In this document: one piece after another, positions 1 to 64,000 of the stretch
Position numbering within the stretch: position 1 is the stretch's first letter
Layout: every line of letters starts with the position of its first letter
Virus record (IMG/VR): IMGVR_UViG_3300020188_000808
Span: 203,784 to 267,783 of that record
Strand: one strand, 5' to 3'
Length of the DNA stretch: 64,000 bases
Notes under the pieces: generated by a model
The model's database searches: none
Told to the model about the DNA's origin: nothing
Seen by the model: the letters and a program-made list of their open reading frames with translations, nothing else
Translations under genes and position numbers: made by a program

Positions 1-2041
1 TCTTAGTAATAAACAAACCTGACTCAGCAACAATTTCTCTACCTGCCGCAATAACATCTGATCTGCTCTTTGGACAATGAAATGCTTCTTGCATAAACTT
101 TGGAAATGTTTCATTCGCCGCTTCACATACTTGATCATATAATGTAATAACACTATCTTTTGTCCAAGGAATTTTTCCAGCATCAATATCTGCTTTTAGT
201 ACAGGGTGGGCACTAAAGTAAACAGAATCAGTATCACCATAGATAATACTATCACCTACATGATCATATGTGCCTGTAATAACTTTATTAACTTCTGCAC
301 TCATATGTTTTGCGATAGCTCTACCTGTTAGTGTTGTTGATTGACCAATCCGCGGATCAAAGAATCTACAACCAGGATTAAGAATTGCACCATACAAACT
401 GTTCAAGTTAATCTTCTTAACCAACTGTCGTTTATCCCAAAACTCAACTTCAATTCTGTTTCCAGCATCAATAGCTTTGCCTTTTTGTTTTTGTAAATCT
501 TTACGTTCACTATACCAACGTTTAAGAAGTCCTGGAATAACACCGTCAAATTCATTAGTTAAGATAGTTCCGTTAGCAGTTAGCATCCATGGCTTGTGTG
601 AATCAAATATTAGTTTGTATATCTCAGCACCACTAAGAATTTCACTTTCACCGTTTTCAAAGTCAACAGTAATACTAATGTCTTTCTTCTTCTCCATAAC
701 TGCTTCGTATTCAATAGTACCAAAGCGGCCTTCCCAAGCACCTGCAAATGACTTCTTCTGAAGTGTCATTGCATCTTCAACCATTGCATCAGTTAGCTCA
801 GGACGTAATTGTCCTATAACTGTTGCAGGATCCATATTTAATGCTCTAATAACAGACGGATATAGTGAATTCAAATCCATTGAACCAATCCACTTGTGTA
901 CACCTTTTTTAGGAAATGCTACATAAGCACCTGCCGCAGGATCACTGCCAGGCTCACGTTTTACTCTGTTAGGAACTTGCAAGCCTCTGTGATGTGCTTC
1001 GTTGATAATTGCTTGTTCTGTAACTGCAACTGCACCCATAGTGGTCTGTAGTAACACCGTGTTACTATGTGCAAGTTCGTTACTAAGATCAATAAACTTT
1101 AGTTTTTTGTCCAGCTTGTCCAGTAGTGCAACGTCTTGTCTGTTGTACTCAATGAACGTTCTGAAGTCATTGTTATAAAGTTGATCGAGCGTACCTTCGT
1201 ACACAGTTTTGTTTTCGCCGATCTCAAGTTCGCCAATAGCGTCGAGTCGATATGTGTGTCTTTCTTCATATGTGTATTTACGATATAATTCCAAACTATC
1301 TAAATGCACTCTGCCTATTAGGTCATAGGTTTCAGCTTTACGTCCGTACTTTTCATATTCACGTTTCTTAGGAAGTTGTTTCCATAAACAAAAACGTCTT
1401 GTATCATCTTTACTTAAAACTCTTTTTACACGATTTACAGTATATGGAATATCATAACCTTCACTGTTCCAACCTGTAAGTATATCACTGTCTTGTATAA
1501 TATCAAGAAACGCTTCTAACATGTCGCCTTCTTTTTCATACAAGTATGTGTTTGGAAAATCTTTTACTTCTTCTTTTGCTTGTTCCATTGATAAGCCTTT
1601 AGGAGGCATAGCAAATGTAACTAGACTATCTAACCATTGTAAGTGTACAGTAATAGCAGTAATAGGCATAAACGGATCACTAGGATCAGCAAAGCCACGT
1701 TCTGGATCAAAGTCTGTCTCAATATCAAAAAAGCAAACATTCAACTTAGGTGAATCTACATTTAAATAGTTTTCACTCAAACATTGGAAGATTGGATTAA
1801 TATCACTTTCAAACAATTCTTTGTTTGCGTTAATGGCTAGTTCTTTACGAAACTGTTTTGTGTTTTTAGCAACAATTCTGCTTAACGGATCGCCGTAAAT
1901 ACTTTTGTACTTACCACGTTGATCTTTATAATAAAATGTGTATTTGATTGGGTATTCTGTGTAAGAACGCTTACCATCTTTTCGTTCGACTACTCTGATC
2001 ACATCCTGATCACGATCAAACTGTGCGTCTACATAACTCAT
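1..2041 (-). CDS. Family B DNA polymerase, 5' part; runs off the left edge and is absent from the ORF track
   Basis: Manual translation from ATG at 2041 gives MSYVDAQFDRDQDV. ExoI FFDIETDFD (~1710-1735), motif A SMDLNSLYPS (~860-885), motif B KINLNSLYG (~390-415), motif C YGDTDS (~225-243). AGGAG SD at 2049-2053. Confidence 0.95.
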   Translation of the reverse strand, partial: MSYVDAQFDRDQDVIRVVERKDGKRSYTEYPIKYTFYYKDQRGKYKSIYGDPLSRIVAKNTKQFRKELAINANKELFESDINPIFQCLSENYLNVDSPKLNVCFFDIETDFDPERGFADPSDPFMPITAITVHLQWLDSLVTFAMPPKGLSMEQAKEEVKDFPNTYLYEKEGDMLEAFLDIIQDSDILTGWNSEGYDIPYTVNRVKRVLSKDDTRRFCLWKQLPKKREYEKYGRKAETYDLIGRVHLDSLELYRKYTYEERHTYRLDAIGELEIGENKTVYEGTLDQLYNNDFRTFIEYNRQDVALLDKLDKKLKFIDLSNELAHSNTVLLQTTMGAVAVTEQAIINEAHHRGLQVPNRVKREPGSDPAAGAYVAFPKKGVHKWIGSMDLNSLYPSVIRALNMDPATVIGQLRPELTDAMVEDAMTLQKKSFAGAWEGRFGTIEYEAVMEKKKDISITVDFENGESEILSGAEIYKLIFDSHKPWMLTANGTILTNEFDGVIPGLLKRWYSERKDLQKQKGKAIDAGNRIEVEFWDKRQLVKKINLNSLYGAILNPGCRFFDPRIGQSTTLTGRAIAKHMSAEVNKVITGTYDHVGDSIIYGDTDSVYFSAHPVLKADIDAGKIPWTKDSVITLYDQVCEAANETFPKFMQEAFHCPKSRSDVIAAGREIVAESGLFITK

Positions 2042-2057
2042 ATTTTAACTCCTTGTA

Positions 2058-2103
2058 TGTCACTTGGGGCTGACAAAAACCAATAAGGTCGCTTATGGCC
2101 GAC
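2058..2103 (-). promoter_or_regulatory. Two tandem hairpins with GCCNNAAG 8-nt loops upstream of the polB SD (putative translational operator)
   Basis: Minus strand GTCG-GCCATAAG-CGAC (2103-2088) and TGTCA-GCCCCAAG-TGACA (2075-2058), 4 nt before AGGAG. Confidence 0.6.
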
Positions 2104-2407
2104 TTTTACCTTCATTCTTAAAATATTCATTCGCCTCTCTTGCCTTGTCATCTATCCAAATATCATAGTGTGGCTTTCTAAAACTTAGTGTTGTGTATAG
2201 TACACCCCACTCCGCAAACTGGTCTTTAGTAAGCTCACTCCAATCTTTGCCTGTGCTACCGCCTCTAGCAGTCCAATAATGTATTTCATTGCCTTCATTA
2301 TACAACTTATTAAAGTGTTGTATACGTTGAACATCTGGTTTACTAAATTCGTACTCACTGTTATTATTATAACAGATAGTTCCGTCTATGTCAACCATAT
2401 ATTTCAT
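2093..2407 (-). CDS. Minimal HAD-superfamily phosphatase
   Basis: Probable start MKYMVDIDGTIC at 2407. DxDGT motif I, WTARG, KP..D.WIDDK. Confidence 0.8.
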   Translation of the reverse strand: MKYMVDIDGTICYNNNSEYEFSKPDVQRIQHFNKLYNEGNEIHYWTARGGSTGKDWSELTKDQFAEWGVLYTTLSFRKPHYDIWIDDKAREANEYFKNEGKSRP

Positions 2408-2682
2408 ATTACGAACAACTGTATTAATGCCCAAAGGTTCATTGCTGAGAACCAAGAACAAAGTATAATTACAAATGCCGCTTGTCTAATAACTGCACTA
2501 ACAATGCCCAAAATACTTCCAACCAAATATAATGGCACAAATATTGTTGTTGCAGGGTCTAATATAGTAAAGCTCAATATTGCACTTGCTGAGATTAAGA
2601 ACAATGCCTCAATCATTTCGCAATAGAATGCAACAGGACTTAGCCTATAACTTGTTTTAAAGAAATTGGTTACTCTATTCAA
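2404..2682 (-). CDS. Small 3-TM membrane protein
   Basis: Three hydrophobic segments. Likely TTG start at 2682, just after the upstream stop (ORF track start 2712). Confidence 0.6.
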   Translation of the reverse strand: MNRVTNFFKTSYRLSPVAFYCEMIEALFLISASAILSFTILDPATTIFVPLYLVGSILGIVSAVIRQAAFVIILCSWFSAMNLWALIQLFVI

Positions 2683-2683
2683 A

Positions 2684-2944
2684 CTACTTGTCCTTGCCAA
2701 CTGTAACAACAAGTGTTTCTAGATCATCAAATTCATCAGCAACTTTATGCCATTCACCTTTTTGGGCAATCTTAATTGCTTTATTAATAAGGCTTGGTTT
2801 AATATCTAGTTCTTCTGCTACTGCTTTTACAGTATCTTTAAGACCTGTAGTTAAGTCTTCTACTTCTTGGAGTACTGTAACTCCTTCGTTAACCAATCTT
2901 TCTAGTTTGGCTTTTTCTTCTACGCCGTATGTTCGATCGCTCAT
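2684..2944 (-). CDS. Small dsDNA-binding protein (T4 DsbA / GapR-like helical fold)
   Basis: 86 aa helical, KLERLVNEG..LKDTVKAVAEELDIKPSLINKAIKI. Strong SD and its own sigma70 promoter. Confidence 0.6.
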   Translation of the reverse strand: MSDRTYGVEEKAKLERLVNEGVTVLQEVEDLTTGLKDTVKAVAEELDIKPSLINKAIKIAQKGEWHKVADEFDDLETLVVTVGKDK

Positions 2945-2968
2945 GTTATCTCCTTAATTGTTATATAC

Positions 2969-2997
2969 ATTATACACGAACTGTAAGTGCTTGTCAA
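2969..2997 (-). promoter_or_regulatory. sigma70-type promoter
   Basis: TTGACA-17-TATAAT, perfect consensus. Confidence 0.85.
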
Positions 2998-3003
2998 CAA
3001 CTA

Positions 3004-3543
3004 TTATTCAGCTTGTGTACGATGAATTGTTAAATTACCTGCTATTACTATTCGCTCTTTGTCGTTCTTCTGTGGGGGTACTTCGTGTGTTACCCAACCT
3101 GGGAATACTGCTATAAGTCCGGGATTTGGAAATATAGCATTACCACTTGTTGGAAATACTAAAGGTGCATCATCTGGAGTTGCATCAACATAGTATACAA
3201 AACTCCAAATAGCAGGATGATGTGCATGTGGTTTACAGCTATCGCCTTTGGAATATACTGCACCCCAACAATCTGTTACTTCATACTTACCACCAACTAA
3301 ATGTTCAAGACCATTTTGTACAACATCAATAGCAAAGTTAATAATCTTTTTAAAGTCAGGATCTCTAAACATTGTCCATTCTGTCATATTTGCTTGAACA
3401 TTTGTTTTTCTAAATTGGCAATCCCCTCTAGCTCTAATTTTTTCAGCTAGTATTGGATTGAGTGTCTCGGCATCTTCATATACGTGAGTATAGATGTCAG
3501 CAGATTCTTTAAACTCTAATTTTTGCACGTTTGGTATGAACAT
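3004..3543 (-). CDS. Putative 2OG-Fe(II) oxygenase
   Basis: HAH...FPGWVTHEV...ERIVIAGN DSBH signature. Confidence 0.8.
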   Translation of the reverse strand: MFIPNVQKLEFKESADIYTHVYEDAETLNPILAEKIRARGDCQFRKTNVQANMTEWTMFRDPDFKKIINFAIDVVQNGLEHLVGGKYEVTDCWGAVYSKGDSCKPHAHHPAIWSFVYYVDATPDDAPLVFPTSGNAIFPNPGLIAVFPGWVTHEVPPQKNDKERIVIAGNLTIHRTQAE

Positions 3544-3548
3544 GCAAT

Positions 3549-3556
3549 TATTTATA
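3549..3556 (-). promoter_or_regulatory. T4-type late promoter TATAAATA
   Basis: Exact T4 late consensus, 5 nt before the ATG at 3543. Confidence 0.7.
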
Positions 3557-3576
3557 TAGGGGTGTTTAATGTATTG

Positions 3577-4461
3577 TTATTGCTGGTTCTGTCCAGCTTC
3601 AGCTTGTTTCATAAGTGCTTTGAACTTACCAAACAGTTGAGGATTAGACATCATACTTTGAATAGCAGTTGCATATGGAGCAATCGCTTTAATAATATTT
3701 GGCGGTAATGTTTCACCTGATGATATTTTATCTAAGCCTTTTGCAACTTGGGCACCACTTGCTTTACCACCAACAACACCTTTTAATGCTGTTGCTTTTT
3801 GTGCAACCTGTTGTGTTTGTTTGTTATCGTCGCCTTTTGCTAAGCCAGTAACTTTGCCAATTACGCCGCCTTGTTCTGCACCAGCTCTTTTGATATCATC
3901 TCTACTAGCACCTGTGGCATTCGCCGCAAAATCTACTGCCTTGTCTGCTACTTTACCTGCAACTTTTTTAACAATGCCTGCACCTGGTGCTTCTTTTACA
4001 AATTTGTTTTTAGCTTTATTAAATCCCTTCCATCCTGTTTCGGGCTTTAATTTAACTGCACCGTCACTCCAATCTGATCCAGTCCATGTCCAAGTTACAG
4101 TACCATCGTTGTATGCACTACCTGGTTTTAAATCATCTATTGTTTTAGGTTGTTTTTGAGTTTGTGCTTTAGGATCTGGTGTCGGTGTTGGTGTTGGTTT
4201 TGCTTTAGTCTTTGTGTCTTTTTTAGAAGTGTCGCCTTTAGCAATCCAATCATCAGTTTCTTTATCGTCAATGCCACCGCCGGGTGCGATTGGTTCTTTA
4301 CTGCCGTGTGCGCCACCAAACTTTTTTGAAAATGCTTTATTTAGATTACTAAGACCTGTACCTAAACGATTGTTGCGAACTAAATCATCTACTTTACCAA
4401 GCGATGCTTTAGTGTTTAACCAACCTCCTGGAGGTGCTTCTACAAGATCTTCAACTTTCAT
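3577..4461 (-). CDS. Lys/Gly/Ala-rich putative capsid-internal protein
   Basis: N-terminus MKVEDLVE|APPGG, internal FVKE|APGAG, PT linker. Confidence 0.55.
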   Translation of the reverse strand: MKVEDLVEAPPGGWLNTKASLGKVDDLVRNNRLGTGLSNLNKAFSKKFGGAHGSKEPIAPGGGIDDKETDDWIAKGDTSKKDTKTKAKPTPTPTPDPKAQTQKQPKTIDDLKPGSAYNDGTVTWTWTGSDWSDGAVKLKPETGWKGFNKAKNKFVKEAPGAGIVKKVAGKVADKAVDFAANATGASRDDIKRAGAEQGGVIGKVTGLAKGDDNKQTQQVAQKATALKGVVGGKASGAQVAKGLDKISSGETLPPNIIKAIAPYATAIQSMMSNPQLFGKFKALMKQAEAGQNQQ

Positions 4462-4464
4462 TGA

Positions 4465-5127
4465 CTAAGCCTTTACGCAATTATCAACGGTCTTGCCGCC
4501 TTTTTTCTTAGTACCCATACGCTTGTAGCCTTTCCAGCATACTTTGCCGTCAACGCCTTTTTGTTTTTCTTCGTCAAGTGTAGTGTAACTAGGCTTGCCA
4601 CAATCTTTACATTTACTATTTGCTACTTTTTCGTTTAGCATATTAGCTAATGTGTTTTTGTATGATTCGTTTTTCTTTTTGTCTGCTTTAGAAGCGTGTA
4701 CTGCTTTACGCTGTGCATCGTTCTTGTACTTGCCTTCATTCTTTTGATTTTCTTTGTAGCAATCGCAATGTTCGCAATCAGGTCCGCATTTACATTCTGT
4801 TACAGGCTTTCCGCAACATGCTTCTGGACACATTTTTTCTTTAGCTTCGTTAGCTGTAGATTCTGCTACTTCGTCAAACTTCATTTGGTAGTCTAAGTGA
4901 TGGTAAACACTACCTAAATAATCTGCTGATTTAGTAATTTTAGCTTGTACCCAACCTTCTAAGCCTGCTGACTCGTCAACACCTTTAAGCATTTCGTGTA
5001 GTTTGATACTGTATTTTGCAATTTTGTATAGTTCAGCTCTAGCCATTTGTACTTCATGGTCTGACTCAGCTTTGTAAGCCATGTCTGCTAAACCTTCTTT
5101 TAGTTGTTTTTTATTCATATCCATCAC
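4465..5127 (-). CDS. Modular putative capsid-internal protein with Cys-rich and CWKGY modules
   Basis: Modules: LEGWVQAKITKSADYL; CPEACCGKPVTECKCGPDCEHCDC; EGKYKNDAQRKAVHA; CWKGYKRMGTKKKGGKTVDNCV. Confidence 0.6.
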   Translation of the reverse strand: MMDMNKKQLKEGLADMAYKAESDHEVQMARAELYKIAKYSIKLHEMLKGVDESAGLEGWVQAKITKSADYLGSVYHHLDYQMKFDEVAESTANEAKEKMCPEACCGKPVTECKCGPDCEHCDCYKENQKNEGKYKNDAQRKAVHASKADKKKNESYKNTLANMLNEKVANSKCKDCGKPSYTTLDEEKQKGVDGKVCWKGYKRMGTKKKGGKTVDNCVKA

Positions 5128-5143
5128 TTTATCTCTCTAATAG

Positions 5144-5151
5144 TATTTATC
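5144..5151 (-). promoter_or_regulatory. Late promoter GATAAATA
   Basis: Overlaps the TAA stop of the upstream gene. Confidence 0.65.
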
Positions 5152-5377
5152 GTTTAGCTACTTTGCCACCAAAGAAACTGTCTGACGCATCTAGTGCATT
5201 AACCACTGTGCCGTCTGCTTTTTTCTTAGACTTCTTTTTAGGTACACCGTTCTTATCACGTGGTATTTGACCATGTGCATGTACTGGATTTGCCACAGTT
5301 GCTATAGCACCTGCACTAGTACCGCCTGCTGTTGCAGTTTCTTCTAGGTCTTTTTGAAATAGTTCACGTATTAACAT
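5147..5377 (-). CDS. Small basic putative capsid-internal protein
   Basis: MLIRELFQKDLEE|TATAGGTSAGAIA, Lys-rich tail. Confidence 0.55.
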   Translation of the reverse strand: MLIRELFQKDLEETATAGGTSAGAIATVANPVHAHGQIPRDKNGVPKKKSKKKADGTVVNALDASDSFFGGKVAKR

Positions 5378-5382
5378 AGTAT

Positions 5383-5390
5383 TATTTATC
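5383..5390 (-). promoter_or_regulatory. Late promoter GATAAATA
   Basis: 5 nt before the ATG at 5377; overlaps the upstream stop. Confidence 0.7.
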
Positions 5391-6276
5391 CTGATTTAGC
5401 CATCTTAGTTGCTGTTGCATACATAACTGCTTCAGCATCTTTGCCATAACGCTTTTTAAAGTCACTTTTATTCTTTTTCATACCCTTTACTATGCGTTCT
5501 TTTTCTGCTTCTTCGTCTTTATCTAGTTCACGTTCTTCTACAGGTTTATTAAAGTAATCCTTTAATAGTCCAGCAGTACGCTCGAACTTGTGATCTTTGT
5601 GCTTAAATCCAACTCCACCTTTAGCTTCCCAGTTTCTAATATTAGATCCAAAGTCGTCAATTAGTATGTTAGGTGTACCATCAGGTTGTTTAGCCCACTT
5701 GTATTTGTCTGCGGATATAATAACTTCTTTAGGTGGAAAAAACGCTAAGTTCTTTTTAATCCATTCACGCTTGTGTGGTTCTGCTTTAGGGTCGTTAGCT
5801 AACGGAGCACTTAATATGTTGTACTCTCCTTTTAGCTCTTTAATAATGTTTAATAAGTTTTGAGCATTTTTTGTTAATGGTAATGATAACCAAAAATCAT
5901 CTTTGTCTCTAATTGTTTGTAATGCACTTTCAATGTCTGTAATTTGTCGCCAATCTTTACCTACTATCTTCTTCCAAGCTGGAAAGAAATCAGCTAATAC
6001 TCCGTCCATGTCTACGTATATTTCACTAACTGCTGATAGTTCTTTTGATTTTAATTCTTTTATTTGCGACTCAGTCATCCCCATATTAAATAAAGTATTT
6101 GGTTTTGTATTTTTATGTGCTTTCTTATGCATAGTATACAACGGCTTTCCATCTTTGTCAACCGAATTACCAAATTTCTTTGCTTCAATACTAGTTTGAT
6201 CCACGCCAACATCAGGAGTTGTGTTAACACCTTTTACAATGCGTCCTACGCCTTCTGATATCTCATGCCATCTCAT
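5386..6276 (-). CDS. 5'(3')-deoxyribonucleotidase-like HAD domain flanked by small modules
   Basis: YVDMDGVLADF...ILSAP...KREW...LIDD. N-terminal ISE|GVGRIVKG and C-terminal VEE|RELDK..FKKRYGKDAEAVMYATATK modules. Confidence 0.8.
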   Translation of the reverse strand: MRWHEISEGVGRIVKGVNTTPDVGVDQTSIEAKKFGNSVDKDGKPLYTMHKKAHKNTKPNTLFNMGMTESQIKELKSKELSAVSEIYVDMDGVLADFFPAWKKIVGKDWRQITDIESALQTIRDKDDFWLSLPLTKNAQNLLNIIKELKGEYNILSAPLANDPKAEPHKREWIKKNLAFFPPKEVIISADKYKWAKQPDGTPNILIDDFGSNIRNWEAKGGVGFKHKDHKFERTAGLLKDYFNKPVEERELDKDEEAEKERIVKGMKKNKSDFKKRYGKDAEAVMYATATKMAKSG

Positions 6277-6500
6277 TTCTTTTTACGTCCTCTAAACCCT
6301 TGTGGCATATTTTGGTTAGTCATATAAGGTCTACTAAACCAAAGTTTAAACCAATCTTGATCACCTGGTTTTACACCCATTGCTTTTTCTTTTTTCTTTA
6401 GAGCTGTTGCAGTAATACTAGGATTTTCGTCAATCTTATACTCCGAATAACCTGAGAATTCATTAATCCCTGCTAGTCGTTGTAAAGTTTTAATATCCAT
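6273..6500 (-). CDS. Small hypothetical protein
   Basis: 75 aa, LQRLAGINE...VKPGDQDWFKLWF, tightly packed between its neighbours. Confidence 0.65.
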   Translation of the reverse strand: MDIKTLQRLAGINEFSGYSEYKIDENPSITATALKKKEKAMGVKPGDQDWFKLWFSRPYMTNQNMPQGFRGRKKK

Positions 6501-8440
6501 TACTTCTTTCCACTCTTCATGTTAGCACACCAGTGATACATTTTAGCCTTTTCGCCACTTGCATTTTTAGCACGTTTGCGTAGTGCTGTAACACTACCAT
6601 TGCAACTAGCACCTGACTTTTTTACACGCCCTGGTCTGCTTTTACCTTTTTTTTTACCGTCAGCAAAGTTTTCTTCTACATTTTCGTTATGTTTAAAGTA
6701 TTCTATTTGTCCTAGACGCTTTTCAGCCGCTTTACGACTATCGTATGTGCCAAGTTTCTTTTTACCGTCTTTACTGTAGATAACATACTTGTCACCTTGC
6801 TTACGAATAGTTTCTTCTATAGTTTCTTTTTTCTTACCGTCAGCAAAGTTTTCGTCTAGCATGTTTTCTAATACTTCATCTGCCATATGCACACGAGCAT
6901 ACTCTGCACCTGTTAAACGTAGTGCATCATATCTGTGATGTCCGTTTACAATACGTCCTTTGCGATCAATTTGTAAAGGTGCATAATCGTCGTTTAATAC
7001 GTTTACTAGTTGCTTACCTAGTTTATGCCAATGGCGTTCGCTTTGTACAGTTTTAAGTTTGTCTAGTTTAATTTTACCTGGCGACCCAAGTTTCTTTAAC
7101 TGCGGAGGTGCTTTACCGCCTGTGGGTTTGTCATCAAAATGTGCATCTTGATAACCTTGAGCATCTTGTGTTTGATAACCAATACGATTAAGTTGCTTCA
7201 TAAGGTACTTCATTTCTTTAGCACCTGCATAAGGAGCAATCATAATGTCTGGTTCATCTACATTAGATCCTGCTGGCATTGACTTTAGATTAGCTAAATT
7301 AGTACCTAATTTTAAAAAGTCGTATGCTGTGTCTGACTTAGTTAAGAAAGAATTTTTAGGATTAGGAAACATTTTACCTTCGTGGTGTCCTTTTTTAAGA
7401 GGCTTTTTCTTTTTCTTTTCACTAGCATTTAACCCACTTTGAAATGTTGCAAATTTTGCCTTGCCTTGCTCAATTTTTGAGTTAGACGCTGATGGAACAG
7501 AGTCGGAAGGACGTTCGTTAACATCAACTTCTTTAGTTAAGTTAGCTTTAAGTCTATCATATGGGTCTTGTGTTGAAATTTCTTTATTTTTTGGAACTTT
7601 AATACTTACATTAATGTTTAAGTTATTGAATAAGTTCTTAACACCGTTAACACTTTTTAGTGCTTTTTGCATTAGTTCTTTTTCATCTTCAGCTCTACTA
7701 TCGTAAAACTTAATAAATTTCTGTGCTTCTTGTGGAGTAATTAATACTTCACCACCGCTACTTGCACCACCTGTATCTTTATAACTTAATGGAAAAGGCA
7801 TACTGTCTTTTCTATCAGCAATGTTATATAATACTTCAATCTTTGGTCGTTGTTGCTTTACACTATATTCATCTAAACTTTCATCAACAATGCCCATGCC
7901 TTTTCTAACTTGGTCATACATTTGCTGTGCCATCTGTGCATTAGCAACACCTTGTTTGAAACTATCAAAGTCACCTTCTTGTGCCGCGGCTCTCATTTTA
8001 CTTGCACTCATGCCTTCAGCACCATCTGCATCAGGATCACGTTCGCCTGCACTTACAATGTTAATACTGTTAAAGTTATAGTCTTTACCGTTGTAGTCAT
8101 TTAATAATTTAGTAAATGAATCAACTCTGTCTGAACCTGCTACATATATAATATCTGTATAGCCTTTAGCTTCTAGACTTTGCATAGCTTGGATAATAGT
8201 TTTTACTTTAGGATCACCTATTTCAATACCTGGAAAACTTTTAGATGCAAAGTACATCTTTTCTGGGAATGGTAGTGGATCTGTTTTAGGTTTTTGTGTT
8301 TGACTTAAAAATAAAAAAGGATCGCCCTTTTGTGATTTTACTACGTCAGCTAATTTAGCATGTCCAATAGTTGGAGGATTCATTCTTCCAAATGCAAACA
8401 CCGCAGTCTTAGGTGCTTCAAAAAGCTCACGTAAAAGCAT
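6500..8440 (-). CDS. Multidomain protein: cytidyltransferase-like (HIGH) domain, ParB/Srx-like domain and small basic modules
   Basis: FAFGRMNPPTIGH, AGSDR, RDPDADGAEGMSASKMR. ParB-like LQIDRKGRIVNGHHRYDA. ENFADGKKK occurs twice. Confidence 0.8.
   Translation of the reverse strand: MLLRELFEAPKTAVFAFGRMNPPTIGHAKLADVVKSQKGDPFLFLSQTQKPKTDPLPFPEKMYFASKSFPGIEIGDPKVKTIIQAMQSLEAKGYTDIIYVAGSDRVDSFTKLLNDYNGKDYNFNSINIVSAGERDPDADGAEGMSASKMRAAAQEGDFDSFKQGVANAQMAQQMYDQVRKGMGIVDESLDEYSVKQQRPKIEVLYNIADRKDSMPFPLSYKDTGGASSGGEVLITPQEAQKFIKFYDSRAEDEKELMQKALKSVNGVKNLFNNLNINVSIKVPKNKEISTQDPYDRLKANLTKEVDVNERPSDSVPSASNSKIEQGKAKFATFQSGLNASEKKKKKPLKKGHHEGKMFPNPKNSFLTKSDTAYDFLKLGTNLANLKSMPAGSNVDEPDIMIAPYAGAKEMKYLMKQLNRIGYQTQDAQGYQDAHFDDKPTGGKAPPQLKKLGSPGKIKLDKLKTVQSERHWHKLGKQLVNVLNDDYAPLQIDRKGRIVNGHHRYDALRLTGAEYARVHMADEVLENMLDENFADGKKKETIEETIRKQGDKYVIYSKDGKKKLGTYDSRKAAEKRLGQIEYFKHNENVEENFADGKKKGKSRPGRVKKSGASCNGSVTALRKRAKNASGEKAKMYHWCANMKSGKK
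6654..6853. repeat. 20-bp direct repeat TTACCGTCAGCAAAGTTTTC, 180 bp apart
   Basis: Identical copies at 6654-6673 and 6834-6853 encoding ENFADGK. Confidence 0.9.
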
Positions 8441-8778
8441 TAGTACTCTCCGTCTCTAAGTGCTTCCATTTCTTCACTACAAATTACTTCTGCTAAAGAT
8501 TTATATTCTTCTTTAGTTAAAAGTTTTGTAGGATCTTTTGAAATGTTAAATTTATTACAATACTGTTCACAGCATCTATCAATCATAGGTGATAAATCTT
8601 GAGGTACTGGACTTTTGCCGCCTTTTAATTTATCTTGTAGTTTTGCCATTGTTGGATAATACTGTTTGCGATAGAACATTGGGTCGTTCTTCATAAACAC
8701 TTGTAAGTCGCCAATGACATCAAATCCTAACTCATTTTCTTTTGTTGGGTCTAAATCTGCAAACTCAGTTATTTTCAT
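8440..8778 (-). CDS. Hypothetical protein
   Basis: Probable start MKITEFAD at 8778, right after the upstream stop. DL.VFMKND.MFYRK.YYP. Confidence 0.65.
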   Translation of the reverse strand: MKITEFADLDPTKENELGFDVIGDLQVFMKNDPMFYRKQYYPTMAKLQDKLKGGKSPVPQDLSPMIDRCCEQYCNKFNISKDPTKLLTKEEYKSLAEVICSEEMEALRDGEY

Positions 8779-8779
8779 A

Positions 8780-9370
8780 TTACCACTTCCTACATGACCA
8801 GTAACGTGCCTTAGTACGTGGTCCTGGATTATCACAGTTGTGTCTAGCACGGAAACTTCTTCTACGTGCTGGATTAGACTTTTTAATACTCATTGCCTTA
8901 CCTTTGACACTTGATCCACCGTGTCCAAAGTTTACTTTTTTAACATTTCCTGTTTTAGGATCTTTTACATATACCTTAAACTTCTTAACATCACCTTGCA
9001 TAGGTTTACCAAGTTTTACTTTACGTCCTTGATATTCTGCTTCGTCTACAATATCATCTTCGTTATACCACATAACACCGTACTGTTCATAAAACTCATC
9101 ATCATCGTCATAAGTTTCTTCAATAATATCTTCGCCAAGCCCTGCACTAATTTCAATATCAAAGTCATCGTAACCTTGTTCGAACATGTAGTTTGCTAGT
9201 CTGTTAGCATACTCGTTTGATTCGTCTTCTGAAAGTTGTTTTGGTAAAGCAATTTCCCATGCTGTACCACCTTGCTCAGTTTCGTAAAGATTTTGATCAG
9301 GAAAGATACTTTCGTCTAACAACTTAGTTGTTTCCTGTTTTTCCATTACTATTCTTACAAAATGTTCCAT
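8780..9370 (-). CDS. Hypothetical protein with acidic N-terminus and basic C-terminal module
   Basis: IVDE|AEYQGRKVKLGKP...RRRSFRARHNC...ARYWSCRKW; recalled from T4-like marine phage proteins. Confidence 0.7.
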   Translation of the reverse strand: MEHFVRIVMEKQETTKLLDESIFPDQNLYETEQGGTAWEIALPKQLSEDESNEYANRLANYMFEQGYDDFDIEISAGLGEDIIEETYDDDDEFYEQYGVMWYNEDDIVDEAEYQGRKVKLGKPMQGDVKKFKVYVKDPKTGNVKKVNFGHGGSSVKGKAMSIKKSNPARRRSFRARHNCDNPGPRTKARYWSCRKW

Positions 9371-9378
9371 CTTATCTC

Positions 9379-9717
9379 CTAGTGGTTTAATAGCACACTA
9401 TTTACTGTACCTGCTGTATGTACTGCTAACACTCTTACCCAAACAAAATTGCCTGTAAAGTTTTTAAAGTAATTACCGTCACTACCTGTTTCGCTTGTAT
9501 TAGTTATATCAAACCAATCATCAGCTGTAGGAGTTACTGCTAGAGTTCCTTGCATTTTAATAGTTCCGTTAAAGCCACTAAGGTTGTATTGCACAGTATG
9601 GAACCCATCTGCACGACCGTAATAGCCGTCTCCTTTAAACTTCTCACCTGTAATAGTCTGTGTTGTACTATCTCCTAGGTGTGTGTTTTGTGTTAATATT
9701 GTTGTACTGTTGGACAT
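9379..9717 (-). CDS. Small beta-rich putative virion protein
   Basis: GDGYYG..DG.HTV...FTGNFVWVR, late promoter upstream. Confidence 0.6.
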   Translation of the reverse strand: MSNSTTILTQNTHLGDSTTQTITGEKFKGDGYYGRADGFHTVQYNLSGFNGTIKMQGTLAVTPTADDWFDITNTSETGSDGNYFKNFTGNFVWVRVLAVHTAGTVNSVLLNH

Positions 9718-9721
9718 ATAG

Positions 9722-10378
9722 TTATTTATCTAGATCTTTACTACTTATAATTTTATCAATTCTCATCAAATCCTTCTTTAAGAACAATCTAATTAAGGTT
9801 ATAGTGGCAAAATCTTTAACATACATGTACATACCTTTGAGATTATATCCGCGTTGTATGTTACTTAATACTCTATTACCTATCTTAATTTTACTTTTAT
9901 GTTTGATGCAGAAGTTCGCAAGGTTCGGATCAGCAGTTCCGTTAAGTGTAATTTTATAACCAAAGTCTATAGTATCATTAATAATAATATTAGGGGTTAA
10001 GATTGCATTATCTTTGGGCATGTGTACTACGCAAACTGCGTTTAGTTTACTAGTTATAGTTTTAACCCATTCATAGTTATTAGTGTATATTCCTAAGTGA
10101 TAACTTTCACAACGAATTTTAAAATTTTCTTTTTGTTTTATGAATAACGAAAGTAATATCTGTAGATCGGATAGTTCTTCAGAAGTAACATTTACTGTTC
10201 TAAATCCAGACCCCCATTTAACAAAACCTTCAGCTTCGTATTGTTGAATAGCAGTATCGATAGACTTTCTTGCATGAGAAAAGTTTTTATTTCTAAAAAC
10301 AAAGCCTAATGCATTATGAAAGTCTACCTTATACTTGTATTGATCGTAGAATAGTTTATGAGAATCAACTTTTATCAA
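9722..10378 (-). CDS. Hypothetical protein
   Basis: 218 aa ORF overlapping the clpA stop; start codon uncertain. Confidence 0.6.
   Translation of the reverse strand: MIKVDSHKLFYDQYKYKVDFHNALGFVFRNKNFSHARKSIDTAIQQYEAEGFVKWGSGFRTVNVTSEELSDLQILLSLFIKQKENFKIRCESYHLGIYTNNYEWVKTITSKLNAVCVVHMPKDNAILTPNIIINDTIDFGYKITLNGTADPNLANFCIKHKSKIKIGNRVLSNIQRGYNLKGMYMYVKDFATITLIRLFLKKDLMRIDKIISSKDLDK
9723..9730 (-). promoter_or_regulatory. Late promoter GATAAATA
   Basis: 5 nt before the ATG at 9717. Confidence 0.7.
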
Positions 10379-12632
10379 CTGTTTCGGGCTCCTTGACTGT
10401 ATTTACAGTAGTCTGTAAGTCAAACGCTCCGTCTTTAATGTCGATATGTAGTTTACCACCGTTCTTTAGGTCACCAAACAGTAATACTTTAGACAACGGA
10501 GTTTTAATATCATTATCAATTACACGTTGCAACGGTCTTGCACCCATCTTGGGATCAAATCCTTTGTCTACTAAGTAATCAATTGCTTCGTCTGAAATAG
10601 TAGTTACAACATTCTTTTCAGTAAGCATTGTCTTAAGATCAACTAAGAACTTACCAACAATTTTAATCATTGTATTCTTTTCTAATCTACCAAATGTCAT
10701 AACACCGTCAAGTCTGTTACGGAATTCTGGAGCAAAGAACTTTTTAAGTTCGCCATCGTCGTGGTCTTTCTCCATATCGCCAAATCCTACTGCATTAGTA
10801 TCAGCTTCAGCTGAACCTAAGTTTGTTGTAAGGATTAATACAAGGTTTCTACAGTCAGCAGTCTTACCGTTACTACCTGTAACAAATCCGTTGTCCATAA
10901 TTTGTAATAATAATGAACTTACATCTGGGTGTGACTTCTCAATTTCATCAAGTAGTAATACACAGTTTGGATTCTCTTGTACTTTAGTAATTAGTAAGCC
11001 ACTATTTTCTTCAAAGCCTACATATCCTGGAGGCGAACCAATTAGTTTAGCAACACTATGTTTCTCTTGATACTCTGACATATCAAATCTAATTAGTTTT
11101 ACACCTAATTGTTTTGCAAGTTGTTTCGCTGTTTCAGTTTTACCTACACCAGTTGGCCCCATAAACACAAACGATCCAATTGGTTTGTTTTCTGCTTTAA
11201 GTCCTGCTTGTGCTACATGAATCTTATCAACAATGCTGTCAATTGAACTGTCTTGTCCGTAAATTGCGGCTTTCATATTATGGTTTAAATTAGCAAGGTT
11301 ACTAGTTTCAGTTTCCATAATTTGTTCTTTAGGCATGTTAATCATCTTAGCAAGTTCAAACTGTACTTCTTTCATACCAACTGTCTTGTTTGGTTCACTT
11401 GTAATATTAAATCTTGAACATGCTACATCTAATAAGTCAATAGCTTTGTCAGGTAATTTTTTATCTGTTTGATATTTCACACTAAGTTTAATTGCAGTAT
11501 CAATAGCTTCTTCTGTAATAGATACTTTGTGAAAGTCTTCGTAATATTTTTTAATACCTAATAAAATATCTTTAGTAATTTCATTAGTAGGCTCGTCAAC
11601 ACTTACACGAGCAAATCTACGCATCAATGCACGATCTTTTTCAAAGAACTTTCTATATTCTTCCCATGTAGTTGATGCTACAACTTTAATATTTCCTTTA
11701 GTAAGAATAGGCTTTAGCATATTAGCTAAGTCATTTGATTGACCACTACCGCCAGCACCTGCTCCACTAATCATATGGGCTTCGTCAATAAACATAATAG
11801 TTTTGCCTTTCTTCTTAAGGCCAGCAATAACTAATTTAAATCTTTCTTCAAAGTCTCCTCGGTATTTACTACCTGCTAACATACTACCAATGTCTAAGTT
11901 GTATACTGCATATTCTTTAAGAAACTCTGGAACATTGTTATTAACAATATTATATGCAAGTCCTTCTGCAATAGCAGTTTTACCTACACCAGGCTCACCA
12001 ACTAGCAATACATTGTTCTTCTGTCTACGGCCAAGTGCTAGTGCAATGCTTTCGAGTTCTTCTGAACGTCCAATAACAGGATCAATTTTTCCTGTTTCAG
12101 CATCAGTATTAAGATTAGTTGTAAACGAACGTAATGCACGATTGGCCATCCCGGCCATTTCCTCATCTTCAAAGTTAGCTTCAAGTTCATTGTTTAGATA
12201 GTCGGCAAACTTTTCTTTTTCAATGCCTACTTCGTTAATAAAGTACAATGCCCAACTTTTCTTTTCGTTAAACATACTTAGGAATACATCGCTAACTTCA
12301 ATAGAGTTGCGACCACTAAACAACACTTGTGTAAATGCTCTGTTTAGTACACGTTCTACAGCCTGTGTTTTCTTAGGCTTCCATTTTTTAGGAAGTTCCG
12401 CTCCTTCAGGCATTAGTAAGTCGTTACATTTAGTTTTAAGATAGTTCTCTACATTCTTTTTTATAAAATCAGGGTCAGTATCATTATACCCAGATAGAAT
12501 ATTAGAAAAGTCTTCTTCACATAACATTGCAAACAACAAATGCTCTAATGTAAGATACTCGTGATTTAACTTTTTAGTTACATCAAGTGCTTTGTCAAAT
12601 ATTTTCTGTAAATTTTCGCTAGGTTCAACCAT
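10365..12632 (-). CDS. clpA: ClpA-like AAA+ unfoldase
   Basis: Clp N domain. Walker A GEPGVGKT and GPTGVGKT, GSKYRGDFEER, RFDMSEYQEKH, PPGYVG. VGF ClpP-docking loop; no ClpB middle domain. Confidence 0.93.
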   Translation of the reverse strand: MVEPSENLQKIFDKALDVTKKLNHEYLTLEHLLFAMLCEEDFSNILSGYNDTDPDFIKKNVENYLKTKCNDLLMPEGAELPKKWKPKKTQAVERVLNRAFTQVLFSGRNSIEVSDVFLSMFNEKKSWALYFINEVGIEKEKFADYLNNELEANFEDEEMAGMANRALRSFTTNLNTDAETGKIDPVIGRSEELESIALALGRRQKNNVLLVGEPGVGKTAIAEGLAYNIVNNNVPEFLKEYAVYNLDIGSMLAGSKYRGDFEERFKLVIAGLKKKGKTIMFIDEAHMISGAGAGGSGQSNDLANMLKPILTKGNIKVVASTTWEEYRKFFEKDRALMRRFARVSVDEPTNEITKDILLGIKKYYEDFHKVSITEEAIDTAIKLSVKYQTDKKLPDKAIDLLDVACSRFNITSEPNKTVGMKEVQFELAKMINMPKEQIMETETSNLANLNHNMKAAIYGQDSSIDSIVDKIHVAQAGLKAENKPIGSFVFMGPTGVGKTETAKQLAKQLGVKLIRFDMSEYQEKHSVAKLIGSPPGYVGFEENSGLLITKVQENPNCVLLLDEIEKSHPDVSSLLLQIMDNGFVTGSNGKTADCRNLVLILTTNLGSAEADTNAVGFGDMEKDHDDGELKKFFAPEFRNRLDGVMTFGRLEKNTMIKIVGKFLVDLKTMLTEKNVVTTISDEAIDYLVDKGFDPKMGARPLQRVIDNDIKTPLSKVLLFGDLKNGGKLHIDIKDGAFDLQTTVNTVKEPETVDKS

Positions 12633-13159
12633 TATGTTATGTACGCTCCAAATCTTTTTAATAATTTTGATTGCTTTTTCTTAGCAATGTCGAGTTTTAA
12701 TTTACTTACACGGTCAATGTAATTGATTCCGTATAAGTGATCGTATTCATGTCCTGCAATTCTTGCATTCCATCCTACTAGTTCTATTGTACACTCTTTA
12801 CGACTAGAGTCAAGACACTCTATTACCATTCCTGTTGGTCTTTTAACCTTAAAAAATAGTAATGGAAAACTTAAACAACCTTCTTCGCCTAACACAGTCT
12901 CCTGACTTACGGCTGTAATTTTAGGATTAATAATTGCAAAAGGTTTATTATCTTCATAACCTTCTAATCCTTCAGGTTTAATAATAAAGATTTGTGCATC
13001 AAGCCCAACTTGATTAGCACTAAGTCCTACACCGTTTTCTTTTTCCATAATTTCAATCATTTCTGATTCAATTTGTTTAGCATCGTACTTGTCAAAGTCA
13101 AACGGCGCTACTTTTTTATCTAAGAACGGGTCGGGGAATCTAAGTAGTTTTAGTTTCAT
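12632..13159 (-). CDS. def: Peptide deformylase
   Basis: GVGLSANQVG, EGCLS, HEYDH motifs. Confidence 0.95.
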   Translation of the reverse strand: MKLKLLRFPDPFLDKKVAPFDFDKYDAKQIESEMIEIMEKENGVGLSANQVGLDAQIFIIKPEGLEGYEDNKPFAIINPKITAVSQETVLGEEGCLSFPLLFFKVKRPTGMVIECLDSSRKECTIELVGWNARIAGHEYDHLYGINYIDRVSKLKLDIAKKKQSKLLKRFGAYIT

Positions 13160-13988
13160 CTTGTATCTTTCTTATTTTTTCTCTTAATAGTTCGTCGTTA
13201 ATTTTTGGTGTAACACCATTTACTTTAATATATAAGTTGCCTGTTTGTCCTTGTCGTCTATTTGGTAATCCCTGTCCACCAACACTAAAAACTGTTCCTG
13301 GGTTTGACCCTGCTGGTACATTAACACTTAATGTACGTCCGTGTATTGTTTGGATGGTTATGTTTGTGCCTAAAATGAAATCAAATAAATTTAACTTCTT
13401 GTCTATATATAAATTTATGCCATCTTGAGTGTACTCGGGGTGCTTTCTGACTCTTATAAGAACATGCAAATCACCTCTTGGTGCTTGGCTATGTGCATCA
13501 CTGCCCATGCCTGCATACCGTATTCTATCACCTGCTTGTACACCTGGTGGTAATTTAATTTCTACTGTTTCTTCTCTACCACTAGGCAATCTGTAAGTTG
13601 CAATAACTTCTTTACCGGTAACAATATCTTCTAAATCAATATCAGCACCAATAGTTATATCTTGGTTCCTCATATGTCTACGCATATTTGGGTTTGCTCC
13701 AAACATTTGTCCAAATATATCTTCAAAATTAGCACCACCAAAAGCATTTGAAAAATGACTCTGCTGTTGTGCTTGTGCTTGTTGAGGATCAGCAGTTCCA
13801 TACTGATCATACATCTGTCTTTTTTGTGGATCTTTTAGTGCAGAGTATGCTTCGTTAATTTGTTTGAACTTTTCATCACTTCCACCATTCCGATCAGGGT
13901 GGTGTTGCATACTTTGTTTCTTGTATGCTTTCTTCAGCTCTGAGTCTGTGGCGTTTCTTGGAACACCTAAAAGTTCGTAATAATCCAT
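13140..13988 (-). CDS. dnaJ: DnaJ-family co-chaperone lacking the Zn finger (CbpA-like)
   Basis: J domain with HPD, G/F linker (FEDIF), C-terminal GDL domain; no CxxCxGxG repeats. Confidence 0.9.
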   Translation of the reverse strand: MDYYELLGVPRNATDSELKKAYKKQSMQHHPDRNGGSDEKFKQINEAYSALKDPQKRQMYDQYGTADPQQAQAQQQSHFSNAFGGANFEDIFGQMFGANPNMRRHMRNQDITIGADIDLEDIVTGKEVIATYRLPSGREETVEIKLPPGVQAGDRIRYAGMGSDAHSQAPRGDLHVLIRVRKHPEYTQDGINLYIDKKLNLFDFILGTNITIQTIHGRTLSVNVPAGSNPGTVFSVGGQGLPNRRQGQTGNLYIKVNGVTPKINDELLREKIRKIQDETKTT

Positions 13989-13994
13989 AATAGT

Positions 13995-14023
13995 ATTATA
14001 TACTTATCTTAGGCTTTTGTCAA
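13995..14023 (-). promoter_or_regulatory. sigma70-type promoter of dnaJ-def-clpA
   Basis: TTGACA-17-TATAAT, 6 nt before the ATG. Confidence 0.85.
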
Positions 14024-14026
14024 GTT

Positions 14027-14368
14027 CTATTTGTCTGGATTCTTTTTAGATGTACCAGCATATAGTCCAAACCATGCCGCTCCTGCACCTACAACAATAC
14101 TAACTAATCCTGATTGCTCTAAGTTTGGATTTGGTAAATTCATGAACCATGTTGTAACATCATATAATAAGTAAATGTAAACTGACAAAAAGATTCTTGG
14201 AAAAATTCTCCAAGCATCTACAGCTCTTGCGAGAAAGATAAGATGCATATACGGATTCTTACCACTGTCAACTACATTAGTATCTACTTCTAATTCTAGT
14301 TTAACTTTTTTTGTATCTGTAGTTTCTACCTTTGTATCAGTTTCTACTTTTTTAGTTTCATTTTCCAT
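14027..14368 (-). CDS. 2-TM membrane protein, holin candidate
   Basis: Charged N-terminus, WRIFPR followed by two TM segments; lies in the lysis region. Confidence 0.5.
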   Translation of the reverse strand: MENETKKVETDTKVETTDTKKVKLELEVDTNVVDSGKNPYMHLIFLARAVDAWRIFPRIFLSVYIYLLYDVTTWFMNLPNPNLEQSGLVSIVVGAGAAWFGLYAGTSKKNPDK

Positions 14369-14792
14369 TTTTAATTTTCTCTATATTTTCTTTATTATCT
14401 TTAATTGCATCAGTTTGTGCTTTATCAATCATCTCTTGAAGACGTCTTCCTTTATCAATATCTGAATCTAAATGTAGATTTTTATTAATAACTTTTTCTA
14501 ACCTGTGAAACTTAACACGGTCATTTGGAATATATCTCCAAGTATAACCACGCTTACCGTAAACACCAAACACACTTTCACGCAATCCTATTTTAACTAT
14601 AATAGCATCATCGTCATCTAATATAATAGCATCACCCTCATTAAACGCAGGATTCATTTTAAACTTTAATCCTGACATTAGATTAGCCGCAAAATCTTTA
14701 AACCAGAAAGCAACAGAAATACTAATTAGTATTGCTATCCAAGGTGCTAACAAATCTGTTAAGCTCATTCCTAATTGATCAAATGCGTCCAT
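14358..14792 (-). CDS. Minimal MscS-like membrane protein
   Basis: TM helix then KDFAANLMSG...FNEGD.I.LD...IVKIGLR, matching MscS TM3 and beta domain. Probable ATG at 14792 with a GGAG SD. Confidence 0.6.
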   Translation of the reverse strand: MDAFDQLGMSLTDLLAPWIAILISISVAFWFKDFAANLMSGLKFKMNPAFNEGDAIILDDDDAIIVKIGLRESVFGVYGKRGYTWRYIPNDRVKFHRLEKVINKNLHLDSDIDKGRRLQEMIDKAQTDAIKDNKENIEKIKNGK

Positions 14793-14807
14793 CTTCGTCT
14801 CCACTAG

Positions 14808-14815
14808 TATTTATC
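14808..14815 (-). promoter_or_regulatory. Late promoter GATAAATA
   Basis: Part of a 13-bp repeat shared with 16972-16984. Confidence 0.7.
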
Positions 14816-14824
14816 AGTCAAAAG

Positions 14825-14858
14825 GAAAGGTTGTCCAAAATAAATTAAACAACCTTTC
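14825..14858 (-). terminator. Intrinsic terminator-like hairpin
   Basis: 10-bp inverted repeat GAAAGGTTGT/ACAACCTTTC with T-runs on both sides, just after the stop at 14869. Confidence 0.7.
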
Positions 14859-14868
14859 TAGTTTTTTC

Positions 14869-16662
14869 TTAGTTTATAGCAGGTAACTTACTGTAGTTAA
14901 CTGTATAATACCCTGATGGGTGTGTATCAACTGCGTCTGCATACTTAGTTTCTAATAGCTCTTGTGCCATTACACCTGTTTGTACTGCATTATCCCACAC
15001 ATAATTATATGTGTAAGTGTTAATACCGTTGACTTTGCCTGCAAATTCAACGTTTTCTTTTAAGCGTGAGTCTGAAAAGAATTTCTTAACACTCTTCCAA
15101 CTCTTCTTAGCACCGTCAGCAACTACATTAGCCGCATCAGTAATAGCTTTTTCAGCACTCTTAATGGCATTGTTTGCTTGATTAATAGTATTGTTACATG
15201 CATTAATGGCGCTGTTACATGCATTAATAGTGCTGTTAGCCGCTTTAACAGCGTTATTAGCATTAAATACACTTGTAGTCCACTTACCTACTTCGTTACC
15301 CCAATGTGCAACTGCATTAGCCGCATCAGTCATTGCTTGACCAGTTTGGTTAATTGCATCTTCGGTAGCACTTACTGCCGAGTTACATGCATCTACAGTT
15401 TGTTTTGCAACTTTTTCGCCTTGTTTAGCAACTACTTGTGCTTGGTTTGCAACTTTCATTGCTTCTGCTTGTGCTTTATCAATTCCATCAGTTACATGGT
15501 TCAATGCTTCGTCCATTGTTCCACCTGCGTTTAGAATAGCGTTAGCACCGTCTACTAGTGGTCCAATATCAATGTCAACATTCACATCAACATCTAGTCC
15601 AACTAGCAAAGCCGCTTGTCCGTCAATACCAAAACTAATTGTATCATCTGTATATGTAGCGTGTGCAGAACCTTGAGCACCAATTTGGCCTCCAATACTT
15701 GCACCAGCACCACCGGATACTGTTGCTCCGCCTATGTGTGCAGAACCTTCAGCATCAACTCCAACGTTAGCACCTGCAATAGCACCGCCACCTACGTCAA
15801 CTCCGTCTTTACCAATACTTGCATGTCCACCTGCTTCTGCGTATGCTTCAGCGTGAGCACCTGCTGTACCTTCTGCACCTGCATCAACACTAATATCACC
15901 TACAGGTGTATCAATACCAATCTTAGCATCTGCTGATCCTGTTGCTGTTACATCTGCACTTGCACTTGCACCAACTGTAGCCGCGGCTTCAACACCGTCT
16001 TTGTCAACTGATCCACTTGCTTTTGCGTGTGCTTCTGCTTCTGCTTTTGCTTTAGCTTCTACGTCTGCACTTGCATCTGCATGTGCGTCTACGCCTGGAA
16101 CAATTTCTTGTTCAGCATGAGCTTCAGCACCTGCACTTGCACTTGCTTCTGCACTAGCATGAGCTTCAGCGCCTGCGGCAAATGAACTATCAGTTACTTC
16201 GTAACCTGCACTTGCTCCTGCTTCAGCACTTGCACTTGCATCAGCTTCGTAACTAGCACCTGCGTGTTCGTCGCCTACTGTTTCACCTACTGATGTTTCG
16301 ACACCTGCGGCAACTTGAATTGTGTACTGAGGTCTTGAAACATCTTGGACCATTGCTTCAGCTTGTGCAACTTGTGCCTGTGCCGCCGCATAATCGTCAT
16401 CTGCTTGTTTTTGTTTTGCAATAGCATCATCATGATCTTTAATTGCTTGATCATGTGCCGCTTCAGCCGCCTCTTGTTGCTGTTGTGCAGTCTTTTGTTC
16501 GCTTTGTGCGTTTGCTTTATTAGCTTTTGCTGTATCTGCTTCTTGTTGTGCAGATTTCTTTTGATTTTCTGCTTTAGCTTTTTCTGAATTTTTTTGATTT
16601 ATTTGATTTTGAGCATCACGCTTTTGGGCTTCGGCTTTGTTTTTATCGTCTTGTGCTGACAT
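14869..16662 (-). CDS. Ala-rich coiled-coil/beta-repeat protein with C-terminal intramolecular chaperone (peptidase S74)
   Basis: C-terminus FF|SDSRLKENV...GVMAQEL...VNYSKL. N- and C-terminal heptad regions flank AxAxAG repeats. Confidence 0.75.
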   Translation of the reverse strand: MSAQDDKNKAEAQKRDAQNQINQKNSEKAKAENQKKSAQQEADTAKANKANAQSEQKTAQQQQEAAEAAHDQAIKDHDDAIAKQKQADDDYAAAQAQVAQAEAMVQDVSRPQYTIQVAAGVETSVGETVGDEHAGASYEADASASAEAGASAGYEVTDSSFAAGAEAHASAEASASAGAEAHAEQEIVPGVDAHADASADVEAKAKAEAEAHAKASGSVDKDGVEAAATVGASASADVTATGSADAKIGIDTPVGDISVDAGAEGTAGAHAEAYAEAGGHASIGKDGVDVGGGAIAGANVGVDAEGSAHIGGATVSGGAGASIGGQIGAQGSAHATYTDDTISFGIDGQAALLVGLDVDVNVDIDIGPLVDGANAILNAGGTMDEALNHVTDGIDKAQAEAMKVANQAQVVAKQGEKVAKQTVDACNSAVSATEDAINQTGQAMTDAANAVAHWGNEVGKWTTSVFNANNAVKAANSTINACNSAINACNNTINQANNAIKSAEKAITDAANVVADGAKKSWKSVKKFFSDSRLKENVEFAGKVNGINTYTYNYVWDNAVQTGVMAQELLETKYADAVDTHPSGYYTVNYSKLPAIN

Positions 16663-16949
16663 TACTTTCTCCTTTTAGATTCTAAATGTTTAATACGTGT
16701 TTCTAACTCGTCAATCTTACGAGCTATATTTGGATTTACTTTCTTCCATGCATCAGGGTCTTGATTAAACCATGTCCAACCATATCTATCTCTAATGCTG
16801 TCTAAAAGTGTGTCCCATTTACCAAATACCCATAGTGCAATACGTGTATCTCTCATATATGCAATGAATAATGCTCCAAATATACTGCCGGCAATCGCGG
16901 TATATATCCATAGTCTATCACTAGCCATGCGTTCTATCATTTCGATCAT
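16662..16949 (-). CDS. Small single-TM membrane protein
   Basis: TM LWIYTAIAGSIFGALFIAYM, Trp-rich middle, coiled-coil tail. Confidence 0.7.
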   Translation of the reverse strand: MIEMIERMASDRLWIYTAIAGSIFGALFIAYMRDTRIALWVFGKWDTLLDSIRDRYGWTWFNQDPDAWKKVNPNIARKIDELETRIKHLESKRRK

Positions 16950-16974
16950 ATTGTAATCCTGTGTATTATGTTAG

Positions 16975-16982
16975 TATTTATC
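16975..16982 (-). promoter_or_regulatory. Late promoter GATAAATA
   Basis: Upstream of 16949. Confidence 0.7.
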
Positions 16983-17142
16983 AGAAGGCACAAGCAATTT
17001 CGCCTTTGGGTTGTACCTCAATATTTTTATTATTTTTAGAATCTTTGGTAATATCAATGTCTGCACCAGGACGTACAGAACATGTACTTTTAGCACAAGA
17101 GGATAATAGGACAATCAGAGTCAACATTGCCCAAATACGCAT
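16981..17142 (-). CDS. 53-aa lipoprotein (not in the ORF track)
   Basis: MRIWAMLTLIVLLSSC-AKSTCSVRPGADIDITKDSKNNKNIEVQPKGEIACAF. Lipobox LSSC; start overlaps the o-spanin stop. Confidence 0.75.
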   Translation of the reverse strand: MRIWAMLTLIVLLSSCAKSTCSVRPGADIDITKDSKNNKNIEVQPKGEIACAF

Positions 17143-17531
17143 TACTTTTTAGTTTTGCTTTTGTCTGTAGACTCGTAATATTCTTTGTAAGATTTAATAA
17201 TTTCGTCTTGTTGAAGCATATATGCACGTATTTGTGCGAAGTTTTTACTTAGAGCTTCATAACCGTCATCTGTTAATCCAAATAATACAGGGTCAACACC
17301 GCCTGCTTTAAGTTTAGCAAATACTTCATCGGCATTGTCACTAGTAATGATAGTCCATTTGATTTCTTCTAGTTTTGGAGTTAACGGTTGTGGCAACGCA
17401 AGAGGTTCTCTTGGAACTTCTGTCTTAAAGACTTCTAGTTGCTTAACAGAACTACATCCACTAATAAGGAACGTAATTGGGATTAGCAATACTAGGACAC
17501 TCAGAGTTGATCTCAGATTTCTTAGTAGCAT
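17142..17531 (-). CDS. o-spanin (Rz1-like lipoprotein)
   Basis: Lipobox ISGC, Pro-rich segment, overlaps the 3' end of the i-spanin. Confidence 0.75.
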   Translation of the reverse strand: MLLRNLRSTLSVLVLLIPITFLISGCSSVKQLEVFKTEVPREPLALPQPLTPKLEEIKWTIITSDNADEVFAKLKAGGVDPVLFGLTDDGYEALSKNFAQIRAYMLQQDEIIKSYKEYYESTDKSKTKK

Positions 17532-17946
17532 TTTTCTCTTTCTCCGTTAATGGTGACCCCATAGCAATTTCTACACATCTCATTGCTTTTGTAGTCGCAC
17601 CGTTAATAACACGTTCAACTGATTTAGGACGTTCATCTGCAAGTTTGCCAATGTCACGTACTTCACCTTGAGCGTTAATTTTATTAAAGCGTTCGTCTAG
17701 TGCTTGGAATTCAGCGGCTAGTGTTTTATTTTGTTCAGTTAGTTTGGCTGATATAGCTTTTTGCGATTCAAAGTCAGCTTTTGCTTGTGCAATTACTTCT
17801 TTTTGATCAGCAACACTTTGTTCTAACTTTAAATTATTTGCTTCTGATGTAGCCAAGTCTGCTTTTATATTCTTAACATATACATAGCCACCGCCGGCAC
17901 CTGCCAACGCTACAACTATCATTGCTATTTTAATCGATGCAAACAT
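17461..17946 (-). CDS. i-spanin (Rz-like)
   Basis: N-terminal TM plus long coiled coil, next to the endolysin. Confidence 0.75.
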   Translation of the reverse strand: MFASIKIAMIVVALAGAGGGYVYVKNIKADLATSEANNLKLEQSVADQKEVIAQAKADFESQKAISAKLTEQNKTLAAEFQALDERFNKINAQGEVRDIGKLADERPKSVERVINGATTKAMRCVEIAMGSPLTEKEKNATKKSEINSECPSIANPNYVPY

Positions 17947-18070
17947 CTTTTACCTCATATCTATGTTGTTCACAGACGACAATTTCAATTGGCTTGTTGT
18001 CGCCGTCTGTAAACGTTTCAATTAGTTTACCTTCGTGTTGTCTACCGCAATTTTGGCAAACGTCACTCAT
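17930..18070 (-). CDS. 46-aa Cys/His protein (not in the ORF track)
   Basis: MSDVCQNCGRQHEGKLIETFTDGDNKPIEIVVCEQHRYEVKDVCID; ATGA overlap with the endolysin stop. Confidence 0.65.
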   Translation of the reverse strand: MSDVCQNCGRQHEGKLIETFTDGDNKPIEIVVCEQHRYEVKDVCID

Positions 18071-18576
18071 GCCATTGACAAAGCAAGTTCCGTTGTTTCG
18101 TCTACTCTACGTGTCCAACCTCGACCAAATGTTTCAAAGGTCTTTAATCTTTCGTAGTATCCTTGACGGTCTTCTTGGAACTCTTTAATAGTTTCTTTAA
18201 GTCCATGTGTGTCAACATATTCAGCTAATTTCTTTAGCGTGTTAGGACCAATTCCGCCATCAGCTACTGTACCAATCATAGTTTGTAAGTATTTTGCTGA
18301 ACGTCCTGTACCGGCATTAACACCAAAGTCAAATACACATAAGTCTAATCCACTTGGTAGTTCATCGCCTTTAACACGATCCCAATAATTCTTTTTGTAA
18401 ATTGGAGCAACATCTGCGACTGTTAAGTCTTTCATGTCTTTTGTTCCGCCCCATTCTTCATACACACGTTTTGTAACACCCAAGTTAGTTTCGCCACCTG
18501 GATCTTTAGGGTGATTTACATATCCGCCCTCGTGGTGTAGAATAGTTTCTAAACATTTTTGATAGTTTTCTTGCAT
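18067..18576 (-). CDS. Endolysin, glycoside hydrolase family 108 with PG-binding domain
   Basis: HEGGYVNHPKDPGGETNLG, FDFGVNAG, DGGIGPNT, FGRGWTRR. Confidence 0.92.
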   Translation of the reverse strand: MQENYQKCLETILHHEGGYVNHPKDPGGETNLGVTKRVYEEWGGTKDMKDLTVADVAPIYKKNYWDRVKGDELPSGLDLCVFDFGVNAGTGRSAKYLQTMIGTVADGGIGPNTLKKLAEYVDTHGLKETIKEFQEDRQGYYERLKTFETFGRGWTRRVDETTELALSMA

Positions 18577-18587
18577 TGTAATTTATC

Positions 18588-19298
18588 CTATTTTGTTAGG
18601 ACTACTACATACCCATTGTTCTCAACCAAATAATTTTGACCATACTTTGATATATTGTAGTCTCCAATATATTTAGTTAAGTAAATAATCTCGGCAAAAG
18701 AATTGGCATCATATGATTCAGTAATTCTTTCGTGGATGTCTTTATGCTCTCCAAAATCTACAACATTGTACTGTAATGGTTCAGCATATATTTTTGAGAA
18801 TTTAATTTTATTTTCAACAAGATCAATACTGTCAAGATAGCTTTTACTAAAAAAGTTCTTGTAGTTGTCCATATTGTTTTCGTTTACTCTTATTTCGTAT
18901 GCACCTTTATCTAATGGAACTGTTGCTAAAATGTTTTCCATTTGTGCTTCTTGGCTTTTAAAACTTTTGTAATAGCGGAATTTAAACTTATCTATGTTAG
19001 CTAATTTACCAACACCGTCTAACATTTCTATGATTTGTTTTGGAACATCTTTATGACGTTCAATTTCTACAAATACTTTATATGTTCCATCAGTCTGTTC
19101 TCCTGAAGTAACATCAGCATCTAGTATGTAAGGATAACCTTTCTCAAAAAAGTTCATTAAATCTTTTGCTGGTCCTTCAGACATGCAACTAAAACTGCAT
19201 ACTACAATATCCTTATCATCACCCATTTTACTTTTAAAACTATCAATTTCAAAAATAGGTAAAACTAAATCGTTAAGATCTCCGGCAATCAATCCCAT
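18588..19298 (-). CDS. Hypothetical phage protein
   Basis: 236 aa; IDSFKSKMG.D..I...FFEKGY..ILDADV..GE. Confidence 0.7.
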   Translation of the reverse strand: MGLIAGDLNDLVLPIFEIDSFKSKMGDDKDIVVCSFSCMSEGPAKDLMNFFEKGYPYILDADVTSGEQTDGTYKVFVEIERHKDVPKQIIEMLDGVGKLANIDKFKFRYYKSFKSQEAQMENILATVPLDKGAYEIRVNENNMDNYKNFFSKSYLDSIDLVENKIKFSKIYAEPLQYNVVDFGEHKDIHERITESYDANSFAEIIYLTKYIGDYNISKYGQNYLVENNGYVVVLTK

Positions 19299-19819
19299 TA
19301 TACTGCTCCACCTTCGACTGCGGCAGTTTCGCCTTCTTGTGCAATGTCGTCAACTGCTGGTTGAGTTGAAGCTACTGCTGGTTCTTTAACATAATCCAAT
19401 TGTTCTTTGTATCCACTATAGATGTTTAAAATAAGTTCTTTAGGCATTTTAATAGTTACTACCCAAACAGGTTCTCTATCTAGTTTGCCTTTCTTAGTAC
19501 CAGGTCTAATATCGCTTGGTTCTTTAATTTTGCGTGGTTTAAGAATAGCTGTTTTTTCGTATGATACATAACAGTCGTAATCTAATAGACGTTTTCCACC
19601 TGCTGGATCAGGCATCTTATCTTTAGGCCACATAAATGAAGCCGCTACCCAATGTCTTTCAATTTTAGGTCCTTCAACTAACTCACCATCTTCCCAGTTA
19701 GCATACACGTATAGATCTAATTCGTCTAATACACGTTCAAAGTCTTTTAAAACACTTAAAGCAGTATCACTTTCGTATATACTTTCAATGTTTGTAATAA
19801 TATCTAATACATCACGCAT
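19298..19819 (-). CDS. Hypothetical phage protein
   Basis: 173 aa; DFERVLDELDLYVYANW.DGELV.GP; late promoter at 19846-19853. Confidence 0.7.
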   Translation of the reverse strand: MRDVLDIITNIESIYESDTALSVLKDFERVLDELDLYVYANWEDGELVEGPKIERHWVAASFMWPKDKMPDPAGGKRLLDYDCYVSYEKTAILKPRKIKEPSDIRPGTKKGKLDREPVWVVTIKMPKELILNIYSGYKEQLDYVKEPAVASTQPAVDDIAQEGETAAVEGGAV

Positions 19820-19845
19820 GTCGTTTTCACCTATTCTTATACACT

Positions 19846-19905
19846 TATTTATCCGGATACGATCTATAAGTGTGCAGTTTTGTCTTGTGACCCAAATGGT
19901 AAATA
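19846..19905. promoter_or_regulatory. Divergent late-type promoters: GATAAATA on minus at 19846-19853, GGTAAATA on plus at 19898-19905
   Basis: Motifs in the divergent intergenic region before 19819 and phoH. Confidence 0.55.
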
Positions 19906-19975
19906 TTAGTGTAGGGCAGTAATACTGTGAATCTACAGTGACTGTCTTTATACTAACTCATGAAGGAGGAACTTA

Positions 19976-20695
19976 ATGGGTGCTAAAAGACGAGCAAGAG
20001 CTCATAAAACCCCCGCTGATAACAATGTTATTAGCTTTTCAAAACCACAACAAAAACAAATCAATATACTTCCTAGAAACAAAAACCAAGAAACATATAT
20101 GCTAAAACTGTTGGACCCGAAGAAAGACATAGTCTTCGGTGTTGGTCCTGCGGGAACCGGTAAGACCCTACTTGCGGTCCAGGTGGCTATTAAGTTATTC
20201 AAAGAAGGCGCAATTGATAAGATTGTTGTAACAAGACCTGCTGTTTCAGCTGACGAAGATCTTGGTTTTTTACCAGGAACAATGGAAGAAAAAATGGCTC
20301 CATGGACAAGACCTATCTTTGATGTTTTTAAAGAGTACTTTAGTGCTAAAGAACTTGAAGGTATGATGTACGATGGTGTTATTGAAATTTCACCGTTAGC
20401 TTATATGAGAGGTCGAACATTTAAGAAATCAATAATTGTTGCAGATGAGATGCAAAATGCAACACCAAATCAAATGAAAATGTTACTAACACGTATTGGT
20501 GAGAAATCACAGATGGTAGTAACAGGCGATTTAGCTCAAGCTGATAAGTTGAGTAATAATGGTTTGATTGATTTTATTAAATCGTTAGAAAAACACAGAG
20601 AAACAACGCACATTGACATAGTCAGATTCCAAACTCATGATATAGAAAGGCATGATGCAGTTAAAGAAGTATTAGCTGTTTATGGCGACGAGTAA
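19976..20695 (+). CDS. phoH: PhoH-family ATPase
   Basis: GPAGTGKT, TRPAV, LGFLPG, AYMRGRTF, DEMQN, GDLAQ; strong SD. Confidence 0.95.
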   Translation: MGAKRRARAHKTPADNNVISFSKPQQKQINILPRNKNQETYMLKLLDPKKDIVFGVGPAGTGKTLLAVQVAIKLFKEGAIDKIVVTRPAVSADEDLGFLPGTMEEKMAPWTRPIFDVFKEYFSAKELEGMMYDGVIEISPLAYMRGRTFKKSIIVADEMQNATPNQMKMLLTRIGEKSQMVVTGDLAQADKLSNNGLIDFIKSLEKHRETTHIDIVRFQTHDIERHDAVKEVLAVYGDE

Positions 20696-21448
20696 TTAAT
20701 CATCACCTGGAAGATCTATGTCGTTTTGATCAACGATGTAGGTCTTCTTAGCGTGTTGCCACTTAGACCAACTGTTAAAGATCATTCTTTGCAGTCCAAT
20801 GATAGCATTGTGTCTATCAACTGCGGTCTCACTTAGATTTCCTGTACGAGCAACAACTGTTTCTCTCTTAATAGGAATCAGTTGGCACAAAGGTTCACCC
20901 ATTTTAATTGTTGTAGGCTTAATTTCTTTTAGCATAATATTAAGCGGACTAACTAATGCACCTAAGTCATGGTCAATAATACCAGGAATTGCTTCATAGT
21001 TTCGATCTTCATGATAAAACATAGGTTGATATAAAACACTCCAATTAGACTTGCTCCATATTCTCCAAGGACAATCTAATTTAACCGCGGCTCTTACACC
21101 AAACTTAGTTAGTAGTTGTGTTTCATTCTCTACTTGATCTGCAGGATGATATGCAGAATTATAAGCTGGATCACTATAGCGTGTTTCTACGTAATTTCCA
21201 TCATCACTTGGTAAAATTTCCATATCGCACCAAGCAGGAATAACAAATCCAGTCTCCATAAAATCTTTAATGCCTGGGCATCCTTTTACAGTTTGTTCAC
21301 TGTCAATTTTATGCTTTTGTTTATTAATATACGCTGGCATCTTTTTCCAGGCTGTAGGTTTAAATTCACCAGCTGGTCTAATAGGAGCATGTTTGCGTAC
21401 AGCCCACCTTTCAGTTTCAAAAAATATTACTGGTTCTGGATTATTCAT
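20696..21448 (-). CDS. Hypothetical beta-rich phage protein
   Basis: TVKGCPGIKDFM.TGFVIPAW...PGIID.D...GEPLCQLIPIKR. Confidence 0.65.
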   Translation of the reverse strand: MNNPEPVIFFETERWAVRKHAPIRPAGEFKPTAWKKMPAYINKQKHKIDSEQTVKGCPGIKDFMETGFVIPAWCDMEILPSDDGNYVETRYSDPAYNSAYHPADQVENETQLLTKFGVRAAVKLDCPWRIWSKSNWSVLYQPMFYHEDRNYEAIPGIIDHDLGALVSPLNIMLKEIKPTTIKMGEPLCQLIPIKRETVVARTGNLSETAVDRHNAIIGLQRMIFNSWSKWQHAKKTYIVDQNDIDLPGDD

Positions 21449-22121
21449 TAATTGTTTCCATCAAAGGAAATATTTCTGCAATTACCTTTGCACATGCATG
21501 AGCAATATCCATATGTTCTTTTTGTGTACCATTAGCACCACGTAGATCAATGTAATGTAACCAACTACGCAAAGTACCATTCATGTACAGTCGTGTTTTA
21601 GTACAACCTTCGGGCAATACTGCACGAGCTTGTTCTTTTGCAATACCGTTATCAATTGCCCACTCGTATGCTTCTTTAGACGCATCAATTACTTTTTGTT
21701 GTTGCGTTTCCCAATCATTGAGTAGATTCATATCTTGTTGTGTATTACCTAGTGCAATACTATTTTGTCTGTTCTTTGTGTCCTGTAGTCGTGCTTCACG
21801 TAATACAAATTGATTGCCAAACTCTGCAGGATCTGCATAACGCTGACTAAACTCTTGGAAACTAAAACTACGATGACGCACAATTTGATGTGCAATATCA
21901 CGTGTAGTATTAATTTCTAAACAAGCACTAACCATTTCTAAAGGAGACCAATGTTGATGTTTAATCAAATACTTAATTAAACGTTCACTTGTTTCGTTGT
22001 TAATTTGTGCCGCAGGGTTACTTACCTTGGCACAAAAAGCAATAAGTTCCTGTAAATCATCAACACCTTCAGTTGAAAATTCATCCGTTGCTTTTGAGTA
22101 ACTTACTAGTCTGACCTTCAT
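21441..22121 (-). CDS. thyX: Flavin-dependent thymidylate synthase
   Basis: HWSPLE, RHRSFSFQEFSQRY, EQARAVLP. Confidence 0.95.
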   Translation of the reverse strand: MKVRLVSYSKATDEFSTEGVDDLQELIAFCAKVSNPAAQINNETSERLIKYLIKHQHWSPLEMVSACLEINTTRDIAHQIVRHRSFSFQEFSQRYADPAEFGNQFVLREARLQDTKNRQNSIALGNTQQDMNLLNDWETQQQKVIDASKEAYEWAIDNGIAKEQARAVLPEGCTKTRLYMNGTLRSWLHYIDLRGANGTQKEHMDIAHACAKVIAEIFPLMETINE

Positions 22122-22269
22122 TTTTTAATTCCTTTGTTCGATGTTCTAACCAATTAATGGCTGTGTGTATATGTCCTGTATCATGTTCACGTAAACAAGA
22201 TTTTGCATATTCAATTTCACGTTCTAATATAGTAACTGCTATTAGGTTACCGGGAAAGTCTTTTTTCAC
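22081..22269 (-). CDS. Small hypothetical protein
   Basis: GTG start at 22269 (GTGA overlap with the parvulin stop, GGAGG SD); DTGHIHTAI. Confidence 0.55.
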   Translation of the reverse strand: MKKDFPGNLIAVTILEREIEYAKSCLREHDTGHIHTAINWLEHRTKELKNEGQTSKLLKSNG

Positions 22270-22601
22270 CCAGTCCTCCAAATCACATGTACGCCAAATT
22301 CTGTTACGAATGGGTGTGGCCCTAATTCTCCAATTGGAATAGCCGCACACGCAGTCGAAAATTCTACAACCATGTCAGTTGGTTCAAACCAACCTAGGTC
22401 GCCTCCGTTATTCTTACTAGGACATGCAGAGTTTTCTTTTGCCATTTGATCAAAAGAAACGCCACCTTTTTTTAGTTCTGCTGTAATTCTTTCACCTTCG
22501 GCCATTGCTTCACCAACGCCTCGACTGTGTGTAGAATTCTTTGCTCCTTTAAATGATAGCAGTATATGACTTGCTCTCATCTTTTTCGTGTTTAGTGCCA
22601 T
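22266..22601 (-). CDS. Parvulin-type peptidyl-prolyl isomerase
   Basis: RASHIL, F...AKENSACPS...GGDLGWF, TEFGVHVI. Confidence 0.9.
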   Translation of the reverse strand: MALNTKKMRASHILLSFKGAKNSTHSRGVGEAMAEGERITAELKKGGVSFDQMAKENSACPSKNNGGDLGWFEPTDMVVEFSTACAAIPIGELGPHPFVTEFGVHVIWRTG

Positions 22602-22922
22602 TTAATCTCCTTTACCTGGTTTAGTTGACATTACATCAATTACAGGAATTTTATCTGCTAATACATCTTCTTCTCTGACCTGTGTAATATTGGGCCATTC
22701 ATAACTATATTTACTATTGATCTTAAACCAAGTACCGTCATCCTGATCCTCTGTAATAATAGCATCAACAGGACATTCAGGTTCACATACTCCACAGTCA
22801 ATACATTCATCTGGGTTAATAACAAGCATATTTTCACCTTCATAAAAACAATCCACAGGACATACTTCAACGCATGTCATATGCTTACAATTAACACAAT
22901 TATTATTAACCAAATAACTCAT
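22602..22922 (-). CDS. fdxA: 7Fe (FdxA-type) ferredoxin
   Basis: [18 protein letters not shown]...[15 protein letters not shown]. Confidence 0.88.
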
Positions 22923-22925
22923 AAT

Positions 22926-23171
22926 TTACCCCATCCAGTTCCATACACCTCTAATTGCTAATAGCAAATACATCAATTCCATTAATGCTCTAGGTATATC
23001 TTTATCTTTAATTCCCATCCAAATCCAGATACTACAACTTGCAAGAGCAACACCCCAACCTATCCATTGTATTTTTGGATCACCACCACTTAATATAAAT
23101 GCACTAACCATTGCTAGTATAAATCCTAGCCATCGCCAGCCGTCAATTTTGTGGTAGTAGCGTATTTTCAT
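22926..23171 (-). CDS. Small 3-TM membrane protein
   Basis: Three TM helices, Trp-rich. Confidence 0.65.
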   Translation of the reverse strand: MKIRYYHKIDGWRWLGFILAMVSAFILSGGDPKIQWIGWGVALASCSIWIWMGIKDKDIPRALMELMYLLLAIRGVWNWMG

Positions 23172-24082
23172 ACTTTACCAAGTTTAATTAATGTTGCGGC
23201 TAAATTAATTTCCGGATCAACTACTAATGTGTGATCTACTAGACCTTGTTTAATAATCATAATAGCTTTATCTTGTTGATCAGCATCACCGAATAAATCA
23301 ATATTGTCATAAAGCCAACGATAAATCTCTTCCATCTCTTCAGCTCTAGCACTTGCACAAACAAGTTTACGTGCTTCTGTAATTTTACCTGCTTTAAATA
23401 ATTGTACCATATCAAGTTTCCAATCAGCTTCTGTTTTATCAGCTTCGTTGGGTTTAATTAGTACACCGTCTTGTGAATTCATTTGCACCATATTAATGCA
23501 TTTACGTAAATCTGGATATGTTGCTTTTACATATGTATCAAGTGTGTCTAAGTCTGGTTGTACACCTTCTGCAATTAAAATCTCTGCAACTCTAGCAGTA
23601 AACTCTGTTTGATCTACTTTTGCAATATGAAATCCTTGACATCTACTGTGCAATGCCGGAATAATTCTATTAGGATAGTTACACGTTAAAATAAATCTGC
23701 TTGTAGTATGATATTCCTCCATAACACCACGTAGTGCGGCTTGTGCGTTAGGCGACAAATAATCAGCCTCATCTAGTAGCACAACCTTAAAGTCACCAAA
23801 TGGAATCATCTGTACAAAGTTTACAATCTTATTTCTAACTTCATCTACAGAGTTTGTTCGACTTGCGTTAATTTCTAGTATGTCTAGATCATTTAATTCT
23901 AGTTCGTTAAACAGTAGTTTAGCAAGTGTTGTCTTTCCAATACCTGCGTTACCACTAAACAACAAATGAGGAATAGTTTTGTCTTTAATCCAAGTTTGTA
24001 TTTGTTTCTTTTGATGTTCATCTCTGAACACATAACCGTCTACTGTTTTAGGACGATATTTTTCTACCCAAAGTTCTTTCAT
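23168..24082 (-). CDS. Clamp loader AAA+ subunit (RFC / T4 gp44-like)
   Basis: WVEKYRP, GNAGIGKT, INAS, LLDEAD, SRC motifs. Confidence 0.93.
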   Translation of the reverse strand: MKELWVEKYRPKTVDGYVFRDEHQKKQIQTWIKDKTIPHLLFSGNAGIGKTTLAKLLFNELELNDLDILEINASRTNSVDEVRNKIVNFVQMIPFGDFKVVLLDEADYLSPNAQAALRGVMEEYHTTSRFILTCNYPNRIIPALHSRCQGFHIAKVDQTEFTARVAEILIAEGVQPDLDTLDTYVKATYPDLRKCINMVQMNSQDGVLIKPNEADKTEADWKLDMVQLFKAGKITEARKLVCASARAEEMEEIYRWLYDNIDLFGDADQQDKAIMIIKQGLVDHTLVVDPEINLAATLIKLGKV

Positions 24083-24492
24083 GTTTGTGCCTCGCTTATT
24101 CGTTTTCTCAAATTAGATGTACTAAATGAGTGTTGTCTTTTATTATAATACAATTCTATGCCTTTGTCAACACAAATCTGCTTACCTGTAAACTCTTTAT
24201 CACGATATTCTTCGCCAATAAATCTACGATTCAATGTATATGTTAACAAAATATCTTTTAAATCTTGTTCTGTAGCATAGGGAATAATTTCATCGATATA
24301 CTTACAACCTTTTAATTGAACATATCGTTCGAACACACTTTGTATAGGTTTATTCTTTTCTGGTCTATCAATAGTTGGATCTGTTTGTAATCCAACAATC
24401 AAATAGTTGCAATTCTCACTTGCTTCTTTTAGCATAGCAACATGTCCACTATGGAACAAATCAAAACTGCTAAATGTTATTCCTACTGTCAT
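24079..24492 (-). CDS. Glycerol-3-phosphate cytidylyltransferase-like (TagD family)
   Basis: Start MTVGITFSSFDLFHSGH at 24492; RQHSFSTS. Confidence 0.85.
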   Translation of the reverse strand: MTVGITFSSFDLFHSGHVAMLKEASENCNYLIVGLQTDPTIDRPEKNKPIQSVFERYVQLKGCKYIDEIIPYATEQDLKDILLTYTLNRRFIGEEYRDKEFTGKQICVDKGIELYYNKRQHSFSTSNLRKRISEAQT

Positions 24493-25096
24493 AGTTAACT
24501 TGCTCCTTTTTAAATATAGGTAATATAATATTGCGTTGTCTTGCAAACGGAGTACTCTTACCACTAAACACGTATCCAGCAGTAACACGAGGACTTACAT
24601 CTTTAACAGGTATGCCTCTATGTAAGTAACGACTTGGAAAGACGATTAGACGTCCTTCTTTGTATTCCACTTCATCAATTTTTTTACCATCTTTCTCAGG
24701 ATCGCCATCCCAAAAATCCATACCAGTGTCACCGTGAATTAAATAAACCATAGTGTAAGCAGGTACATCATCTCCACTATCGACATGCAATCCACCTGTG
24801 TGTTCTTTTGTTGTAAGATTAATTTGTACTTGATTTAATTGTATGTCGCCAACATCATTGTCAATTAGATTCTTATGATGTTCAAAGGCGTGCCATACTG
24901 CTTTTAGTGTCCACGGAGTATTTTCTAACTCTGCTTGTGAAAACTGTTGACTAAAGATTTGATGTCCTTGATACTGACCTAAACCTCTATGTCCAAAACT
25001 AAGTGGATAATGTAATACTTGATTTATAGCTTGGTCATGTAACCATTGTGGAACTACATCATCAAGTATTACTATTTTATTGGGATCATAATTCAT
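24470..25096 (-). CDS. 2OG-Fe(II) oxygenase
   Basis: HVD...GRLIVFPSRYLHRG...PRVT. Confidence 0.8.
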   Translation of the reverse strand: MNYDPNKIVILDDVVPQWLHDQAINQVLHYPLSFGHRGLGQYQGHQIFSQQFSQAELENTPWTLKAVWHAFEHHKNLIDNDVGDIQLNQVQINLTTKEHTGGLHVDSGDDVPAYTMVYLIHGDTGMDFWDGDPEKDGKKIDEVEYKEGRLIVFPSRYLHRGIPVKDVSPRVTAGYVFSGKSTPFARQRNIILPIFKKEQVNYDSRNNI

Positions 25097-25102
25097 AGTT
25101 TA

Positions 25103-25131
25103 ATTATAAACTATGTTTGTTAGAATGTCAA
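25103..25131 (-). promoter_or_regulatory. sigma70-type promoter
   Basis: TTGACA-17-TATAAT, 6 nt before the ATG at 25096. Confidence 0.85.
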
Positions 25132-25139
25132 GTTCTTTT

Positions 25140-25553
25140 TTATAAATCGCCTTTGACTCTATTTTCGGAATAATGTGCATCAAATTCGCCGCCTGGGTAT
25201 CGTGATTTAAGTTTATCAATATTCATTTGAATTACTTCATTAGGATCAATATTTAATGCCATACATCCTTGCATCCAATACCACATAACATCACCTAACT
25301 CACGTTGCATATGCCAAATGTTGTCTTTGTCCAAAGGCTTACCTTGAAACAAGATCTTTTTAATAATCTCAGTAAACTCTCCTGCTTCAGCACCTAACCC
25401 CATAGACGCTGTTAATAGTCTAGGTAAGTTAATATCTCTATCAGTATTGTTTAATGTAGCCCAATGTGATGAAAACGCATCATTACTTGAACTTTCTTTT
25501 GATGTTACAGCATCAACAAATTCTTTATATTTATTTAGGTCTATTTCAGCCAC
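25140..25553 (-). CDS. mazG: MazG-like nucleotide pyrophosphohydrolase
   Basis: GLGAEAGEFTEIIKK...RELGDVMWY...NIDKLKSRYP. Confidence 0.88.
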   Translation of the reverse strand: MAEIDLNKYKEFVDAVTSKESSSNDAFSSHWATLNNTDRDINLPRLLTASMGLGAEAGEFTEIIKKILFQGKPLDKDNIWHMQRELGDVMWYWMQGCMALNIDPNEVIQMNIDKLKSRYPGGEFDAHYSENRVKGDL

Positions 25554-25580
25554 AAGGTATTCCTCTTCTTTTTTAAAGTG

Positions 25581-26027
25581 TTATGGTGTTCTAACGAAAT
25601 CGCTAGGATCAATTGTTGGTTGTGATAAGTCTGTTGAATGACCAATACCAAGATCTTCGGGTGCGTCTTTACTTGTAAGTAAGATAGCATTAACATCAAT
25701 TAATCTAATATCTAACTCACCTAGTTCTTCGTCTTCGAGTATAATACTTCTACTCCAACGCCCGTGTTCTACATAAATCCAATCACCAACTTCGTATGGA
25801 TCTTTATTCTCAGAACCAATAGCATAAATTTGGCACCATCGTGGACGAATGCCTCTTTCTTTACCATCGTCATGAGTAAGAATAATTCCTCCTTTGGTAG
25901 TACGTTCTCCAAAGTTCATATTATAAGCAAGTACACCATCATGAATGGGTCTTATAGTTCCTTTGATACGAGTTTTAACTTTCGGGCCTTCTCCAAAGCC
26001 TTTAACTACTTCTGGATCTAATTGCAT
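25581..26027 (-). CDS. GroES-like co-chaperonin
   Basis: IRPIHDGVL...ERTTKGGIIL...AIG...VGDWIYV. Confidence 0.75.
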   Translation of the reverse strand: MQLDPEVVKGFGEGPKVKTRIKGTIRPIHDGVLAYNMNFGERTTKGGIILTHDDGKERGIRPRWCQIYAIGSENKDPYEVGDWIYVEHGRWSRSIILEDEELGELDIRLIDVNAILLTSKDAPEDLGIGHSTDLSQPTIDPSDFVRTP

Positions 26028-26030
26028 TTT

Positions 26031-26471
26031 TTAGTCACCTTTTTTTACAAAATTACCATCTTCATCTTCTACCCATGCTGTACCTGTTTCATCAGCTTCT
26101 TCATCGATAGCCGCCATTTCTGCTTCTACTTTAGAAGTAGTAGCTTTGACTGCTTTTTTAGCTGGTGCTTTAGTTTCAGTTGCTGGTACTACTACTTGAG
26201 GTTGTGCAACTTGATCTATAGCAACATCATGATTGCCTTGATTTGGTACTTCATCTGTAACAGTTTGTGGATGATCTTTATAGTACTCTTCTAAAATATC
26301 GTCACGTTTTTTAATGATTTGACCGCCTGGGCCTAATTCATCACCACGTGCATTTACTCTAGCATTTCCTACAGCTGGTGTAAGTTCATTACGTTGGCGT
26401 AGTAGATCCATATCAACGGACTTACCTTGCATACTTTTATAAACTTTACGACCTGATTGCTTCATAGCCAT
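26031..26471 (-). CDS. Hypothetical phage protein
   Basis: YKSMQGK.VDM..L...NE...AVGN..VNARGDELGPGG; promoter-like GATAAGTA at 26499-26506. Confidence 0.7.
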   Translation of the reverse strand: MAMKQSGRKVYKSMQGKSVDMDLLRQRNELTPAVGNARVNARGDELGPGGQIIKKRDDILEEYYKDHPQTVTDEVPNQGNHDVAIDQVAQPQVVVPATETKAPAKKAVKATTSKVEAEMAAIDEEADETGTAWVEDEDGNFVKKGD

Positions 26472-26501
26472 TTTATTTCTCCTATTATATTATATACTTA
26501 C

Positions 26502-27023
26502 TTATCTCAGGAACTCACGCCAATCCAGGCCAAACTGGATTGAATTTACCTTGTGTACACCTATCAAATATAGCACATATGATGCTACGCTTGATCCACG
26601 TCCTACACCCCATACAATGTCGTTCTCACGCATAAAGTTCACAAGATATATCATATACTGTAGCAAAGGCTTCATACCTCTGCCTTCAAACTCTGCAAGT
26701 TCTTCTGCACATCTTGCTGTTTCTTCTTGTGTAGTACATTTCTCCAGCACCCAATTATGTACATTAATGGCTTTGTATGCGTCAGGCATGAACCATTCAC
26801 TTTGACATACACCGTCAAAAGTCTTTTGATCTACATCTAATGGGATATACTTTTGTAGTTTGCTAAGGCCTTGTTCTTCCATAGCACTATTGAACTTGTC
26901 TACGTCATCACTTGGATCACATAGTACAACGTGTACCTTATCCGCATGACCACTATAGATCATATCAATAAGATCTTTATTAGAAAATCGTGGAATACCT
27001 AAATCGTCAGTTTTCATAAGCAT
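26502..27023 (-). CDS. Stand-alone fragment of DNA polymerase III alpha (DnaE palm region)
   Basis: WGVGRGSSVASYVLYLIGVHKVNSIQFGLDWREFLR matches DnaE GxGRGS...LGIT.VDP....L.FERFL. Confidence 0.85.
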   Translation of the reverse strand: MLMKTDDLGIPRFSNKDLIDMIYSGHADKVHVVLCDPSDDVDKFNSAMEEQGLSKLQKYIPLDVDQKTFDGVCQSEWFMPDAYKAINVHNWVLEKCTTQEETARCAEELAEFEGRGMKPLLQYMIYLVNFMRENDIVWGVGRGSSVASYVLYLIGVHKVNSIQFGLDWREFLR

Positions 27024-27029
27024 ACACTT

Positions 27030-27058
27030 ATTTTAACTTACATTGATTAGATTGTCAA
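27030..27058 (-). promoter_or_regulatory. sigma70-type promoter
   Basis: TTGACA-17-TAAAAT, 6 nt before the ATG at 27023. Confidence 0.75.
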
Positions 27059-27257
27059 GATCTTTATTGCCGTTTTCTGGATTTGATTTGCTCGATCTAT
27101 CAATCATTTCTAATTTGTATGTGTCTAACATAGTTTGGATTTGATGTTGAGCATCAGGATTTCTAGTTTGAAACCATTTCTGTGTTAACGAATTAATTTT
27201 TTCTACAATTTGTTCGTCTGTTAGAGAACTTATATCTGATAGTAATGGATGATCCAT
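27033..27257 (-). CDS. Small helical hypothetical protein
   Basis: 74 aa, HPLLSDISSLTDEQI...LDNLINV. Confidence 0.65.
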   Translation of the reverse strand: MDHPLLSDISSLTDEQIVEKINSLTQKWFQTRNPDAQHQIQTMLDTYKLEMIDRSSKSNPENGNKDLDNLINVS

Positions 27258-27268
27258 TAATTAATACC

Positions 27269-27847
27269 TTATGCGAATTGACCAATGTATTGTGCGTAAA
27301 CTGTGATACCACCGTCATATGTCCAAACGTCAACACAAATTGGATCACTATTGCTGTTTACAACAAATGGTGCTGGAAATGGGTTATCGCCGTTTGTACC
27401 ATATTTGATAGTACCATTTTCTGTAGCAAAAGATACTGTTCTTGCTGTACTATCGCCTAATGTATCTAACAGCATAACTCTAATTCTACCTACTTTGTTT
27501 GCTGTAGGCCAATCAGTAAATGTTAGTGTAAGTGTGTTTGATCCAATAGTAAATGTTTGAAAATTACCATTAGTAAAACTAACGTTTGTTGGACCAGTTA
27601 CTGTACCACCTGGATAATGTTTTTCAGTGTTAGCAATAAAGTTTGCTCCACTTACATCGTTACCTAGAAAGTTGTTTGCCGCGTTTAATTTTGCAGTATT
27701 TGTCTGCAAATCTTCAATTTCATTCTTTGCGGCTGTGAAATTGTTCTTGATAGTATTAAAGTTATTACGAAATCCCTGGCTGTCATTATCCTGACCTGCT
27801 ACGGGAAACGTAGAATCAATACTTGTATTGTCAATATTACTTGCCAT
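27269..27847 (-). CDS. Putative virion/baseplate protein
   Basis: FPVAGQDNDSQGFRNNF N-terminus, coiled coil, beta domain; GCTAAATA promoter at 27870-27877. Confidence 0.7.
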   Translation of the reverse strand: MASNIDNTSIDSTFPVAGQDNDSQGFRNNFNTIKNNFTAAKNEIEDLQTNTAKLNAANNFLGNDVSGANFIANTEKHYPGGTVTGPTNVSFTNGNFQTFTIGSNTLTLTFTDWPTANKVGRIRVMLLDTLGDSTARTVSFATENGTIKYGTNGDNPFPAPFVVNSNSDPICVDVWTYDGGITVYAQYIGQFA

Positions 27848-27881
27848 ATTAGTTCCTCTCTAGTATATGTATTTAGCTAGG

Positions 27882-30800
27882 TTAAACATTATATTGATAG
27901 TTTCCGAATGCAATATATTGCTCATCGCTATTACCTATAGTAGCATCAACAATATATCTATCTATTTCAAAATCTAAATTCTTAAAGTCGAACCCACTAT
28001 TAGTTATATTTAATAAAATCTGTGCCGCTGTTCCTGGTTTACAATAGCATAATGGTACTGCTGTAACATATCCTAATTCTTGTACACCAGAACCTTGTGC
28101 AGTTGACATCCAAATAGGTAAGAAACTACCTTCTGTAACGCCCGCTTGTGCTATATTTTCACGCATATTTGTTACATTACTAATAAAGCGTGTTTGATCG
28201 GTAGAATTACTAATTTGTACAGCATCACTATCTACTTTAAGAGTGTTGTATGTTGGTCTAAATCTAAACGGATCACTACTTGTAGTAGCAATTTGTCCTG
28301 CTTTTAATATAGCACCATTTCTAGTTGTAATTTCAATAGTGCCGTTTGCATCGTATATAACAGATCCTGCTCTAGTAATAATTTCTAAATCGTTACCAAA
28401 CGCTCGAACATTAATAATTTGATTTACACTATTTCTAATTTGGAAAACAGCTTCACCTGCTCCTTCTTTACTAGCATCATCACGTGTTTCGTACTCAACA
28501 CTATCAACTGTAATTTTCTTTTTGTTAGCAATTCCTGTAGTTTTAGCAACCTTTCCAGTCTTTGTATCTAAAGGGTCATTTACATCTACATAAATTACTT
28601 CATACAATACTGTGTTAGTTCCGTTCTCTTTTGCTTCTGCAACTTTCAACTCACCAAATTTAAATCTTTTACGTTTATGATTTTTTCTAGAAGCCGCAAC
28701 ATACTCTTTAATTTCTTTAGTTTCAATACCAGCATATACTAACATCTTAACTTCTTTTTGTAGACCAAACTGTGCATCATTTGGTCTGTAAATACTATTA
28801 GGTGTAAAGATATTACTATCACCTATGAAATTTTTATATATTTGGCGCTGTGTAGTTTTAAATAAAGGTTTAACATATAAGTTACTGTACGTCAAATTGT
28901 CAGGATCTCTTACAACAATGTTAAACGTTCTAGTTGTAGAACTAAACCCAAATCTATCTCTTGCTTGTACTGTGAAAATAAACTTTCTATCAATAGTAGT
29001 TGTACCACCGTCAAGTGTAAATTTATTATTATCAATAGTTGAAAGACCATCTGAAGTAGGTGTTGCAAACTGTACAACTTTACCAACAATTTCACCATCA
29101 AAGTTTAAAGTTAACCCTGGTGGCAATCTACCACTTGATAATGTATAAAGTAATGAACTATCTGTAACACTTGTTAATGCTTCTACAAAAAACGTACTAA
29201 CAAAGTTAGCTTTGATACTGCCTAAGTTTTCTGTAGTTTGCCATTTAATTGTACTTTCAACTTCTCCTAAAATCTTAACTGTAAACGTTTTTCTTTTTTC
29301 AGCAATTAACTCTTGACTGATACTAGTAAAGCGTTGAGCATTAATTGTAAATTTGTATTCTTTTGTAACAGCTGGCTGATAAGGAACACGACCTGCTATT
29401 TCGCCGGTAGTAACATCTAATACTAACCCTGGTGGAATTTCACTTGGAGTATTATCTGGATTAGTTGATTCAAACGTATATGTTAGATCACCTAGTACTG
29501 TTTGAGGATCAAATACATCTAAGAAAATTGTTACGTAATTGTTAGCACGTTTAAACCCTAAGTCTGCTGGTGTTAACCAAACAGGAGTTCTTAAATAAGT
29601 GTTGTCTGCTTTGAATACCCCTGTACCAATTTGCATAACTGTGTTATCTGCACGTAGGAAATCATCACCTACTAAAAATATTTCAAATGATCTTTTAACA
29701 ACAGTATCACCGTCACTTACACTTACATCAAATGCGTATCTTCGATTTAATTTTTTTCTACTTTGTGTTGGGATAGCATCGTCATATCCTTTTGTATCAT
29801 AGTAGTAACTTTCAAAGCCGTTAGCACTTCTTAATCCAAAGTCAAACGCATATGAGTCAAACTGTGTTGCATCATAAAATCCACTACCTGCATTTTTGTC
29901 TATTGCTAGGATAGGGTCAACAATTCCAACTAATCTTCCGTCAGTTGTTAATTGTAATCCTGGTGGTATTTCTCCATCACCGTCGGCAATAAAATATTCT
30001 AATGTTTGTCCAGTTGGTAAGTCAGCATCAATTGCTTCTAATTGGAAGTCAACAATACTACTGTCTAAAATGAATGTAGCACTTCCTCTTCCTAATGGTA
30101 ATAGTCCTTCTGTTGTTGACCATACTGGATCATCAGGACCTTCTATAGTTAGAGTAAATGTTCTATCTCTTAATCCTTCTTCGTTGGTTGCACGTAACAC
30201 AAATTTAAATTCAGTAGTACGTGACACTTCAAAAGGAGTACCAACAATTTTATTTTGTTCTAAACGCATACCCGGAGGTAATTCCCCACTAATTAGTGTA
30301 ACAATATCTGTGTTTAATGTAATAGTAGTTGGGGATCCATCAGATATATAAACGTCTTTTAATACTGATTCTGTATATGTAAAGTAACTTCTTACAATAT
30401 CTCTATACCATAATTCAGTTGTTACATAGTCACTACTTCCACTTGTTTTATAGTGTAGTACTTGACCTGACAAGTATGAGTAATAATATGTACTGTACTG
30501 TCCATAAAATGTTCCTCCAGCATCTGGTATTTGTCCACCAACATATCCTTGAGATAATGCCCATTGATATGCTGTTTCTTGACCGCCTAACCATGTTACT
30601 GGAGTTGTACTATAATTAGGTGCTATGTTATTACTAGGATCAACATAACCTCCAACGTAAGGCATCATATCGTTCGTTGTAGCAACATTTGTGTCACCAT
30701 CAGTACTTTGTATTGTTAATATTCTTTTACCTTGTTTAACAGCCGTATTTGTGTTATAGTCGTCTGCCGAATTACCTGTATTTGCTTCTGATGACGGAAA

Positions 30801-31442
30801 GTAAAAACTACCATTTCTAAACATTGGGTTAAACAGTGGAGCATTAATTGTAGCAAAATCTTTAACGCCAATGTCGTCAATTTCAATCATTGCACGATTA
30901 ACTAACAGTCCGCCGTTATTAATACCAAGTAGTTTGATTTCGTTTGATTCAACATTTGAAAATTTACTAAGTTTATTAATAAGTTGACGTAGCATTTCAA
31001 TGTCTGGTGATTTATTAGTATCTTCGTCAATCACATTCCAATCATTTAACGGTTTGTCAGGAGCAACAATAATATGATCTCCTAAATAATTTTGCCAGTC
31101 GTTGATCATATTAGCACCTGTACTACCCTGAGGGTGTAAAATAATAACAACAGGTATTAGCTTGTTTGATAAAGTAGGAATAGTTGGAACACGTATAGCT
31201 GGGGTTGGATATGTTGTAGTCATACTAGCACCATATTGATCAACATGATCAATACTAATACTAATAGTACTAGCATTACTTAATGCCGATTGTGGTGGAT
31301 AACTTAAACTTTGATTGCTAGGATTATATCCGCTACCGCCGCCTATTGTTGGATCTAACGGCAGTGGAACTGATGCTGTAACTCTTTCTTGTAGAGTTGC
31401 TAAATTATAACCTGATTTTTGAGTCCAACTTGGTACTGCCAT
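27882..31442 (-). CDS. Large baseplate-wedge-like protein with Ig-like (He_PIG) repeats and an inserted alpha/beta-hydrolase-like domain
   Basis: Repeated G.LPPGL.L...G.I.G.P modules, C-terminal FDFKNLDFEIDRYIVD, esterase-like insert at aa ~93-355; late promoter at 31467-31474. Confidence 0.75.
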   Translation of the reverse strand: MAVPSWTQKSGYNLATLQERVTASVPLPLDPTIGGGSGYNPSNQSLSYPPQSALSNASTISISIDHVDQYGASMTTTYPTPAIRVPTIPTLSNKLIPVVIILHPQGSTGANMINDWQNYLGDHIIVAPDKPLNDWNVIDEDTNKSPDIEMLRQLINKLSKFSNVESNEIKLLGINNGGLLVNRAMIEIDDIGVKDFATINAPLFNPMFRNGSFYFPSSEANTGNSADDYNTNTAVKQGKRILTIQSTDGDTNVATTNDMMPYVGGYVDPSNNIAPNYSTTPVTWLGGQETAYQWALSQGYVGGQIPDAGGTFYGQYSTYYYSYLSGQVLHYKTSGSSDYVTTELWYRDIVRSYFTYTESVLKDVYISDGSPTTITLNTDIVTLISGELPPGMRLEQNKIVGTPFEVSRTTEFKFVLRATNEEGLRDRTFTLTIEGPDDPVWSTTEGLLPLGRGSATFILDSSIVDFQLEAIDADLPTGQTLEYFIADGDGEIPPGLQLTTDGRLVGIVDPILAIDKNAGSGFYDATQFDSYAFDFGLRSANGFESYYYDTKGYDDAIPTQSRKKLNRRYAFDVSVSDGDTVVKRSFEIFLVGDDFLRADNTVMQIGTGVFKADNTYLRTPVWLTPADLGFKRANNYVTIFLDVFDPQTVLGDLTYTFESTNPDNTPSEIPPGLVLDVTTGEIAGRVPYQPAVTKEYKFTINAQRFTSISQELIAEKRKTFTVKILGEVESTIKWQTTENLGSIKANFVSTFFVEALTSVTDSSLLYTLSSGRLPPGLTLNFDGEIVGKVVQFATPTSDGLSTIDNNKFTLDGGTTTIDRKFIFTVQARDRFGFSSTTRTFNIVVRDPDNLTYSNLYVKPLFKTTQRQIYKNFIGDSNIFTPNSIYRPNDAQFGLQKEVKMLVYAGIETKEIKEYVAASRKNHKRKRFKFGELKVAEAKENGTNTVLYEVIYVDVNDPLDTKTGKVAKTTGIANKKKITVDSVEYETRDDASKEGAGEAVFQIRNSVNQIINVRAFGNDLEIITRAGSVIYDANGTIEITTRNGAILKAGQIATTSSDPFRFRPTYNTLKVDSDAVQISNSTDQTRFISNVTNMRENIAQAGVTEGSFLPIWMSTAQGSGVQELGYVTAVPLCYCKPGTAAQILLNITNSGFDFKNLDFEIDRYIVDATIGNSDEQYIAFGNYQYNV

Positions 31443-31487
31443 GTTTCATATCCTTTAACTTATTAGTATTTATCGGATATCAAGTGT

Positions 31488-32366
31488 TTAGAATGCACGT
31501 TGTTGTTTAGTACTAGGACCTACGATATATGGGTATACTGGTTGGTTATTTGTATCTACAGTCATAAAGTAAGCATATGTGCCATCTGGATATTCCGGAG
31601 TTTTTGTGAAGCGTCCGTTGTATTGATCCAAAGTTCCTGTACCAATTTGAAATTCGTGATCGTTAACAAATGTTCCTGCTGTTTTTTCTGAATACAAATA
31701 GTCACGACCTGGTCTTTCACTACCATAATATTGATATGAACTTGTCATTCTAATTACTACTGACAAAGGATCGTTAAAGTCTGAATAACCAAATGGTCCG
31801 TAAATAGGATATCCATCAAAACAGTAACCTACAATTTTACTATGACCGTCTGCATGTCTAAACTTATCTCCACCAAAGTCGCTTCCAGCATAATATGTAG
31901 GAGTTGGACTTGCGTCAGTATCAATCATTGTAGTTGACCATGCTGGTCCTGTTTCACTTGATCCTGTTGGTAAAAATAAAAACATTGCTGACATATAATG
32001 ATATTGACCATTTGTTTCTGGCCATCCACCTGCATCGTCACCGCCATAATTTCCTCTAAACTGTACAGCATTATATTCAAATCCTGTAGCTGGTGCATCG
32101 TCAATTGCACTTAGTCCAGGTGGAACAACGCCAACTCCTGAACTTGGTGAGTAAAATACAACACCATTAGACATAATGCCTAGTGGAGTTAGTGCAGTAG
32201 TTAGCTGTGCGTTTGTAGTATTTTCGCCACCTCTAAATGTAAAAGAATAGTTGTATGATTGTGATTGGGCTGTATTTGCACTAGGTGCAAACGCATTATT
32301 GCCAAACGCTTTACCAAATTGTGCTGGATTAGGTAATCCATTTGATGTAATTGTTAAAGTTGCCAT
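31488..32366 (-). CDS. YHYH-domain protein
   Basis: GQYHY, GHSKIVGYCFDGYPIYGP, LDQYNGRF...YPY. Confidence 0.8.
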   Translation of the reverse strand: MATLTITSNGLPNPAQFGKAFGNNAFAPSANTAQSQSYNYSFTFRGGENTTNAQLTTALTPLGIMSNGVVFYSPSSGVGVVPPGLSAIDDAPATGFEYNAVQFRGNYGGDDAGGWPETNGQYHYMSAMFLFLPTGSSETGPAWSTTMIDTDASPTPTYYAGSDFGGDKFRHADGHSKIVGYCFDGYPIYGPFGYSDFNDPLSVVIRMTSSYQYYGSERPGRDYLYSEKTAGTFVNDHEFQIGTGTLDQYNGRFTKTPEYPDGTYAYFMTVDTNNQPVYPYIVGPSTKQQRAF

Positions 32367-32367
32367 A

Positions 32368-33072
32368 TTAGCTTATTACTCCTGCGTCAAAAGTTCTATC
32401 ATCAGGAGTCATATATCCTCCAAAGTCTATATCTGTTTCGTAAAGTAGCCAGTCACTGAAGCCCCTTACATCATTACTTAGCGTTCCAAAATCAAATCCT
32501 GCTGTATTTGGCTCAATACTTCTAATATCAATACCGTATACTAATCCTTGTAAGTTACCTGTAACAGGACCACTAAATTCACTTGCTGTAAATGTTCCGC
32601 CGTTAGTAATATCAAAACCAGCGGCATTTAAGTTTCCGCCTAATTCTGGACTTGTGTCTGTTACAATTTCTGCTGTTGAATTAACAGTTAAAACATTTCC
32701 TGATAATGATGTATTTGCACCTGTACCACCAAAGATACTAAGTGATTGGCCATCTGCAAGTGATATGCTACCTGAATCTGAAACTATAGTTAATGCTTGT
32801 AATCCTCCTGTAGCATTAACTGTAATTCCTTGCGGAGTACTAGTTAGTGTTACATTAGATCCTTGTACTAATTTTTTAAGTTGAATTTCAGCTCCAACCT
32901 TTTGTGAAAATATACCTTCGCCAACATTCCCTACATTGGCAACGGTTGTGCTTTCTGGTGAACGTAGATCTAAATCATCAAAATTTTGATTTACTTTAAT
33001 AAACGCTTCACGAAGATCATCACCTGTTCCGTCGTTTGCTAGTGTACCGATATTAATTGTTTGTAAAGCCAT
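32368..33072 (-). CDS. Baseplate/fibre connector-like protein (T4 gp9/gp10-type N-terminus)
   Basis: INIGTLANDGTGDDLREAFIKVNQNF; late promoter at 33093-33100. Confidence 0.75.
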   Translation of the reverse strand: MALQTINIGTLANDGTGDDLREAFIKVNQNFDDLDLRSPESTTVANVGNVGEGIFSQKVGAEIQLKKLVQGSNVTLTSTPQGITVNATGGLQALTIVSDSGSISLADGQSLSIFGGTGANTSLSGNVLTVNSTAEIVTDTSPELGGNLNAAGFDITNGGTFTASEFSGPVTGNLQGLVYGIDIRSIEPNTAGFDFGTLSNDVRGFSDWLLYETDIDFGGYMTPDDRTFDAGVIS

Positions 33073-33095
33073 ATTATCTCTCTTCTATAATGTAT

Positions 33096-34718
33096 TTATC
33101 CTTGTCCACTACCACTAGTACCTTTGGCACTAAACTGTATTGGACTATTATAAGGCCAATATGCTATATTACGTGTACCACCATATAATCTAGGTATACT
33201 ATTACTTGCAACAAAACTGTCAGGATTACCTGTATTATATAATTGTTCTTTTGCGTTGTTAGTCAAGAAATCTTTAAATTCTTGTGCTGTGCCTCCCGGA
33301 TTTGCTTGTAACCATAAAGCACCCATTCCTGTTATTTGCGGCGCCGCCATGCTTGTTCCACTAATTCTAGCAATAGAATATGCTGTGTTAGGTGGATAAT
33401 TTTGTTTGGTACTATATGTAGATACATTACTTGTAACACTTGTAATTTGTTCACCAGCGGCATTGATGTCTAATCGAGCACCACGCTCACTATCTTCTCT
33501 TAAAAATTCTTCTGAACCATACTGGTCACATGCCATATTGCCAACCCATACTGTATCTAATGAGTGCGGGCTACTTGGCCTATTATAAAATACAGGCTGT
33601 CCTGCGGCAATGTATCCAGCCCATGTTTCGTTGAGTGTATAATAACTGTCATATATTGTATCAGCATATTGTCCTGCGGATGATCCTGCACAAGGATGAT
33701 ATCCATTACCTGCGGCTTTAACACATATTACTCCGGCATCAGTTAATTGTTCTTGTTCAACATCAGCTGGCGTATATGCCATTGGGTGTCTACTTGCTAC
33801 TGCACCGTATTGTGTAAATGTACCACTAGTCCACGCCTGTGGTGTAATACTTTGATCAACACCTCTATAAAAAATTGATTGAATTTGTGTAGATCCAAAT
33901 TGTGAATTTCTATAATACCAACTATATCCCCAACTTTGATTTACAATAGTAGGACGTTTAAATCCTGTATTTGGATCAATTGGTTTTTGTTCGTGGAATA
34001 ATCTAATTAAATCATAACGATCAGTATCAATACTATGATTAGACCCGCCAAATATTCTCATAGAATAAATTCTTGCATTCTTTGCCCAACCATATGTTTT
34101 ACCAGCGGCAATACCTGTACAATGACTACCATGAGCACCTGCTCTATTTGAATCATTTGATGTGTTAGCATAAAAGCTACTAGGCATTGTTCCTGATAAT
34201 CCAGTTAGTTCGTACCAATCAACTTGTTGGAATCTACTTACTCCATTTGCATCTTCCCATTCAGGGTGATCAACTTGTACACCGTCATCTTGAATAACAA
34301 TGTCTACTCCGGTTCCGTCTAGTGTATAATTGTAATCAGCTGTACGTGTGCTTGAAGAATTATAATCTAAATTTGGATCAATATGTCTTTCTAAACCCCA
34401 GTTAACACTATTTGAACCGTTTACAAAACTTCTTTGAAATTCTGCATTTTGTGTAGCATATAGTTCTTGTGTTTCTATGTCTGGAACTCCTGCTACTGAT
34501 AGTACTCGCGGGTCATTTGATAATGCCGCGGCTTCTTCGTCAGTAAGATCATAATGCGTCATTCTGTTATTAGCAGGCCTAGCATTAATTACTGGTACAC
34601 TTCTATCAGGTACAATACTACTGTTTACAGAGTCATCAGTCGATGTGTCTCTTTGTAAATCGTTATCGACTACTGCAACATCTATGCCTTTTTCTGTAAC
34701 TACAATATATTCAGCCAT
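33096..34718 (-). CDS. Subtilisin-like S8 serine protease
   Basis: GVDIVIQDDG (Asp), HGSHCTG (His), AAGN (oxyanion), GTSMAAP (Ser). Confidence 0.9.
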   Translation of the reverse strand: MAEYIVVTEKGIDVAVVDNDLQRDTSTDDSVNSSIVPDRSVPVINARPANNRMTHYDLTDEEAAALSNDPRVLSVAGVPDIETQELYATQNAEFQRSFVNGSNSVNWGLERHIDPNLDYNSSSTRTADYNYTLDGTGVDIVIQDDGVQVDHPEWEDANGVSRFQQVDWYELTGLSGTMPSSFYANTSNDSNRAGAHGSHCTGIAAGKTYGWAKNARIYSMRIFGGSNHSIDTDRYDLIRLFHEQKPIDPNTGFKRPTIVNQSWGYSWYYRNSQFGSTQIQSIFYRGVDQSITPQAWTSGTFTQYGAVASRHPMAYTPADVEQEQLTDAGVICVKAAGNGYHPCAGSSAGQYADTIYDSYYTLNETWAGYIAAGQPVFYNRPSSPHSLDTVWVGNMACDQYGSEEFLREDSERGARLDINAAGEQITSVTSNVSTYSTKQNYPPNTAYSIARISGTSMAAPQITGMGALWLQANPGGTAQEFKDFLTNNAKEQLYNTGNPDSFVASNSIPRLYGGTRNIAYWPYNSPIQFSAKGTSGSGQG

Positions 34719-34744
34719 ATTATGCTCCGTCTCTTTGTTTAAAT

Positions 34745-37195
34745 TTAATCAACAACATATCCTGATTCTCCTGCTAGTCTTGGATCGTCTTGTGCTGGTG
34801 TGTTACCATCTTGGAATATACTTCTAATTGTTGCAAGTGATGGTTTACTAATTATTGGTGCAATGTATGTGTTATGGAATGCATAACCTAACGGATTGTT
34901 TGTTTGAATGCCTGCTTGGGTACGCATATCATCTGTCCACTCTGGAGCAAGACTTCCACCGTCCCATAATTCTGTGTATTCAAACATAGCAAAGTTTAGT
35001 AGGAACAAGTATTCTTTTGCGGCTACTTCAAATGCATCTGCATCTGTTTTCCAATCATCTGGATTTTCTTGATAACCTGATGGATCCCACTTGCCAGCAT
35101 CGTATGCTTCTTCCATTGCGGCATACAAATCACCTGTCTGCCAGTCAGCGGCTAAGAACTGATATAGTTTTATATCGTCTGCAGGTAACCCGTGCATGTG
35201 TAGTGTGTGGAATACGTGTTCAATAACTTCTTGTGCGTCAATGTCACCATCGCCATACCCATCACCAGTTGAGTTTAAATACCATACCATGTCATTTTGT
35301 ACAGTCGTATCAAACAGGTTAGTTAAGTTCCAAGCAAGAACACCTGCATCAGTTAAGAAGTTTGGAGTGTAATCTGCTCCTGCACCTCTTGCTACTCTTT
35401 GTATAGTTGGTAAGCCTGCGTGATAAGTTCCTGCATCACCACGGAGTGTTTTAATTAAATTTCTTTGGTATTCTTCGTTAATGCCTGCACCATTTGGATC
35501 TGTAAATAATTCAAACATACGTGCTACTTTTTCTAACCATGCATCTGGTACTGCTGTTTGTCCACCTACTGTGCCAGCACCCATAACTCTTACACCGTTA
35601 ACAGTAACTTCACGTTTGAAGAAGTCACTGCCGTCACCTGTAACATTAATAATTGGAAAATTACGATATTCTGAGTCTGCTATATCTTTAAAGGTTACAG
35701 CAAAATGCGCCGCAAATGGAAACACCCCTATTCTATTAGATGTTGCATCTGGACTCATTAAATTTCTACTGTTTGCAAAAAATGTACTTGCATTACCTTC
35801 ATCAGTAGAACCTTGAAATAATGCACCTTTGAGTGCATTGTCCTGCCACCATTTACGCAACTGTGCCGGAGACCAACCTGGGTTAAGTTGTAATAATAAA
35901 CAACTCATACCCGATACTTGTGGTGTTGACATACTTGTTCCTGAATAGGTTGCAACTGCTGATGAACTTGTATTTGTAGCACTAACAATATCAGTTCCTG
36001 CTGTATAAACATCTACTCGAGGTCCTTTATCACTTGATGATTGGCAAGCCTCTGATCCTGAATACAACGCACTATCTATATTACCTACCACAATAGTGTC
36101 AGGACCAATATTACCTGCTCCTCTATTATAATAAATTGGATTACCAGAAGCAATACCTCCTGTTGTAATACTACGTAAGATATAATTATCGTAATCTACG
36201 TCACCTGGGTAACAAAGTTTTTGACCTTGGTTACCTGCACTTTTCATATAGTGTACACCTTCGTCCTGCATTTCTTCAACTTCAGCATTTAGGTTGTACA
36301 AGTTAGCATTAAATCTATTTAAAGTATCTCCAATCATTCCGTATGCTGTACTTTTAACAGTACCAACATTTTGACCTCTAAAATTTATAGCAGTCATACT
36401 TGTAAAGTATGCTTTATATCCCCAACTAGCACCAACCACAGTTGGACGCTTAACACCTGTTACAGGGTCAACAGTTTTTGCTCTATGAAATTCTTTAATA
36501 CTATCAAACCATAATGAACTAGGAATAATATCCATAGGCATACAAAAAATATTTGCATTTTTAGCCCAGCCATAATCTTTACCTACAGCAATGCCGCAAC
36601 AATGTGTTGCATGATAACTTGATCCAGATGTATTTGAATAATCAATAGTAGAAATACTACCCATGTTTGGAAGTGTATTCCATTGAAATTCTTGTAAGCG
36701 ACTATTGCCGTCTTTGTCTTGCCATTGTACGTGATCAAATCTAAATTTACTTTCTTGGTGTACGTAGTCAATACCTGTTCCATCTAGATGGTATGGATAA
36801 ACACCACCAATATCAATATTTTGAGAACCTGAACCCCAAGCATTAGCTTCTTGTATGTGTCTACGTAGTCCCCAATTTCCTCTAAGAGTACTACTATTGT
36901 CTCTAGTCCAATTTGCTTCTTGTTCGTAGTCGACCCAGCTTTCGTCCCATTCTAACGGTTCGTTAACTCCGCCAACATCTGGATGGTTTAATAATGCTTG
37001 TGCTTCTTCGTCTGTAAGAGCAACATGAAACATTCGTTTACTAACAGGTCGTTCATTTACAATACTAATAGTTCTATCTGGAACAATGTTACTATCAATA
37101 CCATCATCCATAGATGTGTCTCTGTTAAGATCTGATAATATTAAATTTTTATCAGCACCTTTGTGTAGCGAAACAACATATTCTTTTTCTGACAT
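34745..37195 (-). CDS. Second S8 protease fused to a C-terminal zincin-like domain
   Basis: GIDYVHQES, HATHCCG, SAGN, GTSMSTP; tail EVIEHVFHTLH...AKEYLF. Confidence 0.85.
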   Translation of the reverse strand: MSEKEYVVSLHKGADKNLILSDLNRDTSMDDGIDSNIVPDRTISIVNERPVSKRMFHVALTDEEAQALLNHPDVGGVNEPLEWDESWVDYEQEANWTRDNSSTLRGNWGLRRHIQEANAWGSGSQNIDIGGVYPYHLDGTGIDYVHQESKFRFDHVQWQDKDGNSRLQEFQWNTLPNMGSISTIDYSNTSGSSYHATHCCGIAVGKDYGWAKNANIFCMPMDIIPSSLWFDSIKEFHRAKTVDPVTGVKRPTVVGASWGYKAYFTSMTAINFRGQNVGTVKSTAYGMIGDTLNRFNANLYNLNAEVEEMQDEGVHYMKSAGNQGQKLCYPGDVDYDNYILRSITTGGIASGNPIYYNRGAGNIGPDTIVVGNIDSALYSGSEACQSSSDKGPRVDVYTAGTDIVSATNTSSSAVATYSGTSMSTPQVSGMSCLLLQLNPGWSPAQLRKWWQDNALKGALFQGSTDEGNASTFFANSRNLMSPDATSNRIGVFPFAAHFAVTFKDIADSEYRNFPIINVTGDGSDFFKREVTVNGVRVMGAGTVGGQTAVPDAWLEKVARMFELFTDPNGAGINEEYQRNLIKTLRGDAGTYHAGLPTIQRVARGAGADYTPNFLTDAGVLAWNLTNLFDTTVQNDMVWYLNSTGDGYGDGDIDAQEVIEHVFHTLHMHGLPADDIKLYQFLAADWQTGDLYAAMEEAYDAGKWDPSGYQENPDDWKTDADAFEVAAKEYLFLLNFAMFEYTELWDGGSLAPEWTDDMRTQAGIQTNNPLGYAFHNTYIAPIISKPSLATIRSIFQDGNTPAQDDPRLAGESGYVVD

Positions 37196-37206
37196 TTTGT
37201 TAATCC

Positions 37207-39840
37207 TTAAACAATAGTTATGTTACCAACCATAGCTGAATGAATTGTACATTGGTATACTAACGTACTATCACTAATATCGTGTGGTACGGTAAATGTT
37301 TGTGTTCCTGTTTGTAATCCTGAAATTCCTTCACTAAATGCCGCGCCACCGTTTGATACTCTAAATTCAAATGGATGAGTTGATCCTGTAGTATTTTTAA
37401 ACACGTAGGTAAATCCTTTGTACAAAGTAAAGTTAGGATTATCAGTAGTACCACCAATTCCTGGACCACTAAATCTGTATGCAGTACTTCCATTTGCTGT
37501 AATAGTGTAATGAAGTATAGGACCATCATGTTCTGCCCAAGCAGTTCCGTTGTACCAAATCATTGATCCTTCTATTGGATTAGCAATACTAACATTGTCG
37601 TCTGGTAGTGCTATCCAATCATAGTCTGCTCCAGTCCAACTTAAAATTTCATTTGAATTTGCTGTAACTGTATTTAAATGTGCATCTACATCTGAGTTAG
37701 CATATACAGTATCTGTGAAAGTTGAATTAATTGTAATATTACCCTCAGCATCACTTGTAGTTGTAACATTTGTGCCGCCAACAAACTTAATACTTTCTTG
37801 ATTGTTAACTATTCTTAGTGTGGAGTCATCTGCACCAACACTAAATCTAAAATCATCACTAGATGACTTCCAAGATGTACCATCCCAGAATTGCATTTGT
37901 CTTTCTGAACTATTATAAACTACATCGCCTGCTTGAGCAGTTAATGTTGACATTCCGTCGGTGTCATAAGATCCTAATCTTAATACTGTTTTTTGTAATA
38001 CAACAGCATTAGCCGCATCAAGTATAATATTACTTGCACTAGTAATAGTTGGAATACCTGTTGAACTTGAAAATATTTCTGGTGCTTCAATTTTACCAGT
38101 TGCTACTAAATTAACTCCTGTTAATGTATTAGTAGTTTTATTATAAACTAGATCTGCATCACCGCCAAATTCTCCGCCGTCATTAAACTGTACTTGTGTA
38201 TCACTACCGCCTGGGATCCCTGATCCACCACCACTTGCGGCATTAATAGTAATTGTGTCTGTTGCATCATTGGTTGTAATTGTTACGTTAGTACCAGCTA
38301 CTAAAGTTAATGTATCATTTGCAGTATCTGCAACAACATTGTTTGATCCTGCTACAATGATTGTACTAAACGAATTACCGCCTGCAATGTTATCAACCCA
38401 GGCTAAATTCCCTGAACCATCTGTCTTTAAAATTTGGTTATTAGTACCGTCACCGTCTGGTAAGGTCCAAGTTACATTAGTTGTTAATGCCGCAGGACTC
38501 TTAAATGCGTTGTACTTAATGTTAGCAGTATCGTATAATCTTAATTCTTTACCACTAGTTAATCTAACAGCATCTGCAAAGTTAACTTCTGAAGCAGTAC
38601 CTGTAATGTTACCGGTAACAGCAAGTCCACTTGTTTGTGTACTAGTAGCAACAATAGTATTAAGTGAAATAACATTAGTATTTGGATTGTACGTAATGCC
38701 TGAATCTGTTTTTAATATCTGTTGACTTCCATTACCTGCCGCAACAAACGGAATGTAATGACTTGCCGCAGTATTATCTAACTGAGTAGTAACAGTTGAT
38801 GCATCTAAGTTGTTTAATGCTCTAGGACGCCAATAACTGTTTCCGTTATCCCAACTTAGTACATAATTATCTACAGGTGTAACTACTGTTACATCTACAT
38901 CGTCTAAGTCACCAATTGTTGAAATACCACCAGCTACTGTTCCTGGTTCCCATCTTGAATTTGAATTACTCCAAACTAGTGCTTGTCCATCTGCAGGAGT
39001 TGGTGCAACAACATTTGTTAAGTCACCTAATGCTCCTACTGTAATTGTAATATCACCTTCAGCTGTACTTGTAGTACTAATACCTGTACCACCTGAAATT
39101 TTAAATGATTCTCCGTTACCAATTTGTCTTAGTGTTGAGTCATCAGCACCTATGCTAAATGATGTAAAGTTTTCACCTTCGTTCTGTAAAACTTTCCATT
39201 CTCCACTGTGAGCATAATATGCTTTACCTGTTGCATGAACGTGTGCAAACATACCATGGTAAGTTGCCGCATCAGGTAAATCTTCTAACTGTGCAAATAC
39301 GTTTGCAAAGTAAACTTTACCTGTTGTATTAATATCTTGGTTAGTAGTATTACCTCTTGTAAGTATTGACTGTAAGTTATCTGATTCAGTAATAACATTT
39401 GTAAATTTAAATGTTCCTGTTTCATGATTATAATATATAACTTTTCCATCATCACCACTAGTAACAGGATCAACATTGTTTAAACTTGATAAGTTAGTTG
39501 ACTGTATACGAGCATCAACTCTTGCAGTTGAGTAATATAAATTAGTAAGTCCTTCTGGAATACTATCAGTATCAGTACCAAACACTAAGTATCCTGAGTC
39601 GTTTGCAAATGCACTTATTGCACTTGGTACAACAGGAATAATTGGTTTGTTAGTTAGATCGTTGTAGTTACCACTGAATGGATTATTGAATGATACTCCG
39701 TTAATTGTAACGTCTGTAGCATTTACAGTTCCAACATTAGTAAGCCCAGCGTTACCTAAATCTAAATTATCACCTGCTGGTAATTCTTTGATTTTGTTGT
39801 CATCTAATGTGTCAACTATAAGTGGTATTCTATTTGCCAT
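37207..39840 (-). CDS. Tail fibre-like protein with C-terminal cupredoxin-like domain
   Basis: Fibre modules (GADDSTLR twice, GGSDTQVQFND, WTLPDGDG); C-terminus HPF...YQCTIHSAMVG; late promoter at 39859-39866. Confidence 0.8.
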   Translation of the reverse strand: MANRIPLIVDTLDDNKIKELPAGDNLDLGNAGLTNVGTVNATDVTINGVSFNNPFSGNYNDLTNKPIIPVVPSAISAFANDSGYLVFGTDTDSIPEGLTNLYYSTARVDARIQSTNLSSLNNVDPVTSGDDGKVIYYNHETGTFKFTNVITESDNLQSILTRGNTTNQDINTTGKVYFANVFAQLEDLPDAATYHGMFAHVHATGKAYYAHSGEWKVLQNEGENFTSFSIGADDSTLRQIGNGESFKISGGTGISTTSTAEGDITITVGALGDLTNVVAPTPADGQALVWSNSNSRWEPGTVAGGISTIGDLDDVDVTVVTPVDNYVLSWDNGNSYWRPRALNNLDASTVTTQLDNTAASHYIPFVAAGNGSQQILKTDSGITYNPNTNVISLNTIVATSTQTSGLAVTGNITGTASEVNFADAVRLTSGKELRLYDTANIKYNAFKSPAALTTNVTWTLPDGDGTNNQILKTDGSGNLAWVDNIAGGNSFSTIIVAGSNNVVADTANDTLTLVAGTNVTITTNDATDTITINAASGGGSGIPGGSDTQVQFNDGGEFGGDADLVYNKTTNTLTGVNLVATGKIEAPEIFSSSTGIPTITSASNIILDAANAVVLQKTVLRLGSYDTDGMSTLTAQAGDVVYNSSERQMQFWDGTSWKSSSDDFRFSVGADDSTLRIVNNQESIKFVGGTNVTTTSDAEGNITINSTFTDTVYANSDVDAHLNTVTANSNEILSWTGADYDWIALPDDNVSIANPIEGSMIWYNGTAWAEHDGPILHYTITANGSTAYRFSGPGIGGTTDNPNFTLYKGFTYVFKNTTGSTHPFEFRVSNGGAAFSEGISGLQTGTQTFTVPHDISDSTLVYQCTIHSAMVGNITIV

Positions 39841-39873
39841 TTTGTTTTCCTATATCCATATTTATCGTACTCA

Positions 39874-40695
39874 TTATAGTGCCGCTATTCTTACTTGGAA
39901 GTCAGCAAAGTCGGCACTTGCCGCTACTTCTGTTTTCAGTGTTGTTAAACTAATTGTTTCTGCTTGTAATGCAGTATCCGCCAATGCACCTTGTGCTGAT
40001 GTTGCCGCATCTGTGATTCCATAACCTGATAGTGTAGTTGGTGTACTTGTAATGTCGCCAAATGCAACGGTTGTTAAGAAATTTGTTCCTGTAATAGTAG
40101 CACCTGTAAAGTCTACTGTTGTACCACTTGGATAATCTACTGTGTTAGTTCCACTACCAATAGTAACTGTACCACTTGTAGATCCGCCAATGTCAATACT
40201 AGCCAATGCGGCACCTATTAAAGTAATACCTGCTGTGCCTCCTATTGTAACACCAGTAACTGCACTTGTTGTTACTGTAGCAACTCCAAGTCCGTCATCC
40301 AATGCTGATTGTGTTGGTATTGTTAAATTTGTTAATGCTGAACCATCTAATGCTGGTAAGTTACCTACTAGCACACTAGAGTTAATAGTGCCTGCAACAC
40401 CGTCAATTATTAATGTACTGTTATCAGCAAATACACTACCTGTCACGTCACCGTCTAATGCACCTACAAATGATCCGTAGTGTGTATTAGTAGCTGAACT
40501 ATATGCTAATGAACTATCTTGTGCAAAAATATCACCTTGTATGTCTTGTGCAACGGCAACGCCACCACCTTCAAGTACAACTACTCTAGCATATAAATCT
40601 GTAAAGTTTGCATTAACTTTAGTAAACGCAACTCTAATAGGATCTCCATCACCTTTGTTAGCATATGTGCCAATGTTTATAGTTTGTTGTGCCAT
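39874..40695 (-). CDS. Short fibre/baseplate protein (gp9/gp10-type N-terminus)
   Basis: INIGTYANKGDGDPIRVAFTKVNANF; PTTLSGYGITDA fibre repeat. Confidence 0.75.
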   Translation of the reverse strand: MAQQTINIGTYANKGDGDPIRVAFTKVNANFTDLYARVVVLEGGGVAVAQDIQGDIFAQDSSLAYSSATNTHYGSFVGALDGDVTGSVFADNSTLIIDGVAGTINSSVLVGNLPALDGSALTNLTIPTQSALDDGLGVATVTTSAVTGVTIGGTAGITLIGAALASIDIGGSTSGTVTIGSGTNTVDYPSGTTVDFTGATITGTNFLTTVAFGDITSTPTTLSGYGITDAATSAQGALADTALQAETISLTTLKTEVAASADFADFQVRIAAL

Positions 40696-43600
40696 TATAC
40701 TCTCCCTACCACTGCTTCAACTGTGCCATGACCGGGATCATCTTTGGCTTGTAATGCTTTACCAATTACAGTTCCAACACTAGGGTTTGAACTTGCTATT
40801 GCGTAACCTGGAATACTTGCTGAAACAAGCATATCACCTTTGCGTACTATGCCAACAACATTTACAGGAACTCTACCTTGTAATGCTATTGCAGTAACGT
40901 GTTCGCCTTCTAAACCACTGTTCATTAAGTAACCTGGTTTCTCTGAAACTACACCAGCTACCCTTGTGTCGTCTTTTAATTTTGTACTTGTTAGTTCTTG
41001 TTCACCGCCAAATATCAATACAGTACCAACAGCGTAGTCTTGGTCTGCTAAATAATTCTCTGCTAAGTCAGCATAACGTGATTGTGTTGATGTACCATCT
41101 ATTACCGTTGCATAAACAGTATTGTATCTATTCGAACTTGTACCAATATTATACGTATCGTGTAGTCCTGGTTCAAATCCTGTTGATGTTGTTTTAACAA
41201 CTACTGCACCGTCACTAATTAACGCAATCTGTCCTGCCGCACTATAACCTGTGTTAGCACCAATACCAATACCTGTTGAGTTTGCATCAAGTTCACCTGG
41301 TGCTTCAATAAAGCTACTGTGTATCCAATCAACTGCTAGTCTGCTTTCGCCTGCTAGTGCTGAGTTAGTTTGGAATGATCCTTGTGTAACTCCTGTTGCT
41401 CCAATGTTAACCGATCCTGGAATTTCAATTGTTGGTGTAACTGAACCAGCTGATGTCATAAACAATGCACCACCAGGTGTTGAAAGTTGTATTTCATTAC
41501 CGCTAGTATCTAGTATTAAGTAGTTGTCAACTTTAAGACCTTGTACACTTGCTACTCCAACACCGTCTGTTTTAACAAGAGAGTTTATTGCTCCTGTTGT
41601 ACTAACATTTTCTTGTACACCGCCACCTTCACTAACAATAGTTGCAAATGGAACTTCACTTACATCACCGTTACTTGAGTCACCAGCCGCTCTACCAATT
41701 ACAGTACCGTCGGCAATGTTAATAATTTTTCTATAGTCTAAAGCACCATTGTCAATTGTAATCCAACCACTGTCTGCTGTAAATATATCACTATCAAAAC
41801 TAGCAACACCTAAATCATTCTGTGTAATACCAGTTGCGTTAGCTCTTGTACTTGCAGTTTCTAATGCTAGTTTACTTTGTTGTATACCTGCACTTGCATT
41901 TACATCAGCATTAATAATACTATCAGGTCTAAGTCTTAGATCAACAGTTGCTCCTGTGCCACTTCTAGCAACAACAATATTAACATCTGAACTTGCTAGT
42001 TCAACTAAGTTTGCAAATTCATCAATTGGTCCTGTTTTAACTTGTGCTGACACACCGCCTGCTGTTGAAACAATATCTGAATTTAGTATTGTTCCTGTTA
42101 CTGCGGTGTATGTAATTAAGTTTTCTGCTTCACCATTGCGTGTAACATTTGTAATTTCTACAATAGTACCTGTTGCACTTGATCCGTTACCTGTAATAGT
42201 ATCGCCTGCTACAAAGTTACCACCAGTTGCAGGTTGTGTATAAATTCTAAACTTACCTGTTGAACCAATAAGTTGATTTCCAGCTAACCCATTAGTTTTC
42301 ATATCAATTAATTCAGGAATAGTATCACCGGAATCAATTAACCCGTCAACATAACTCTTAGTTGCCGCTTCTTGATCACTTGACGGATCAGCTAAGTTTG
42401 TAAATGTAAATCCACCAGCGTTGATATTAGCTGTTAAAGATGTTGTACCGTCTCTTGCTAATGCACCTGGACCAATAATATTAGCGTATGGGTTACCACC
42501 GTGGTCCCAACCTAATCTTCTTGCAACATACCCACGTACTGCTGATTCAACCGGAACTGTATCAGTAGCGTTATCAGTCATGCCGTCATCAGCACTAAAT
42601 TCTGCTACAACAACACCACGTTTAAATCCAATACCATCCAAATTACTCAATGCAATCGAAGCACTAAATGTAACTGTACCTGTACCTTGGTCAACTGTAA
42701 AGAACTTACCTACTCTAAAGAAACCGTCTTCATCTGTACTTACGTAGAATACTCTACCCTTATCTCGTTCGTCAACTTGTCTAGCAGTTTGTTTAGGTTG
42801 TGTTGGTTGTCCTAGTACAACATTTGGATAGTTACTTGTGTTAAAGCCACCTGTACCAATGTTTAAGAAGTCATGTCCTGTTGCTCTAGTTGTTGAAATG
42901 TTAACAGTAATGTTACCGCCTTCACCACTAATTAATCCTACTCTCAATGTAACTGTATTAGTTGCATTATAAACTGAACTTACAATACCTGCCGCCGATG
43001 CCGGACTGTTAATGTCTGATCCAGCCAAGTCTTGAATGGCAATAGTACCATAGCCTGTTCTTTGTGTGTATCCTGTAACAGTATGCGTTTTACCATTCCA
43101 GGTAAAGATCATGTCACCTGCATTAAGTTGATCTAATTGTTTCTGTGAGAAAATACTAACAACAGCAATAACATTATCACCTGCTGTAGCACCCATTGTA
43201 GTACCTGTACCAGCATAAGTGCTTAACTGTGAATTTGTTTCGTCAACAACAAGTTTGATATATTCATATGTACTATCAAGTCTAACTTGCTGTGTTCCTG
43301 CCGGTAAAGCATTACCCAATGCGTTTGTAGTATTAAAACTAATAACTCTATAAATTGTATTAGGTTCTTGATCAAATATTAATGCACTACTTGGTCTAGT
43401 TGTTGCAACATCAACTCCTGATAGTTCAAGAGTTTGTCCAATTCTAATAGTACCAATTTGACCGTTTGTTAATACTGCTTTAAGTCCTGTTGTACTAGTT
43501 TGGTTAGCACCTGTTGTTGCCATGTTTAATTTATAAACAGTACTGTTAATAACACCAGTTGGAGGTGATACAGGTTGTGTTATCGCTTCAACAGTTGTAA

Positions 43601-46600
43601 TTTCGTATCTAGTAGTTCCTAATACTCCGCCGTGATCAATTTCAATTTCTGAATTTGTTCTTGGAGGTGTAGCAAACTCGTATGCATATATAAACAGTTG
43701 ATCTTCTGCGTGATCAAAATCGGCACCATCGTCAAAGATTTTAAATGGTGTAGTAAAGTTGTTTCCAGTTGTAATAATGTCCGGAATTTCGTTTGGATCT
43801 GAACCTGTACTTACTAGTCCGTATTCTCCATATGCGTTAGATCCGTTAAGTGATCTAATTTCTGAACCACTGCCTGCATAGTATGCCGCTTGACAATAAT
43901 ATGTAAACTGTGATACAAGCTCTGAAAGTCCTGTGTTAACAGCAACAGTACCGTAACCTAAGTCGTTAACTTGTGTAAAGTCGTTTGCTAACATACTTCT
44001 GTTACCAGCTGTTTGTAACACAATGTTAGTTGGCATAGGTTGATCAAAACCAGTTCCACTATTTGAAGTTGGATCTAATATAAGTGTTGCAGTACCTGCC
44101 GCCTGATCATAACTAGTAATTGCATTTACCTGGAAACGCTTGCCGTTAATATAAAATGGGCTTGGTACTTGTGGACGCTTAATTCTTAGTCCTTCACCTG
44201 CCGCACTTTGTACGTTTAGTGTGAAGTTATCTGTTTTACTGTTTACAACAGTTCGTAAGTTACCAACAAATCCGTCAATAAACATACCGCCTCTAAATGC
44301 TTGTTTATTAATACTCTGTGAGAAACTTGTTCCTGTTTGAATGTATGGTGATTTAGTTAGTACTACTCCTTCTGGATCTAGTACACACATAAAGCCACCG
44401 TGTCCCTGTACACTCATGTTACGTACGATAGTTGCGTCATTCATTAAGAAGACGTCCATATCTTTGTTTTCTTTTGGTGTACTTGAAGCGTTAGTATAAT
44501 CTGTTAAGTAATGGTAACCATAACTTGGTGAGTCAAGTGCTGGTAATACAGCAAGTCCGTTAGTAATAACGTTACCAACCATGTCAAGCAATGTACCAAC
44601 TTGTGTACTTGCCGCCGCTTCAGCCGCTGTAGAGTCAATTGTTTGTGTTGTTCTTATAGGGTTTTGTAAACTTGTATATGTAGCGTTAGCAAAAATATAT
44701 GTTTGAATTATTGCTTTTAGCTGTGCCATTGCGGCTGTAGTTTGTGCTTCTTGTCCGTTAACTAAACTAACAACACCGTCATAATATCTTGATGCATTAA
44801 GATGTGTTTTTTCATTACCACTCCATCTAATATCATATATTAATCCGTCAATGATAATTCCTGCATCTCTTTCACATTTTTGTTTATCGTAAGTAAAGCC
44901 AGCCCAAATTCCAGTACCAATTACAATCTGTGCTTCAATCCAAGCTACAACTTCATCTTTAAGAAATTCTTTGTTTGCAGTTAAGAGTTCAATAGCATTT
45001 GGGTTGTATTCCGGTTTTAATGCAAGACCATCAAATTCAGGTTCTCTATAAAAATAAGTATTAGCCCAAATTGATGTACTTGTACCTGGAGCTGGTTTAA
45101 TATTAACACGTCTAAACTCGTCACCTTTTATTGATACTCCTGCTGGAATCTTAATTGGAAACTGTTCTAAGTATGTACCCGACTCAACATGGATACTGAT
45201 ATCTTTGGTTGAAAACTTATTACCATAATCAATTTCTTCGCCAACTACTGGAGTAATTGGTTCAAGTAATTCTATTTCAATAGTATCAACTGCTGGACCT
45301 CTTGTTGTTGATACAATTCTACCAACTGCTCCAGAAGTCCTAAATGACATTAGTTTGCCTGGTACTAAGTCTTGGTTTGAAATAATGTTTTGGTCAACAT
45401 AACCTTGACCACCATTGGTAATTGTAACAGTCCATGTGCTACCTTCAACTGTTTGTGGAGCACTAGCAATAGTTGGTCCTGTTACGATTGTTTTAACAAT
45501 ATCCCATTTTGCCGCTACTGCTGTTTGTCCAACTAAGTCAACTACTTGTGCCGGAATAGTAACCTGTGTACTAACATTTTGATATAAATTAGTTTCTACT
45601 GTGTTAGTAATAACTTTAGCATGTAGAGCTTTGGCAAAGTTAAGTGACGCTATTGTTTCAGTATATTGTGTACGTCTAGCAATCTGTCCACTTGCACTAC
45701 TGTAATATCTTAATCCAGCATTTCTACTGTGATAGTTTGCAAAGGTTCCATCTAAAATATCTAATACAATACCTTCTGCAATAAATCCTAAATCTCTACG
45801 ACATAATGTTTCGTCATATAATAAGTTTGGAAATTGATCTGCTAGGTATGCAATAGTTTCATCTATAATAAATTGTTTGTTTGCATCTGTAAGAATTTTA
45901 ACTTCTTCATAACCGCTACTACTAGTAACGCCACTTGATGCAACAGTTGAATTAGTTAGCCCATTGCCATATGTAATTCGTTGTTGATAAGGTCCTAAGT
46001 TAACAGGACTTGTTATAATAATTTCTTCTGCTTTTGCCGCCGCGGCCGCAACTGAAGCATATGAATAGTTCCATGAACGACCTTCTTGACCAACTGGAAC
46101 GTTAGCCATTGTATCGTCACCTTTGGTACTTACATATAAGTTTGTTTTAGAAGGGTATGCACTATTGTCTACATAATATTTTGTAACTGCTTGTAAATCT
46201 GTAATACCGCCTGGCGTTCCTGCTCCTGCTTGAGATCCTGGATGATCATGCAAATACAATGCACCTGTCATTGTATCACCTTCACGTCTAGTAATACTCT
46301 TACGTGGTAGTGCTTCAGTACTAATCCAATTACCTGTTAGAGCTGGATCATATTCAGAATCTTGCATTGTCTGTGTGCCAGTTCCTGACCCACTAGGTAT
46401 AGCAATTTTAACTCTTGTTAACTCATCTTCATTTTGTGCTTCTGCTATTGATGTGTGGACACTTAATTGTGTAGCACTTACATATCTTAAATAATAAACG
46501 GTTCCGCTTACAAGTCCAGTAGCATCAGCACCTGTTGAATTGTATCTATAACTAATACCATTAGCAGTTGTTGAGAATCCATGTCCTGCACTTACAACAA

Positions 46601-47180
46601 TATTTCCATTTGCAAAACTAGAAATTGTAAAACTATACGCTGATGCATCAATTGGTTCGTCACGTACTCTAATTTGTCCTTCACCACCTGGTGAACCTGT
46701 TGAACGCAAGTAACGTCCGTCAGCATAACCTTTGTTAATAAGTAAATCGTCAACTCCAAAGTTAGTACCGTGTGTTGAGTTTAGTGCATTAACTGCACTT
46801 TGTGAAACTGGTGCGTTTGCAATAGCTTGGTTAGCCGCATTAAGTGGACCACCTAAACTTGGAGTGCCGTCTGTACTAATTACACTTGATACATTACTAA
46901 TTACAATTTGATTTGGACTTGTTGAGTTGATACTCATACCAGTCCCGCCAACTAGTGTTTTAAAGTCTACTGCTGTACCTTCTGCGTTAGCTTGTGGAAC
47001 TGTGTATGCAGTTAGTGTATCTGGAACATCACTTAAACTTGTAAAACTAATTTGACCGCCAATGCCAAAAACAGCATACAGTTCAGTAAAGTTTTCATTG
47101 GCTTTTCTAAAGGCTTCTCTAATACTATCACCAGTATTGTCGTTGCCCTCTGTTCCAATATTAATATTTAATTTTGACAT
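40695..47180 (-). CDS. 2161-aa virion fibre/spike protein with C-terminal auto-cleaving chaperone (peptidase G2-like)
   Basis: gp9/gp10-type N-terminus, CxRD repeats, beta-helix GDEFRRV.I.P, C-terminus Y|ADLAENY...GVVSEKPG...ALQGRVPV...IGKAL. Confidence 0.8.
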   Translation of the reverse strand: MSKLNINIGTEGNDNTGDSIREAFRKANENFTELYAVFGIGGQISFTSLSDVPDTLTAYTVPQANAEGTAVDFKTLVGGTGMSINSTSPNQIVISNVSSVISTDGTPSLGGPLNAANQAIANAPVSQSAVNALNSTHGTNFGVDDLLINKGYADGRYLRSTGSPGGEGQIRVRDEPIDASAYSFTISSFANGNIVVSAGHGFSTTANGISYRYNSTGADATGLVSGTVYYLRYVSATQLSVHTSIAEAQNEDELTRVKIAIPSGSGTGTQTMQDSEYDPALTGNWISTEALPRKSITRREGDTMTGALYLHDHPGSQAGAGTPGGITDLQAVTKYYVDNSAYPSKTNLYVSTKGDDTMANVPVGQEGRSWNYSYASVAAAAAKAEEIIITSPVNLGPYQQRITYGNGLTNSTVASSGVTSSSGYEEVKILTDANKQFIIDETIAYLADQFPNLLYDETLCRRDLGFIAEGIVLDILDGTFANYHSRNAGLRYYSSASGQIARRTQYTETIASLNFAKALHAKVITNTVETNLYQNVSTQVTIPAQVVDLVGQTAVAAKWDIVKTIVTGPTIASAPQTVEGSTWTVTITNGGQGYVDQNIISNQDLVPGKLMSFRTSGAVGRIVSTTRGPAVDTIEIELLEPITPVVGEEIDYGNKFSTKDISIHVESGTYLEQFPIKIPAGVSIKGDEFRRVNIKPAPGTSTSIWANTYFYREPEFDGLALKPEYNPNAIELLTANKEFLKDEVVAWIEAQIVIGTGIWAGFTYDKQKCERDAGIIIDGLIYDIRWSGNEKTHLNASRYYDGVVSLVNGQEAQTTAAMAQLKAIIQTYIFANATYTSLQNPIRTTQTIDSTAAEAAASTQVGTLLDMVGNVITNGLAVLPALDSPSYGYHYLTDYTNASSTPKENKDMDVFLMNDATIVRNMSVQGHGGFMCVLDPEGVVLTKSPYIQTGTSFSQSINKQAFRGGMFIDGFVGNLRTVVNSKTDNFTLNVQSAAGEGLRIKRPQVPSPFYINGKRFQVNAITSYDQAAGTATLILDPTSNSGTGFDQPMPTNIVLQTAGNRSMLANDFTQVNDLGYGTVAVNTGLSELVSQFTYYCQAAYYAGSGSEIRSLNGSNAYGEYGLVSTGSDPNEIPDIITTGNNFTTPFKIFDDGADFDHAEDQLFIYAYEFATPPRTNSEIEIDHGGVLGTTRYEITTVEAITQPVSPPTGVINSTVYKLNMATTGANQTSTTGLKAVLTNGQIGTIRIGQTLELSGVDVATTRPSSALIFDQEPNTIYRVISFNTTNALGNALPAGTQQVRLDSTYEYIKLVVDETNSQLSTYAGTGTTMGATAGDNVIAVVSIFSQKQLDQLNAGDMIFTWNGKTHTVTGYTQRTGYGTIAIQDLAGSDINSPASAAGIVSSVYNATNTVTLRVGLISGEGGNITVNISTTRATGHDFLNIGTGGFNTSNYPNVVLGQPTQPKQTARQVDERDKGRVFYVSTDEDGFFRVGKFFTVDQGTGTVTFSASIALSNLDGIGFKRGVVVAEFSADDGMTDNATDTVPVESAVRGYVARRLGWDHGGNPYANIIGPGALARDGTTSLTANINAGGFTFTNLADPSSDQEAATKSYVDGLIDSGDTIPELIDMKTNGLAGNQLIGSTGKFRIYTQPATGGNFVAGDTITGNGSSATGTIVEITNVTRNGEAENLITYTAVTGTILNSDIVSTAGGVSAQVKTGPIDEFANLVELASSDVNIVVARSGTGATVDLRLRPDSIINADVNASAGIQQSKLALETASTRANATGITQNDLGVASFDSDIFTADSGWITIDNGALDYRKIINIADGTVIGRAAGDSSNGDVSEVPFATIVSEGGGVQENVSTTGAINSLVKTDGVGVASVQGLKVDNYLILDTSGNEIQLSTPGGALFMTSAGSVTPTIEIPGSVNIGATGVTQGSFQTNSALAGESRLAVDWIHSSFIEAPGELDANSTGIGIGANTGYSAAGQIALISDGAVVVKTTSTGFEPGLHDTYNIGTSSNRYNTVYATVIDGTSTQSRYADLAENYLADQDYAVGTVLIFGGEQELTSTKLKDDTRVAGVVSEKPGYLMNSGLEGEHVTAIALQGRVPVNVVGIVRKGDMLVSASIPGYAIASSNPSVGTVIGKALQAKDDPGHGTVEAVVGRV

Positions 47181-47190
47181 GTATTATTCC

Positions 47191-47514
47191 CTAAAATCCT
47201 ATTGATTCACCACAACCACAACTTGAAGTACTTGCTGGATTCTCTACTGCAAAGTATGATCCAAACATTTCTTTCTTGTAGTCTATTGTACTACCTAGTA
47301 AAAACATCACGCTTGATGGATCTACTATAAATTTTCCATTGTTAAATTCAACTACTTCGTCATCTGCGTTCACTTCGTCTTCCATAGTCCAATCGTATTT
47401 AAATCCTGCACAACCGCCACCTTTTAACGAAAGCCGTACAGCTGGCTTTTGATGTTGTTCAACCATGTTTTGCATTTGTTCTTTGGCTGATTCTGTTAGT
47501 GTTACTATTGACAT
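47191..47514 (-). CDS. iscA: A-type Fe-S cluster carrier (IscA/HesB family)
   Basis: GGGCAG, NP....CGCGES; late promoter at 47536-47543. Confidence 0.9.
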   Translation of the reverse strand: MSIVTLTESAKEQMQNMVEQHQKPAVRLSLKGGGCAGFKYDWTMEDEVNADDEVVEFNNGKFIVDPSSVMFLLGSTIDYKKEMFGSYFAVENPASTSSCGCGESIGF

Positions 47515-47582
47515 TGCTGTGTTTCCTATTACTATTATTTATCAGTTAATCTATAATCCGAATGTGAATAAATACTGTTACT

Positions 47583-47867
47583 ATGTTTTTAAGAACTGAA
47601 AAGAAAATTCAATACTATATGCGTAAAGGTAAACGCGGACATCACCCATATCAGCGTAAAAAAACGCTAGTGTTCTTTGAGTGTGATAATTGTCACGAAG
47701 AATTTACCCGTGATAAAGGACAAGTAGACCCTAAACGGTTAACAAATGATTATTCACATGTTTGTGAAAAATGTGATCCTAAAAGATTTGCTCAAAAAGC
47801 TGGTGTACTACAACGTAAGAAGCTTAATGTTAGGGTAGATACTATGACTGATATTAGCAAATTGTAA
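47583..47867 (+). CDS. Small basic Zn-ribbon protein
   Basis: CDNC...HVCEKC; AATAAATA at 47567-47574. Confidence 0.7.
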   Translation: MFLRTEKKIQYYMRKGKRGHHPYQRKKTLVFFECDNCHEEFTRDKGQVDPKRLTNDYSHVCEKCDPKRFAQKAGVLQRKKLNVRVDTMTDISKL

Positions 47868-47890
47868 TACCAGTCACAGTACTAAAGTAA

Positions 47891-48064
47891 TTACTCTGAT
47901 TTATACAATGTCCAAGCACCATATGCGATTGCCGCATAAGCCGCTAGTTTTGCAAGAGGTCCTGCAATTAGTACAATCACGCCAACGCCAATAAGCATTG
48001 CGCCATCCCAAGATGTGCGTTCTTCAAAACGTTCACCTACCCAATTTTTAATAGTATCGATCAT
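47891..48064 (-). CDS. 57-aa 2-TM protein, holin-like (not in the ORF track)
   Basis: MIDTIKNWVGERFEERTSWDGAMLIGVGVIVLIAGPLAKLAAYAAIAYGAWTLYKSE; AAGGAG SD; CGTAAATA at 48093-48100. Confidence 0.75.
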   Translation of the reverse strand: MIDTIKNWVGERFEERTSWDGAMLIGVGVIVLIAGPLAKLAAYAAIAYGAWTLYKSE

Positions 48065-48095
48065 TATAATCTCCTTAAAAGTTAATGTGTAGTAT

Positions 48096-49124
48096 TTACG
48101 CTTTATATTGTTCGTATAGCTTAATGCTGGCTAAGTTCTTCATCTTGCTTTCGCACATAATATCTGCATAAGGCAAAAACGATAGTGCGTATTCATTTAC
48201 TAGAGGATTAGGATAGAAGTCACTGTGTGCTCTAAGTTTGCCTTTTTTGTGTCCTGCTTCTAATAGTGTAGGAAAGTCAGGCATTGTGTCGTGTGCAAAG
48301 CCTTCGGGCAATGCTTCGTCTCTGCTATATGAATAATGTATTACAGGACGTACACCACGCCAACTATCAATTATGCGAGCAAATCTATCGTCGGTGGGGT
48401 ATATGTATTCACCTTCGCGGCACCACGTATGGTGTATGTCAAGAACGAGGGCACAGGTATCAACAAGTTCGAGACTGTGTTCGACACCCCATTTGTTTTC
48501 GTCGTTTTCAATCGTGATGCAGTTTCTCGCTTCTTGAGATAATCTTGTGTTAACTGCGTGTTTGATACCGGCTGGACCCTGCCTGCCTGATATATGGACG
48601 TTGCATTTAAAGTCTTGGAATGTGCGTCCATAGCCCATCCAGCGGATGACATCGGTGTGATATTCAAATTCTTCTACGCTCCTATTTACTATATCAGGGT
48701 TGTCAGATGCCAAAACACAAAACTGGCCAGGATGCATAGACAACCGTACATCCAATTGCCTTGCCACCTCGCCGACCCTTGCAAAATGCTGTTCGCAATA
48801 TGCGACCACATCAGGTAGTTTCCAATAATAGCACCAAGTAGGCTCAGTGTATACAGGAAGTACGTCACTGCCAAGCCTAACCATTCGTAATTCATCGGGT
48901 AATCCTCCTACATATCTAATCAAGTTTTCGTATGACTTGATGTTGTGAACCATGATGTCCCACAAACGTTCTTCTGCAACATCCTTTGTTTGTCTATTTA
49001 ACCATTGAACTGTGGTGCTTCGTGTGTTCAATGGTCGTTGAATTTCTTCTAGTAACTTTTTCTTTTGTGTTTGATCTGGGTGCATGTACTTACATGCGAA
49101 GCCTATACGTTTATGAGAGTTCAT
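48096..49124 (-). CDS. uvsE: UV damage endonuclease
   Basis: RIGFAC, RLSMHPGQF, ENDE, LDIHH, RAHSD, MCESK.KN. Confidence 0.93.
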   Translation of the reverse strand: MNSHKRIGFACKYMHPDQTQKKKLLEEIQRPLNTRSTTVQWLNRQTKDVAEERLWDIMVHNIKSYENLIRYVGGLPDELRMVRLGSDVLPVYTEPTWCYYWKLPDVVAYCEQHFARVGEVARQLDVRLSMHPGQFCVLASDNPDIVNRSVEEFEYHTDVIRWMGYGRTFQDFKCNVHISGRQGPAGIKHAVNTRLSQEARNCITIENDENKWGVEHSLELVDTCALVLDIHHTWCREGEYIYPTDDRFARIIDSWRGVRPVIHYSYSRDEALPEGFAHDTMPDFPTLLEAGHKKGKLRAHSDFYPNPLVNEYALSFLPYADIMCESKMKNLASIKLYEQYKA

Positions 49125-49821
49125 CTTTTAATAGTGTCCAAGTTTCATTATAATCATTTACATTATAGCAGAAACCTAGGTCATTGTCAATGATTACTTT
49201 CTTCAAAGGATAATCATTCCCTTCAGGGTGCATAGCATCACCAAAAAAGTGTATAGTATCACTAGGACTAAAATCTTTTATAATTTGACTTTTATCAAAT
49301 CCTTTAGCAAATATGTCAATACCTGTTTCACCACCTACTACTGCTTGTAGATTTGGAAAAACTTTATTAAACTCTTTAGCTAATTTGTTGCGTTCGTTGT
49401 GTTTCTTATCGTATTCTACATAAACTTTACGTTCTAACGAATCAGCATTACGTCCTACTACACTAAAGTTTATCATACCAGGTCGTTCTTCAAAGTGTAA
49501 TCCTGTTCTTAATACAAAACGACTTTCATCTAATTTAATTTTTAACCATTTACGAGCATCATCTGGTAGTGTCCAATCAGTAGTATATACATTTTTACCT
49601 TGTTCCCATACATCACAACCTGAACAGTTGTATACACGTTTTGCTAGATTATAAGTTGCTTCGCTTATTTGTTCTATAGTTTTAGATTTATCACTGCCTG
49701 TAACAAGATATACATCATTAGTTAAACAAAATGTATTAAAGAACATTTTAAATTCTAAATCAATTAGACTACGACTTGGTGTTAGTGTTCCGTCTACATC
49801 AAATATAAATTTATTACTCAT
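49111..49821 (-). CDS. HAD IIB phosphomannomutase-like protein
   Basis: Start MSNKFIFDVDGTLTPSR at 49821; TGSD, GG..GIDI...G.DK, FFGD...GNDY. Confidence 0.85.
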   Translation of the reverse strand: MSNKFIFDVDGTLTPSRSLIDLEFKMFFNTFCLTNDVYLVTGSDKSKTIEQISEATYNLAKRVYNCSGCDVWEQGKNVYTTDWTLPDDARKWLKIKLDESRFVLRTGLHFEERPGMINFSVVGRNADSLERKVYVEYDKKHNERNKLAKEFNKVFPNLQAVVGGETGIDIFAKGFDKSQIIKDFSPSDTIHFFGDAMHPEGNDYPLKKVIIDNDLGFCYNVNDYNETWTLLKDELS

Positions 49822-49988
49822 AACCCAATTAATCCCCATCCGTGATTTGCTATTGCATTAGTGATAATAGCAAGACAAGTAATAATGTGCAAAATAACCC
49901 ACATACTACGAAGAACGGCAACCTTGTCTGCTTTTTTATTTTCGTCATATGCTTTTTGCCCTATCGCTTTACACCAATATTCCCACAC
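49818..49988 (-). CDS. Small single-TM protein
   Basis: Probable GTG start at 49988: MWEYWCKAIGQKA...ADKVAVLR followed by a TM segment. Confidence 0.55.
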   Translation of the reverse strand: MWEYWCKAIGQKAYDENKKADKVAVLRSMWVILHIITCLAIITNAIANHGWGLIGL

Positions 49989-49990
49989 AA

Positions 49991-50692
49991 TTATTTCCAA
50001 TGCTCTTTGCACCAAGGATCAATGCAGTCTTTTGGATTAGGATCTCCGTGAAATACAGCAATACTTGTTTCAGGTTTAATGATTGGATCACCTGGGCTAA
50101 CAAAGTTTCGTTTGCCGTTGTATCTATTCATTTCAGGTCGTCCACGCATTTCCCACTTGTAACTTTGAATCCATTCATCTGGCCAAAAATTAAATTGTGA
50201 TTTTACATTAGCATATAACCAATCTTGATCTCCATGGTACTTACGTGCATTTTGTTTTGGATCTTTCATAAACTCGTGATATACGTTTGCATGTTGTCCT
50301 GTTTCTAATCTAAAACAACTTGAATTCATTCTTTCCCATTGACTTTGTACGCTACGATTAAAATCACGTATTACACAAAACTCTCCTGGCTTGTAAGTAA
50401 ACAACTTATCAATGTTACCAAATACAATAACATCAAGATCTAAAAATAATACAGTACCGTAACACCCAAAGTCTGGATTAAAGAACATTGTCTTATACCA
50501 CCAACCATTGATGTCGCTGTTTAACTGCAAAGGTTTAACTTGTATGCCCATGTCAAGTCCTGTTGGATCTTCTGTAAAGCAAACAAAGTTATGTGGTACA
50601 GTAAGGTTACGGGTTACCATTCTATAAAGAACATTAACATATTCTGCTGAATACTTTTTACCGTGCTTTAGGCATACTACATGATTGGGCAA
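49991..50692 (-). CDS. GT-A fold glycosyltransferase (GT8-like)
   Basis: FLDLDV DxD motif, NSS, GDQDW, FHGDPNP. Confidence 0.8.
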   Translation of the reverse strand: MPNHVVCLKHGKKYSAEYVNVLYRMVTRNLTVPHNFVCFTEDPTGLDMGIQVKPLQLNSDINGWWYKTMFFNPDFGCYGTVLFLDLDVIVFGNIDKLFTYKPGEFCVIRDFNRSVQSQWERMNSSCFRLETGQHANVYHEFMKDPKQNARKYHGDQDWLYANVKSQFNFWPDEWIQSYKWEMRGRPEMNRYNGKRNFVSPGDPIIKPETSIAVFHGDPNPKDCIDPWCKEHWK

Positions 50693-50704
50693 TTTAACTT
50701 CCTT

Positions 50705-51256
50705 CTAAATTGACGAATTAACTGGACCATAATTTTTAGTAGTCATTGCTTTTAAAGGATTGGCTCCTAGACTTAGTGTAACTCTTGGACCTAGTATTAA
50801 AGGTTTATGATTTGTAAGTCTTGGTAAAAGCAAAGCATCACCAGTTCTACAATGATAAATTTCTTTGTTCATTGTGTCTGCATCTGTTACAAGATATGCA
50901 GTTTCACCGTATCCTTGTATAAGCAAAACAGTTTCATAATCATTGTGTAAGAATAAACTGTTATGTCCGTCACTTAATGAATAAAATAAACTAGCATTAA
51001 AATGCCCTTCAGTTTCGTGTCTTTCATAATGCTTTTGAAACTCTAACAAATATTTTTGTATACGCTTGTCTGATCCTATGTCAGAAATATGTGTACTGCC
51101 TTTTACAAATTCATCTACATTTGATACTGTAGATTTATATTGATTTATTTCTACTAGTGTTGTAAAATTAATATCGTCTAGTGCATCTGGAAATGCATTT
51201 TTGTAATGTGCTACCTTAAGATTTTTACGATCTTCGTTTATTTGGTCCCAAATCAT
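50705..51256 (-). CDS. JmjC/cupin-like 2OG oxygenase
   Basis: HND..VLLIQGYG...GDALLLPR...H...PRVTLS. Confidence 0.7.
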   Translation of the reverse strand: MIWDQINEDRKNLKVAHYKNAFPDALDDINFTTLVEINQYKSTVSNVDEFVKGSTHISDIGSDKRIQKYLLEFQKHYERHETEGHFNASLFYSLSDGHNSLFLHNDYETVLLIQGYGETAYLVTDADTMNKEIYHCRTGDALLLPRLTNHKPLILGPRVTLSLGANPLKAMTTKNYGPVNSSI

Positions 51257-51264
51257 TTTAATTC

Positions 51265-51714
51265 CTATCCTTCATAGATCGCTGAGTTTGCTCCGTGTTC
51301 GGCACATTCTACCTTTACACAATAACAACGACCGTCTGTTGCTTCACGAATCAGTTTGTCAGCAAAGTAAAATGCGTGTTCTGCAAACTTCTCTGCACCT
51401 ACACCGCCAAACTCTCTTACTTCACACAAGCCTTTGTCTTGTAGATCATAAAAGTCTTGTTTGTGCGGATCGTTAAAGTCTACACAAGTCTTATGATCAA
51501 AACTATCTTCTAACCAAGCCTTCAAAGGCTTTAGTCCGCCAAAGTCGACTGCCCAGTTTTTATTGTCTAGATGATCACATCCAAATGTAAATGTAAATGC
51601 TAGACTGTAACCGTGTAGCAAATGGCAATGTGAATGATCTGCGTTAGGTTGTCTAAAGACTGCCGAAAGACCAATGTTGTGTCCGTAATGTTTTGTACTA
51701 TAATGTTTTCCCAT
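51265..51714 (-). CDS. queD: 6-carboxytetrahydropterin / 6-pyruvoyltetrahydropterin synthase
   Basis: CHLLHGYS, VDFG.LK, FDHK, E.GANSA.Y. Confidence 0.88.
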   Translation of the reverse strand: MGKHYSTKHYGHNIGLSAVFRQPNADHSHCHLLHGYSLAFTFTFGCDHLDNKNWAVDFGGLKPLKAWLEDSFDHKTCVDFNDPHKQDFYDLQDKGLCEVREFGGVGAEKFAEHAFYFADKLIREATDGRCYCVKVECAEHGANSAIYEG

Positions 51715-51793
51715 AATATTCTCCTACTATAATGTTTTTTTTATGGGCGGCAGAGTTAGAAGGGTTGACGCCAAGTCCTTTATTCATGTATAT

Positions 51794-51822
51794 ATTATAT
51801 ATGAGTTTTGTTTACTTGTCAA
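51794..51822 (-). promoter_or_regulatory. sigma70-type promoter of queD
   Basis: TTGACA-17-TATAAT. Confidence 0.85.
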
Positions 51823-52423
51823 GTGTTTTGTGGTGTGTATTAAAACTCATTGTTATCCGTTTTTCAGTTGGATTTGGTTTTGTATAATGATACAACCAAC
51901 TTGGAAATAATATTAAGAATCCTGTCCTAACATCAAATTCCATTTCGTCTGCTGTGTATTCTGTTGCTTTAGCATGTATTTCAGACATCTTAGGACCAAG
52001 TATTGGACTTTTAAATATTAATGGAGAACTGTTTGGTTCAACAAATGGATAATATGCTCCACTGACAATACTTAGTTCGTGTCTGTGTAAATCTACACGA
52101 CCGTCAAGTTGTTGTGCATTTAACCAACTTTTTGATATTTCGGTATATTCTAAGCCTGCATGAAAACAATATTCATTGATACACATTTGTATATCGTCTT
52201 TAATTTTAAATCTGTCAAGCACGTTCATTTCTAATTGACTAGTAGTTTTTCCTTTACCAATCTCTTCAGGCCAATCGGTAACATTATTAGATTCAACGTA
52301 GTCTAATATTTCTTTATTGCTTGGATGGTCGTTTAAGTTATAAACTTGTACTAGTGTAGGAAAGATTGGATAGTCTGCTTTCCTAAACGGTCCATCAACT
52401 ATCTGTGCTTTCATGTGGGTCAA
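51812..52423 (-). CDS. 2OG-Fe(II) oxygenase
   Basis: HRH..SIVSGAYYP...FPSWLYH...KRITMSFN. Confidence 0.85.
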   Translation of the reverse strand: MTHMKAQIVDGPFRKADYPIFPTLVQVYNLNDHPSNKEILDYVESNNVTDWPEEIGKGKTTSQLEMNVLDRFKIKDDIQMCINEYCFHAGLEYTEISKSWLNAQQLDGRVDLHRHELSIVSGAYYPFVEPNSSPLIFKSPILGPKMSEIHAKATEYTADEMEFDVRTGFLILFPSWLYHYTKPNPTEKRITMSFNTHHKTLDK

Positions 52424-53042
52424 TCCTATAATCTCTTATTTTTGCATACGCGGCTCTGTCACTGTGTCGAATAGTATTAAAACTAACTGTGTATCGTTTT
52501 TCTGTTGTGTTTGACGGCACATGATGTCGCATCCAGCTTGGAAATAAACATAGCAATCCTGTTTTAGGATAACATTCTAATTCATATCTATTGTAGTCTG
52601 TTAGTCCTAGTGCTGAATAGTTCATAAAGTTTACTTGATTAGGGTTTTCAAAAACCAAAGGCGCACTACCTCCATCTACATAAGGATAGTATGCTCCGCT
52701 GACAATACTTCTTTCATGTCGATGTGCATCTACTTGTCCGTTCTGATATAACGAGTTAAACCAACTAGTTGATATTAGAGTGTAATCAACACCAAGATGT
52801 TGTGTATAAATGTCAACACATTCTTGTATAGTTTTCCAAAGGTTAGTTAGTCTTTTATCATTAAGGAACTGTTCATCTCCTGTGATGTAACTACTCTGTC
52901 CTTCGTGTACTAGTTTATGGTCACCAAATTTTGTATACGTGTTAATCATTTCCATTACAGTATTTTCATCAGGATGTCCTTCGATGTCAAATGTTGTAAC
53001 TAAACTTGGAAACGCATTATGGTGTGCAGGCTCTAACTTCAT
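52395..53042 (-). CDS. 2OG-Fe(II) oxygenase, paralogue of the adjacent gene
   Basis: HRH..SIVSGAYYP...FPSWMRH...KRYTVSFN. Confidence 0.85.
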   Translation of the reverse strand: MKLEPAHHNAFPSLVTTFDIEGHPDENTVMEMINTYTKFGDHKLVHEGQSSYITGDEQFLNDKRLTNLWKTIQECVDIYTQHLGVDYTLISTSWFNSLYQNGQVDAHRHERSIVSGAYYPYVDGGSAPLVFENPNQVNFMNYSALGLTDYNRYELECYPKTGLLCLFPSWMRHHVPSNTTEKRYTVSFNTIRHSDRAAYAKIRDYRIDPHESTDS

Positions 53043-53593
53043 TTAAGTTCCTCTAAATCTAAATTCTTTATGTTACTATACTTATCTGGCCATTTTTTTG
53101 TAGAGTAATAATTGAATGTAATATCAGGAAAGTGTTCAAATACTTTGTTTATTTGGTATATCCAATAACTTGGGTCAACTGGTCTAGCAGTTGATTTGCT
53201 GTAGTTTTTAGTATCCTTGTAAATATTTCCATGGTACAAATCAAACCCTACTAGGTTAACTGGTTCTCTCCATTCATATGCTAATCTTGCTCCAATTAGC
53301 ACAGCAAAAGGACCACTGCCCCAATGCCAAGGATCATCTGGTCTTGCTGTACCTCTGTAAGGTAAGTCAGGTAAACACTCAACTCCTTTGAAATCTTTAA
53401 ACCAGTCTTTACGAGTATATAAACTGCCCTTAAATGTGTTTGCTTCTAGTACTTCTTTAACCATTCGCTTGTCGCAACAGACTAGATGATCTACTGTATA
53501 ATCTCTATACAGGGCATTACATCCTACTTTAGTATCTCTAATCAGATCTAAATCAATGTTATATCTAGTTTCACCGTTGCCAATTACAAGCAT
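53039..53593 (-). CDS. CstII/Maf-like (GT42/DUF115-fold) putative CMP-sugar transferase
   Basis: Start MLVIGNGETR at 53593; GCNALY, SG..A...A, LVGFDLY parallel CstII IAGNGPS / RCNQFY / TSG / LSGIDFY. Confidence 0.55.
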   Translation of the reverse strand: MLVIGNGETRYNIDLDLIRDTKVGCNALYRDYTVDHLVCCDKRMVKEVLEANTFKGSLYTRKDWFKDFKGVECLPDLPYRGTARPDDPWHWGSGPFAVLIGARLAYEWREPVNLVGFDLYHGNIYKDTKNYSKSTARPVDPSYWIYQINKVFEHFPDITFNYYSTKKWPDKYSNIKNLDLEELK

Positions 53594-53598
53594 AACAT

Positions 53599-53611
53599 TA
53601 TTTAATAAATA
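53599..53611. promoter_or_regulatory. Overlapping divergent late promoters
   Basis: ATTAAATA on minus (53599-53606) and AATAAATA on plus (53604-53611). Confidence 0.6.
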
Positions 53612-53638
53612 CAATATACAAAAGGAACAAATACGAAC

Positions 53639-56020
53639 ATGACTGCATACTACGATTTTTTCAGATACGTTAAACTATATTCCCCTGACGGAACAACATT
53701 AGAAGCTACTGTAGAAGCTGATAGTGTTACAGATAGTATTAATTTTGTTAGAGGAAACGGTGTTGCTTGGAACACAGTTGATGTCGGTACAGACACGTTT
53801 AAATTTGATGTCGATTACAGTCTTAGTATTCCATTAGCAAGTACAGATATAACACTTACTGACGTTAATAATGCAACCTCAACAATCAGTTTAGTTGCAG
53901 GTGGTAATATGATTATTACTAGAGATAATGCAAATCAATTAACTATTGCGGCATTGGTTGGCGGTGTTAGTAAATCAATTCAAAACATTACAACAACTAA
54001 CCCAGTTGTAATTACAACAACAAATGCACACGCATTCACTGATGGTACAGAAGTAACTATTGTTGATGTTGTTGGAACTACACAGCTTAACGGTAACGAA
54101 TACTTCATGGACGTACAAACTAGTGACACGTTTGCTTTGTACACAGATGCACAATTAACAACACCATTAGACGGCACAGCATTTACAGCATATGTCAGTG
54201 GCGGAGTTGCTACTGCTGATTACGGTGGAGCAAAGAACGCATTTAAAACTATTCAGGTAACAGGTCAAAGTCCTGTTGTTGCTGACAACATTCAAGATAT
54301 TTTAAACCTAACAGGTGGAACAGGTATTGACATTACAACAACACCTGGAACAGACTCTATTGCATGGGCGATAGACAATACAGTAACAACACTTGCAGAT
54401 GCACAAACTTTACTAAACAAAACTTTAACATCTCCAATCATTGCGGCAATTAAACCAAGTGCAAGTAATTCATGGTCATTGCCTGATAGTAACGATACAT
54501 TTGTAGGTAAAGCTACAACAGACACGTTTACTAACAAGAGTGTTGACTTAACAAATAATACACTAACGACAACTATAGCACAATTGAATACAGCCGTTAG
54601 TGACGAAACAGTAGTAGCTAGAGATACAACAGACACACTTACAAACAAGTCAATTAGTTTAACTGATAATACAGTAACAGGTACAATAGCAGAACTTAAT
54701 ACCGCAGTTAGTGATGAAACTGTAGTAGGTAGAGATACAACTGATACACTTACAAATAAAAGTATTGATCTAACTGATAATACTGTAACAGGAACCTTTG
54801 CGGAATTTAATACTGCGGTTAGTGACGAAACACTTGTTGGACTTGATGCATCACAAACATTAACAGCTAAAACGCTAACTGATCCTATTCTATCTCCTAC
54901 TGCTACAACAGCAGGTAAGATTGAGTTTTTAGAAGGAACAGACAACGGTACTAACAAAGCAACACTAATAGGTCCTGCAAGTACTGCTGATGTAACTATT
55001 ACATTGCCAGCCGCAACAGATACACTAGTTGGTAAAGCAACAACAGATACATTTACAAATAAAAGCGGTAGTAATAGTCAGTGGACAAATGATGAAGCAT
55101 ATATTAAAGCTGACACAAGTGACACACTTACAAACAAGTCAATTAGTTTAACAACTAATACTGTAACAGGTACACTTGTAGAATTTAATACTGCGGTTAG
55201 TGATGCTACTCTTGTTTCAACAACAGGTATAGAAACCCTTACTAACAAAACTTTAACATCTCCGACCTTTAGTGGAACAGCAACATCATTCACTTCAACA
55301 GGTATTGATGACAATGCAACAAGCACATCTATCACTATAGATTCATCACAGAGTGTAGGTATTGGCGGAGCACCAGTAGCTCTTAGTGGAAATGCTACCC
55401 CAGGATTAACACTTACTTCAAATGGTCCTTTTATACTTTTAAAAGATGCAAACAACGCAAATAAAACAACATACATTTCTAATAATAGTGGGGTACTTCA
55501 ATTTGGTATAGTTGATGATGATGGCGTAACAAATAAAACTGAACATATGCAGATTACTGATACAGGTACAGTACAAGTAGCGTCAGCCGCAAATTTTGAA
55601 ACTCCTAATATTACAGGATCCATTCCAGGCATGACATTTGTTATGACTATTGGGGGAATTACAACGATAGGTGATGGTGCAACAACTGTTACAAGATATG
55701 CTACTCCAGGAAATGATTGGCAAGCAAATTTAGCCATAGGTACTAGCATGCCAGTTACTAGCAATATGAAATGTGTTGCAATGTCTGTTCTTTGTGATGG
55801 TGTGCTAACTGTTGGTTCTTCAAATGTAACACTTATGAAAAACGGTGTTGATACAACAACATCTGTTACCTTTGCTAATGGAGATGGCGGAACTGGTGAT
55901 GTAAAACAAAGCACAGTAAATAATAGCTTTGACGCTGGTGACAGAGTAGGAATCAAAGTAGTCACACTATCAGCAACTGCTAGAGCATACCTTGTTATGA
56001 CTCAGTGGGAATTAATTTAA
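53639..56020 (+). CDS. Thr-rich accessory tail fibre/virion protein
   Basis: FCCH-like domain (ITTTNPVVITTTNAH...GTTQLNG), TLTNK repeats, TLPAATDTLV; lone plus-strand structural gene. Confidence 0.75.
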   Translation: MTAYYDFFRYVKLYSPDGTTLEATVEADSVTDSINFVRGNGVAWNTVDVGTDTFKFDVDYSLSIPLASTDITLTDVNNATSTISLVAGGNMIITRDNANQLTIAALVGGVSKSIQNITTTNPVVITTTNAHAFTDGTEVTIVDVVGTTQLNGNEYFMDVQTSDTFALYTDAQLTTPLDGTAFTAYVSGGVATADYGGAKNAFKTIQVTGQSPVVADNIQDILNLTGGTGIDITTTPGTDSIAWAIDNTVTTLADAQTLLNKTLTSPIIAAIKPSASNSWSLPDSNDTFVGKATTDTFTNKSVDLTNNTLTTTIAQLNTAVSDETVVARDTTDTLTNKSISLTDNTVTGTIAELNTAVSDETVVGRDTTDTLTNKSIDLTDNTVTGTFAEFNTAVSDETLVGLDASQTLTAKTLTDPILSPTATTAGKIEFLEGTDNGTNKATLIGPASTADVTITLPAATDTLVGKATTDTFTNKSGSNSQWTNDEAYIKADTSDTLTNKSISLTTNTVTGTLVEFNTAVSDATLVSTTGIETLTNKTLTSPTFSGTATSFTSTGIDDNATSTSITIDSSQSVGIGGAPVALSGNATPGLTLTSNGPFILLKDANNANKTTYISNNSGVLQFGIVDDDGVTNKTEHMQITDTGTVQVASAANFETPNITGSIPGMTFVMTIGGITTIGDGATTVTRYATPGNDWQANLAIGTSMPVTSNMKCVAMSVLCDGVLTVGSSNVTLMKNGVDTTTSVTFANGDGGTGDVKQSTVNNSFDAGDRVGIKVVTLSATARAYLVMTQWELI
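54515..55225 (+). repeat. 37-aa (111-bp) repeats in the fibre gene
   Basis: TxDTxTNKSxxLTxNTxTxTxxxxNTAVSD units at 54515, 54626 and 54737, plus a fourth at 55115. Confidence 0.85.
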
Positions 56021-56496
56021 TTTTTAGGATTAACGATTAATAAAATATTATCGTATGTTTGTGATTTTTCAGTTTGGAAGATTAGATAGTTGCATACAAA
56101 GTTACCTGTCATGCTAACACGGTATTCTCCACCCGCCATCATATCGTTTGGAACAGCCATTGTCCATTGATTAGGAATAGGTTCTCCAGGGCGTGTGTTA
56201 CGAGTGTATTGTTTTGTAAACTTGTCTAATCTATGCGTATGTCCATCTTTATGATATGCTACACCATACACTTCTGTACTATTACATTCATGCTTTTTAG
56301 AGCCTATCATCATAAACTCTATATCGTCGTGCTGTTCAATTGGGTTGTTTACTATTTCAATTTTAACATCTTGGAATACAAAAGCGTTATTAAAACTCAT
56401 ATATGCAATACCTAGCACAATGATAGTCATTAAACTTAGTCCACTGACTACATTTGCTATTGCACGTAATAGGATGAATTTTTGATTACTTGTCAT
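56017..56496 (-). CDS. Single-TM protein with a two-Cys soluble domain
   Basis: Probable start MTSNQKF at 56496; N-terminal TM; KHEC...FVCN. Confidence 0.6.
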   Translation of the reverse strand: MTSNQKFILLRAIANVVSGLSLMTIIVLGIAYMSFNNAFVFQDVKIEIVNNPIEQHDDIEFMMIGSKKHECNSTEVYGVAYHKDGHTHRLDKFTKQYTRNTRPGEPIPNQWTMAVPNDMMAGGEYRVSMTGNFVCNYLIFQTEKSQTYDNILLIVNPKN

Positions 56497-56821
56497 TTCT
56501 AACTTTTCTAAGTTCTTTTTTAATTCTACTAAATTCAACGTGAACTTCATATAAATTATTACTTGCCCTCTGTAAGGTATTTATTAATGATTTGATTGTA
56601 AACAGAGTCCAAAACCACCAAGTTACGGCTGTCACAGCAAATGATCCTACTCCCCACCAAAATGCTTGGGCAAAGGTTATAGTATTAAAAAGAAGCAATA
56701 CTCCAGTAATCGTTAGAAATGCTGTTGGGATTACTTTCGCATAGATATCCCACAGTTCTACCTGTTTTTTAATCTTTTCTTCTATTCTCTTTTGTTGTTC
56801 TAGTTCTTGTTTTTTCATCAA
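56486..56821 (-). CDS. 2-TM membrane protein with coiled-coil tail
   Basis: Two TM helices; ATTAAATA promoter at 56851-56858. Confidence 0.65.
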   Translation of the reverse strand: MMKKQELEQQKRIEEKIKKQVELWDIYAKVIPTAFLTITGVLLLFNTITFAQAFWWGVGSFAVTAVTWWFWTLFTIKSLINTLQRASNNLYEVHVEFSRIKKELRKVRNDK

Positions 56822-56887
56822 TAGTTGCCTTTACTGTGTTCTCTACAGTATATTTAATCTAGTTAGGTGATAAATTAAAGCAGACTA

Positions 56888-58015
56888 TTAAGAACTAATA
56901 GTGCCAAATGGCTTCCATTCGCCTGGCGTTCCTTCTCTAATACATACCCACCCTACATATCCTGTTGGAGTTGGCTCTGTATTAAAAATTAGATCTCCTC
57001 TAGTGTAAATTCCGTTAGTTGGAAGTTGATCACTAAATTCAATTTTCTTACCTTGCACTTTAATTGGTGATGCAACACTTAATGCTGTATCAGGATTATT
57101 AATTCCAATACCTACATTACCTTTGAAAGTTGTAACAGTATTAGAATCAGTACCAACTTCAATTTTGTTGGTAGATTTAAGTTTAATTCTTGTAACATCG
57201 TCAGTTACTAGCTCTAAGTCGTGTGTAGTATATGATCCAGTTTTAATACTATCAAACCCAGGCTCAACGATATATTCTGCTTCATTGCTGGCTACACTTA
57301 GTTGTCCGTTTGGAGCATCTATACCTATTCCTAATCTCATTCCATCTCCGTCATAGAAGATAAACTGATCAATATTCATATTGCCTTCGGTTCTTAAATT
57401 TCTAAGTGTACCTACGCTAGTTAGATTAGAATGTGTTATGCCTGCGCCAAGTGTGTCTGAACTTAGTACTGAAACATTGCCAATCATATAATGCTTTGCA
57501 TCATGTAAGTCCAACGACTCACTACTCCATAGTCTTTCGGAGTTGGCTTGCATTACTAGTTGTTTGGTATGACCGTACCCGGTCCACATTAGACCTTTTC
57601 CAAATGGGGTATCTTGTTCACTACATTTAAATTCTAATGGACTTGTTCTTTCAAGTCTAACGTCAGCATTAATTTCTACTGCATCAATACGTTGAGCAGT
57701 GATGATTCCGCCAACCTGTAAATTCTTTTCAACTTTAATATCCCCTTTGAGTTCAACAGCATCAATGTAGTCTACAACAATTCTATCATCTTTAACAAGT
57801 AAACTTACTTTAGATGCTTGGTCGTATATACCAACACTTTTAAATGCTGAGATAGTACCTCCGTGTACTAAGTCACCTGTAATTGAATCGTTGGGCATAC
57901 CCTCTACTGTTGGAACTGATTGCTCTCGTTGTGAGATAGTTTCAATTGCATTAGCGAGTTGTGTCAACCCATTTTTAATTACTAAAAGGTCATTATCTGG
58001 AATATTACTGTTCAT
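56888..58015 (-). CDS. Putative virion fibre/spike protein
   Basis: SNLTSVGTL, GNVGIG..NP, C-terminal GD.IFN.EP...GYVGWVC...GTPG.WKPFG. Confidence 0.7.
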   Translation of the reverse strand: MNSNIPDNDLLVIKNGLTQLANAIETISQREQSVPTVEGMPNDSITGDLVHGGTISAFKSVGIYDQASKVSLLVKDDRIVVDYIDAVELKGDIKVEKNLQVGGIITAQRIDAVEINADVRLERTSPLEFKCSEQDTPFGKGLMWTGYGHTKQLVMQANSERLWSSESLDLHDAKHYMIGNVSVLSSDTLGAGITHSNLTSVGTLRNLRTEGNMNIDQFIFYDGDGMRLGIGIDAPNGQLSVASNEAEYIVEPGFDSIKTGSYTTHDLELVTDDVTRIKLKSTNKIEVGTDSNTVTTFKGNVGIGINNPDTALSVASPIKVQGKKIEFSDQLPTNGIYTRGDLIFNTEPTPTGYVGWVCIREGTPGEWKPFGTISS

Positions 58016-58020
58016 ACTAT

Positions 58021-58028
58021 TATTTATC
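58021..58028 (-). promoter_or_regulatory. Late promoter GATAAATA
   Basis: 5 nt before the ATG at 58015. Confidence 0.7.
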
Positions 58029-58037
58029 CAGAACAGT

Positions 58038-59321
58038 TTACTGAACGACTTTTAACAAAATAGTATCTTGATTAATACGACCATTAAGTTTGATGTCTAC
58101 AGCATTGATTTCGTCTAAGAATGTCTTAACTTTTCGTGACCCAGCTTGTTTAAATTCTTCAAGTTTCTCTTCAGGTTTACGTAGTGTTTTTTGTACACTA
58201 AGGGATTCGTTGAAGTTAATAATAGTAGTACCTTTGATACTAAGTCCACTACCTTCACGTCCTTGACGCATAGGATCTAAGTTCTGTGCAATATAACGTC
58301 CAAGTTTCCGTGTTTTAATATTAAACACCCAAAGCTCACTTGCAAATATAATATCTTGTGGATTAATACTTGCTAGTTTAAACTTATCATCAGTATGAGC
58401 ATACTTTAGTTTAGTAACCATTTTTTCTTTGCTTAACACACGTTTGCGAGGCTTACGTGTTGCTTTAGCAGTTTGAATAATAACGTCTAATGACCCCATT
58501 AGTAGTTTGAGACTGTCTAACTTACGTTTAAGTGCTTTAGTAGAATAAATTGCATATGCCTCTTTATACTGTGCATATGTTTCTTGATCATATTCACTCA
58601 TTTTAGCAAGTTCAGCTTTGCTAGGAAAGTTTACAACTCCATCAAGTTCTTCAATTTCTCCTATATAGAAATCTCTAATCTTTCGAGCATGTGCTTGAGT
58701 GCATTGCGAGTCTCTAAGATGTTTGCTAATATCAAATTCTCTAGGATTAAACTTCTCCATTTCGTCCATCCATTTTTCTAACCATATGTCAATCTTTTCA
58801 GACATTATAATTGACTGCTCATAAATTCGTTGTTGGATAGTTGGCTTGTATACTGTAGATTCTTCTTCTTGTTTTTTCTTAGTTTCTTCAACAACTAGAG
58901 AACCACGTGCATACAGCTCTTTTAGTGTCTTTTCAACAAACTCGGAGAATGGCTTTACTGTACCCATAGTACCAGCAAGGCTAATCCAATGTTCGTTGTA
59001 TGCAGGGTGTACATCTGGCATACCATTTGATAGCATTCTACACAATCCACCAATGGTAGGACCAAAACAATTATCTGGAAGTTTTTGAACTACTGTTGCT
59101 TTATCCTTCCATTTAGAGTTATCTAACATCCATTGCTTAACCCAGAGCTTATAGTCTGAACTTTTAAATTCCATGCGATAATAATCATTTGCAGAATTTT
59201 TCAATCGACCAAAAGTTGGACCGTCAAGTTCAAGAGCACCTTCAAACGAAGGTTCGTTGTTCTTGTTGCTTATTCGGCGAGCAACTGGCTTTTTTCTTTT
59301 TGGACCTTTTGGAATGGCCAT
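58038..59321 (-). CDS. Hypothetical phage protein
   Basis: 427 aa; LWVFNIKTRKLG.Y...IKGTTI..F...KTLRKPEE...NGRIN; TTGACT-16-TATAGT at 59355-59382. Confidence 0.7.
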   Translation of the reverse strand: MAIPKGPKRKKPVARRISNKNNEPSFEGALELDGPTFGRLKNSANDYYRMEFKSSDYKLWVKQWMLDNSKWKDKATVVQKLPDNCFGPTIGGLCRMLSNGMPDVHPAYNEHWISLAGTMGTVKPFSEFVEKTLKELYARGSLVVEETKKKQEEESTVYKPTIQQRIYEQSIIMSEKIDIWLEKWMDEMEKFNPREFDISKHLRDSQCTQAHARKIRDFYIGEIEELDGVVNFPSKAELAKMSEYDQETYAQYKEAYAIYSTKALKRKLDSLKLLMGSLDVIIQTAKATRKPRKRVLSKEKMVTKLKYAHTDDKFKLASINPQDIIFASELWVFNIKTRKLGRYIAQNLDPMRQGREGSGLSIKGTTIINFNESLSVQKTLRKPEEKLEEFKQAGSRKVKTFLDEINAVDIKLNGRINQDTILLKVVQ

Positions 59322-59404
59322 TATCTAAACTCCTCTAATTTCTATGTAATCATAACTATATAGCAAAAAGATATAAAGTCAACTAAAAATGGTGGTTCGT
59401 GTTA

Positions 59405-60733
59405 TCAAAGTTTTTCGTTAGACTCAAAGCCACGGAACGTTTTAAATCTTGGAAAACGTAAACTATACGTTTCACTATCTTGTGATTTAGTACGAGCATC
59501 TGCCCTAATTTCAATTAGCTGACCAATGAGACTAGCACGTTCAGTCCAGTACTCATCACGTTGAGAGTCAGTGAAACCGCTCCCACAGTTAAGGCGATAA
59601 TTGTATCCATCGTCTTCTCCTTCTACTATTACGGCACCTAGTCTTCCCGCATTACGTCCAGTGCCTTCTTCAACGTCTACGACTTTTAGTGTAATTTCAA
59701 TAAATGGTTTTGCCTTTAACCAAGCATGAGTTCTTTTGCATTCATAGGGTGCATCAACATCTTTGATCATAACCCCTTCGTAACCACCGTCTACAGCCGT
59801 CTTATTAAGCTCTACAAAGCGTTGTTCGCCTTCAGGAGTACTTAGGTCTACATCTTCCCATTCAAGTGCTTGTACGTGCTTTAAAACAGCTTGATTACTT
59901 TCAACCCAATGTTTGGTTATTGCACTTCTTGTTGACTGTGGTTTATCCCAACCACCTTCTTTGAAATTGGATAGTGGAATAGTATCAAATAAATGTAATA
60001 CTGCATCTTTGGCTGTACCACCGCTCTTTCTATGTACCTGCTTCATAAGGTCCTGAAAGTTAGCACTCATTACTTCACCGTCTAACACAAGGTCATATGG
60101 TGCAGGATTATCTTTGAGTACTGTTTTAATTTCTTCAATAATGTGATCAAAGTTATGAAACTGTTTACCATTACGACTAAACATTTCTACCTTATCACCT
60201 TGAATAATTGTAATAACACGAACGCCATCTAACTTAACTTCAATTTGTTTCTTACCAACCATCTTCTTTTCGTGGTTAGCAGAGTCATGTGCTAATGCAC
60301 AAGTAAATGTAGGAATTGTATATTGTGGAAACTTCTTTGCAATTTTGTTTACTGTTTTTTCTGAAACACCACAACGTAGATCTTTTATAAGTATTCTACG
60401 ATAGAACATGTTCCATTGTTCTGCGGTTGCTAGATCTTTACAAAGTATAATTGCATCTCTAGCATTATGCCCTGTAAGTTGTCTGTCAATTAATTTACGT
60501 GCTAGTTCTTTGAATGTAGGCCAAGCAAGACCTTGTGGCGTAAGTACTTCATTTTCTTCTTTTTCAGGTACTTGTTTTACACCAAAAGTAACAAGTGGAT
60601 CAAGTGCCATACGTACACCTTCAAAGAACTGATCTAGTCCTTCTTCCATTGCTTCTAAGATAACTTGTTCTTTTGCTAGGCGACTGTTGTCTGCCTCTAA
60701 TTTTGAAATAATTTCTTGTGGTTGTGTTCTCAT
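59405..60733 (-). CDS. ATP-dependent DNA ligase
   Basis: EVKLDGVR (motif I), SRNGK, LDGE, EGVMIK, WLKAK, SLRFPRF. Confidence 0.95.
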   Translation of the reverse strand: MRTQPQEIISKLEADNSRLAKEQVILEAMEEGLDQFFEGVRMALDPLVTFGVKQVPEKEENEVLTPQGLAWPTFKELARKLIDRQLTGHNARDAIILCKDLATAEQWNMFYRRILIKDLRCGVSEKTVNKIAKKFPQYTIPTFTCALAHDSANHEKKMVGKKQIEVKLDGVRVITIIQGDKVEMFSRNGKQFHNFDHIIEEIKTVLKDNPAPYDLVLDGEVMSANFQDLMKQVHRKSGGTAKDAVLHLFDTIPLSNFKEGGWDKPQSTRSAITKHWVESNQAVLKHVQALEWEDVDLSTPEGEQRFVELNKTAVDGGYEGVMIKDVDAPYECKRTHAWLKAKPFIEITLKVVDVEEGTGRNAGRLGAVIVEGEDDGYNYRLNCGSGFTDSQRDEYWTERASLIGQLIEIRADARTKSQDSETYSLRFPRFKTFRGFESNEKL

Positions 60734-60772
60734 ATTGTGCCTCTGTTGCCTTTATAATTAATTCTTATGTAT

Positions 60773-60801
60773 ATAATACAGTCAAATGTGGCTTGTGTCA
60801 A
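60773..60801 (-). promoter_or_regulatory. sigma70-type promoter of the ligase gene
   Basis: TTGACA-17-TATTAT. Confidence 0.75.
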
Positions 60802-60814
60802 CCTTTTTGTTTAT

Positions 60815-60891
60815 TGGCGCACCCGAAAGGATTCGAACCTCTGACCCCAACTTCCGCAAAGTTGTGCTCTATCCAGCTGAGCTACGGGTGC
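60815..60891 (-). tRNA. tRNA-Arg, anticodon GCG, CCA encoded
   Basis: Full cloverleaf: GCACCCG-TA-GCTC-AGCTGGATA-GAGC-A-CAACT-TTGCGGA-AGTTG-GGGTC-AGAGG-TTCGAAT-CCTTT-CGGGTGC-GCCA. Confidence 0.93.
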
Positions 60892-60899
60892 GTAAATGA

Positions 60900-60932
60900 A
60901 AACAGGCGACACAATTTAATGAGCCGCCTGCT
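60900..60932 (-). terminator. Hairpin / terminator-like element between 60956 and the tRNA
   Basis: AGCAGGCGGCTCA-TTAAAT-TGTGTCGCCTGTT followed by TT. Confidence 0.55.
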
Positions 60933-60955
60933 TTCTAGTAAAAACTAACGTTATA

Positions 60956-61204
60956 TTAGTTTACTAAACCTTTTGCAAGTGCTTTGTAACCAGCGGCTAC
61001 GATTGCTCTTGAAGGTGTTCCCAATCTGTACTTCTTAACACCATTTTTCTTAGTGTTTAGATACACAGGATGACCTGCGAATCTTAGTGATTGGATTACA
61101 GCTTGAGGATTACCTGCTTTGAATCTTGATTTAAGTTCAGCTGAGGTATACTCTTTACCTGATTGAAGTGCAGTTAATACACTATCTTGAATTGTCGTTT
61201 TCAT
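60956..61204 (-). CDS. Small winged-HTH DNA-binding protein
   Basis: VLTALQSG...T..ELKSRF..NP.A.I..LR..GHPVY...YRLG. Confidence 0.65.
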   Translation of the reverse strand: MKTTIQDSVLTALQSGKEYTSAELKSRFKAGNPQAVIQSLRFAGHPVYLNTKKNGVKKYRLGTPSRAIVAAGYKALAKGLVN

Positions 61205-61268
61205 ATATTTTCTCCTTATAAGTTTAAAACGTCTTAACTTTAAGCATTTACAGCTCTAAGTTATTAAT

Positions 61269-61297
61269 AGTATAACAGAATTAGTTTATAAAGTCAA
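61269..61297 (-). promoter_or_regulatory. sigma70-type promoter
   Basis: TTGACT-17-TATACT. Confidence 0.75.
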
Positions 61298-61313
61298 ACA
61301 GTTATGTTACCAA

Positions 61314-61901
61314 TTATACAAAATCGGGTCCATGCACCCATCCTACAATACTTTTGCGGATGCCTTTAGTGACAGGAGTTACCTTGTGTGGCAACCAACT
61401 TGGAAAGAAACAGATCTCATGTTTTTGTAAATCTGTTTGGAGACCTTGAAAATCTGGCATTAATAATAACTCGCCACCTTCAAAATCTTTTGGATCACTA
61501 AGAAGAATACTAAAAGATATCTTTCGAACCTGGCCGTGTTGTCCTTTAAAAGCCCCGTCCGAATGTGTTTCGTAGTGTCCTTTTTTGTCAGCATCATAAA
61601 CACCATACTGACAAGGTTCTAAATCTGTAATTGCATATTTAAATAATGTGTTGTTTGCATAATGAATAACATTACCAAGTAGTGCATAAAATTCTGGGTG
61701 CATACGAGTATCAATCCAATCAATGTCTGTACTACGGATTGATGTGTCGTCATCATGCTGATCGTCTGTAATATATCTTGCAGGTCGAACTTCCATTGAT
61801 TCTTCAATGCTGTCAACCATTTCCTGTGTAAGTCCCCATTCTTGTAACTTATAATAAGGAAACGGATTGTTTCGTATGTTAGGCGGAGTTAGTTGATACA
61901 T
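61314..61901 (-). CDS. Prolyl-hydroxylase-like 2OG-Fe(II) oxygenase
   Basis: HSD...RKIS...FEGGEL...FPSWLPHKVTPVTKG.RKS. Confidence 0.88.
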   Translation of the reverse strand: MYQLTPPNIRNNPFPYYKLQEWGLTQEMVDSIEESMEVRPARYITDDQHDDDTSIRSTDIDWIDTRMHPEFYALLGNVIHYANNTLFKYAITDLEPCQYGVYDADKKGHYETHSDGAFKGQHGQVRKISFSILLSDPKDFEGGELLLMPDFQGLQTDLQKHEICFFPSWLPHKVTPVTKGIRKSIVGWVHGPDFV

Positions 61902-62416
61902 TATTTAAACCTCGCTTGTATAGTTACTCTTGTTTGTTTAGCCCACGGAGTGATAGCACTCACACTATGTTGTGTTGGGTGTTGTCTATTGTCATTAAGT
62001 ATTAATCTATTAAATTTTGGCTCTTGTGCTAGTATCTTGTCATCTTCTTTATACAAGAACAATCCGCCGTCTGCTGAATCCCAATGTTGATTAAGGTAAA
62101 TTGTACCACTTGCTATATACCCTGCATCGTCATGCCAGTCTAACATACTGTTCCTATTCCACAAGTATATAAATGCTTCAAATTTTAGATCACTGTAGAA
62201 TGGATTTAAGTTTACAAATTGTTTGCGTAATTCTTTATGTGTATTATCTGACACTGGACTCATGTTAGCACTATTTGCACCTTCAACAACAATACCTTCC
62301 CAACTGTGACTGGTAGCCCAAACAGCTTCTGACGACTGGATTTTTGTTTTAATCTCAGTTGCTATGCTGTCAATTAATTTTTGACTTAGGAAATTATCTT
62401 CTACGAGTATTGCCAT
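61901..62416 (-). CDS. 2OG-Fe(II) oxygenase
   Basis: WHDD...IYLN..W...GG...H.VS...RVTIQ. Confidence 0.85.
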   Translation of the reverse strand: MAILVEDNFLSQKLIDSIATEIKTKIQSSEAVWATSHSWEGIVVEGANSANMSPVSDNTHKELRKQFVNLNPFYSDLKFEAFIYLWNRNSMLDWHDDAGYIASGTIYLNQHWDSADGGLFLYKEDDKILAQEPKFNRLILNDNRQHPTQHSVSAITPWAKQTRVTIQARFK

Positions 62417-63089
62417 TTAGTTTGTTCCATTGTTCTAATTCTTCTGGTGTGTTAATTTCCATTCCGCTAAACTCACAAGGAAGTACACCAATATTCCATC
62501 CGTTCTTTAACCAACGAAGCTGTTCTAAACTTTCGTGGCGTTCTTCTTTTGTAACAATTAAGTTATCGTATTGTTCTAATGCTTTACGTTTGTAACCGTA
62601 AATACCTAAATGCCAATCACCGTAGCCAGTCATGCCTCTCCCAAACCATAAACACTTACCTGCACCTCTAACTAGTTTAACTGTGTGAGGGTCGTTCTGT
62701 TTTTCTTCTGGCATCATTGCACACATTGTGGACACATCATAGTCTTTTAAGTTACTTAATGTTCCTTCAATCATATCTAGTGTAACATCGGGCATGTCGC
62801 CTTGTACGTTAATAAATGTATCGTACTTGCTAAAAAACTCGTGCTTAACTGCACCTGCACACCGTTCTGTGCCGTTTGCATAATCCTTTTGTTCAATAAA
62901 ACATGTGTCAGCATTGAACTGATTGTACACTTGCATACTGTCAGTTAGTACATATGTTGGTATCTTAGACGCAATACAAGCGTCATACACACGTCTAATC
63001 ATAGTCTTAGCACCCAACATAGCTAGTGGTTTGCCCGGTAAGCGTGTACTAGCAAATCTAGCCGGTATAAGAATAGCTGTGGATTTCAT
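62394..63089 (-). CDS. kdsB: CMP-KDO synthetase (3-deoxy-manno-octulosonate cytidylyltransferase)
   Basis: IPARFASTRLPGKPL, GTER, NVQGD.P, HLGIYGY, LEQLRWL. Confidence 0.93.
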   Translation of the reverse strand: MKSTAILIPARFASTRLPGKPLAMLGAKTMIRRVYDACIASKIPTYVLTDSMQVYNQFNADTCFIEQKDYANGTERCAGAVKHEFFSKYDTFINVQGDMPDVTLDMIEGTLSNLKDYDVSTMCAMMPEEKQNDPHTVKLVRGAGKCLWFGRGMTGYGDWHLGIYGYKRKALEQYDNLIVTKEERHESLEQLRWLKNGWNIGVLPCEFSGMEINTPEELEQWNKLNGNTRRR

Positions 63090-63831
63090 CTACTACCCTT
63101 TCAAAATCATTTAGTTTTAACATATTAGGCCCATCGCTAGGTGCATTGTCTGGGTCGTCGTGTACTTCTAAGAAAAAGTTTGTTACACCTAGAGCGGAAG
63201 CGGCACGAGACAAGCCAGGCACATACCCGCGATTGCCGCCACTACTATCGCCGTTACCCCCTGGCTTTTGTACCGAGTGAGTAACATCATAAACGATAGG
63301 AACGCTATAATTATCAAGCATATACTGAATGCCGGTGAAGTCAGTAACCAAAGTATTGTATCCAAAACTAGTACCCCTTTCTGTGATCCATACTTCTTTA
63401 GCACCTTCTGTTTTGCTTAATATGCCGTTGACGTCCCAAGGTGCAAGGAACTGTCCTTTTTTAATATTAACAATTTTGTCTGTTTCACATACCGCTTGTA
63501 TCAAATCAGTTTGCCTACAAAGGAATGCAGGTATTTGTAATACATCTACTGCATCATTAAAATATTCTGTAATCTTTTCAATTTGATCAATGTCATGTAC
63601 GTCAGTAAGTGTCAAACAATCTACATTATCTTTAATAATATTAAAATCATTTAGAGTATTAACAAGTCCAACACCACGCTTACCTTGCATACTACTTCTA
63701 TTGGCTTTATCAAAACTTGCTTTGAATATATATTCTATATCATACTTTCTACATACATCTGCACAATGTTGTGCAATCATTAAACTATGTTCTAACGATT
63801 CGTGTTGGCATGGTCCTGCAATAATTCTCAT
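63058..63831 (-). CDS. kdsA: KDO 8-phosphate synthase (metal-dependent type)
   Basis: AGPC, FKASFDKANRSS, QIPAFLCRQTDL, NIKKGQF, ERG, DVTHSVQ, SDG. Confidence 0.95.
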   Translation of the reverse strand: MRIIAGPCQHESLEHSLMIAQHCADVCRKYDIEYIFKASFDKANRSSMQGKRGVGLVNTLNDFNIIKDNVDCLTLTDVHDIDQIEKITEYFNDAVDVLQIPAFLCRQTDLIQAVCETDKIVNIKKGQFLAPWDVNGILSKTEGAKEVWITERGTSFGYNTLVTDFTGIQYMLDNYSVPIVYDVTHSVQKPGGNGDSSGGNRGYVPGLSRAASALGVTNFFLEVHDDPDNAPSDGPNMLKLNDFERVVDEIHSYSYTG

Positions 63832-63995
63832 GATCTCTCCGTTAGTATCAAACTACCTTGATCCCCTATTTCAATCTTAAGTTTAGTACCTTCAGTCCAC
63901 CCCTTCTCGTCAAGTATCTCTTGAGGAATAGTTAGGATTGTTTCCCCTGTTTTGGGATCATCGTGGAACAAGTCTTCGTATTTGTAAGTTTTCAT
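63828..63995 (-). CDS. 55-aa AbrB/MazE/SpoVT-like DNA-binding protein (not in the ORF track)
   Basis: MKTYKYEDLFHDDPKTGETILTIPQEILDEKGWTEGTKLKIEIGDQGSLILTERS; ATGA overlap with kdsA. Confidence 0.65.
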   Translation of the reverse strand: MKTYKYEDLFHDDPKTGETILTIPQEILDEKGWTEGTKLKIEIGDQGSLILTERS

Positions 63996-64000
63996 TTTGT

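Follow-up and report, generated by a model that had tools for sequence, protein, structure and literature searches.

The DNA polymerase of phage T4, gp43, represses its own translation by binding an 18-nt hairpin (5-bp stem, 8-nt loop) in the leader of gene 43, at about -36..-19 from the AUG and just 5' of the Shine-Dalgarno (SD) sequence. Operators of this type are single, gene-specific hairpins of 16-18 nt placed about 20-40 nt before the AUG, and the determinants of the T4 and RB69 operators are the subject of a paper (PMC137073). The loop contains UAAC in T4 and RB69 and UAAA in RB49, CAAC occurs as a SELEX variant, and the top 10 bases of the hairpin are identical in T4 and RB69. The operators of T4, RB69 and RB49 are reported not to be pseudoknots, and some T4-related polymerases do not autoregulate. 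A second T4-type replication gene, gene 32 of T4, T2 and RB69, is repressed by its own product through an H-type pseudoknot with coaxially stacked stems. [quoted passage not shown] According to a 2010 review, the gp43 operator is known only from close T4 relatives, and the gene 32 pseudoknot was called possibly the only viral pseudoknot used for translational autoregulation. Outside phages, the rpsO (S15) operator of E. coli is a small pseudoknot next to the SD that works by entrapment, and the preQ1-I and SAM-II/V riboswitches are H-type pseudoknots of about 25-35 nt just 5' of the SD, with an A-rich loop lying in a helix groove. Tandem and very small riboswitch aptamers occur, among them the tandem-hairpin guanidine-II.

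The locus studied here belongs to an uncultured salt-marsh jumbo phage. The stretch analysed (the window) comprises the last 64 kb (64,000 nt) of IMG/VR record IMGVR_UViG_3300020188_000808 (267,783 bp, hereafter G000), which CheckV estimates to be 75% complete. Near-identical DNA occurs in salt-marsh metagenomes and metatranscriptomes, and genes in this part run on the minus strand (Table 1). The polymerase gene encodes a family-B enzyme of 889 aa that is 27% identical to T4 gp43 (E 1e-55). It is at most about 50% identical to any cultured phage polymerase, the nearest being those of Phosso, Atu_ph07, PA5oct and the RaK2/121Q-type jumbo phages. The ORF just upstream encodes a small HAD-type phosphatase-like protein with a DxDGT motif (PF25109, a weak match, E 0.0036).

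The original prediction described two tandem hairpins in front of the polymerase SD, with loops that share 6 of 8 positions, stems that differ by a compensatory G-C to A-U closing pair, and the second hairpin ending 4 nt before AGGAG. We checked these statements one by one and each of them is correct. What the prediction did not note is that the UAA stop codon of the upstream ORF lies inside loop 1. Its interpretation, a duplicated autogenous polymerase operator with T4 geometry but a different loop sequence, is supported only in part, as set out below.

Table 1. Positions of the features in the window, in G000 and in loci of related phages (L numbers). P1 and P2 are the inferred pseudoknot helix and the hairpin stem; L3 is the third loop.
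Feature	Position	Strand	Sequence or segments	Remarks
Tandem leader	2110..2058	-		With the SD, the 73 nt before the polymerase start
Pseudoknot module 1	2088..2110	-	P1-5' GGU 2110-2108; linker AAAA 2107-2104; P2-5' GUCG 2103-2100; P1-3' GCC 2099-2097; L3 AUAAG 2096-2092; P2-3' CGAC 2091-2088	
Hairpin 1	2103..2088	-	GTCG-GCCATAAG-CGAC (RNA, GUCG-GCCAUAAG-CGAC)	
Stop codon of upstream ORF	2093..2095	-	UAA	Inside L3 of module 1
Spacer between modules	2082..2087	-	CUUAUU	Sequence varies among aligned relatives
Pseudoknot module 2	2058..2081	-	P1-5' GGU 2081-2079; linker UUU 2078-2076; P2-5' UGUCA 2075-2071; P1-3' GCC 2070-2068; L3 CCAAG 2067-2063; P2-3' UGACA 2062-2058	
Hairpin 2	2075..2058	-	TGTCA-GCCCCAAG-TGACA (RNA, UGUCA-GCCCCAAG-UGACA)	-34..-17 from the AUG; followed by UACA
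Shine-Dalgarno	2049..2053	-	AGGAG	4 nt after module 2 and 7 nt before the AUG
Polymerase start codon	2039..2041	-	AUG	
DNA polymerase gene	1..2041	-		First 680 codons in the window; the rest lies upstream of the window in the genome; whole gene at G000 203155-205824
HAD-like upstream ORF	2093..2404	-		Last 6 codons encoded by module 1
Sigma70-like match in HAD-like ORF	2366-2394	-	TTGACA-17-TGTTATAAT	12/12
Small ORF	2944..2684	-		
Sigma70-like match before small ORF	2969-2997	-	TTGACA-17-TATAAT	12/12
2OG-Fe(II) oxygenase gene	3004-3543			PF13759, E 3e-13; 1 kb upstream
Region in metatranscriptome contigs	1769-3600			RNA runs X3, X6, X10, X11
Third GCCNNAAR hairpin	G000 104156-104171	+	AAAA-GCCTCAAG-TTTT	Outside the window
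Inserted gene	L012 738-1358			
Inserted gene	L062 2303-3001			
Inserted gene	L068 1033-2529			
Inserted gene	L089 2898-3509			
Additional 5' hairpin	L066 2940-2965			Also in L024, L038 and L048

Neither word frequency nor folding energy marks the site as special. As a bare word, GCCNNAAG is not enriched in the window (20 matches against 14.2 expected), a fold of the 96-nt region is not unusually stable (z = +0.66), and single hairpins of this type are weak (-1.9 to -3.9 kcal/mol; -3.7 and -3.9 kcal/mol for the two in the window). Energy is therefore not the evidence. In contrast, hairpins with at least four Watson-Crick pairs and a GCCNNAAR loop occur only three times in the whole 267,783-bp genome, where shuffles give a mean of 0.86, and two of the three are these neighbours on the sense strand. 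The third has no GGY partner (see below) and is probably a chance occurrence; its conservation was not tested.

Conservation and covariation in related phages settle the question of chance. A scan of IMG/VR with the polymerase protein alone returned 80 loci with 77-100% amino-acid identity. Of these, 17 have the same two hairpins and 35 have one hairpin (mostly GUUG-GCCAYAAG-CAAC) directly before the SD, so that 52 of 80 carry the element next to the polymerase start. A further 14-15 have that hairpin 600-1500 nt upstream, followed by another gene that abuts the polymerase gene, and 13 have none. An AGGAG-like box follows the element in relatives. Pattern scans added many more leaders, bringing the total to well over a hundred related phage contigs, although these scans also returned chance matches that lack the hairpins and the polymerase gene.

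The hairpin stems (P2) show compensatory change throughout. On 32 distinct sequences, all four core pairs of hairpin 1 and its one-module counterpart change on both sides (GUCG/CGAC, GUUG/CAAC, AACG/CGUU, UUCG/CGAA, AUCG/CGAU and GUUA/UAAC, plus one G·U). In total 127 of 128 cells are paired, and 0 of 500 shuffles reached the observed score. The set derived from the pattern scans contained the further variants GUCA/UGAC, GUCC/GGAC, GCGG/CCGC and GCGA/UCGC. Hairpin 2 alternates between GUCA/UGAC and GCCA/UGGC (alignment pair 11-24 is UA:14, CG:8, UG:1), and the wobble intermediates GUCA/UGGC and GCCA/UGGU also occur, with G·U intermediates in L097 and L143. We consider it very likely that the hairpins are real RNA structures.

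Three further features of the alignments needed explaining. A GGY triplet is conserved 6-8 nt before every loop while the bases before it vary (AAGG, AUGG, ACGG), this holds even where the triplet lies inside the upstream coding region, and the stretch UUGGUWUUUG (TTGGTWTTTG in DNA) between the hairpins is invariant. GGY is complementary to the first three loop bases, GCC, which suggests that each hairpin is half of an H-type pseudoknot, with a 3-bp helix P1. Among 164 modules, all five distinct GCU-loop variants carry AGY upstream, and every GCC loop has a GGY upstream (three cases in which the nearest triplet had been mis-picked were resolved by eye). To test this, we predicted that other leaders with a GCU loop should also carry AGY. 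A scan for GUUGGCUAYAAGCAAC found two leader lineages, and both were compensated (AGC and AGU).

As MAFFT did not place gaps in the variable linker, we counted P1 on three gap-free length classes. P1 is paired in every cell of 67 distinct rows, including all cells of module 2. The first pair is GC in 62 rows and AU in 5, the second is an invariant G-C, and the third is U·G, C-G or, once, U-A with an ACC loop. Sliding the partner by 1-3 columns drops overall pairing to 13-57%, with two exceptions at 72% and 79%. On a polymerase tree the GCU lineages L163, L015 and L048 sit separately among GCC lineages, which implies at least three independent double changes, although this tree was built in quick mode and rooted at the midpoint. 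The geometry is that of a classical H-type pseudoknot: L1 is 1-4 nt across a 4-5-bp P2, there is no nucleotide between P2-5' and P1-3', which allows coaxial stacking, and L3 is 5-6 nt and A-rich across a 3-bp P1. P1 is, however, only 3 bp, its covariation rests on one of its three pairs, and no physical probing was done, so that we regard P1 as likely rather than certain. The U·G pair of P1 and the G·U intermediates of P2 can form only on the sense strand (the dominant U·G pair would be A·C on the other), and the structure therefore belongs to the transcript.

Other roles for these sequences were considered and rejected. Pairing of loop 1 (CCAUAAG) with the downstream CUUAUUGG, as a terminator-like alternative or a 3' pseudoknot, was rejected because the GCU-loop variants are compensated in the upstream triplet, while the downstream UUGGU stays fixed because it serves loop 2. 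A start-stop mini-ORF (AUGUAG) before the one-module element is not maintained, as the AUG is often AAG or AGG. GAAGG is unlikely to be a second SD, as only GGY is conserved.

Module 2 has the same layout as module 1 (GGU-UUU-UGUCA-GCC-CCAAG-UGACA), and the two copies look like a tandem duplication of the whole pseudoknot and not only of a hairpin. On the polymerase tree of 146 relatives, two-module leaders are spread over the deep branches and the one-module clade is nested. The duplication may therefore be ancestral, with module 2 lost later, although the midpoint root does not give the direction of change.

The element occurs once per genome, always at the head of the polymerase unit. A first covariance model, built from a narrow alignment, missed divergent leaders and was replaced by a second. 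This model of the two-module leader gave exactly one strong hit (51-78 bits) in each of four large records of 72-268 kb, in each case at the polymerase gene, and no hit in a 165-kb record of the element-less type. The next-best scores were at most 20.5 bits, and the next-best hits inspected, from either model, lay in coding or antisense sequence and are chance matches. No other copy was found in G000. A blastn search of the leader against 50,697 phage records found only chance matches, and the distant cultured relatives Phosso, PA5oct, Vibrio 2.275.O and 121Q have ordinary terminators or nothing before their polymerase genes. The motif itself appears to be undescribed: the main text of a catalogue of 8,495 candidate structured RNAs from IMG/VR (PMC10690425) never mentions a polymerase, although the catalogue's individual entries, which may include this motif, were not examined.

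Searches of Rfam 15 (including preQ1, SAM-II and phage motifs) with the window leader and with a one-module leader gave no relevant match at E up to 10. This bears on the possibility that the element is a tandem small-molecule riboswitch, sensing a nucleotide-related metabolite to tune polymerase translation. A compact H-type pseudoknot with an A-rich third loop immediately 5' of the SD, in tandem copies, in marine or estuarine phages would be in keeping with this. However, only AAR is conserved among the unpaired bases, with the linker and loop positions 4-5 free. This is far fewer than in preQ1-I, SAM-II/V or guanidine-II, and here, in contrast to these, the SD is not part of any helix, so there is no obvious expression platform. 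Ligand binding was not assayed, and these features alone do not decide for or against an aptamer; we consider a riboswitch very unlikely. Equally speculative, but not excluded by the data, is that the tandem 25-nt pseudoknots are a new, minimal ligand-sensing or ribosome-trapping RNA class specific to a large clade of uncultured aquatic jumbo phages, coupling polymerase synthesis to a nucleotide-pool metabolite, or directly to ribosome or upstream-ORF traffic, rather than to polymerase binding.

A role at the DNA level or in transcription, as an intrinsic terminator or attenuator of the upstream gene, a promoter or operator site, or an origin hairpin, is highly improbable. Hairpin 1 does overlap the upstream stop codon and is followed by a U-rich stretch, UUAUUGGUUUUUG, but this stretch is explained as the P1 strand plus linker of module 2. 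An intrinsic terminator has a G+C-rich stem of at least 5 bp followed directly by a U run. A scan for intrinsic terminators found none, and the stems are only 4-5 bp with 8-nt loops. In one-module relatives the hairpin is followed directly by the SD and not by U's, and the upstream gene varies or is absent. As noted above, the U·G pairs would be A·C on the other strand. RNA-library contigs also run through the element into the upstream genes, although this is weak evidence.

Several lineages have sigma70-like promoters ending 60-85 nt before the polymerase start, which places the element in the 5' UTR, at or near the predicted 5' end of the mRNA. One-module leaders also carry an additional hairpin immediately 5' of the GGY, often right after a promoter-like site, whose sequence differs completely between lineages while pairing is kept (GCC..AGC-AAUA-GCU..GGC, GCUC-ACUUAC-GAGC, GUCC-ACUCAC-GGAC and a GCC/GGC form). 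This hairpin, which the window lacks, is a candidate 5'-end stabiliser. These observations, and the persistence of the element at the head of the unit whichever ORF follows, would fit a purely cis-acting role without a repressor, either as a 5' stabiliser against RNases or as a platform that keeps the SD exposed and so enhances or standardises initiation. However, a stabiliser needs neither an invariant loop sequence (GCC..AAR) nor two copies, the hairpins are thermodynamically weak, and no other gene in the genome uses the element. We therefore regard this reading as unlikely.

In about 14 of the 80 relatives a gene is inserted exactly between the leader plus SD and the polymerase start, so the element heads the transcription unit rather than the polymerase ORF as such. 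The inserted genes encode a 2OG-Fe(II) oxygenase-like protein, a tryptophan halogenase (E 2e-91) and two unknowns, and end between -4 and +12 nt from the polymerase start, as expected for translational coupling. The window itself instead has a 2OG-Fe(II) oxygenase gene upstream. In L013, L014, L042, L057, L063, L067, L071, L072, L074 and L079 a conserved promoter-like site (TTGACG-17-TATAAT) lies about 110 nt before the polymerase start, inside the 3' end of the inserted 2OG-like gene, and could give the polymerase a transcript that bypasses the leader.

How does the element compare with the T4 gene 43 operator? It lies in the leader of a gp43 homologue and reaches the ribosome-binding site, and hairpin 2 matches the T4 hairpin in length, stem, loop size and, closely, in position. 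Like that operator, it is gene-specific. The sequences differ, however. The loops here (GCCAUAAG and GCCCCAAG, consensus GCCNNAAR) do not match AAUAACUC, there is no alignable similarity to the T4 leader, and only a YAA core is shared (UAAG, UAAA or CAAG here), in another register. The inferred GGU:GCC helix and the tandem arrangement also set it apart. It is thus not a sequence member of the T4 operator family. It resembles the gene 32 pseudoknot in kind but not in position or partner, and the stems of the latter are larger. With the rpsO operator it shares a small pseudoknot next to the SD, but there is no sequence similarity, and rpsO is a ribosomal-protein system and not tandem.

We propose that the leader is a translational operator, in which a protein recognises the pseudoknot(s) that abut the SD and blocks 30S binding. 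The analysis itself establishes a conserved, strand-specific structure and its single-copy link to the head of the polymerase unit; that it acts as an operator is our inference, and neither binding nor repression was assayed. In this view P1 would stack on P2, and the A-rich 5-nt strand (NNAAR) would cross the P1 groove. The inference rests on the absence of any anti-SD sequence, so that the SD is not sequestered by the RNA itself, on the weak stems, on the few conserved unpaired bases (AAR) and helix shape, which look like a recognition surface, and on the precedent of T4 and RB69. We consider a protein-bound operator more likely than not. The most likely protein is the polymerase itself when it is not engaged on DNA (probability about 0.45), and the occurrence of the element once per genome is as expected for autogenous control. 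The 13 relatives that lack the element and those with an inserted gene argue against this reading, as do the loop sequence, which differs from that of the T4, RB69 and RB49 operators, and the lack of autoregulation in some T4-related polymerases. Two modules would give cooperative or graded repression, and where a gene has been inserted control would pass to the polymerase by translational coupling.

Alternatively, the repressor could be another phage or host protein, such as a dedicated RNA-binding regulator, an SSB-like protein or ribosomal protein S1. The pseudoknot shape and AAR bases next to an unsequestered SD fit protein recognition in general, the element keeps its place when a different gene follows it, and the loop is unlike that of T4. 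A single copy per genome, however, argues against a regulon-type repressor such as RegA. Profile searches of the 268-kb record, which is only about 75% complete, found no match to the RegA (PF01818) or gp32 (PF08804) families, while the RegA search recovered T4 regA at E 2e-75. This alternative seems unlikely.

The element is very likely a new control element for polymerase synthesis, perhaps a counterpart of the self-repressing polymerase operator of T4. It occurs in a widespread group of uncultured aquatic (salt marsh, marine) phages, some on contigs of more than 230 kb, at the same place before a gp43-type polymerase. It provides a compact candidate operator of 25 nt per module, a natural series of compensatory variants for structure-function work, and a marker for the head of the polymerase unit that also shows where cargo genes are repeatedly inserted. 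If the polymerase binds it, RNA-mediated self-control of family-B polymerases is older and more plastic than the T-even examples suggest.

In the subclade of the window the upstream ORF reads into module 1, as also seen in L002, L004, L005 and L009. A ribosome finishing that ORF must unfold module 1, and in our model this would transiently disable the module. The first codons of the same ORF contain a perfect extended sigma70 consensus, over the VDIDGTICYN motif, which is kept (TATAAT or TATACT) in relatives that have this gene (L002, L004, L005, L009 and L018-L022). It may be a real internal promoter for the polymerase message or a by-product of the protein motif. A second 12/12 match lies just upstream of the small ORF. 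Salt-marsh metatranscriptome assemblies contain contigs of 4.5-4.8 kb that span the leader, the polymerase 5' end and the upstream genes. They are compatible with a polycistronic message but do not prove one, as they give no 5' ends and do not exclude DNA carry-over. These contigs carry 2-3 fixed differences (2341 T>C, 2523 C>T, 2592 A>T), and show that the phage was present, and possibly active, in several samples.

What the first reader, a model, noticed from the sequence alone, without database searches (positions are those of the whole stretch)
3541..58028. Start codons sit at a fixed distance from both promoter classes, implying systematic leaderless mRNAs
Seen: five late promoters have exactly 5 nt between TAAATA and ATG (genes starting 3543, 5377, 9717, 53593, 58015). 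Three sigma70 promoters have exactly 6 nt between the -10 box and ATG (13988 dnaJ, 25096, 27023), and a fourth such ATG opens the queD leader (51787). None leaves room for an SD, whereas other genes have clear AGGAG leaders. Known: transcription starts about 6-7 nt after a -10 element, and leaderless mRNAs are initiated by intact 70S ribosomes without anti-SD pairing. Inference: the phage runs a leaderless regulon in both early and late programmes. This may reflect a host rich in leaderless mRNAs (e.g. an alphaproteobacterium) or give resistance to translation shut-off that targets SD-dependent initiation.
Basis: partly seen in the sequence, partly recalled or inferred. Interest (0 to 1): 0.7.

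Follow-up and report, generated by a model that had tools for sequence, protein, structure and literature searches.

The report
Leaderless genes in a jumbo phage
In this uncultured aquatic jumbo phage about a quarter of the recognisable promoters sit so close to a gene's ATG that the mRNA should begin with the start codon itself; relatives keep this arrangement, but no RNA 5' ends have been mapped.

Summary
All nine cited sites exist on the minus strand. In the 267.8-kb parent contig, TAAATA lies exactly 5 nt before the first ATG of 14 long ORFs, against about 0.4 per neighbouring distance. Strong TTGACA-N17-TATAAT promoters show a second peak at 5-7 nt (7 genes), nothing at 9-22 nt, then SD-bearing leaders. 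A complete 357.6-kb relative repeats both patterns. Orthologue sets keep motif and spacing while the spacer letters change: TerL 55/59, window gene 9717 52/56, window gene 27023 45/50. DnaJ orthologues swap promoter class but keep the leaderless distance.

The phage encodes a gp55-type late sigma factor. Late-type sites precede TerL, baseplate and virion genes. Sigma70-type sites precede DnaJ, primase and a PolIII-alpha fragment. Both spacings put +1 on the A of ATG, so leaderless mRNAs are the best explanation. No transcription start is mapped: the public RNA libraries were uninformative.

- The phage is a PA5oct-related jumbo phage.
- Only about 20-35% of promoter-proximal genes are affected.
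- The queD site (51787) opens an unconserved 29-codon ORF.
- The host and shut-off ideas are untested.
- T4, PA5oct, S-RIM2 and three other cultured relatives lack the pattern.

The parts
3541..3556 (-). Late-type leaderless unit: TATAAATA (3549-3556), spacer ATTGC (3544-3548), ATG (3541-3543). It starts gene 3004-3543 (179 aa, 2OG-Fe(II) oxygenase).
   Evidence: Sequence. No in-frame start upstream. Family. The orthologue in G001 is ambiguous because of paralogues.
5375..5390 (-). Late-type leaderless unit: GATAAATA, ATACT, ATG. It starts gene 5147-5377 (76 aa, no family). The TAA of the motif is the stop codon of upstream gene 5386-6276.
   Evidence: Not conserved in G001, where an SD-less, non-promoter upstream is found. 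This is the weakest of the five late sites.
9715..9730 (-). Late-type leaderless unit: GATAAATA, ACTAT, ATG. It starts gene 9379-9717 (112 aa, virion-structural-like).
   Evidence: Of 56 distinct orthologue upstreams (55-100% aa identity), 52 keep TAAATA at N5 (50) or N4 (2).
53591..53606 (-). Late-type leaderless unit: ATTAAATA, ATGTT, ATG. It starts gene 53039-53593 (184 aa). It lies back to back with a plus-strand TAAATA (53606-53611) that has a 27-nt SD leader for virion gene 53639-56020.
   Evidence: The G001 orthologue aligns from residue 1 and has TAAATA-N5-ATG.
58013..58028 (-). Late-type leaderless unit: GATAAATA, ATAGT, ATG. It starts gene 56888-58015 (375 aa, tail-fibre-like C-terminus).
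   Evidence: All 3 distinct orthologue upstreams and G001 keep TAAATA-N5-ATG.
13986..14023 (-). Sigma70-type leaderless unit: TTGACA (14018-14023), 17 nt, TATAAT (13995-14000), ACTATT, ATG (13986-13988). It starts dnaJ, 13140-13988.
   Evidence: The J domain starts at residue 2 (Pfam profile positions 1-63), so this ATG is the true N-terminus. Orthologues carry either sigma70-N6/7 (11) or TAA[AG]TA-N5 (25) out of 42.
25094..25131 (-). Sigma70-type leaderless unit: consensus TTGACA-N17-TATAAT, TAAACT, ATG. It starts gene 24470-25096 (208 aa, 2OG-Fe(II)-oxygenase/endonuclease-V-like PHROG).
   Evidence: Only 1 open codon upstream and no alternative start. No orthologue in G001.
27021..27058 (-). 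Sigma70-type leaderless unit: TTGACA-N17-TAAAAT, AAGTGT, ATG. It starts gene 26502-27023 (173 aa, DNA pol III alpha-like fragment). The promoter lies in the last codons of upstream gene 27033-27257, and its stop codon TAA opens the -10 box.
   Evidence: Of 50 distinct orthologue upstreams, 45 keep it. TTGACA stays invariant at synonymous sites of the upstream gene.
51698..51822 (-). Consensus sigma70 promoter (-35 at 51817-51822, -10 at 51794-51799) whose predicted +1 is an ATG (51787). That ATG opens a 29-codon ORF overlapping the SD-led queD start (51714). It is probably a normal 73-nt leader.
   Evidence: no Rfam family; not conserved in G001.
14790..14813 (-). Contrast example of a leadered late unit: TAAATA (14808-14813), CTAGT, then GGAG at the predicted +1, then ATG at 14792. 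The leader is 10 nt and begins with the SD.
   Evidence: The shortest late leaders begin with the SD core 5-8 nt after the motif. Distances 6-14 are almost empty.

Best explanation
These are transcription units whose promoter is placed so that RNA polymerase starts on, or within a base or two of, the A of the ATG. The mRNA then has no 5' untranslated region and no SD.

Mechanism:
- Early in infection, host RNA polymerase with its primary sigma factor would use the TTGACA-N17-TATAAT promoters. The start site is the 7th base after the -10 box.
- Late in infection, polymerase carrying the phage's gp55-type sigma factor would use (G)(A)TAAATA. The start site is the 6th base after the motif.
- Ribosomes would initiate directly on the 5'-terminal AUG, the known 70S/initiator-tRNA route. 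This step rests on established knowledge and is not tested here.

The phage builds its leaders in two forms only. Either there is no leader, or there is a leader of at least about 10 nt that begins with the SD.

Shown here: motif identity, exact spacing, statistics, conservation, true N-termini, presence of the late sigma factor, and the match between functional class and promoter class.

Inferred: the position of the start sites, the activity and timing of the promoters, and the mode of translation.

Leaderless genes include TerL, primase, DnaJ, a PolIII-alpha fragment, a baseplate wedge protein and minor virion proteins. The major capsid protein uses a strong SD. Leaderless starts may therefore mark proteins needed at modest levels, but this is speculation.
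For: 1. Sharp single-base peaks at the two canonical distances in G000 and in the independent genome G001, with flat controls.
2. An empty zone follows (late 6-14 nt, sigma70 8/9-22 nt), where a leader would be too short for an SD. After it come SD-bearing leaders whose SD core starts 5-8 nt after TAAATA, that is, at the predicted +1.
3. Leaderless and leadered late sites share the same extended motif, G-A-TAAATA-(C/A)TAGT.
4. Conservation with a variable spacer: TerL 55/59, window 9717 52/56, window 27023 45/50, window 58015 3/3. Most G000/G001 orthologue pairs also keep the arrangement.
5. At TerL the promoter follows directly after a terminator hairpin and T-run, and the hairpin keeps its pairing through compensatory changes. 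Transcripts entering TerL must therefore mostly start at this promoter.
6. DnaJ orthologues exchange a sigma70 promoter for a TAAGTA/TAAATA motif, each at its own leaderless distance.
7. The ATGs are true starts. There is no upstream in-frame start, the DnaJ J domain begins at residue 2, and orthologue alignments begin at residue 1.
8. A gp55-type sigma factor lies at G000 114594-115454. Late-type sites precede structural and packaging genes, and sigma70-type sites precede replication and chaperone genes.
9. Only ATG, never GTG or TTG, occurs at these positions.
10. T4 late promoter numbering, with the first T at -13, comes from PMC2988020.
Against: - No RNA 5' end has been observed. The only RNA data are Logan contigs of salt-marsh metatranscriptomes. 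They run across the promoters with flat depth that mirrors the DNA libraries.
- Only 2 of 14 late leaderless sites in G000 have a terminator just upstream. The others lie in the 3' end of the preceding gene, so those genes are also present on read-through transcripts.
- The start-site offset of this gp55 homologue (286 aa against 185 aa in T4) is assumed from T4.
- G001 also uses a 4-nt spacing (8 sites), so the start site or spacing has some play.
- Two window sites are not conserved or not testable in G001: 5377 and 25096.
- Gene starts come from my own ORF-based caller, not from a curated annotation.
Confidence: 0.75

Rival explanations
1. The motifs are real promoters, but they sit at gene boundaries only because the genome is tightly packed. 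They serve the genes further downstream. The adjacent gene would be translated mainly from longer read-through transcripts, by termination-reinitiation or SD-independent internal initiation, and not from a leaderless mRNA.
For: - The contig is 94% coding.
- 12 of 14 late leaderless sites lie inside the 3' end of the upstream ORF. At 5377, 9717 and 27023 the upstream stop codon overlaps the motif.
Against: - Packing alone predicts a spread of distances over 0-14 nt. It does not predict a single-base peak with an empty zone beside it.
- TerL and G000 93736 have a terminator directly upstream.
- The DnaJ intergenic space is filled entirely by a consensus promoter.
- The spacing is kept across promoter-class swaps.
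Confidence: 0.13
2. TAAATA-N5-ATG is a translation-initiation context acting on internal start codons, for example an A/U-rich site for ribosomal protein S1, and is not a promoter.
For: - The motif is A/T-rich and sits where enhancers of SD-less initiation act.
- The host may be a marine bacterium with weak SD use. Prochlorococcus is said not to rely on SD (PMC5607370).
Against: - The same extended motif occurs 15-35 nt upstream of SD-led late genes.
- A canonical sigma70 promoter shows the same behaviour at its own distance.
- The genome encodes a gp55-type sigma factor, whose family recognises TATAAATA.
- The phage uses SD in about 57% of genes.
Confidence: 0.05
3. Chance co-occurrence in an A/T-rich genome, or an artefact of my start-codon calls.
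For: - GC content is 36%, so TAAATA is common (257 sites).
- 4 of the 9 TAAATA-N5-ATG matches in the window open no gene.
- The 51787 case is compatible with chance.
Against: - Poisson P is about 5e-18 and 2e-9.
- The reversed-pattern control gives 22 vs 6 in G000 and 21 vs 4 in G001.
- The histogram needs no gene calls.
- The arrangement is conserved in dozens of distinct relatives.
Confidence: 0.01

Closest known systems
Thermus phages phiYS40 and Lalka27a (mostly leaderless transcripts)
   Same: [quoted passage not shown] This is stated in bioRxiv 10.64898/2026.04.20.719267, which cites Sevostyanova 2007.
   Different: In those phages most transcripts are leaderless, A or G of the initiator codon can be +1, and the host phylum is itself rich in leaderless genes (PMC12340547). 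Here only about 20-35% of promoter-proximal genes are leaderless, only ATG is used, the rest use strong SD, and the late promoter is T4-type. Their 5' ends are mapped; these are not.
T4 late transcription (gp55 sigma factor, TATAAATA at -13..-6)
   Same: A gp55-family sigma factor is present. A TATAAATA-like motif lies upstream of structural and packaging genes. There is no conserved -35 element.
   Different: In T4 itself no TAAATA-N5-ATG opens a long ORF: 10 matches against 5 controls, and 0 first-ATG ORFs of at least 60 codons. The sigma factor here is 286 aa against 185 aa. T4 gp45 found no match. gp33 was not sought.
Pseudomonas phage PA5oct (closest cultured relative, TerL 53%)
   Same: Jumbo myovirus lineage. 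TTGAC/TATAATA promoters are reported from RNA-Seq (PMC7318152). GATAAATA motifs lie upstream of structural genes.
   Different: There is no enrichment of TAAATA-N5-ATG (15 against 12 controls). Only one gene start has it, the structural protein gp262. Its late leaders carry SD. Leaderless mRNAs are not mentioned in that paper.
Bacterial leaderless genes inferred from a -10-like signal about 12 bp upstream of the start codon (Zheng 2011, PMC3160421; Deinococcus-Thermus, PMC12340547)
   Same: The in-silico signature and logic are the same. A TANNNT box at a fixed short distance from the start codon implies a missing 5' UTR.
   Different: Those are cellular genomes using the primary sigma factor only. 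Here a phage uses the signature with two sigma classes, and the trait is specific to one viral clade.
Lambda cI mRNA from PRM (classic single leaderless phage mRNA; from my own knowledge, with Shean and Gottesman 1992 listed in the references of PMC12340547)
   Same: A sigma70 promoter whose +1 is the A of the AUG.
   Different: That is a single regulatory gene of a temperate phage. It is not a set of about 20 genes in two temporal classes.

Membership tests
Leaderless mRNA genes (5'-terminal AUG) | The primary transcript 5' end coincides with the start codon, or lies within a few nt of it. | tested here: inconclusive
   Only Logan contigs of metatranscriptomes were available. They bridge the promoters and have flat, DNA-like depth. 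No raw-read RNA run was offered.
Leaderless mRNA genes (5'-terminal AUG) | The promoter -10 element lies at the canonical distance from the start codon, and there is no SD. | tested here: met
   6 nt after TATAAT and 5 nt after TAAATA. These are genome-wide peaks. The spacer leaves no room for an SD.
Leaderless mRNA genes (5'-terminal AUG) | The adjacent ATG is the real translation start, and the codon is AUG. | tested here: met
   No upstream in-frame start. The DnaJ J domain begins at residue 2. Orthologue alignments begin at residue 1. There are 0 GTG/TTG cases. No proteomic proof.
T4-type late transcription system | A gp55-family late sigma factor is encoded. | tested here: met
   T4 gp55 hits G000 114747-114965, E = 4e-6. 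The 286-aa ORF matches phrog_12791 'sigma factor for late transcription', E = 2.5e-74.
T4-type late transcription system | A TATAAATA-like -10 motif without a -35 element lies upstream of late (virion and packaging) genes. | tested here: met
   G-A-TAAATA logo with no upstream conservation. It lies upstream of TerL, baseplate, virion and tail-fibre-like genes.
T4-type late transcription system | A sliding-clamp activator (gp45) and a co-activator (gp33). | tested here: inconclusive
   T4 gp45 as query found nothing in the 75%-complete contig. A distant homologue could be missed. gp33 was not sought.
Thermus-phage-like 'mostly leaderless' strategy | Most transcripts of the phage are leaderless. 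| tested here: not met
   14 leaderless against 42 leadered late units in G000, and 23 against 42 in G001. 7 of about 27-37 sigma70 units are leaderless. About 57% of genes carry an SD.
T4-like cyanomyovirus (suggested by the first megablast) | Core genes are closest to cyanomyoviruses, and photosynthesis genes such as psbA are present. | tested here: not met
   Only 925 bp match S-RIM2. TerL is closest to PA5oct at 53%. No psbA in G000-G004.

The most novel reading that the evidence does not exclude
This abundant uncultured jumbo-phage clade has evolved a deliberate two-channel translation programme. A conserved subset of early and late genes (TerL, primase, DnaJ, polymerase fragment, baseplate) is expressed from 5'-AUG mRNAs that bypass SD/anti-SD pairing. 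Bulk structural genes use strong SD. This would let the phage retune host ribosomes, for example through the phage-encoded ribosomal protein bS21 seen in the complete relative G001. It could also let the phage survive SD-directed shut-off or cleavage without losing these functions.
Probability: 0.12. Interest if true: 0.75.

Novelty: new member of a known kind. Interest (0 to 1): 0.45.

Why it matters
- Leaderless phage mRNAs are known: lambda cI and the Thermus phages. A conserved, clade-wide set driven by both a sigma70-type and a T4 gp55-type promoter has not, as far as I could find, been described. T4, PA5oct, a cyanomyovirus and three other cultured relatives lack it.
- If true, it gives single-base predictions of start sites and promoters for an uncultured but widespread aquatic jumbo-phage group.
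- It explains why SD-based gene callers will misplace or miss these starts.
- It offers a natural system of matched leaderless and SD-led late genes, with orthologues that switch state, for asking what leaderless translation is for.
- The 'zero or at least 10 nt' leader rule is also a compact design principle that can be tested with reporters.

Tried and rejected
- RNA evidence. Metatranscriptome runs X2, X5, X11 and X18 were laid on the TerL region, and X2 and X11 with DNA runs X1 and X3 on window 9000-14900. Contigs cross the promoters and depth is flat and DNA-like, so nothing can be said about start sites.
- Riboswitch or other RNA in the queD leader: no Rfam match, even at E = 10. In the whole window only a tRNA was found.
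- Host identification. No psbA in five related contigs. The ClpB-like ATPase finds only MAG contigs of unrelated phyla, probably mis-binned phage. The host remains unknown.
- Phage-encoded IF3: none found.
- T4 gp45 homologue: none found.
- Literature. 'Leaderless' with 'cyanophage' or 'Prochlorococcus' gave only reference-list or host-side mentions. The PA5oct paper does not mention leaderless mRNAs. phiKZ and AR9 have none. Doron 2016, Miller 2003 and Sevostyanova 2007 are not held.
- The first impression of a T4-like cyanophage was rejected after the TerL search.
- Two sigma70 promoter subclasses, AAC-TTGACA for leaderless units against TGG-TTGACA for leadered units, were considered. This was dropped because G001 does not follow it.

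Full report
**What the window is.** The window is bases 203,784-267,783 of a 267,783-bp IMG/VR viral contig (G000). The contig is estimated 75% complete and has 36.4% GC. A first megablast hit cyanomyoviruses, but only over 925 bp. The large terminase is closest to Pseudomonas jumbo phage PA5oct (53% identity), then to Sinorhizobium phage Phosso and the Rak2-like giants (44-50%). IMG/VR holds at least 599 stretches encoding a TerL relative, and the 80 loci kept are 78-100% identical. They include a complete 357,559-bp genome, G001. My own ORF-based gene calls give 280 genes and 94% coding density, with nearly all window genes on the minus strand.

**Checking the observation.** Read on the minus strand, all nine sites are as described.
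- TAAATA + 5 nt + ATG lies at 3543, 5377, 9717, 53593 and 58015.
- TTGACA-N17-TATAAT (TAAAAT at 27023) + 6 nt + ATG lies at 13988, 25096, 27023 and 51787.
- For most of these sites no in-frame start codon exists upstream.

**Is it more than chance?** I built a histogram that needs no gene calls.
- Over all 257 TAAATA sites of G000, an ATG that is the first in-frame ATG of an ORF of at least 60 codons lies at distance 5 in 14 cases. It lies at each of distances 0-14 otherwise in 0-1 cases. A hump follows at 15-35 nt. Poisson P is about 5e-18.
- Control hexamers show nothing. The reversed-pattern control gives 22 vs 6.
- For sigma70-like promoters with at most one mismatch, the distance to the first long-ORF ATG is 5-7 nt in 7 cases, never 9-22 nt, and 23-47 nt in about 20 cases. 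P is about 2e-9.
- G001 repeats both patterns. For TAAATA, distance 5 has 15 cases and distance 4 has 8. For sigma70-like promoters, distance 5-7 has 9 cases and distance 8-19 has none.
- Four further related contigs show 6-8 TAAATA-N5-ATG matches against 1-4 for the reversed control.

**Are the motifs promoters of the two classes?**
- G000 encodes a gp55-family late sigma factor (T4 gp55 E = 4e-6; phrog_12791 E = 2.5e-74). It sits beside gp46/47-like SbcCD genes, as in T4.
- TAAATA-N5 genes include TerL, three virion-structural-like proteins, a gp25-like baseplate wedge protein and a tail-fibre-like protein. They also include some auxiliary enzymes: a 2OG-Fe(II) oxygenase and a heptose kinase/adenylyltransferase-like protein.
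- Sigma70-N6 genes are DnaJ, a primase, a PolIII-alpha fragment, a 2OG-oxygenase-like protein and a 434-aa unknown.
- Leaderless and leadered TAAATA sites share one extended logo, G-A-TAAATA-(C/A)TAGT. Of the 42 leadered sites, 32 have an SD core in the leader.
- In T4 the first T of TATAAATA is at -13 (PMC2988020), so 5 nt separate the motif from +1. For a sigma70 -10 hexamer (-12..-7) the gap is 6 nt. Both observed spacings therefore put +1 on the A of the ATG.

**An internal check on the start site.** In the leadered late units the SD core begins 5-8 nt after TAAATA, for example TAAATA-CTAGT-GGAG at window 14793-14813. It almost never begins earlier. Distances 6-14 to the ATG are nearly empty. 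Leaders are thus either absent or at least about 10 nt long and open with the SD. This is what one expects if transcription starts at the sixth base after the motif.

**Comparative evidence.**
- TerL. 55 of 59 distinct upstream sequences (78-100% aa identity) have TAA[AG]TA at 4-5 nt from the ATG. The spacer letters vary. The promoter is preceded by a hairpin plus T-run whose stem changes by compensatory substitutions. So a terminator abuts the promoter, which abuts the ATG.
- Window gene 9379-9717: 52 of 56.
- Window gene 56888-58015: 3 of 3.
- Window gene 26502-27023: 45 of 50 keep TTGACA-N17-TA(A/T)A(A/C)T-N6-ATG. This promoter lies in the last codons of the upstream gene. TTGACA is invariant even at synonymous positions, although A/T-ending codons would be expected.
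- DnaJ. 11 orthologue upstreams have the sigma70 promoter at N6/7, and 25 have TAAGTA or TAAATA at N5. The five sequences that one search reports as TAAATA-N9 are overlapping TAAGTA-N5 sites and are counted in the 25. The promoter class is exchanged but +1 stays on the A.
- Between G000 and G001 (40-80% aa identity) most orthologous pairs keep the arrangement.

**True starts.** The Pfam J domain aligns from profile position 1 at DnaJ residue 2. Many G000/G001 alignments start at residue 1. No GTG or TTG occurs at these positions.

**What does not fit, or is weaker.**
- The ATG at 51787 opens a 29-codon ORF that runs over the SD-led queD start. No RNA family matches. In G001 queD has a TAAATA promoter with a 38-nt SD leader. 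I treat this site as a normal leadered promoter.
- Site 5377 is not conserved in G001, and 25096 has no orthologue there.
- Only 2 of 14 late leaderless sites in G000 have a terminator upstream. The others are embedded in the end of the preceding gene, so read-through transcripts also carry these genes.
- About 57% of genes have an SD. The major capsid and scaffold-like genes use strong AAGGAG.
- The leaderless share is about 25% (G000) to 35% (G001) of late-promoter-proximal genes, and 16-26% of sigma70-promoter-proximal genes.

**RNA data.** Six salt-marsh metatranscriptome runs hold the phage, but only as assembled contigs. Laid on the TerL region and on window 9000-14900, their contigs cross the promoters. 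Their depth is flat and parallels the DNA libraries. This suggests DNA carry-over and gives no information on 5' ends.

**Distribution.** The pattern is absent from:
- T4: 10 matches vs 5 controls, none opening a long ORF;
- PA5oct: 15 vs 12, with one gene, gp262;
- cyanomyovirus S-RIM2: 1 vs 3;
- Sinorhizobium phage Phosso: 3 vs 2;
- Serratia phage BF: 5 vs 13;
- Vibrio phage 2.275.O: 3 vs 3.

TerL of Serratia BF and of the Vibrio phage has an SD. The trait is therefore specific to the uncultured clade around G000 and G001.

**Known precedents.**
- Thermus phages YS40 and Lalka27a have mostly leaderless transcripts with mapped ends (bioRxiv 10.64898/2026.04.20.719267).
- A -10-like box about 12 bp before the start codon is the accepted in-silico mark of leaderless genes (PMC3160421; PMC12340547).
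- phiKZ and AR9 have no leaderless transcripts.
- The PA5oct transcriptome paper reports TTGAC/TATAATA promoters but says nothing on leaderless mRNAs.

**Verdict.** The interpretation, leaderless units in both temporal classes, is the best-supported reading (about 0.75) but rests on inference about the start sites. It is a further phage lineage with a known kind of arrangement. It is notable for three things: its use of a T4-type late promoter, its 'zero or at least 10 nt' leader rule, and its conservation through promoter-class swaps. The host and shut-off ideas remain untested.

Noticed in passing
window 34750-35674 (inside gene 34745-37195, minus strand): 925 bp are 89% identical in nucleotides to part of a 1713-aa protein gene of Synechococcus cyanomyovirus S-RIM2. 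That gene lies between baseplate-wedge genes. This looks like a recently exchanged tail-fibre or receptor-binding module, and it is the only hint to the host. No psbA was found in five related contigs.
   Followed up: partly
L200 (G001:C1:332212-332364, minus strand): The complete relative G001 encodes a ribosomal protein bS21 homologue (Pfam PF01165, 69 bits). None was found in the 75%-complete G000. A link to SD-independent translation is only speculation.
   Followed up: no
window 53599-53611: Two late promoters lie back to back. The minus-strand TAAATA (53599-53604) is leaderless for gene 53039-53593. The plus-strand TAAATA (53606-53611) has a 27-nt SD leader for virion gene 53639-56020.
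   Followed up: partly
L016-L095 (TerL loci), upstream of the TerL start; G000 39683-39730: A terminator hairpin directly upstream of the TerL late promoter keeps its pairing through many compensatory changes across relatives. The T-run ends 2-4 nt before the promoter motif.
   Followed up: partly
L115-L172 (DnaJ loci); window 13989-14023: DnaJ orthologues carry either a consensus sigma70 promoter or a TAAGTA/TAAATA motif. The same gene would then be early in some lineages and late-type in others. TAAGTA also replaces TAAATA at TerL in some lineages.
   Followed up: partly
window 10365-13988: A ClpB/ClpA-like AAA+ ATPase (755 aa, phrog_4871) and a full-length DnaJ lie close together. The phage carries its own chaperone set. 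Several 2OG-Fe(II) oxygenase paralogues (3004-3543, 24470-25096) and queD (51265-51714) are also present.
   Followed up: no
window 26502-27023: A free-standing 173-aa ORF matches only a short N-terminal stretch of the DNA polymerase III alpha Pfam domain (PF07733, profile positions 16-94 of 260). It may be a split or fragmentary polymerase gene. It is conserved in at least 50 distinct relatives.
   Followed up: no
G000 495-6747 (plus strand, outside the window); G001 11.6-23.3 kb: There are arrays of small genes, each with a stereotyped TGG-TTGACA-N16/17-TATA(A/C/G/T)T promoter and a conserved 'ataaacaataagg..gagggca' SD leader. They look like an immediate-early host-takeover cluster.
   Followed up: no
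window 60815-60891 (minus strand): tRNA-Arg (anticodon GCG), the only Rfam or ARAGORN hit in the window.
   Followed up: no
L366 and neighbours (genome-contig hits for window 10365-12632): The closest 'bacterial' homologues of the ClpB-like gene (52-69% identity) lie in MAGs of unrelated phyla: Neomarinimicrobiota (a 335-kb contig), Polynucleobacter, Crocinitomicaceae and Pacearchaeota. These are probably phage contigs binned into MAGs.
   Followed up: no
window 14399-14429: In all four runs laid (two DNA, two RNA) a contig leaves the window sequence at 14429, and a 'goes back 502' joint is reported at the end of the stretch. This may be a strain variant or a short repeat.
   Followed up: no
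G000 97211-99494 (outside the window): The T4 gp23-like major capsid gene and the gene upstream of it use strong AAGGAG SD sites and no adjacent promoter. TerL, by contrast, is leaderless.
   Followed up: partly

Follow-up and report, generated by a model that had tools for sequence, protein, structure and literature searches.

A cluster of modular genes in an uncultured marine T4-like phage with leaders resembling the T4 capsid-targeting sequence and junctions that fit the head protease

Why should eight neighbouring genes of a marine T4-like phage, which encode otherwise unrelated short modules and nucleotide enzymes, begin with a similar short N-terminal sequence and repeat a hydrophobic-x-Glu motif between their modules? 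The genes lie in a 64,000-nucleotide stretch (the window), which is the end of a 268-kb T4-like contig of an uncultured phage. The original prediction was that one targeting tag packages these proteins into the head, where a prohead protease of the T4 gp21 type cuts them into many peptides and enzymes. The analysis described below supports this core inference, with every prediction that could be tested being borne out, and suggests that the phage probably loads enzymes and small basic proteins into its head and cuts them loose there, although cleavage, packaging and ejection are inferred for this phage by analogy rather than from proteomic or N-terminal data. The features of the cluster are collected in Table 1.

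Table 1. Coordinates of the open reading frames, leaders, modules and promoter-like boxes of the cluster (positions within the window; residue numbers refer to each protein)
Position	Strand	Gene	Feature
9723..9730	-		GATAAATA, T4-late-promoter-like box upstream of the 112-aa virion-protein-like gene (9717-9379); likely start of a late transcript running through A-E
9370-8780	-	A	Open reading frame
9341..9370	-	A	Leader, residues 1-10, M-x-x-F-x-x-I-V-x-E, T4-CTS-like
9041..9340	-	A	Acidic pro-region, residues 11-110 (net charge -27), ending in V-D-E at E110
8783..9040	-	A	Basic module, residues 111-196 (pI 11, net +21, phrog_7595); mobile, a free-standing gene in other virus types
8778-8440	-	B	Open reading frame
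8443..8778	-	B	112 aa; leader MKITEFAD with Asp at position 8
8440-6500	-	C	Open reading frame
8417..8440	-	C	Leader, residues 1-8 (MLLRELFE), followed by A-P
7880..8416	-	C	Nucleotidyltransferase domain, residues 9-187 (T-I-G-H and S-x-S-x-x-R motifs), ending at the V-D-E187 / L-D-E191 linker
6851..7867	-	C	Middle modules, residues 192-530: folded module at 198-284, module at about 353-445, ParB/Srx-like stretch at about 457-529; ends in L-D-E530
6671..6811	-	C	Small basic module, residues 544-590 (phrog_3684 and phrog_2859), between I-E-E543 and V-E-E590
6503..6670	-	C	Terminal basic NFADGK module, residues 591-646 (net +15, 2 Cys)
6500-6273	-	D	Open reading frame
6276..6500	-	D	75 aa, basic C-terminus; conserved N-terminus without a consistent leader-type Glu
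6276-5386	-	E	Open reading frame
6253..6276	-	E	Leader, residues 1-8 (MRWHEISE), followed by G
6055..6252	-	E	First module, residues 9-74 (GVGRIVKGVN type), ending in an internal relic leader M-T-E-S-Q-I-K-E
5533..6054	-	E	HAD-type 5'(3')-deoxyribonucleotidase domain (NT5C; D-M-D-G-V motif), ending in V-E-E248
5389..5532	-	E	C-terminal RELDK module, residues 249-296 (phrog_12788)
5383..5390	-		GATAAATA, late-promoter-like box 5 nt upstream of the ATG of gene F
5377-5147	-	F	Open reading frame
5150..5377	-	F	Leader, residues 1-13, ending in L-E-E, then T-A-T-A-G-G-T-S-A-G..., then a basic tail
5144..5151	-		GATAAATA, late-promoter-like box upstream of gene G, overlapping the stop codon of F
5118-4465	-	G	Open reading frame
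4468..5118	-	G	Leader, residues 1-8 (MNKKQLKE), followed by G; module 9-86 ending in an internal leader-like M-K-F-D-E-V-A-E; Cys-rich module 87-183 (10 Cys) ending in L-D-E183; basic CWKGY module 184-217
4461-3577	-	H	Open reading frame
3580..4461	-	H	Leader, residues 1-8 (MKVEDLVE), followed by APPGG; basic module 9-157 ending in V-K-E157, followed by APGAG; basic module 158-294

The eight contiguous genes, the N-terminal tags and all nine [ILV]-x-E sites listed in the original prediction are present (A E110; C E187, E191, E530, E543 and E590; E E248; G E183; H E8 and E157). However, the description of the tags needs correction. Gene G, which had not been listed as tagged, also carries the tag, since its orthologues show that its start is the ATG at 5118. 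Gene A starts with a 10-residue T4-like leader, and its relatives start MSKTFTDYLKE or MTKTFKDYLLE. Gene B has Asp at the position where its orthologues have ...E-F-x-E; in T4, Asp at P1 blocks processing but not targeting (PMC9026906). Gene D has no clear tag. There is not one tag, as had been proposed, but at least two related leader types of 8 and 10 residues, together with internal relic leaders.

The usual form of the leader is M-[KR]-[LIF]-x-[EDQ]-[LI]-x-E, which is essentially confined to this cluster within the genome. A strict DNA-level version of this pattern hits the 268-kb genome 3 times, all inside this 5.8-kb cluster, while the reversed-pattern control gives 0. A loose version gives 24 hits, 6 of them in the cluster (2.2% of the genome), against 15 and 1 for the control. 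A position matrix built from relatives ranks C, E, G and H as the top 4 of 2139 ATG-ORF starts, with C scoring highest and F sixth, although this ranking is partly circular because the matrix came from orthologues. In contrast, the overall density of [LIVMF]-x-E is only modestly raised, with an observed/expected ratio of 1.55 in the cluster against 1.19 in the rest of the proteome; the signal is positional, not compositional.

Among relatives, the leader is conserved in front of the nucleotidyltransferase in more than 60 orthologues of gene C, whose lengths range from 191 to 646 aa, and it precedes 21 unrelated families, of which about 17 are credible. Positions not fixed by the search pattern are also biased, with K/R at position 2 in 72%, a hydrophobic residue at position 3 in 79%, and G/A/S/N at P1' in 83%. 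The leaders of C and F differ at synonymous codon positions, so the peptide is what is conserved. Residues 2-8 of C are predicted to form a helix. To examine the link to T4, a DNA pattern for the T4 capsid-targeting sequence (CTS), M-x-x-[FY]-x-x-[FY]-[LIVFM]-x-E, was searched, which finds ipII, ipIII and gp61.1 in T4, 4 cluster genes in C48C1, 2 in P-SSM3 and the Syn9 gp184 nucleotidyltransferase, with reversed-pattern controls giving 0 in these four phages. HTVC008M gave 1 hit against 1 control hit per strand, which is not significant. In the genome studied here, the pattern finds the gene g063 but none of the eight window genes; gene A is one residue off, and the 8-residue leader does not match the 10-residue pattern itself.

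A protease of the T4 gp21 type is encoded in the same genome. A gp21-type (Peptidase_S77, PF03420) prohead protease was identified at G000:C1:99637-100095 (92.1 bits against a cut-off of 27), next to the scaffold and capsid genes. The capsid proteins of T4, Syn9, P-SSM3, C48C1, HTVC008M and this phage all keep L-x-E aligned with or adjacent to the known LTE65 site of T4 (W-L-N-E followed by T in this phage), suggesting by alignment, not by measured cleavage, that the (L/I)-x-E specificity is retained. Protein F repeats this capsid site, L-x-E followed by T-A-T-A-G, in that its leader is followed by a copy of the residues after the capsid protein's predicted cleavage site. T4 gp61.1 and Syn9 gp190 are built the same way.

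Modules that follow the leader in one phage lie inside longer proteins in others, and the middle modules of C sit in different genes in relatives. Across 89 distinct internal contexts of modules that elsewhere follow a leader, P1 is Glu in 66%, P3 is hydrophobic in 54%, and both hold in 40%, whereas random positions in the same proteins give 6.8%, 23% and 1.6%. However, part of these statistics rests on related sequences, which are not independent; about a third of mapped junctions lack Glu in the exact register; and an unbiased BLAST-breakpoint analysis gave only a twofold Glu peak (0.18 against about 0.09). A search of a database of 5.8 billion proteins showed that Glu precedes the NFADGK module in 109 of 110 homologues, 43 of which are stand-alone genes with an 8-9-residue leader. 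In the 59 longer contexts, P3 is I, V, F, L or M in 49, against a hydrophobic residue in 9 of 59 at P2 and 10 of 59 at P4 (p about 1e-20), although P3 is sometimes A, Q, T or K at NFADGK junctions in the close relatives. For the AEYQG module of gene A, Glu is at P1 in 33 of 33 contexts and M/I/V/L at P3 in 32 of 33, and in A orthologues P3 is always V, I, L or M while P4 varies. For the RELDK module, Glu is at P1 in 15 of 15 contexts, and in orthologues of H, APPGG is always preceded by [LI]-x-E, whether the leader has 8 or 15 residues. In an AlphaFold model of protein C, E187/E191 (residues 188-197 being disordered) and E590 lie in disordered linkers between confident domains, while E530 and E543 lie in low-confidence predicted helices.

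A control was provided by viruses of other morphotypes. In a siphovirus, a podovirus, a Roseobacter phage and an archaeal spindle virus, which are assumed from their morphotypes to lack a T4-type head protease, the AEYQG module is a stand-alone gene starting M-A-x-Y-x-G. Glu is therefore a junction feature, not part of the module.

The enzymes named in the original prediction were examined individually. The cytidyltransferase-like domain of C was confirmed by a PHROG profile (E=1e-55), and its model, with pLDDT above 90 for residues 9-185, gave Foldseek hits to PPAT and NadD/NadM with probability 1.0 and TM 0.6-0.71, i.e., a predicted PPAT/NMN-adenylyltransferase fold of the HIGH-motif superfamily. 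The motifs T-I-G-H and S-A-S-K-M-R can be read in the sequence, while Pfam PF01467 scores 19.9 bits, just under its cut-off of 21. The NT5C 5'-nucleotidase of E was likewise confirmed (PF06941, 31.3 bits against a cut-off of 24.8; phrog_2643, E=7.6e-22), with D-M-D-G-V at residues 89-93. In relatives, this domain starts anywhere from residue 28 to 370 in ORFs of 236-840 aa, and it is fused to the nucleotidyltransferase in some of them. The ParB/Srx-like part is only weakly supported, by phrog_620 (E=5.3e-5 over 39 residues) and a G-H-H-R motif, with no Pfam hit at E of 1 or less and low model confidence (pLDDT 48-65).

Homologues of the nucleotidyltransferase have been detected repeatedly in cyanophage virions, namely those of S-SM1 (25 peptides), S-SCSM1, S-CBWM1 and S-CREM2 (PMC3037559 Table S8, PMC9602691, PMC10665884). 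The authors note, however, that contamination by abundant cytoplasmic protein is not excluded (PMC10665884). In the papers that could be searched, the presence of this metabolic-looking enzyme in virions has been left unexplained, and a leader and junction rule would account for it.

Taken together, these observations lead to the proposal, held with reasonable though not full confidence, that the cluster is the counterpart of the T-even internal-protein (IP) genes, i.e., a late-expressed, fast-shuffling set of head-cargo genes. The short amphipathic leader would dock each protein onto the scaffolding core while the prohead forms, as the T4 CTS does, and the gp21-type protease would then cut after the Glu of hydrophobic-x-Glu, removing the leader and, in the multi-module proteins, separating modules at the linkers that carry the same motif. 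The predicted products are a PPAT/NMNAT-like nucleotidyltransferase, a 5'(3')-deoxyribonucleotidase, a possible ParB/Srx-like domain and about a dozen small, very basic, partly Cys-rich peptides, which probably sit with the packaged DNA, as T4 IPs do, and may leave with it. Acidic pro-regions, such as that of A, would mask the basic modules until cleavage. A module only needs the junction motif upstream of it to be released, so modules can move freely between neighbouring genes.

An alternative, which appears unlikely, is that only the N-terminal leader works, and that the internal junctions are relics of fusions between neighbouring leader-bearing genes and are no longer cut, the proteins being packaged intact. 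In agreement with this, 15% of mapped internal junctions still carry a Met 7-10 residues upstream, i.e., a fossil leader, G and E contain such internal leader-like stretches, E530 and E543 lie in predicted helices, and processing of homologous head proteins is not always retained in giant phages (PMC5694885). However, relics should decay, whereas P1 Glu and the hydrophobic P3 are kept position-specifically in NFADGK contexts with no Met and unrelated upstream sequence, P4 drifts freely in A orthologues while P3 does not, E187/E191 and E590 lie in disordered linkers, and the predicted new N-terminus of the AEYQG module equals the natural N-terminus of the stand-alone genes.

It is still less likely that these are cytoplasmic auxiliary or host-takeover proteins that never enter the head, with the shared N-terminus serving translation, regulation or turnover and the Glu-rich junctions being ordinary linker composition. 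The enzymes are usually annotated as metabolic genes, the possibility of carry-over was raised for the virion proteomes (PMC10665884), and one late-promoter-like box also precedes a 2OG-Fe(II) oxygenase gene. Against this, the leader resembles the experimentally defined T4 CTS and is found by the same pattern in relatives, F copies the capsid cleavage site, the nucleotidyltransferase was found in at least four independent virion proteomes, the leader is conserved at the peptide level with synonymous changes, and the control with other virus types ties the junction Glu to T4-like phages. A chance or compositional artefact of Glu-rich, Lys-rich proteins, which the modest overall motif density and the weak breakpoint test might suggest, is contradicted by the genome-wide specificity of the leader, the P1/P3 signal against random positions in the same proteins, the independent database test and the control with other virus types.

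The closest known system is that of the T4 internal proteins IPI/IPII/IPIII and Alt, in which the CTS is sufficient for packaging and is cut at I-A-E, while Alt is cut at ITE-6 and LTE-619 (PMC9026906, PMC5694885). In both cases, a short leader ending in (I/L)-x-E followed by a small residue is shared by otherwise unrelated, mostly basic, dispensable-looking proteins, a gp21-family protease is encoded in the same genome, an enzyme is among the cargo (Alt in T4 and, by inference, a nucleotidyltransferase and a nucleotidase here), and gene content is hypervariable behind a conserved leader, as reported for T-even IP loci (PMC3012670, PMC9026906). However, there is no sequence homology to IPI-III or Alt, and T4 IPs are single-module, whereas many of the proteins here are strings of 2-6 independent modules joined by the cleavage motif, with acidic pro-regions, whose modules move between adjacent genes and also occur as free genes in unrelated viruses. 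In the giant phages phiKZ, 201phi2-1 and SPN3US, a protease of the same superfamily cuts many head proteins after Glu, some at several sites, and propeptides are thought to act in targeting (PMC5694885, PMC10052503). The motif there has a small residue at P3 (S/A/G-x-E, or A-x-E), which does not fit the NFADGK and AEYQG junctions; the proteins are unrelated, and these phages have no short common N-terminal leader of this type.

The cyanomyovirus gene block between helicase gp41 and primase gp61 (Syn9 gp183-gp190; T4-GC190 'cytidyltransferase'; T4-GC426) is orthologous, holding the same nucleotidyltransferase, the same small modules and the capsid-N-arm mimic, and members of it were detected in virions (PMC3037559 Table S8). 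In the papers that could be searched, these genes are annotated as metabolic or hypothetical, and no targeting leader or junction rule is described. The nucleotidyltransferase alone matches 562 phage records. The rule could predict virion cargo in hundreds of marine T4-like genomes and turn a block of "hypothetical" genes into a defined functional class. It would also show that the T4 CTS principle is old and widespread and can be used in polyprotein form, which bears on how phages deliver pre-made proteins into cells, and it suggests short tags and linkers for loading foreign proteins into non-coliphage heads.

A broader and more tentative possibility, rather doubtful at present, is that marine T4-like phages run a general, combinatorial cargo-loading system, in which any module placed behind a leader or behind a [ILVMF]-x-E linker would be carried into the prohead and released by the maturation protease, such that gene fusion, fission and module capture from unrelated viruses would immediately create new virion cargo. 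The cargo would include the capsid-N-arm mimic, conserved from T4 (gp61.1) to cyanophages, and ready-made enzymes (a PPAT/NMNAT-like adenylyltransferase and a deoxyribonucleotidase), which would be injected with the DNA and act before any phage gene is expressed, for example against NAD- or nucleotide-depleting host defences. The action on host nucleotide pools or defences that the original prediction also considered possible remains speculation.

Late expression of the cluster is suggested by the GATAAATA boxes, which resemble TATAAATA, probably the T4 late promoter. In the genome, 36 of 54 ATAAATA boxes lie 60 nt or less upstream of a same-strand gene start, and several of those genes encode baseplate, tail-fibre or virion proteins.

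The 267,783-bp linear IMG/VR contig, of which the window forms the last 64 kb, is estimated to be about 75% complete, and its nearest DNA matches are Pelagibacter phage HTVC008M and Synechococcus myoviruses. The contig encodes a T4 gp21-type prohead protease (PF03420, 92 bits), the gene of which lies beside a scaffold gene and a capsid gene. The eight genes of the cluster, named A to H, are contiguous on the minus strand and tightly packed, some with overlapping stop and start codons. Every N-terminal tag and every hydrophobic-x-Glu site listed in the original prediction is present. However, comparison with orthologues changes some details, i.e., G starts at the ATG at 5118 and carries the tag as well (MNKKQLKE), A begins with a 10-residue T4-like leader, B has Asp where the others have Glu, and D has no consistent tag. 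The coordinates of the genes and of the other features discussed here are collected in the table.

Coordinates of the cluster genes and of additional features (G000:C1, contig of this genome; names beginning with L, loci)
Feature	Sequence	Coordinates	Strand
Gene A	window	9370-8780	minus
Gene A, acidic N-terminal half	window	9041-9340	
Gene A, basic C-terminal module	window	8783-9040	
Gene B	window	8778-8440	minus
Gene C	window	8440-6500	minus
Gene D	window	6500-6273	minus
Gene E	window	6276-5386	minus
Gene F	window	5377-5147	minus
Gene G	window	5118-4465	minus
Gene H	window	4461-3577	minus
Late-promoter-like boxes ending 5 nt before an ATG	window	3549-3556, 5383-5390, 9723-9730, about 58020-58027	
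ClpA/ClpB-like, peptide deformylase and DnaJ-like genes	window	10365-13988	
Gene g063	G000:C1	40337-40903	minus
Three leader-like genes beside the portal, protease, scaffold and capsid genes	G000:C1 (L090)	101825-102070, 107636-109792 and 109803-110318 (4926-5171, 10737-12893, 12904-13419)	
T4 gene 61.1	L089 (T4 NC_000866)	1967-2131 (18966-19130)	
Syn9 gp190	L003	496-1020	
P-SSM3 capsid-arm mimic	L087	11564-12103	
Nucleotidyltransferase-NT5C fusions	L062; L063; L065	5106-6992; 1161-3050; 7980-10361	
AEYQG/AKYQG module	L102 (Nitrosopumilaceae spindle-shaped virus ORF8); L099, L100, L101	398-649 (L102)	

The enzymes proposed in the original prediction were mostly confirmed. Residues 9-187 of C form a HIGH-motif nucleotidyltransferase, with a PHROG match at E=1e-55. 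A PDB sequence search with this domain returned nothing meaningful, and a fold search was thus used, in which the AlphaFold model (pLDDT above 90) matched PPAT and NaMN/NMN adenylyltransferases at TM 0.6-0.71 by Foldseek. E contains an NT5C 5'(3')-deoxyribonucleotidase that scores above Pfam's cut-off. In contrast, the ParB/Srx-like assignment is weak, and no significant Pfam families were found for the small modules. Most predicted modules are strongly basic (pI 9.4-11), while the N-terminal part of A is very acidic. The two halves of A, with net charges of -27 and +21, respectively, are separated by the V-D-E site, and the acidic half looks like a charge-masking pro-region.

Loose N-terminal patterns hit 13% of all genes and did not discriminate, and they were replaced by stricter patterns, controls and a position matrix. 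Eighty related loci were fetched using the nucleotidyltransferase domain, and in more than 60 of them this gene starts with M-[FLRI]-[LI]-[RT]-[EQ]-[LIV]-x-E, followed by A/S-P, although the total length of the leader-bearing orthologues ranges from 191 to 646 aa. Longer forms, up to 1297 aa, start without the leader. In some relatives, the nucleotidyltransferase and the NT5C nucleotidase are fused in one ORF of 629-794 aa, which starts MRANELN and so lacks the terminal Glu of the leader. The same 8-residue leader precedes 21 (about 17 credible) families with unrelated sequence, and the positions left free by the search pattern are also biased, with K/R at position 2 (72%), a hydrophobic residue at position 3 (79%) and G/A/S/N after the Glu (83%). 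Within the 268-kb genome, a strict DNA-level pattern hits three times, all in the cluster, with 0 hits for the reversed control, and a loose pattern gives 6 of 24 hits inside 2.2% of the genome. A matrix built from relatives ranks C, E, G and H first to fourth among 2139 ORF starts; however, this ranking is partly circular, since the matrix came from orthologues. A DNA-level recombination or regulatory cassette was also considered as the source of the shared leader and was rejected, because the leaders of C and F differ at synonymous codon positions and have different upstream DNA, showing that the peptide, not the DNA, is what is conserved.

T4 ipII and ipIII both begin MKTYQEFIAE. In T4, these ten residues suffice for packaging, with residues 4 and 7 mattering for targeting and residues 8 and 10 for processing, and Asp at P1 blocks cutting but not targeting (PMC9026906). 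A DNA pattern for M-x-x-[FY]-x-x-[FY]-[LIVFM]-x-E was run on five phage genomes. It gave three hits in T4 (ipII, ipIII and gene 61.1), five in C48C1 (four of which lie in the nucleotidyltransferase cluster), two in P-SSM3 (both in that cluster) and one in Syn9 (the gp184 nucleotidyltransferase), while the reversed-pattern controls gave 0 for these four genomes. The single hit in HTVC008M is not significant, as the control gave one hit per strand, although its cluster genes do show leader-like starts by eye. In cyanophages, the cluster sits between helicase gp41 and primase gp61, which is also where T4 gene 61.1 lies. These results suggest that the lineage of the window uses a shortened variant of a leader that is recognisably T4-like in its cyanophage relatives. 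The T4-like form also appears in gene A (one residue off the pattern), in A-type relatives and in g063 of the same genome, a 188-aa protein that starts MKTFADYLTE, has a late-promoter-like box 19 nt upstream and is a candidate cargo gene far from the cluster. Three genes beside the portal, protease, scaffold and capsid genes also begin leader-like, i.e., an 81-aa protein between portal and core genes (MILRELFY), a 718-aa protein (MKLNEVIT) and a 171-aa Gly/Ala/Lys-rich protein (MKINQIVTE, followed by ..V-S-E|APGG), and they may be further head-core or cargo proteins.

T4 gp23 is cut after L-T-E65, and the capsid proteins of Syn9, P-SSM3, C48C1, HTVC008M and this phage all have L-x-E at or next to that position, which here reads W-L-N-E followed by T-A-T-A-G-S-T-S-A-G. 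Protein F reads leader, L-E-E and then T-A-T-A-G-G-T-S-A-G, so it copies both sides of that site, and in some F orthologues the copy follows a 9-residue leader directly. T4 gp61.1 and Syn9 gp190 mimic the new N-termini of their own capsid proteins in the same way. T4 gp61.1 (54 aa, annotated hypothetical) starts with a CTS-like MKTFKEFIKE, then resembles the N-terminal arm of mature gp23 (..G-T-T-S-G-A-V.. against ..G-Q-T-S-G-A-V..) and ends in a basic tail, and it looks like an unrecognised internal-protein-type gene of T4 and a counterpart of gene F. Syn9 gp190 and a small protein of P-SSM3 are annotated 'major head protein' but are not capsid proteins; they mimic the first ~20 residues of the mature capsid protein of their own phage (T-T-G-Y-T-G-G-D...) and continue with a basic tail. 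The family T4-GC426, which matches Syn9 gp190 by gene length, was detected in S-SM1 virions.

The modules clearly move. The NT5C domain starts anywhere from residue 28 to 370 in ORFs of 236-840 aa, lies before or after the GVGRIVKG module, and is fused to the nucleotidyltransferase in some contigs, while the middle modules of C sit in the nucleotidase gene in other phages. The overall density of [LIVMF]-x-E, at 1.55 times expectation in the cluster against 1.19 in the proteome, is too weak to carry the claim, and a generic BLAST-breakpoint profile (Glu 0.18 at HSP starts against about 0.09 background) was noisy because HSP ends are fuzzy. Modules that directly follow a leader in one protein were therefore mapped to internal positions in others. 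Among 89 distinct contexts, the preceding residue is Glu in 66%, P3 is hydrophobic in 54%, and both hold in 40%, whereas random positions in the same proteins give 6.8%, 23% and 1.6%, respectively. Many of the misses are one-residue register shifts.

An independent test was run on 5.8 billion proteins. Of the 120 best NFADGK-module homologues, 110 contain the motif, 109 of those have Glu before it, and 43 are stand-alone genes with an 8-9-residue leader. In 59 distinct longer contexts, some of which are leaders whose ORF was called too far upstream, P3 is I, V, F, L or M in 49, while P2 and P4 are hydrophobic in only 9 and 10 (p about 1e-20). For the AEYQG module, P1 is Glu in 33 of 33 contexts and P3 is M, I, V or L in 32 of 33, with P4 drifting within A orthologues; a second database search with this module was dominated by close orthologues and added only about four new independent contexts. 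A phiKZ-type motif was rejected on the basis of the P3 preference.

The AEYQG module also occurs in viruses of other morphotypes, i.e., a Pelagibacter siphovirus, a podovirus, a Roseobacter phage and an archaeal spindle-shaped virus, which were assumed from their morphotype to have no T4-type head protease. In all four, it is a free-standing gene beginning M-A-x-Y-x-G. In contrast, in the Kyanoviridae phages HTVC008M, C48C1 and Melnitz, and in the Flavobacterium myophage immuto, it is the C-terminal part of a longer protein and is preceded by L-E-E, L-T-E, M-M-E or L-D-E. The Glu is thus a junction feature, not part of the module, and the N-terminus predicted after cleavage equals the natural one after Met removal. 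The sharing of this basic AEYQG/AKYQG module (annotated 'HVA1 family protein' in Roseobacter phage CRP-901) by T4-like myoviruses, siphoviruses, podoviruses and an archaeal spindle-shaped virus is a very wide horizontal spread for an 80-aa module of unknown function. In the AlphaFold model of C (mean pLDDT 71.5), the leader is predicted as a short helix, and E187/E191 and E590 lie in segments with pLDDT below 50 between confident domains. However, E530 and E543 lie in low-confidence helices.

The homologous nucleotidyltransferase was detected in virions of S-SM1 (25 peptides, more than gp21 with 8), S-SCSM1, S-CBWM1 and S-CREM2, and the authors speculated about carriage in the virion but gave no mechanism, and noted possible contamination (PMC3037559, PMC9602691, PMC10665884). 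Five full-text searches found no paper describing a CTS-like leader or polyprotein cargo in marine T4-like phages, and a literature search found nothing usable on the expression timing of the orthologous cyanophage genes.

Taken together, the best-supported reading, held with fairly good though not full confidence, is a T4-type internal-protein system, in which the leader is inferred to target proteins to the prohead core and the gp21 homologue to remove the leader and very probably also to cut at the junction motifs, releasing enzymes and basic peptides, while acidic pro-regions would mask the basic modules until then. The main rival, that only the leader is cut and the internal motifs are fusion relics, is less likely, as the position-specific conservation at P3 argues against it. 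A cytoplasmic function is unlikely, and chance still more so. The principle of a CTS plus cleavage at I/L-x-E, together with variable IP loci, is textbook T4 biology. What appears new is its presence in marine T4-like phages in an 8-residue form, its use as a linker rule in multi-module polyproteins that include enzymes, the exchange of these modules with unrelated viruses, and the conserved capsid-N-arm mimic.

NATAAATA boxes, which appear to resemble the T4 late promoter, occur 54 times in the genome, and 36 lie within 60 nt upstream of a same-strand gene start. Several of those genes encode baseplate, fibre or virion proteins, and such boxes stand before the virion-protein-like gene upstream of A, before F and before G. 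Several NATAAATA boxes end only 5 nt before the ATG, with no room for a ribosome-binding site, suggesting leaderless or near-leaderless late mRNAs for a subset of genes. Directly upstream of the cluster lie three genes, identified by eye from their motifs only, for a 755-aa ClpA/ClpB-like AAA+ protein, a peptide deformylase and a DnaJ-like protein, which is an unusual protein-quality-control set for a phage.
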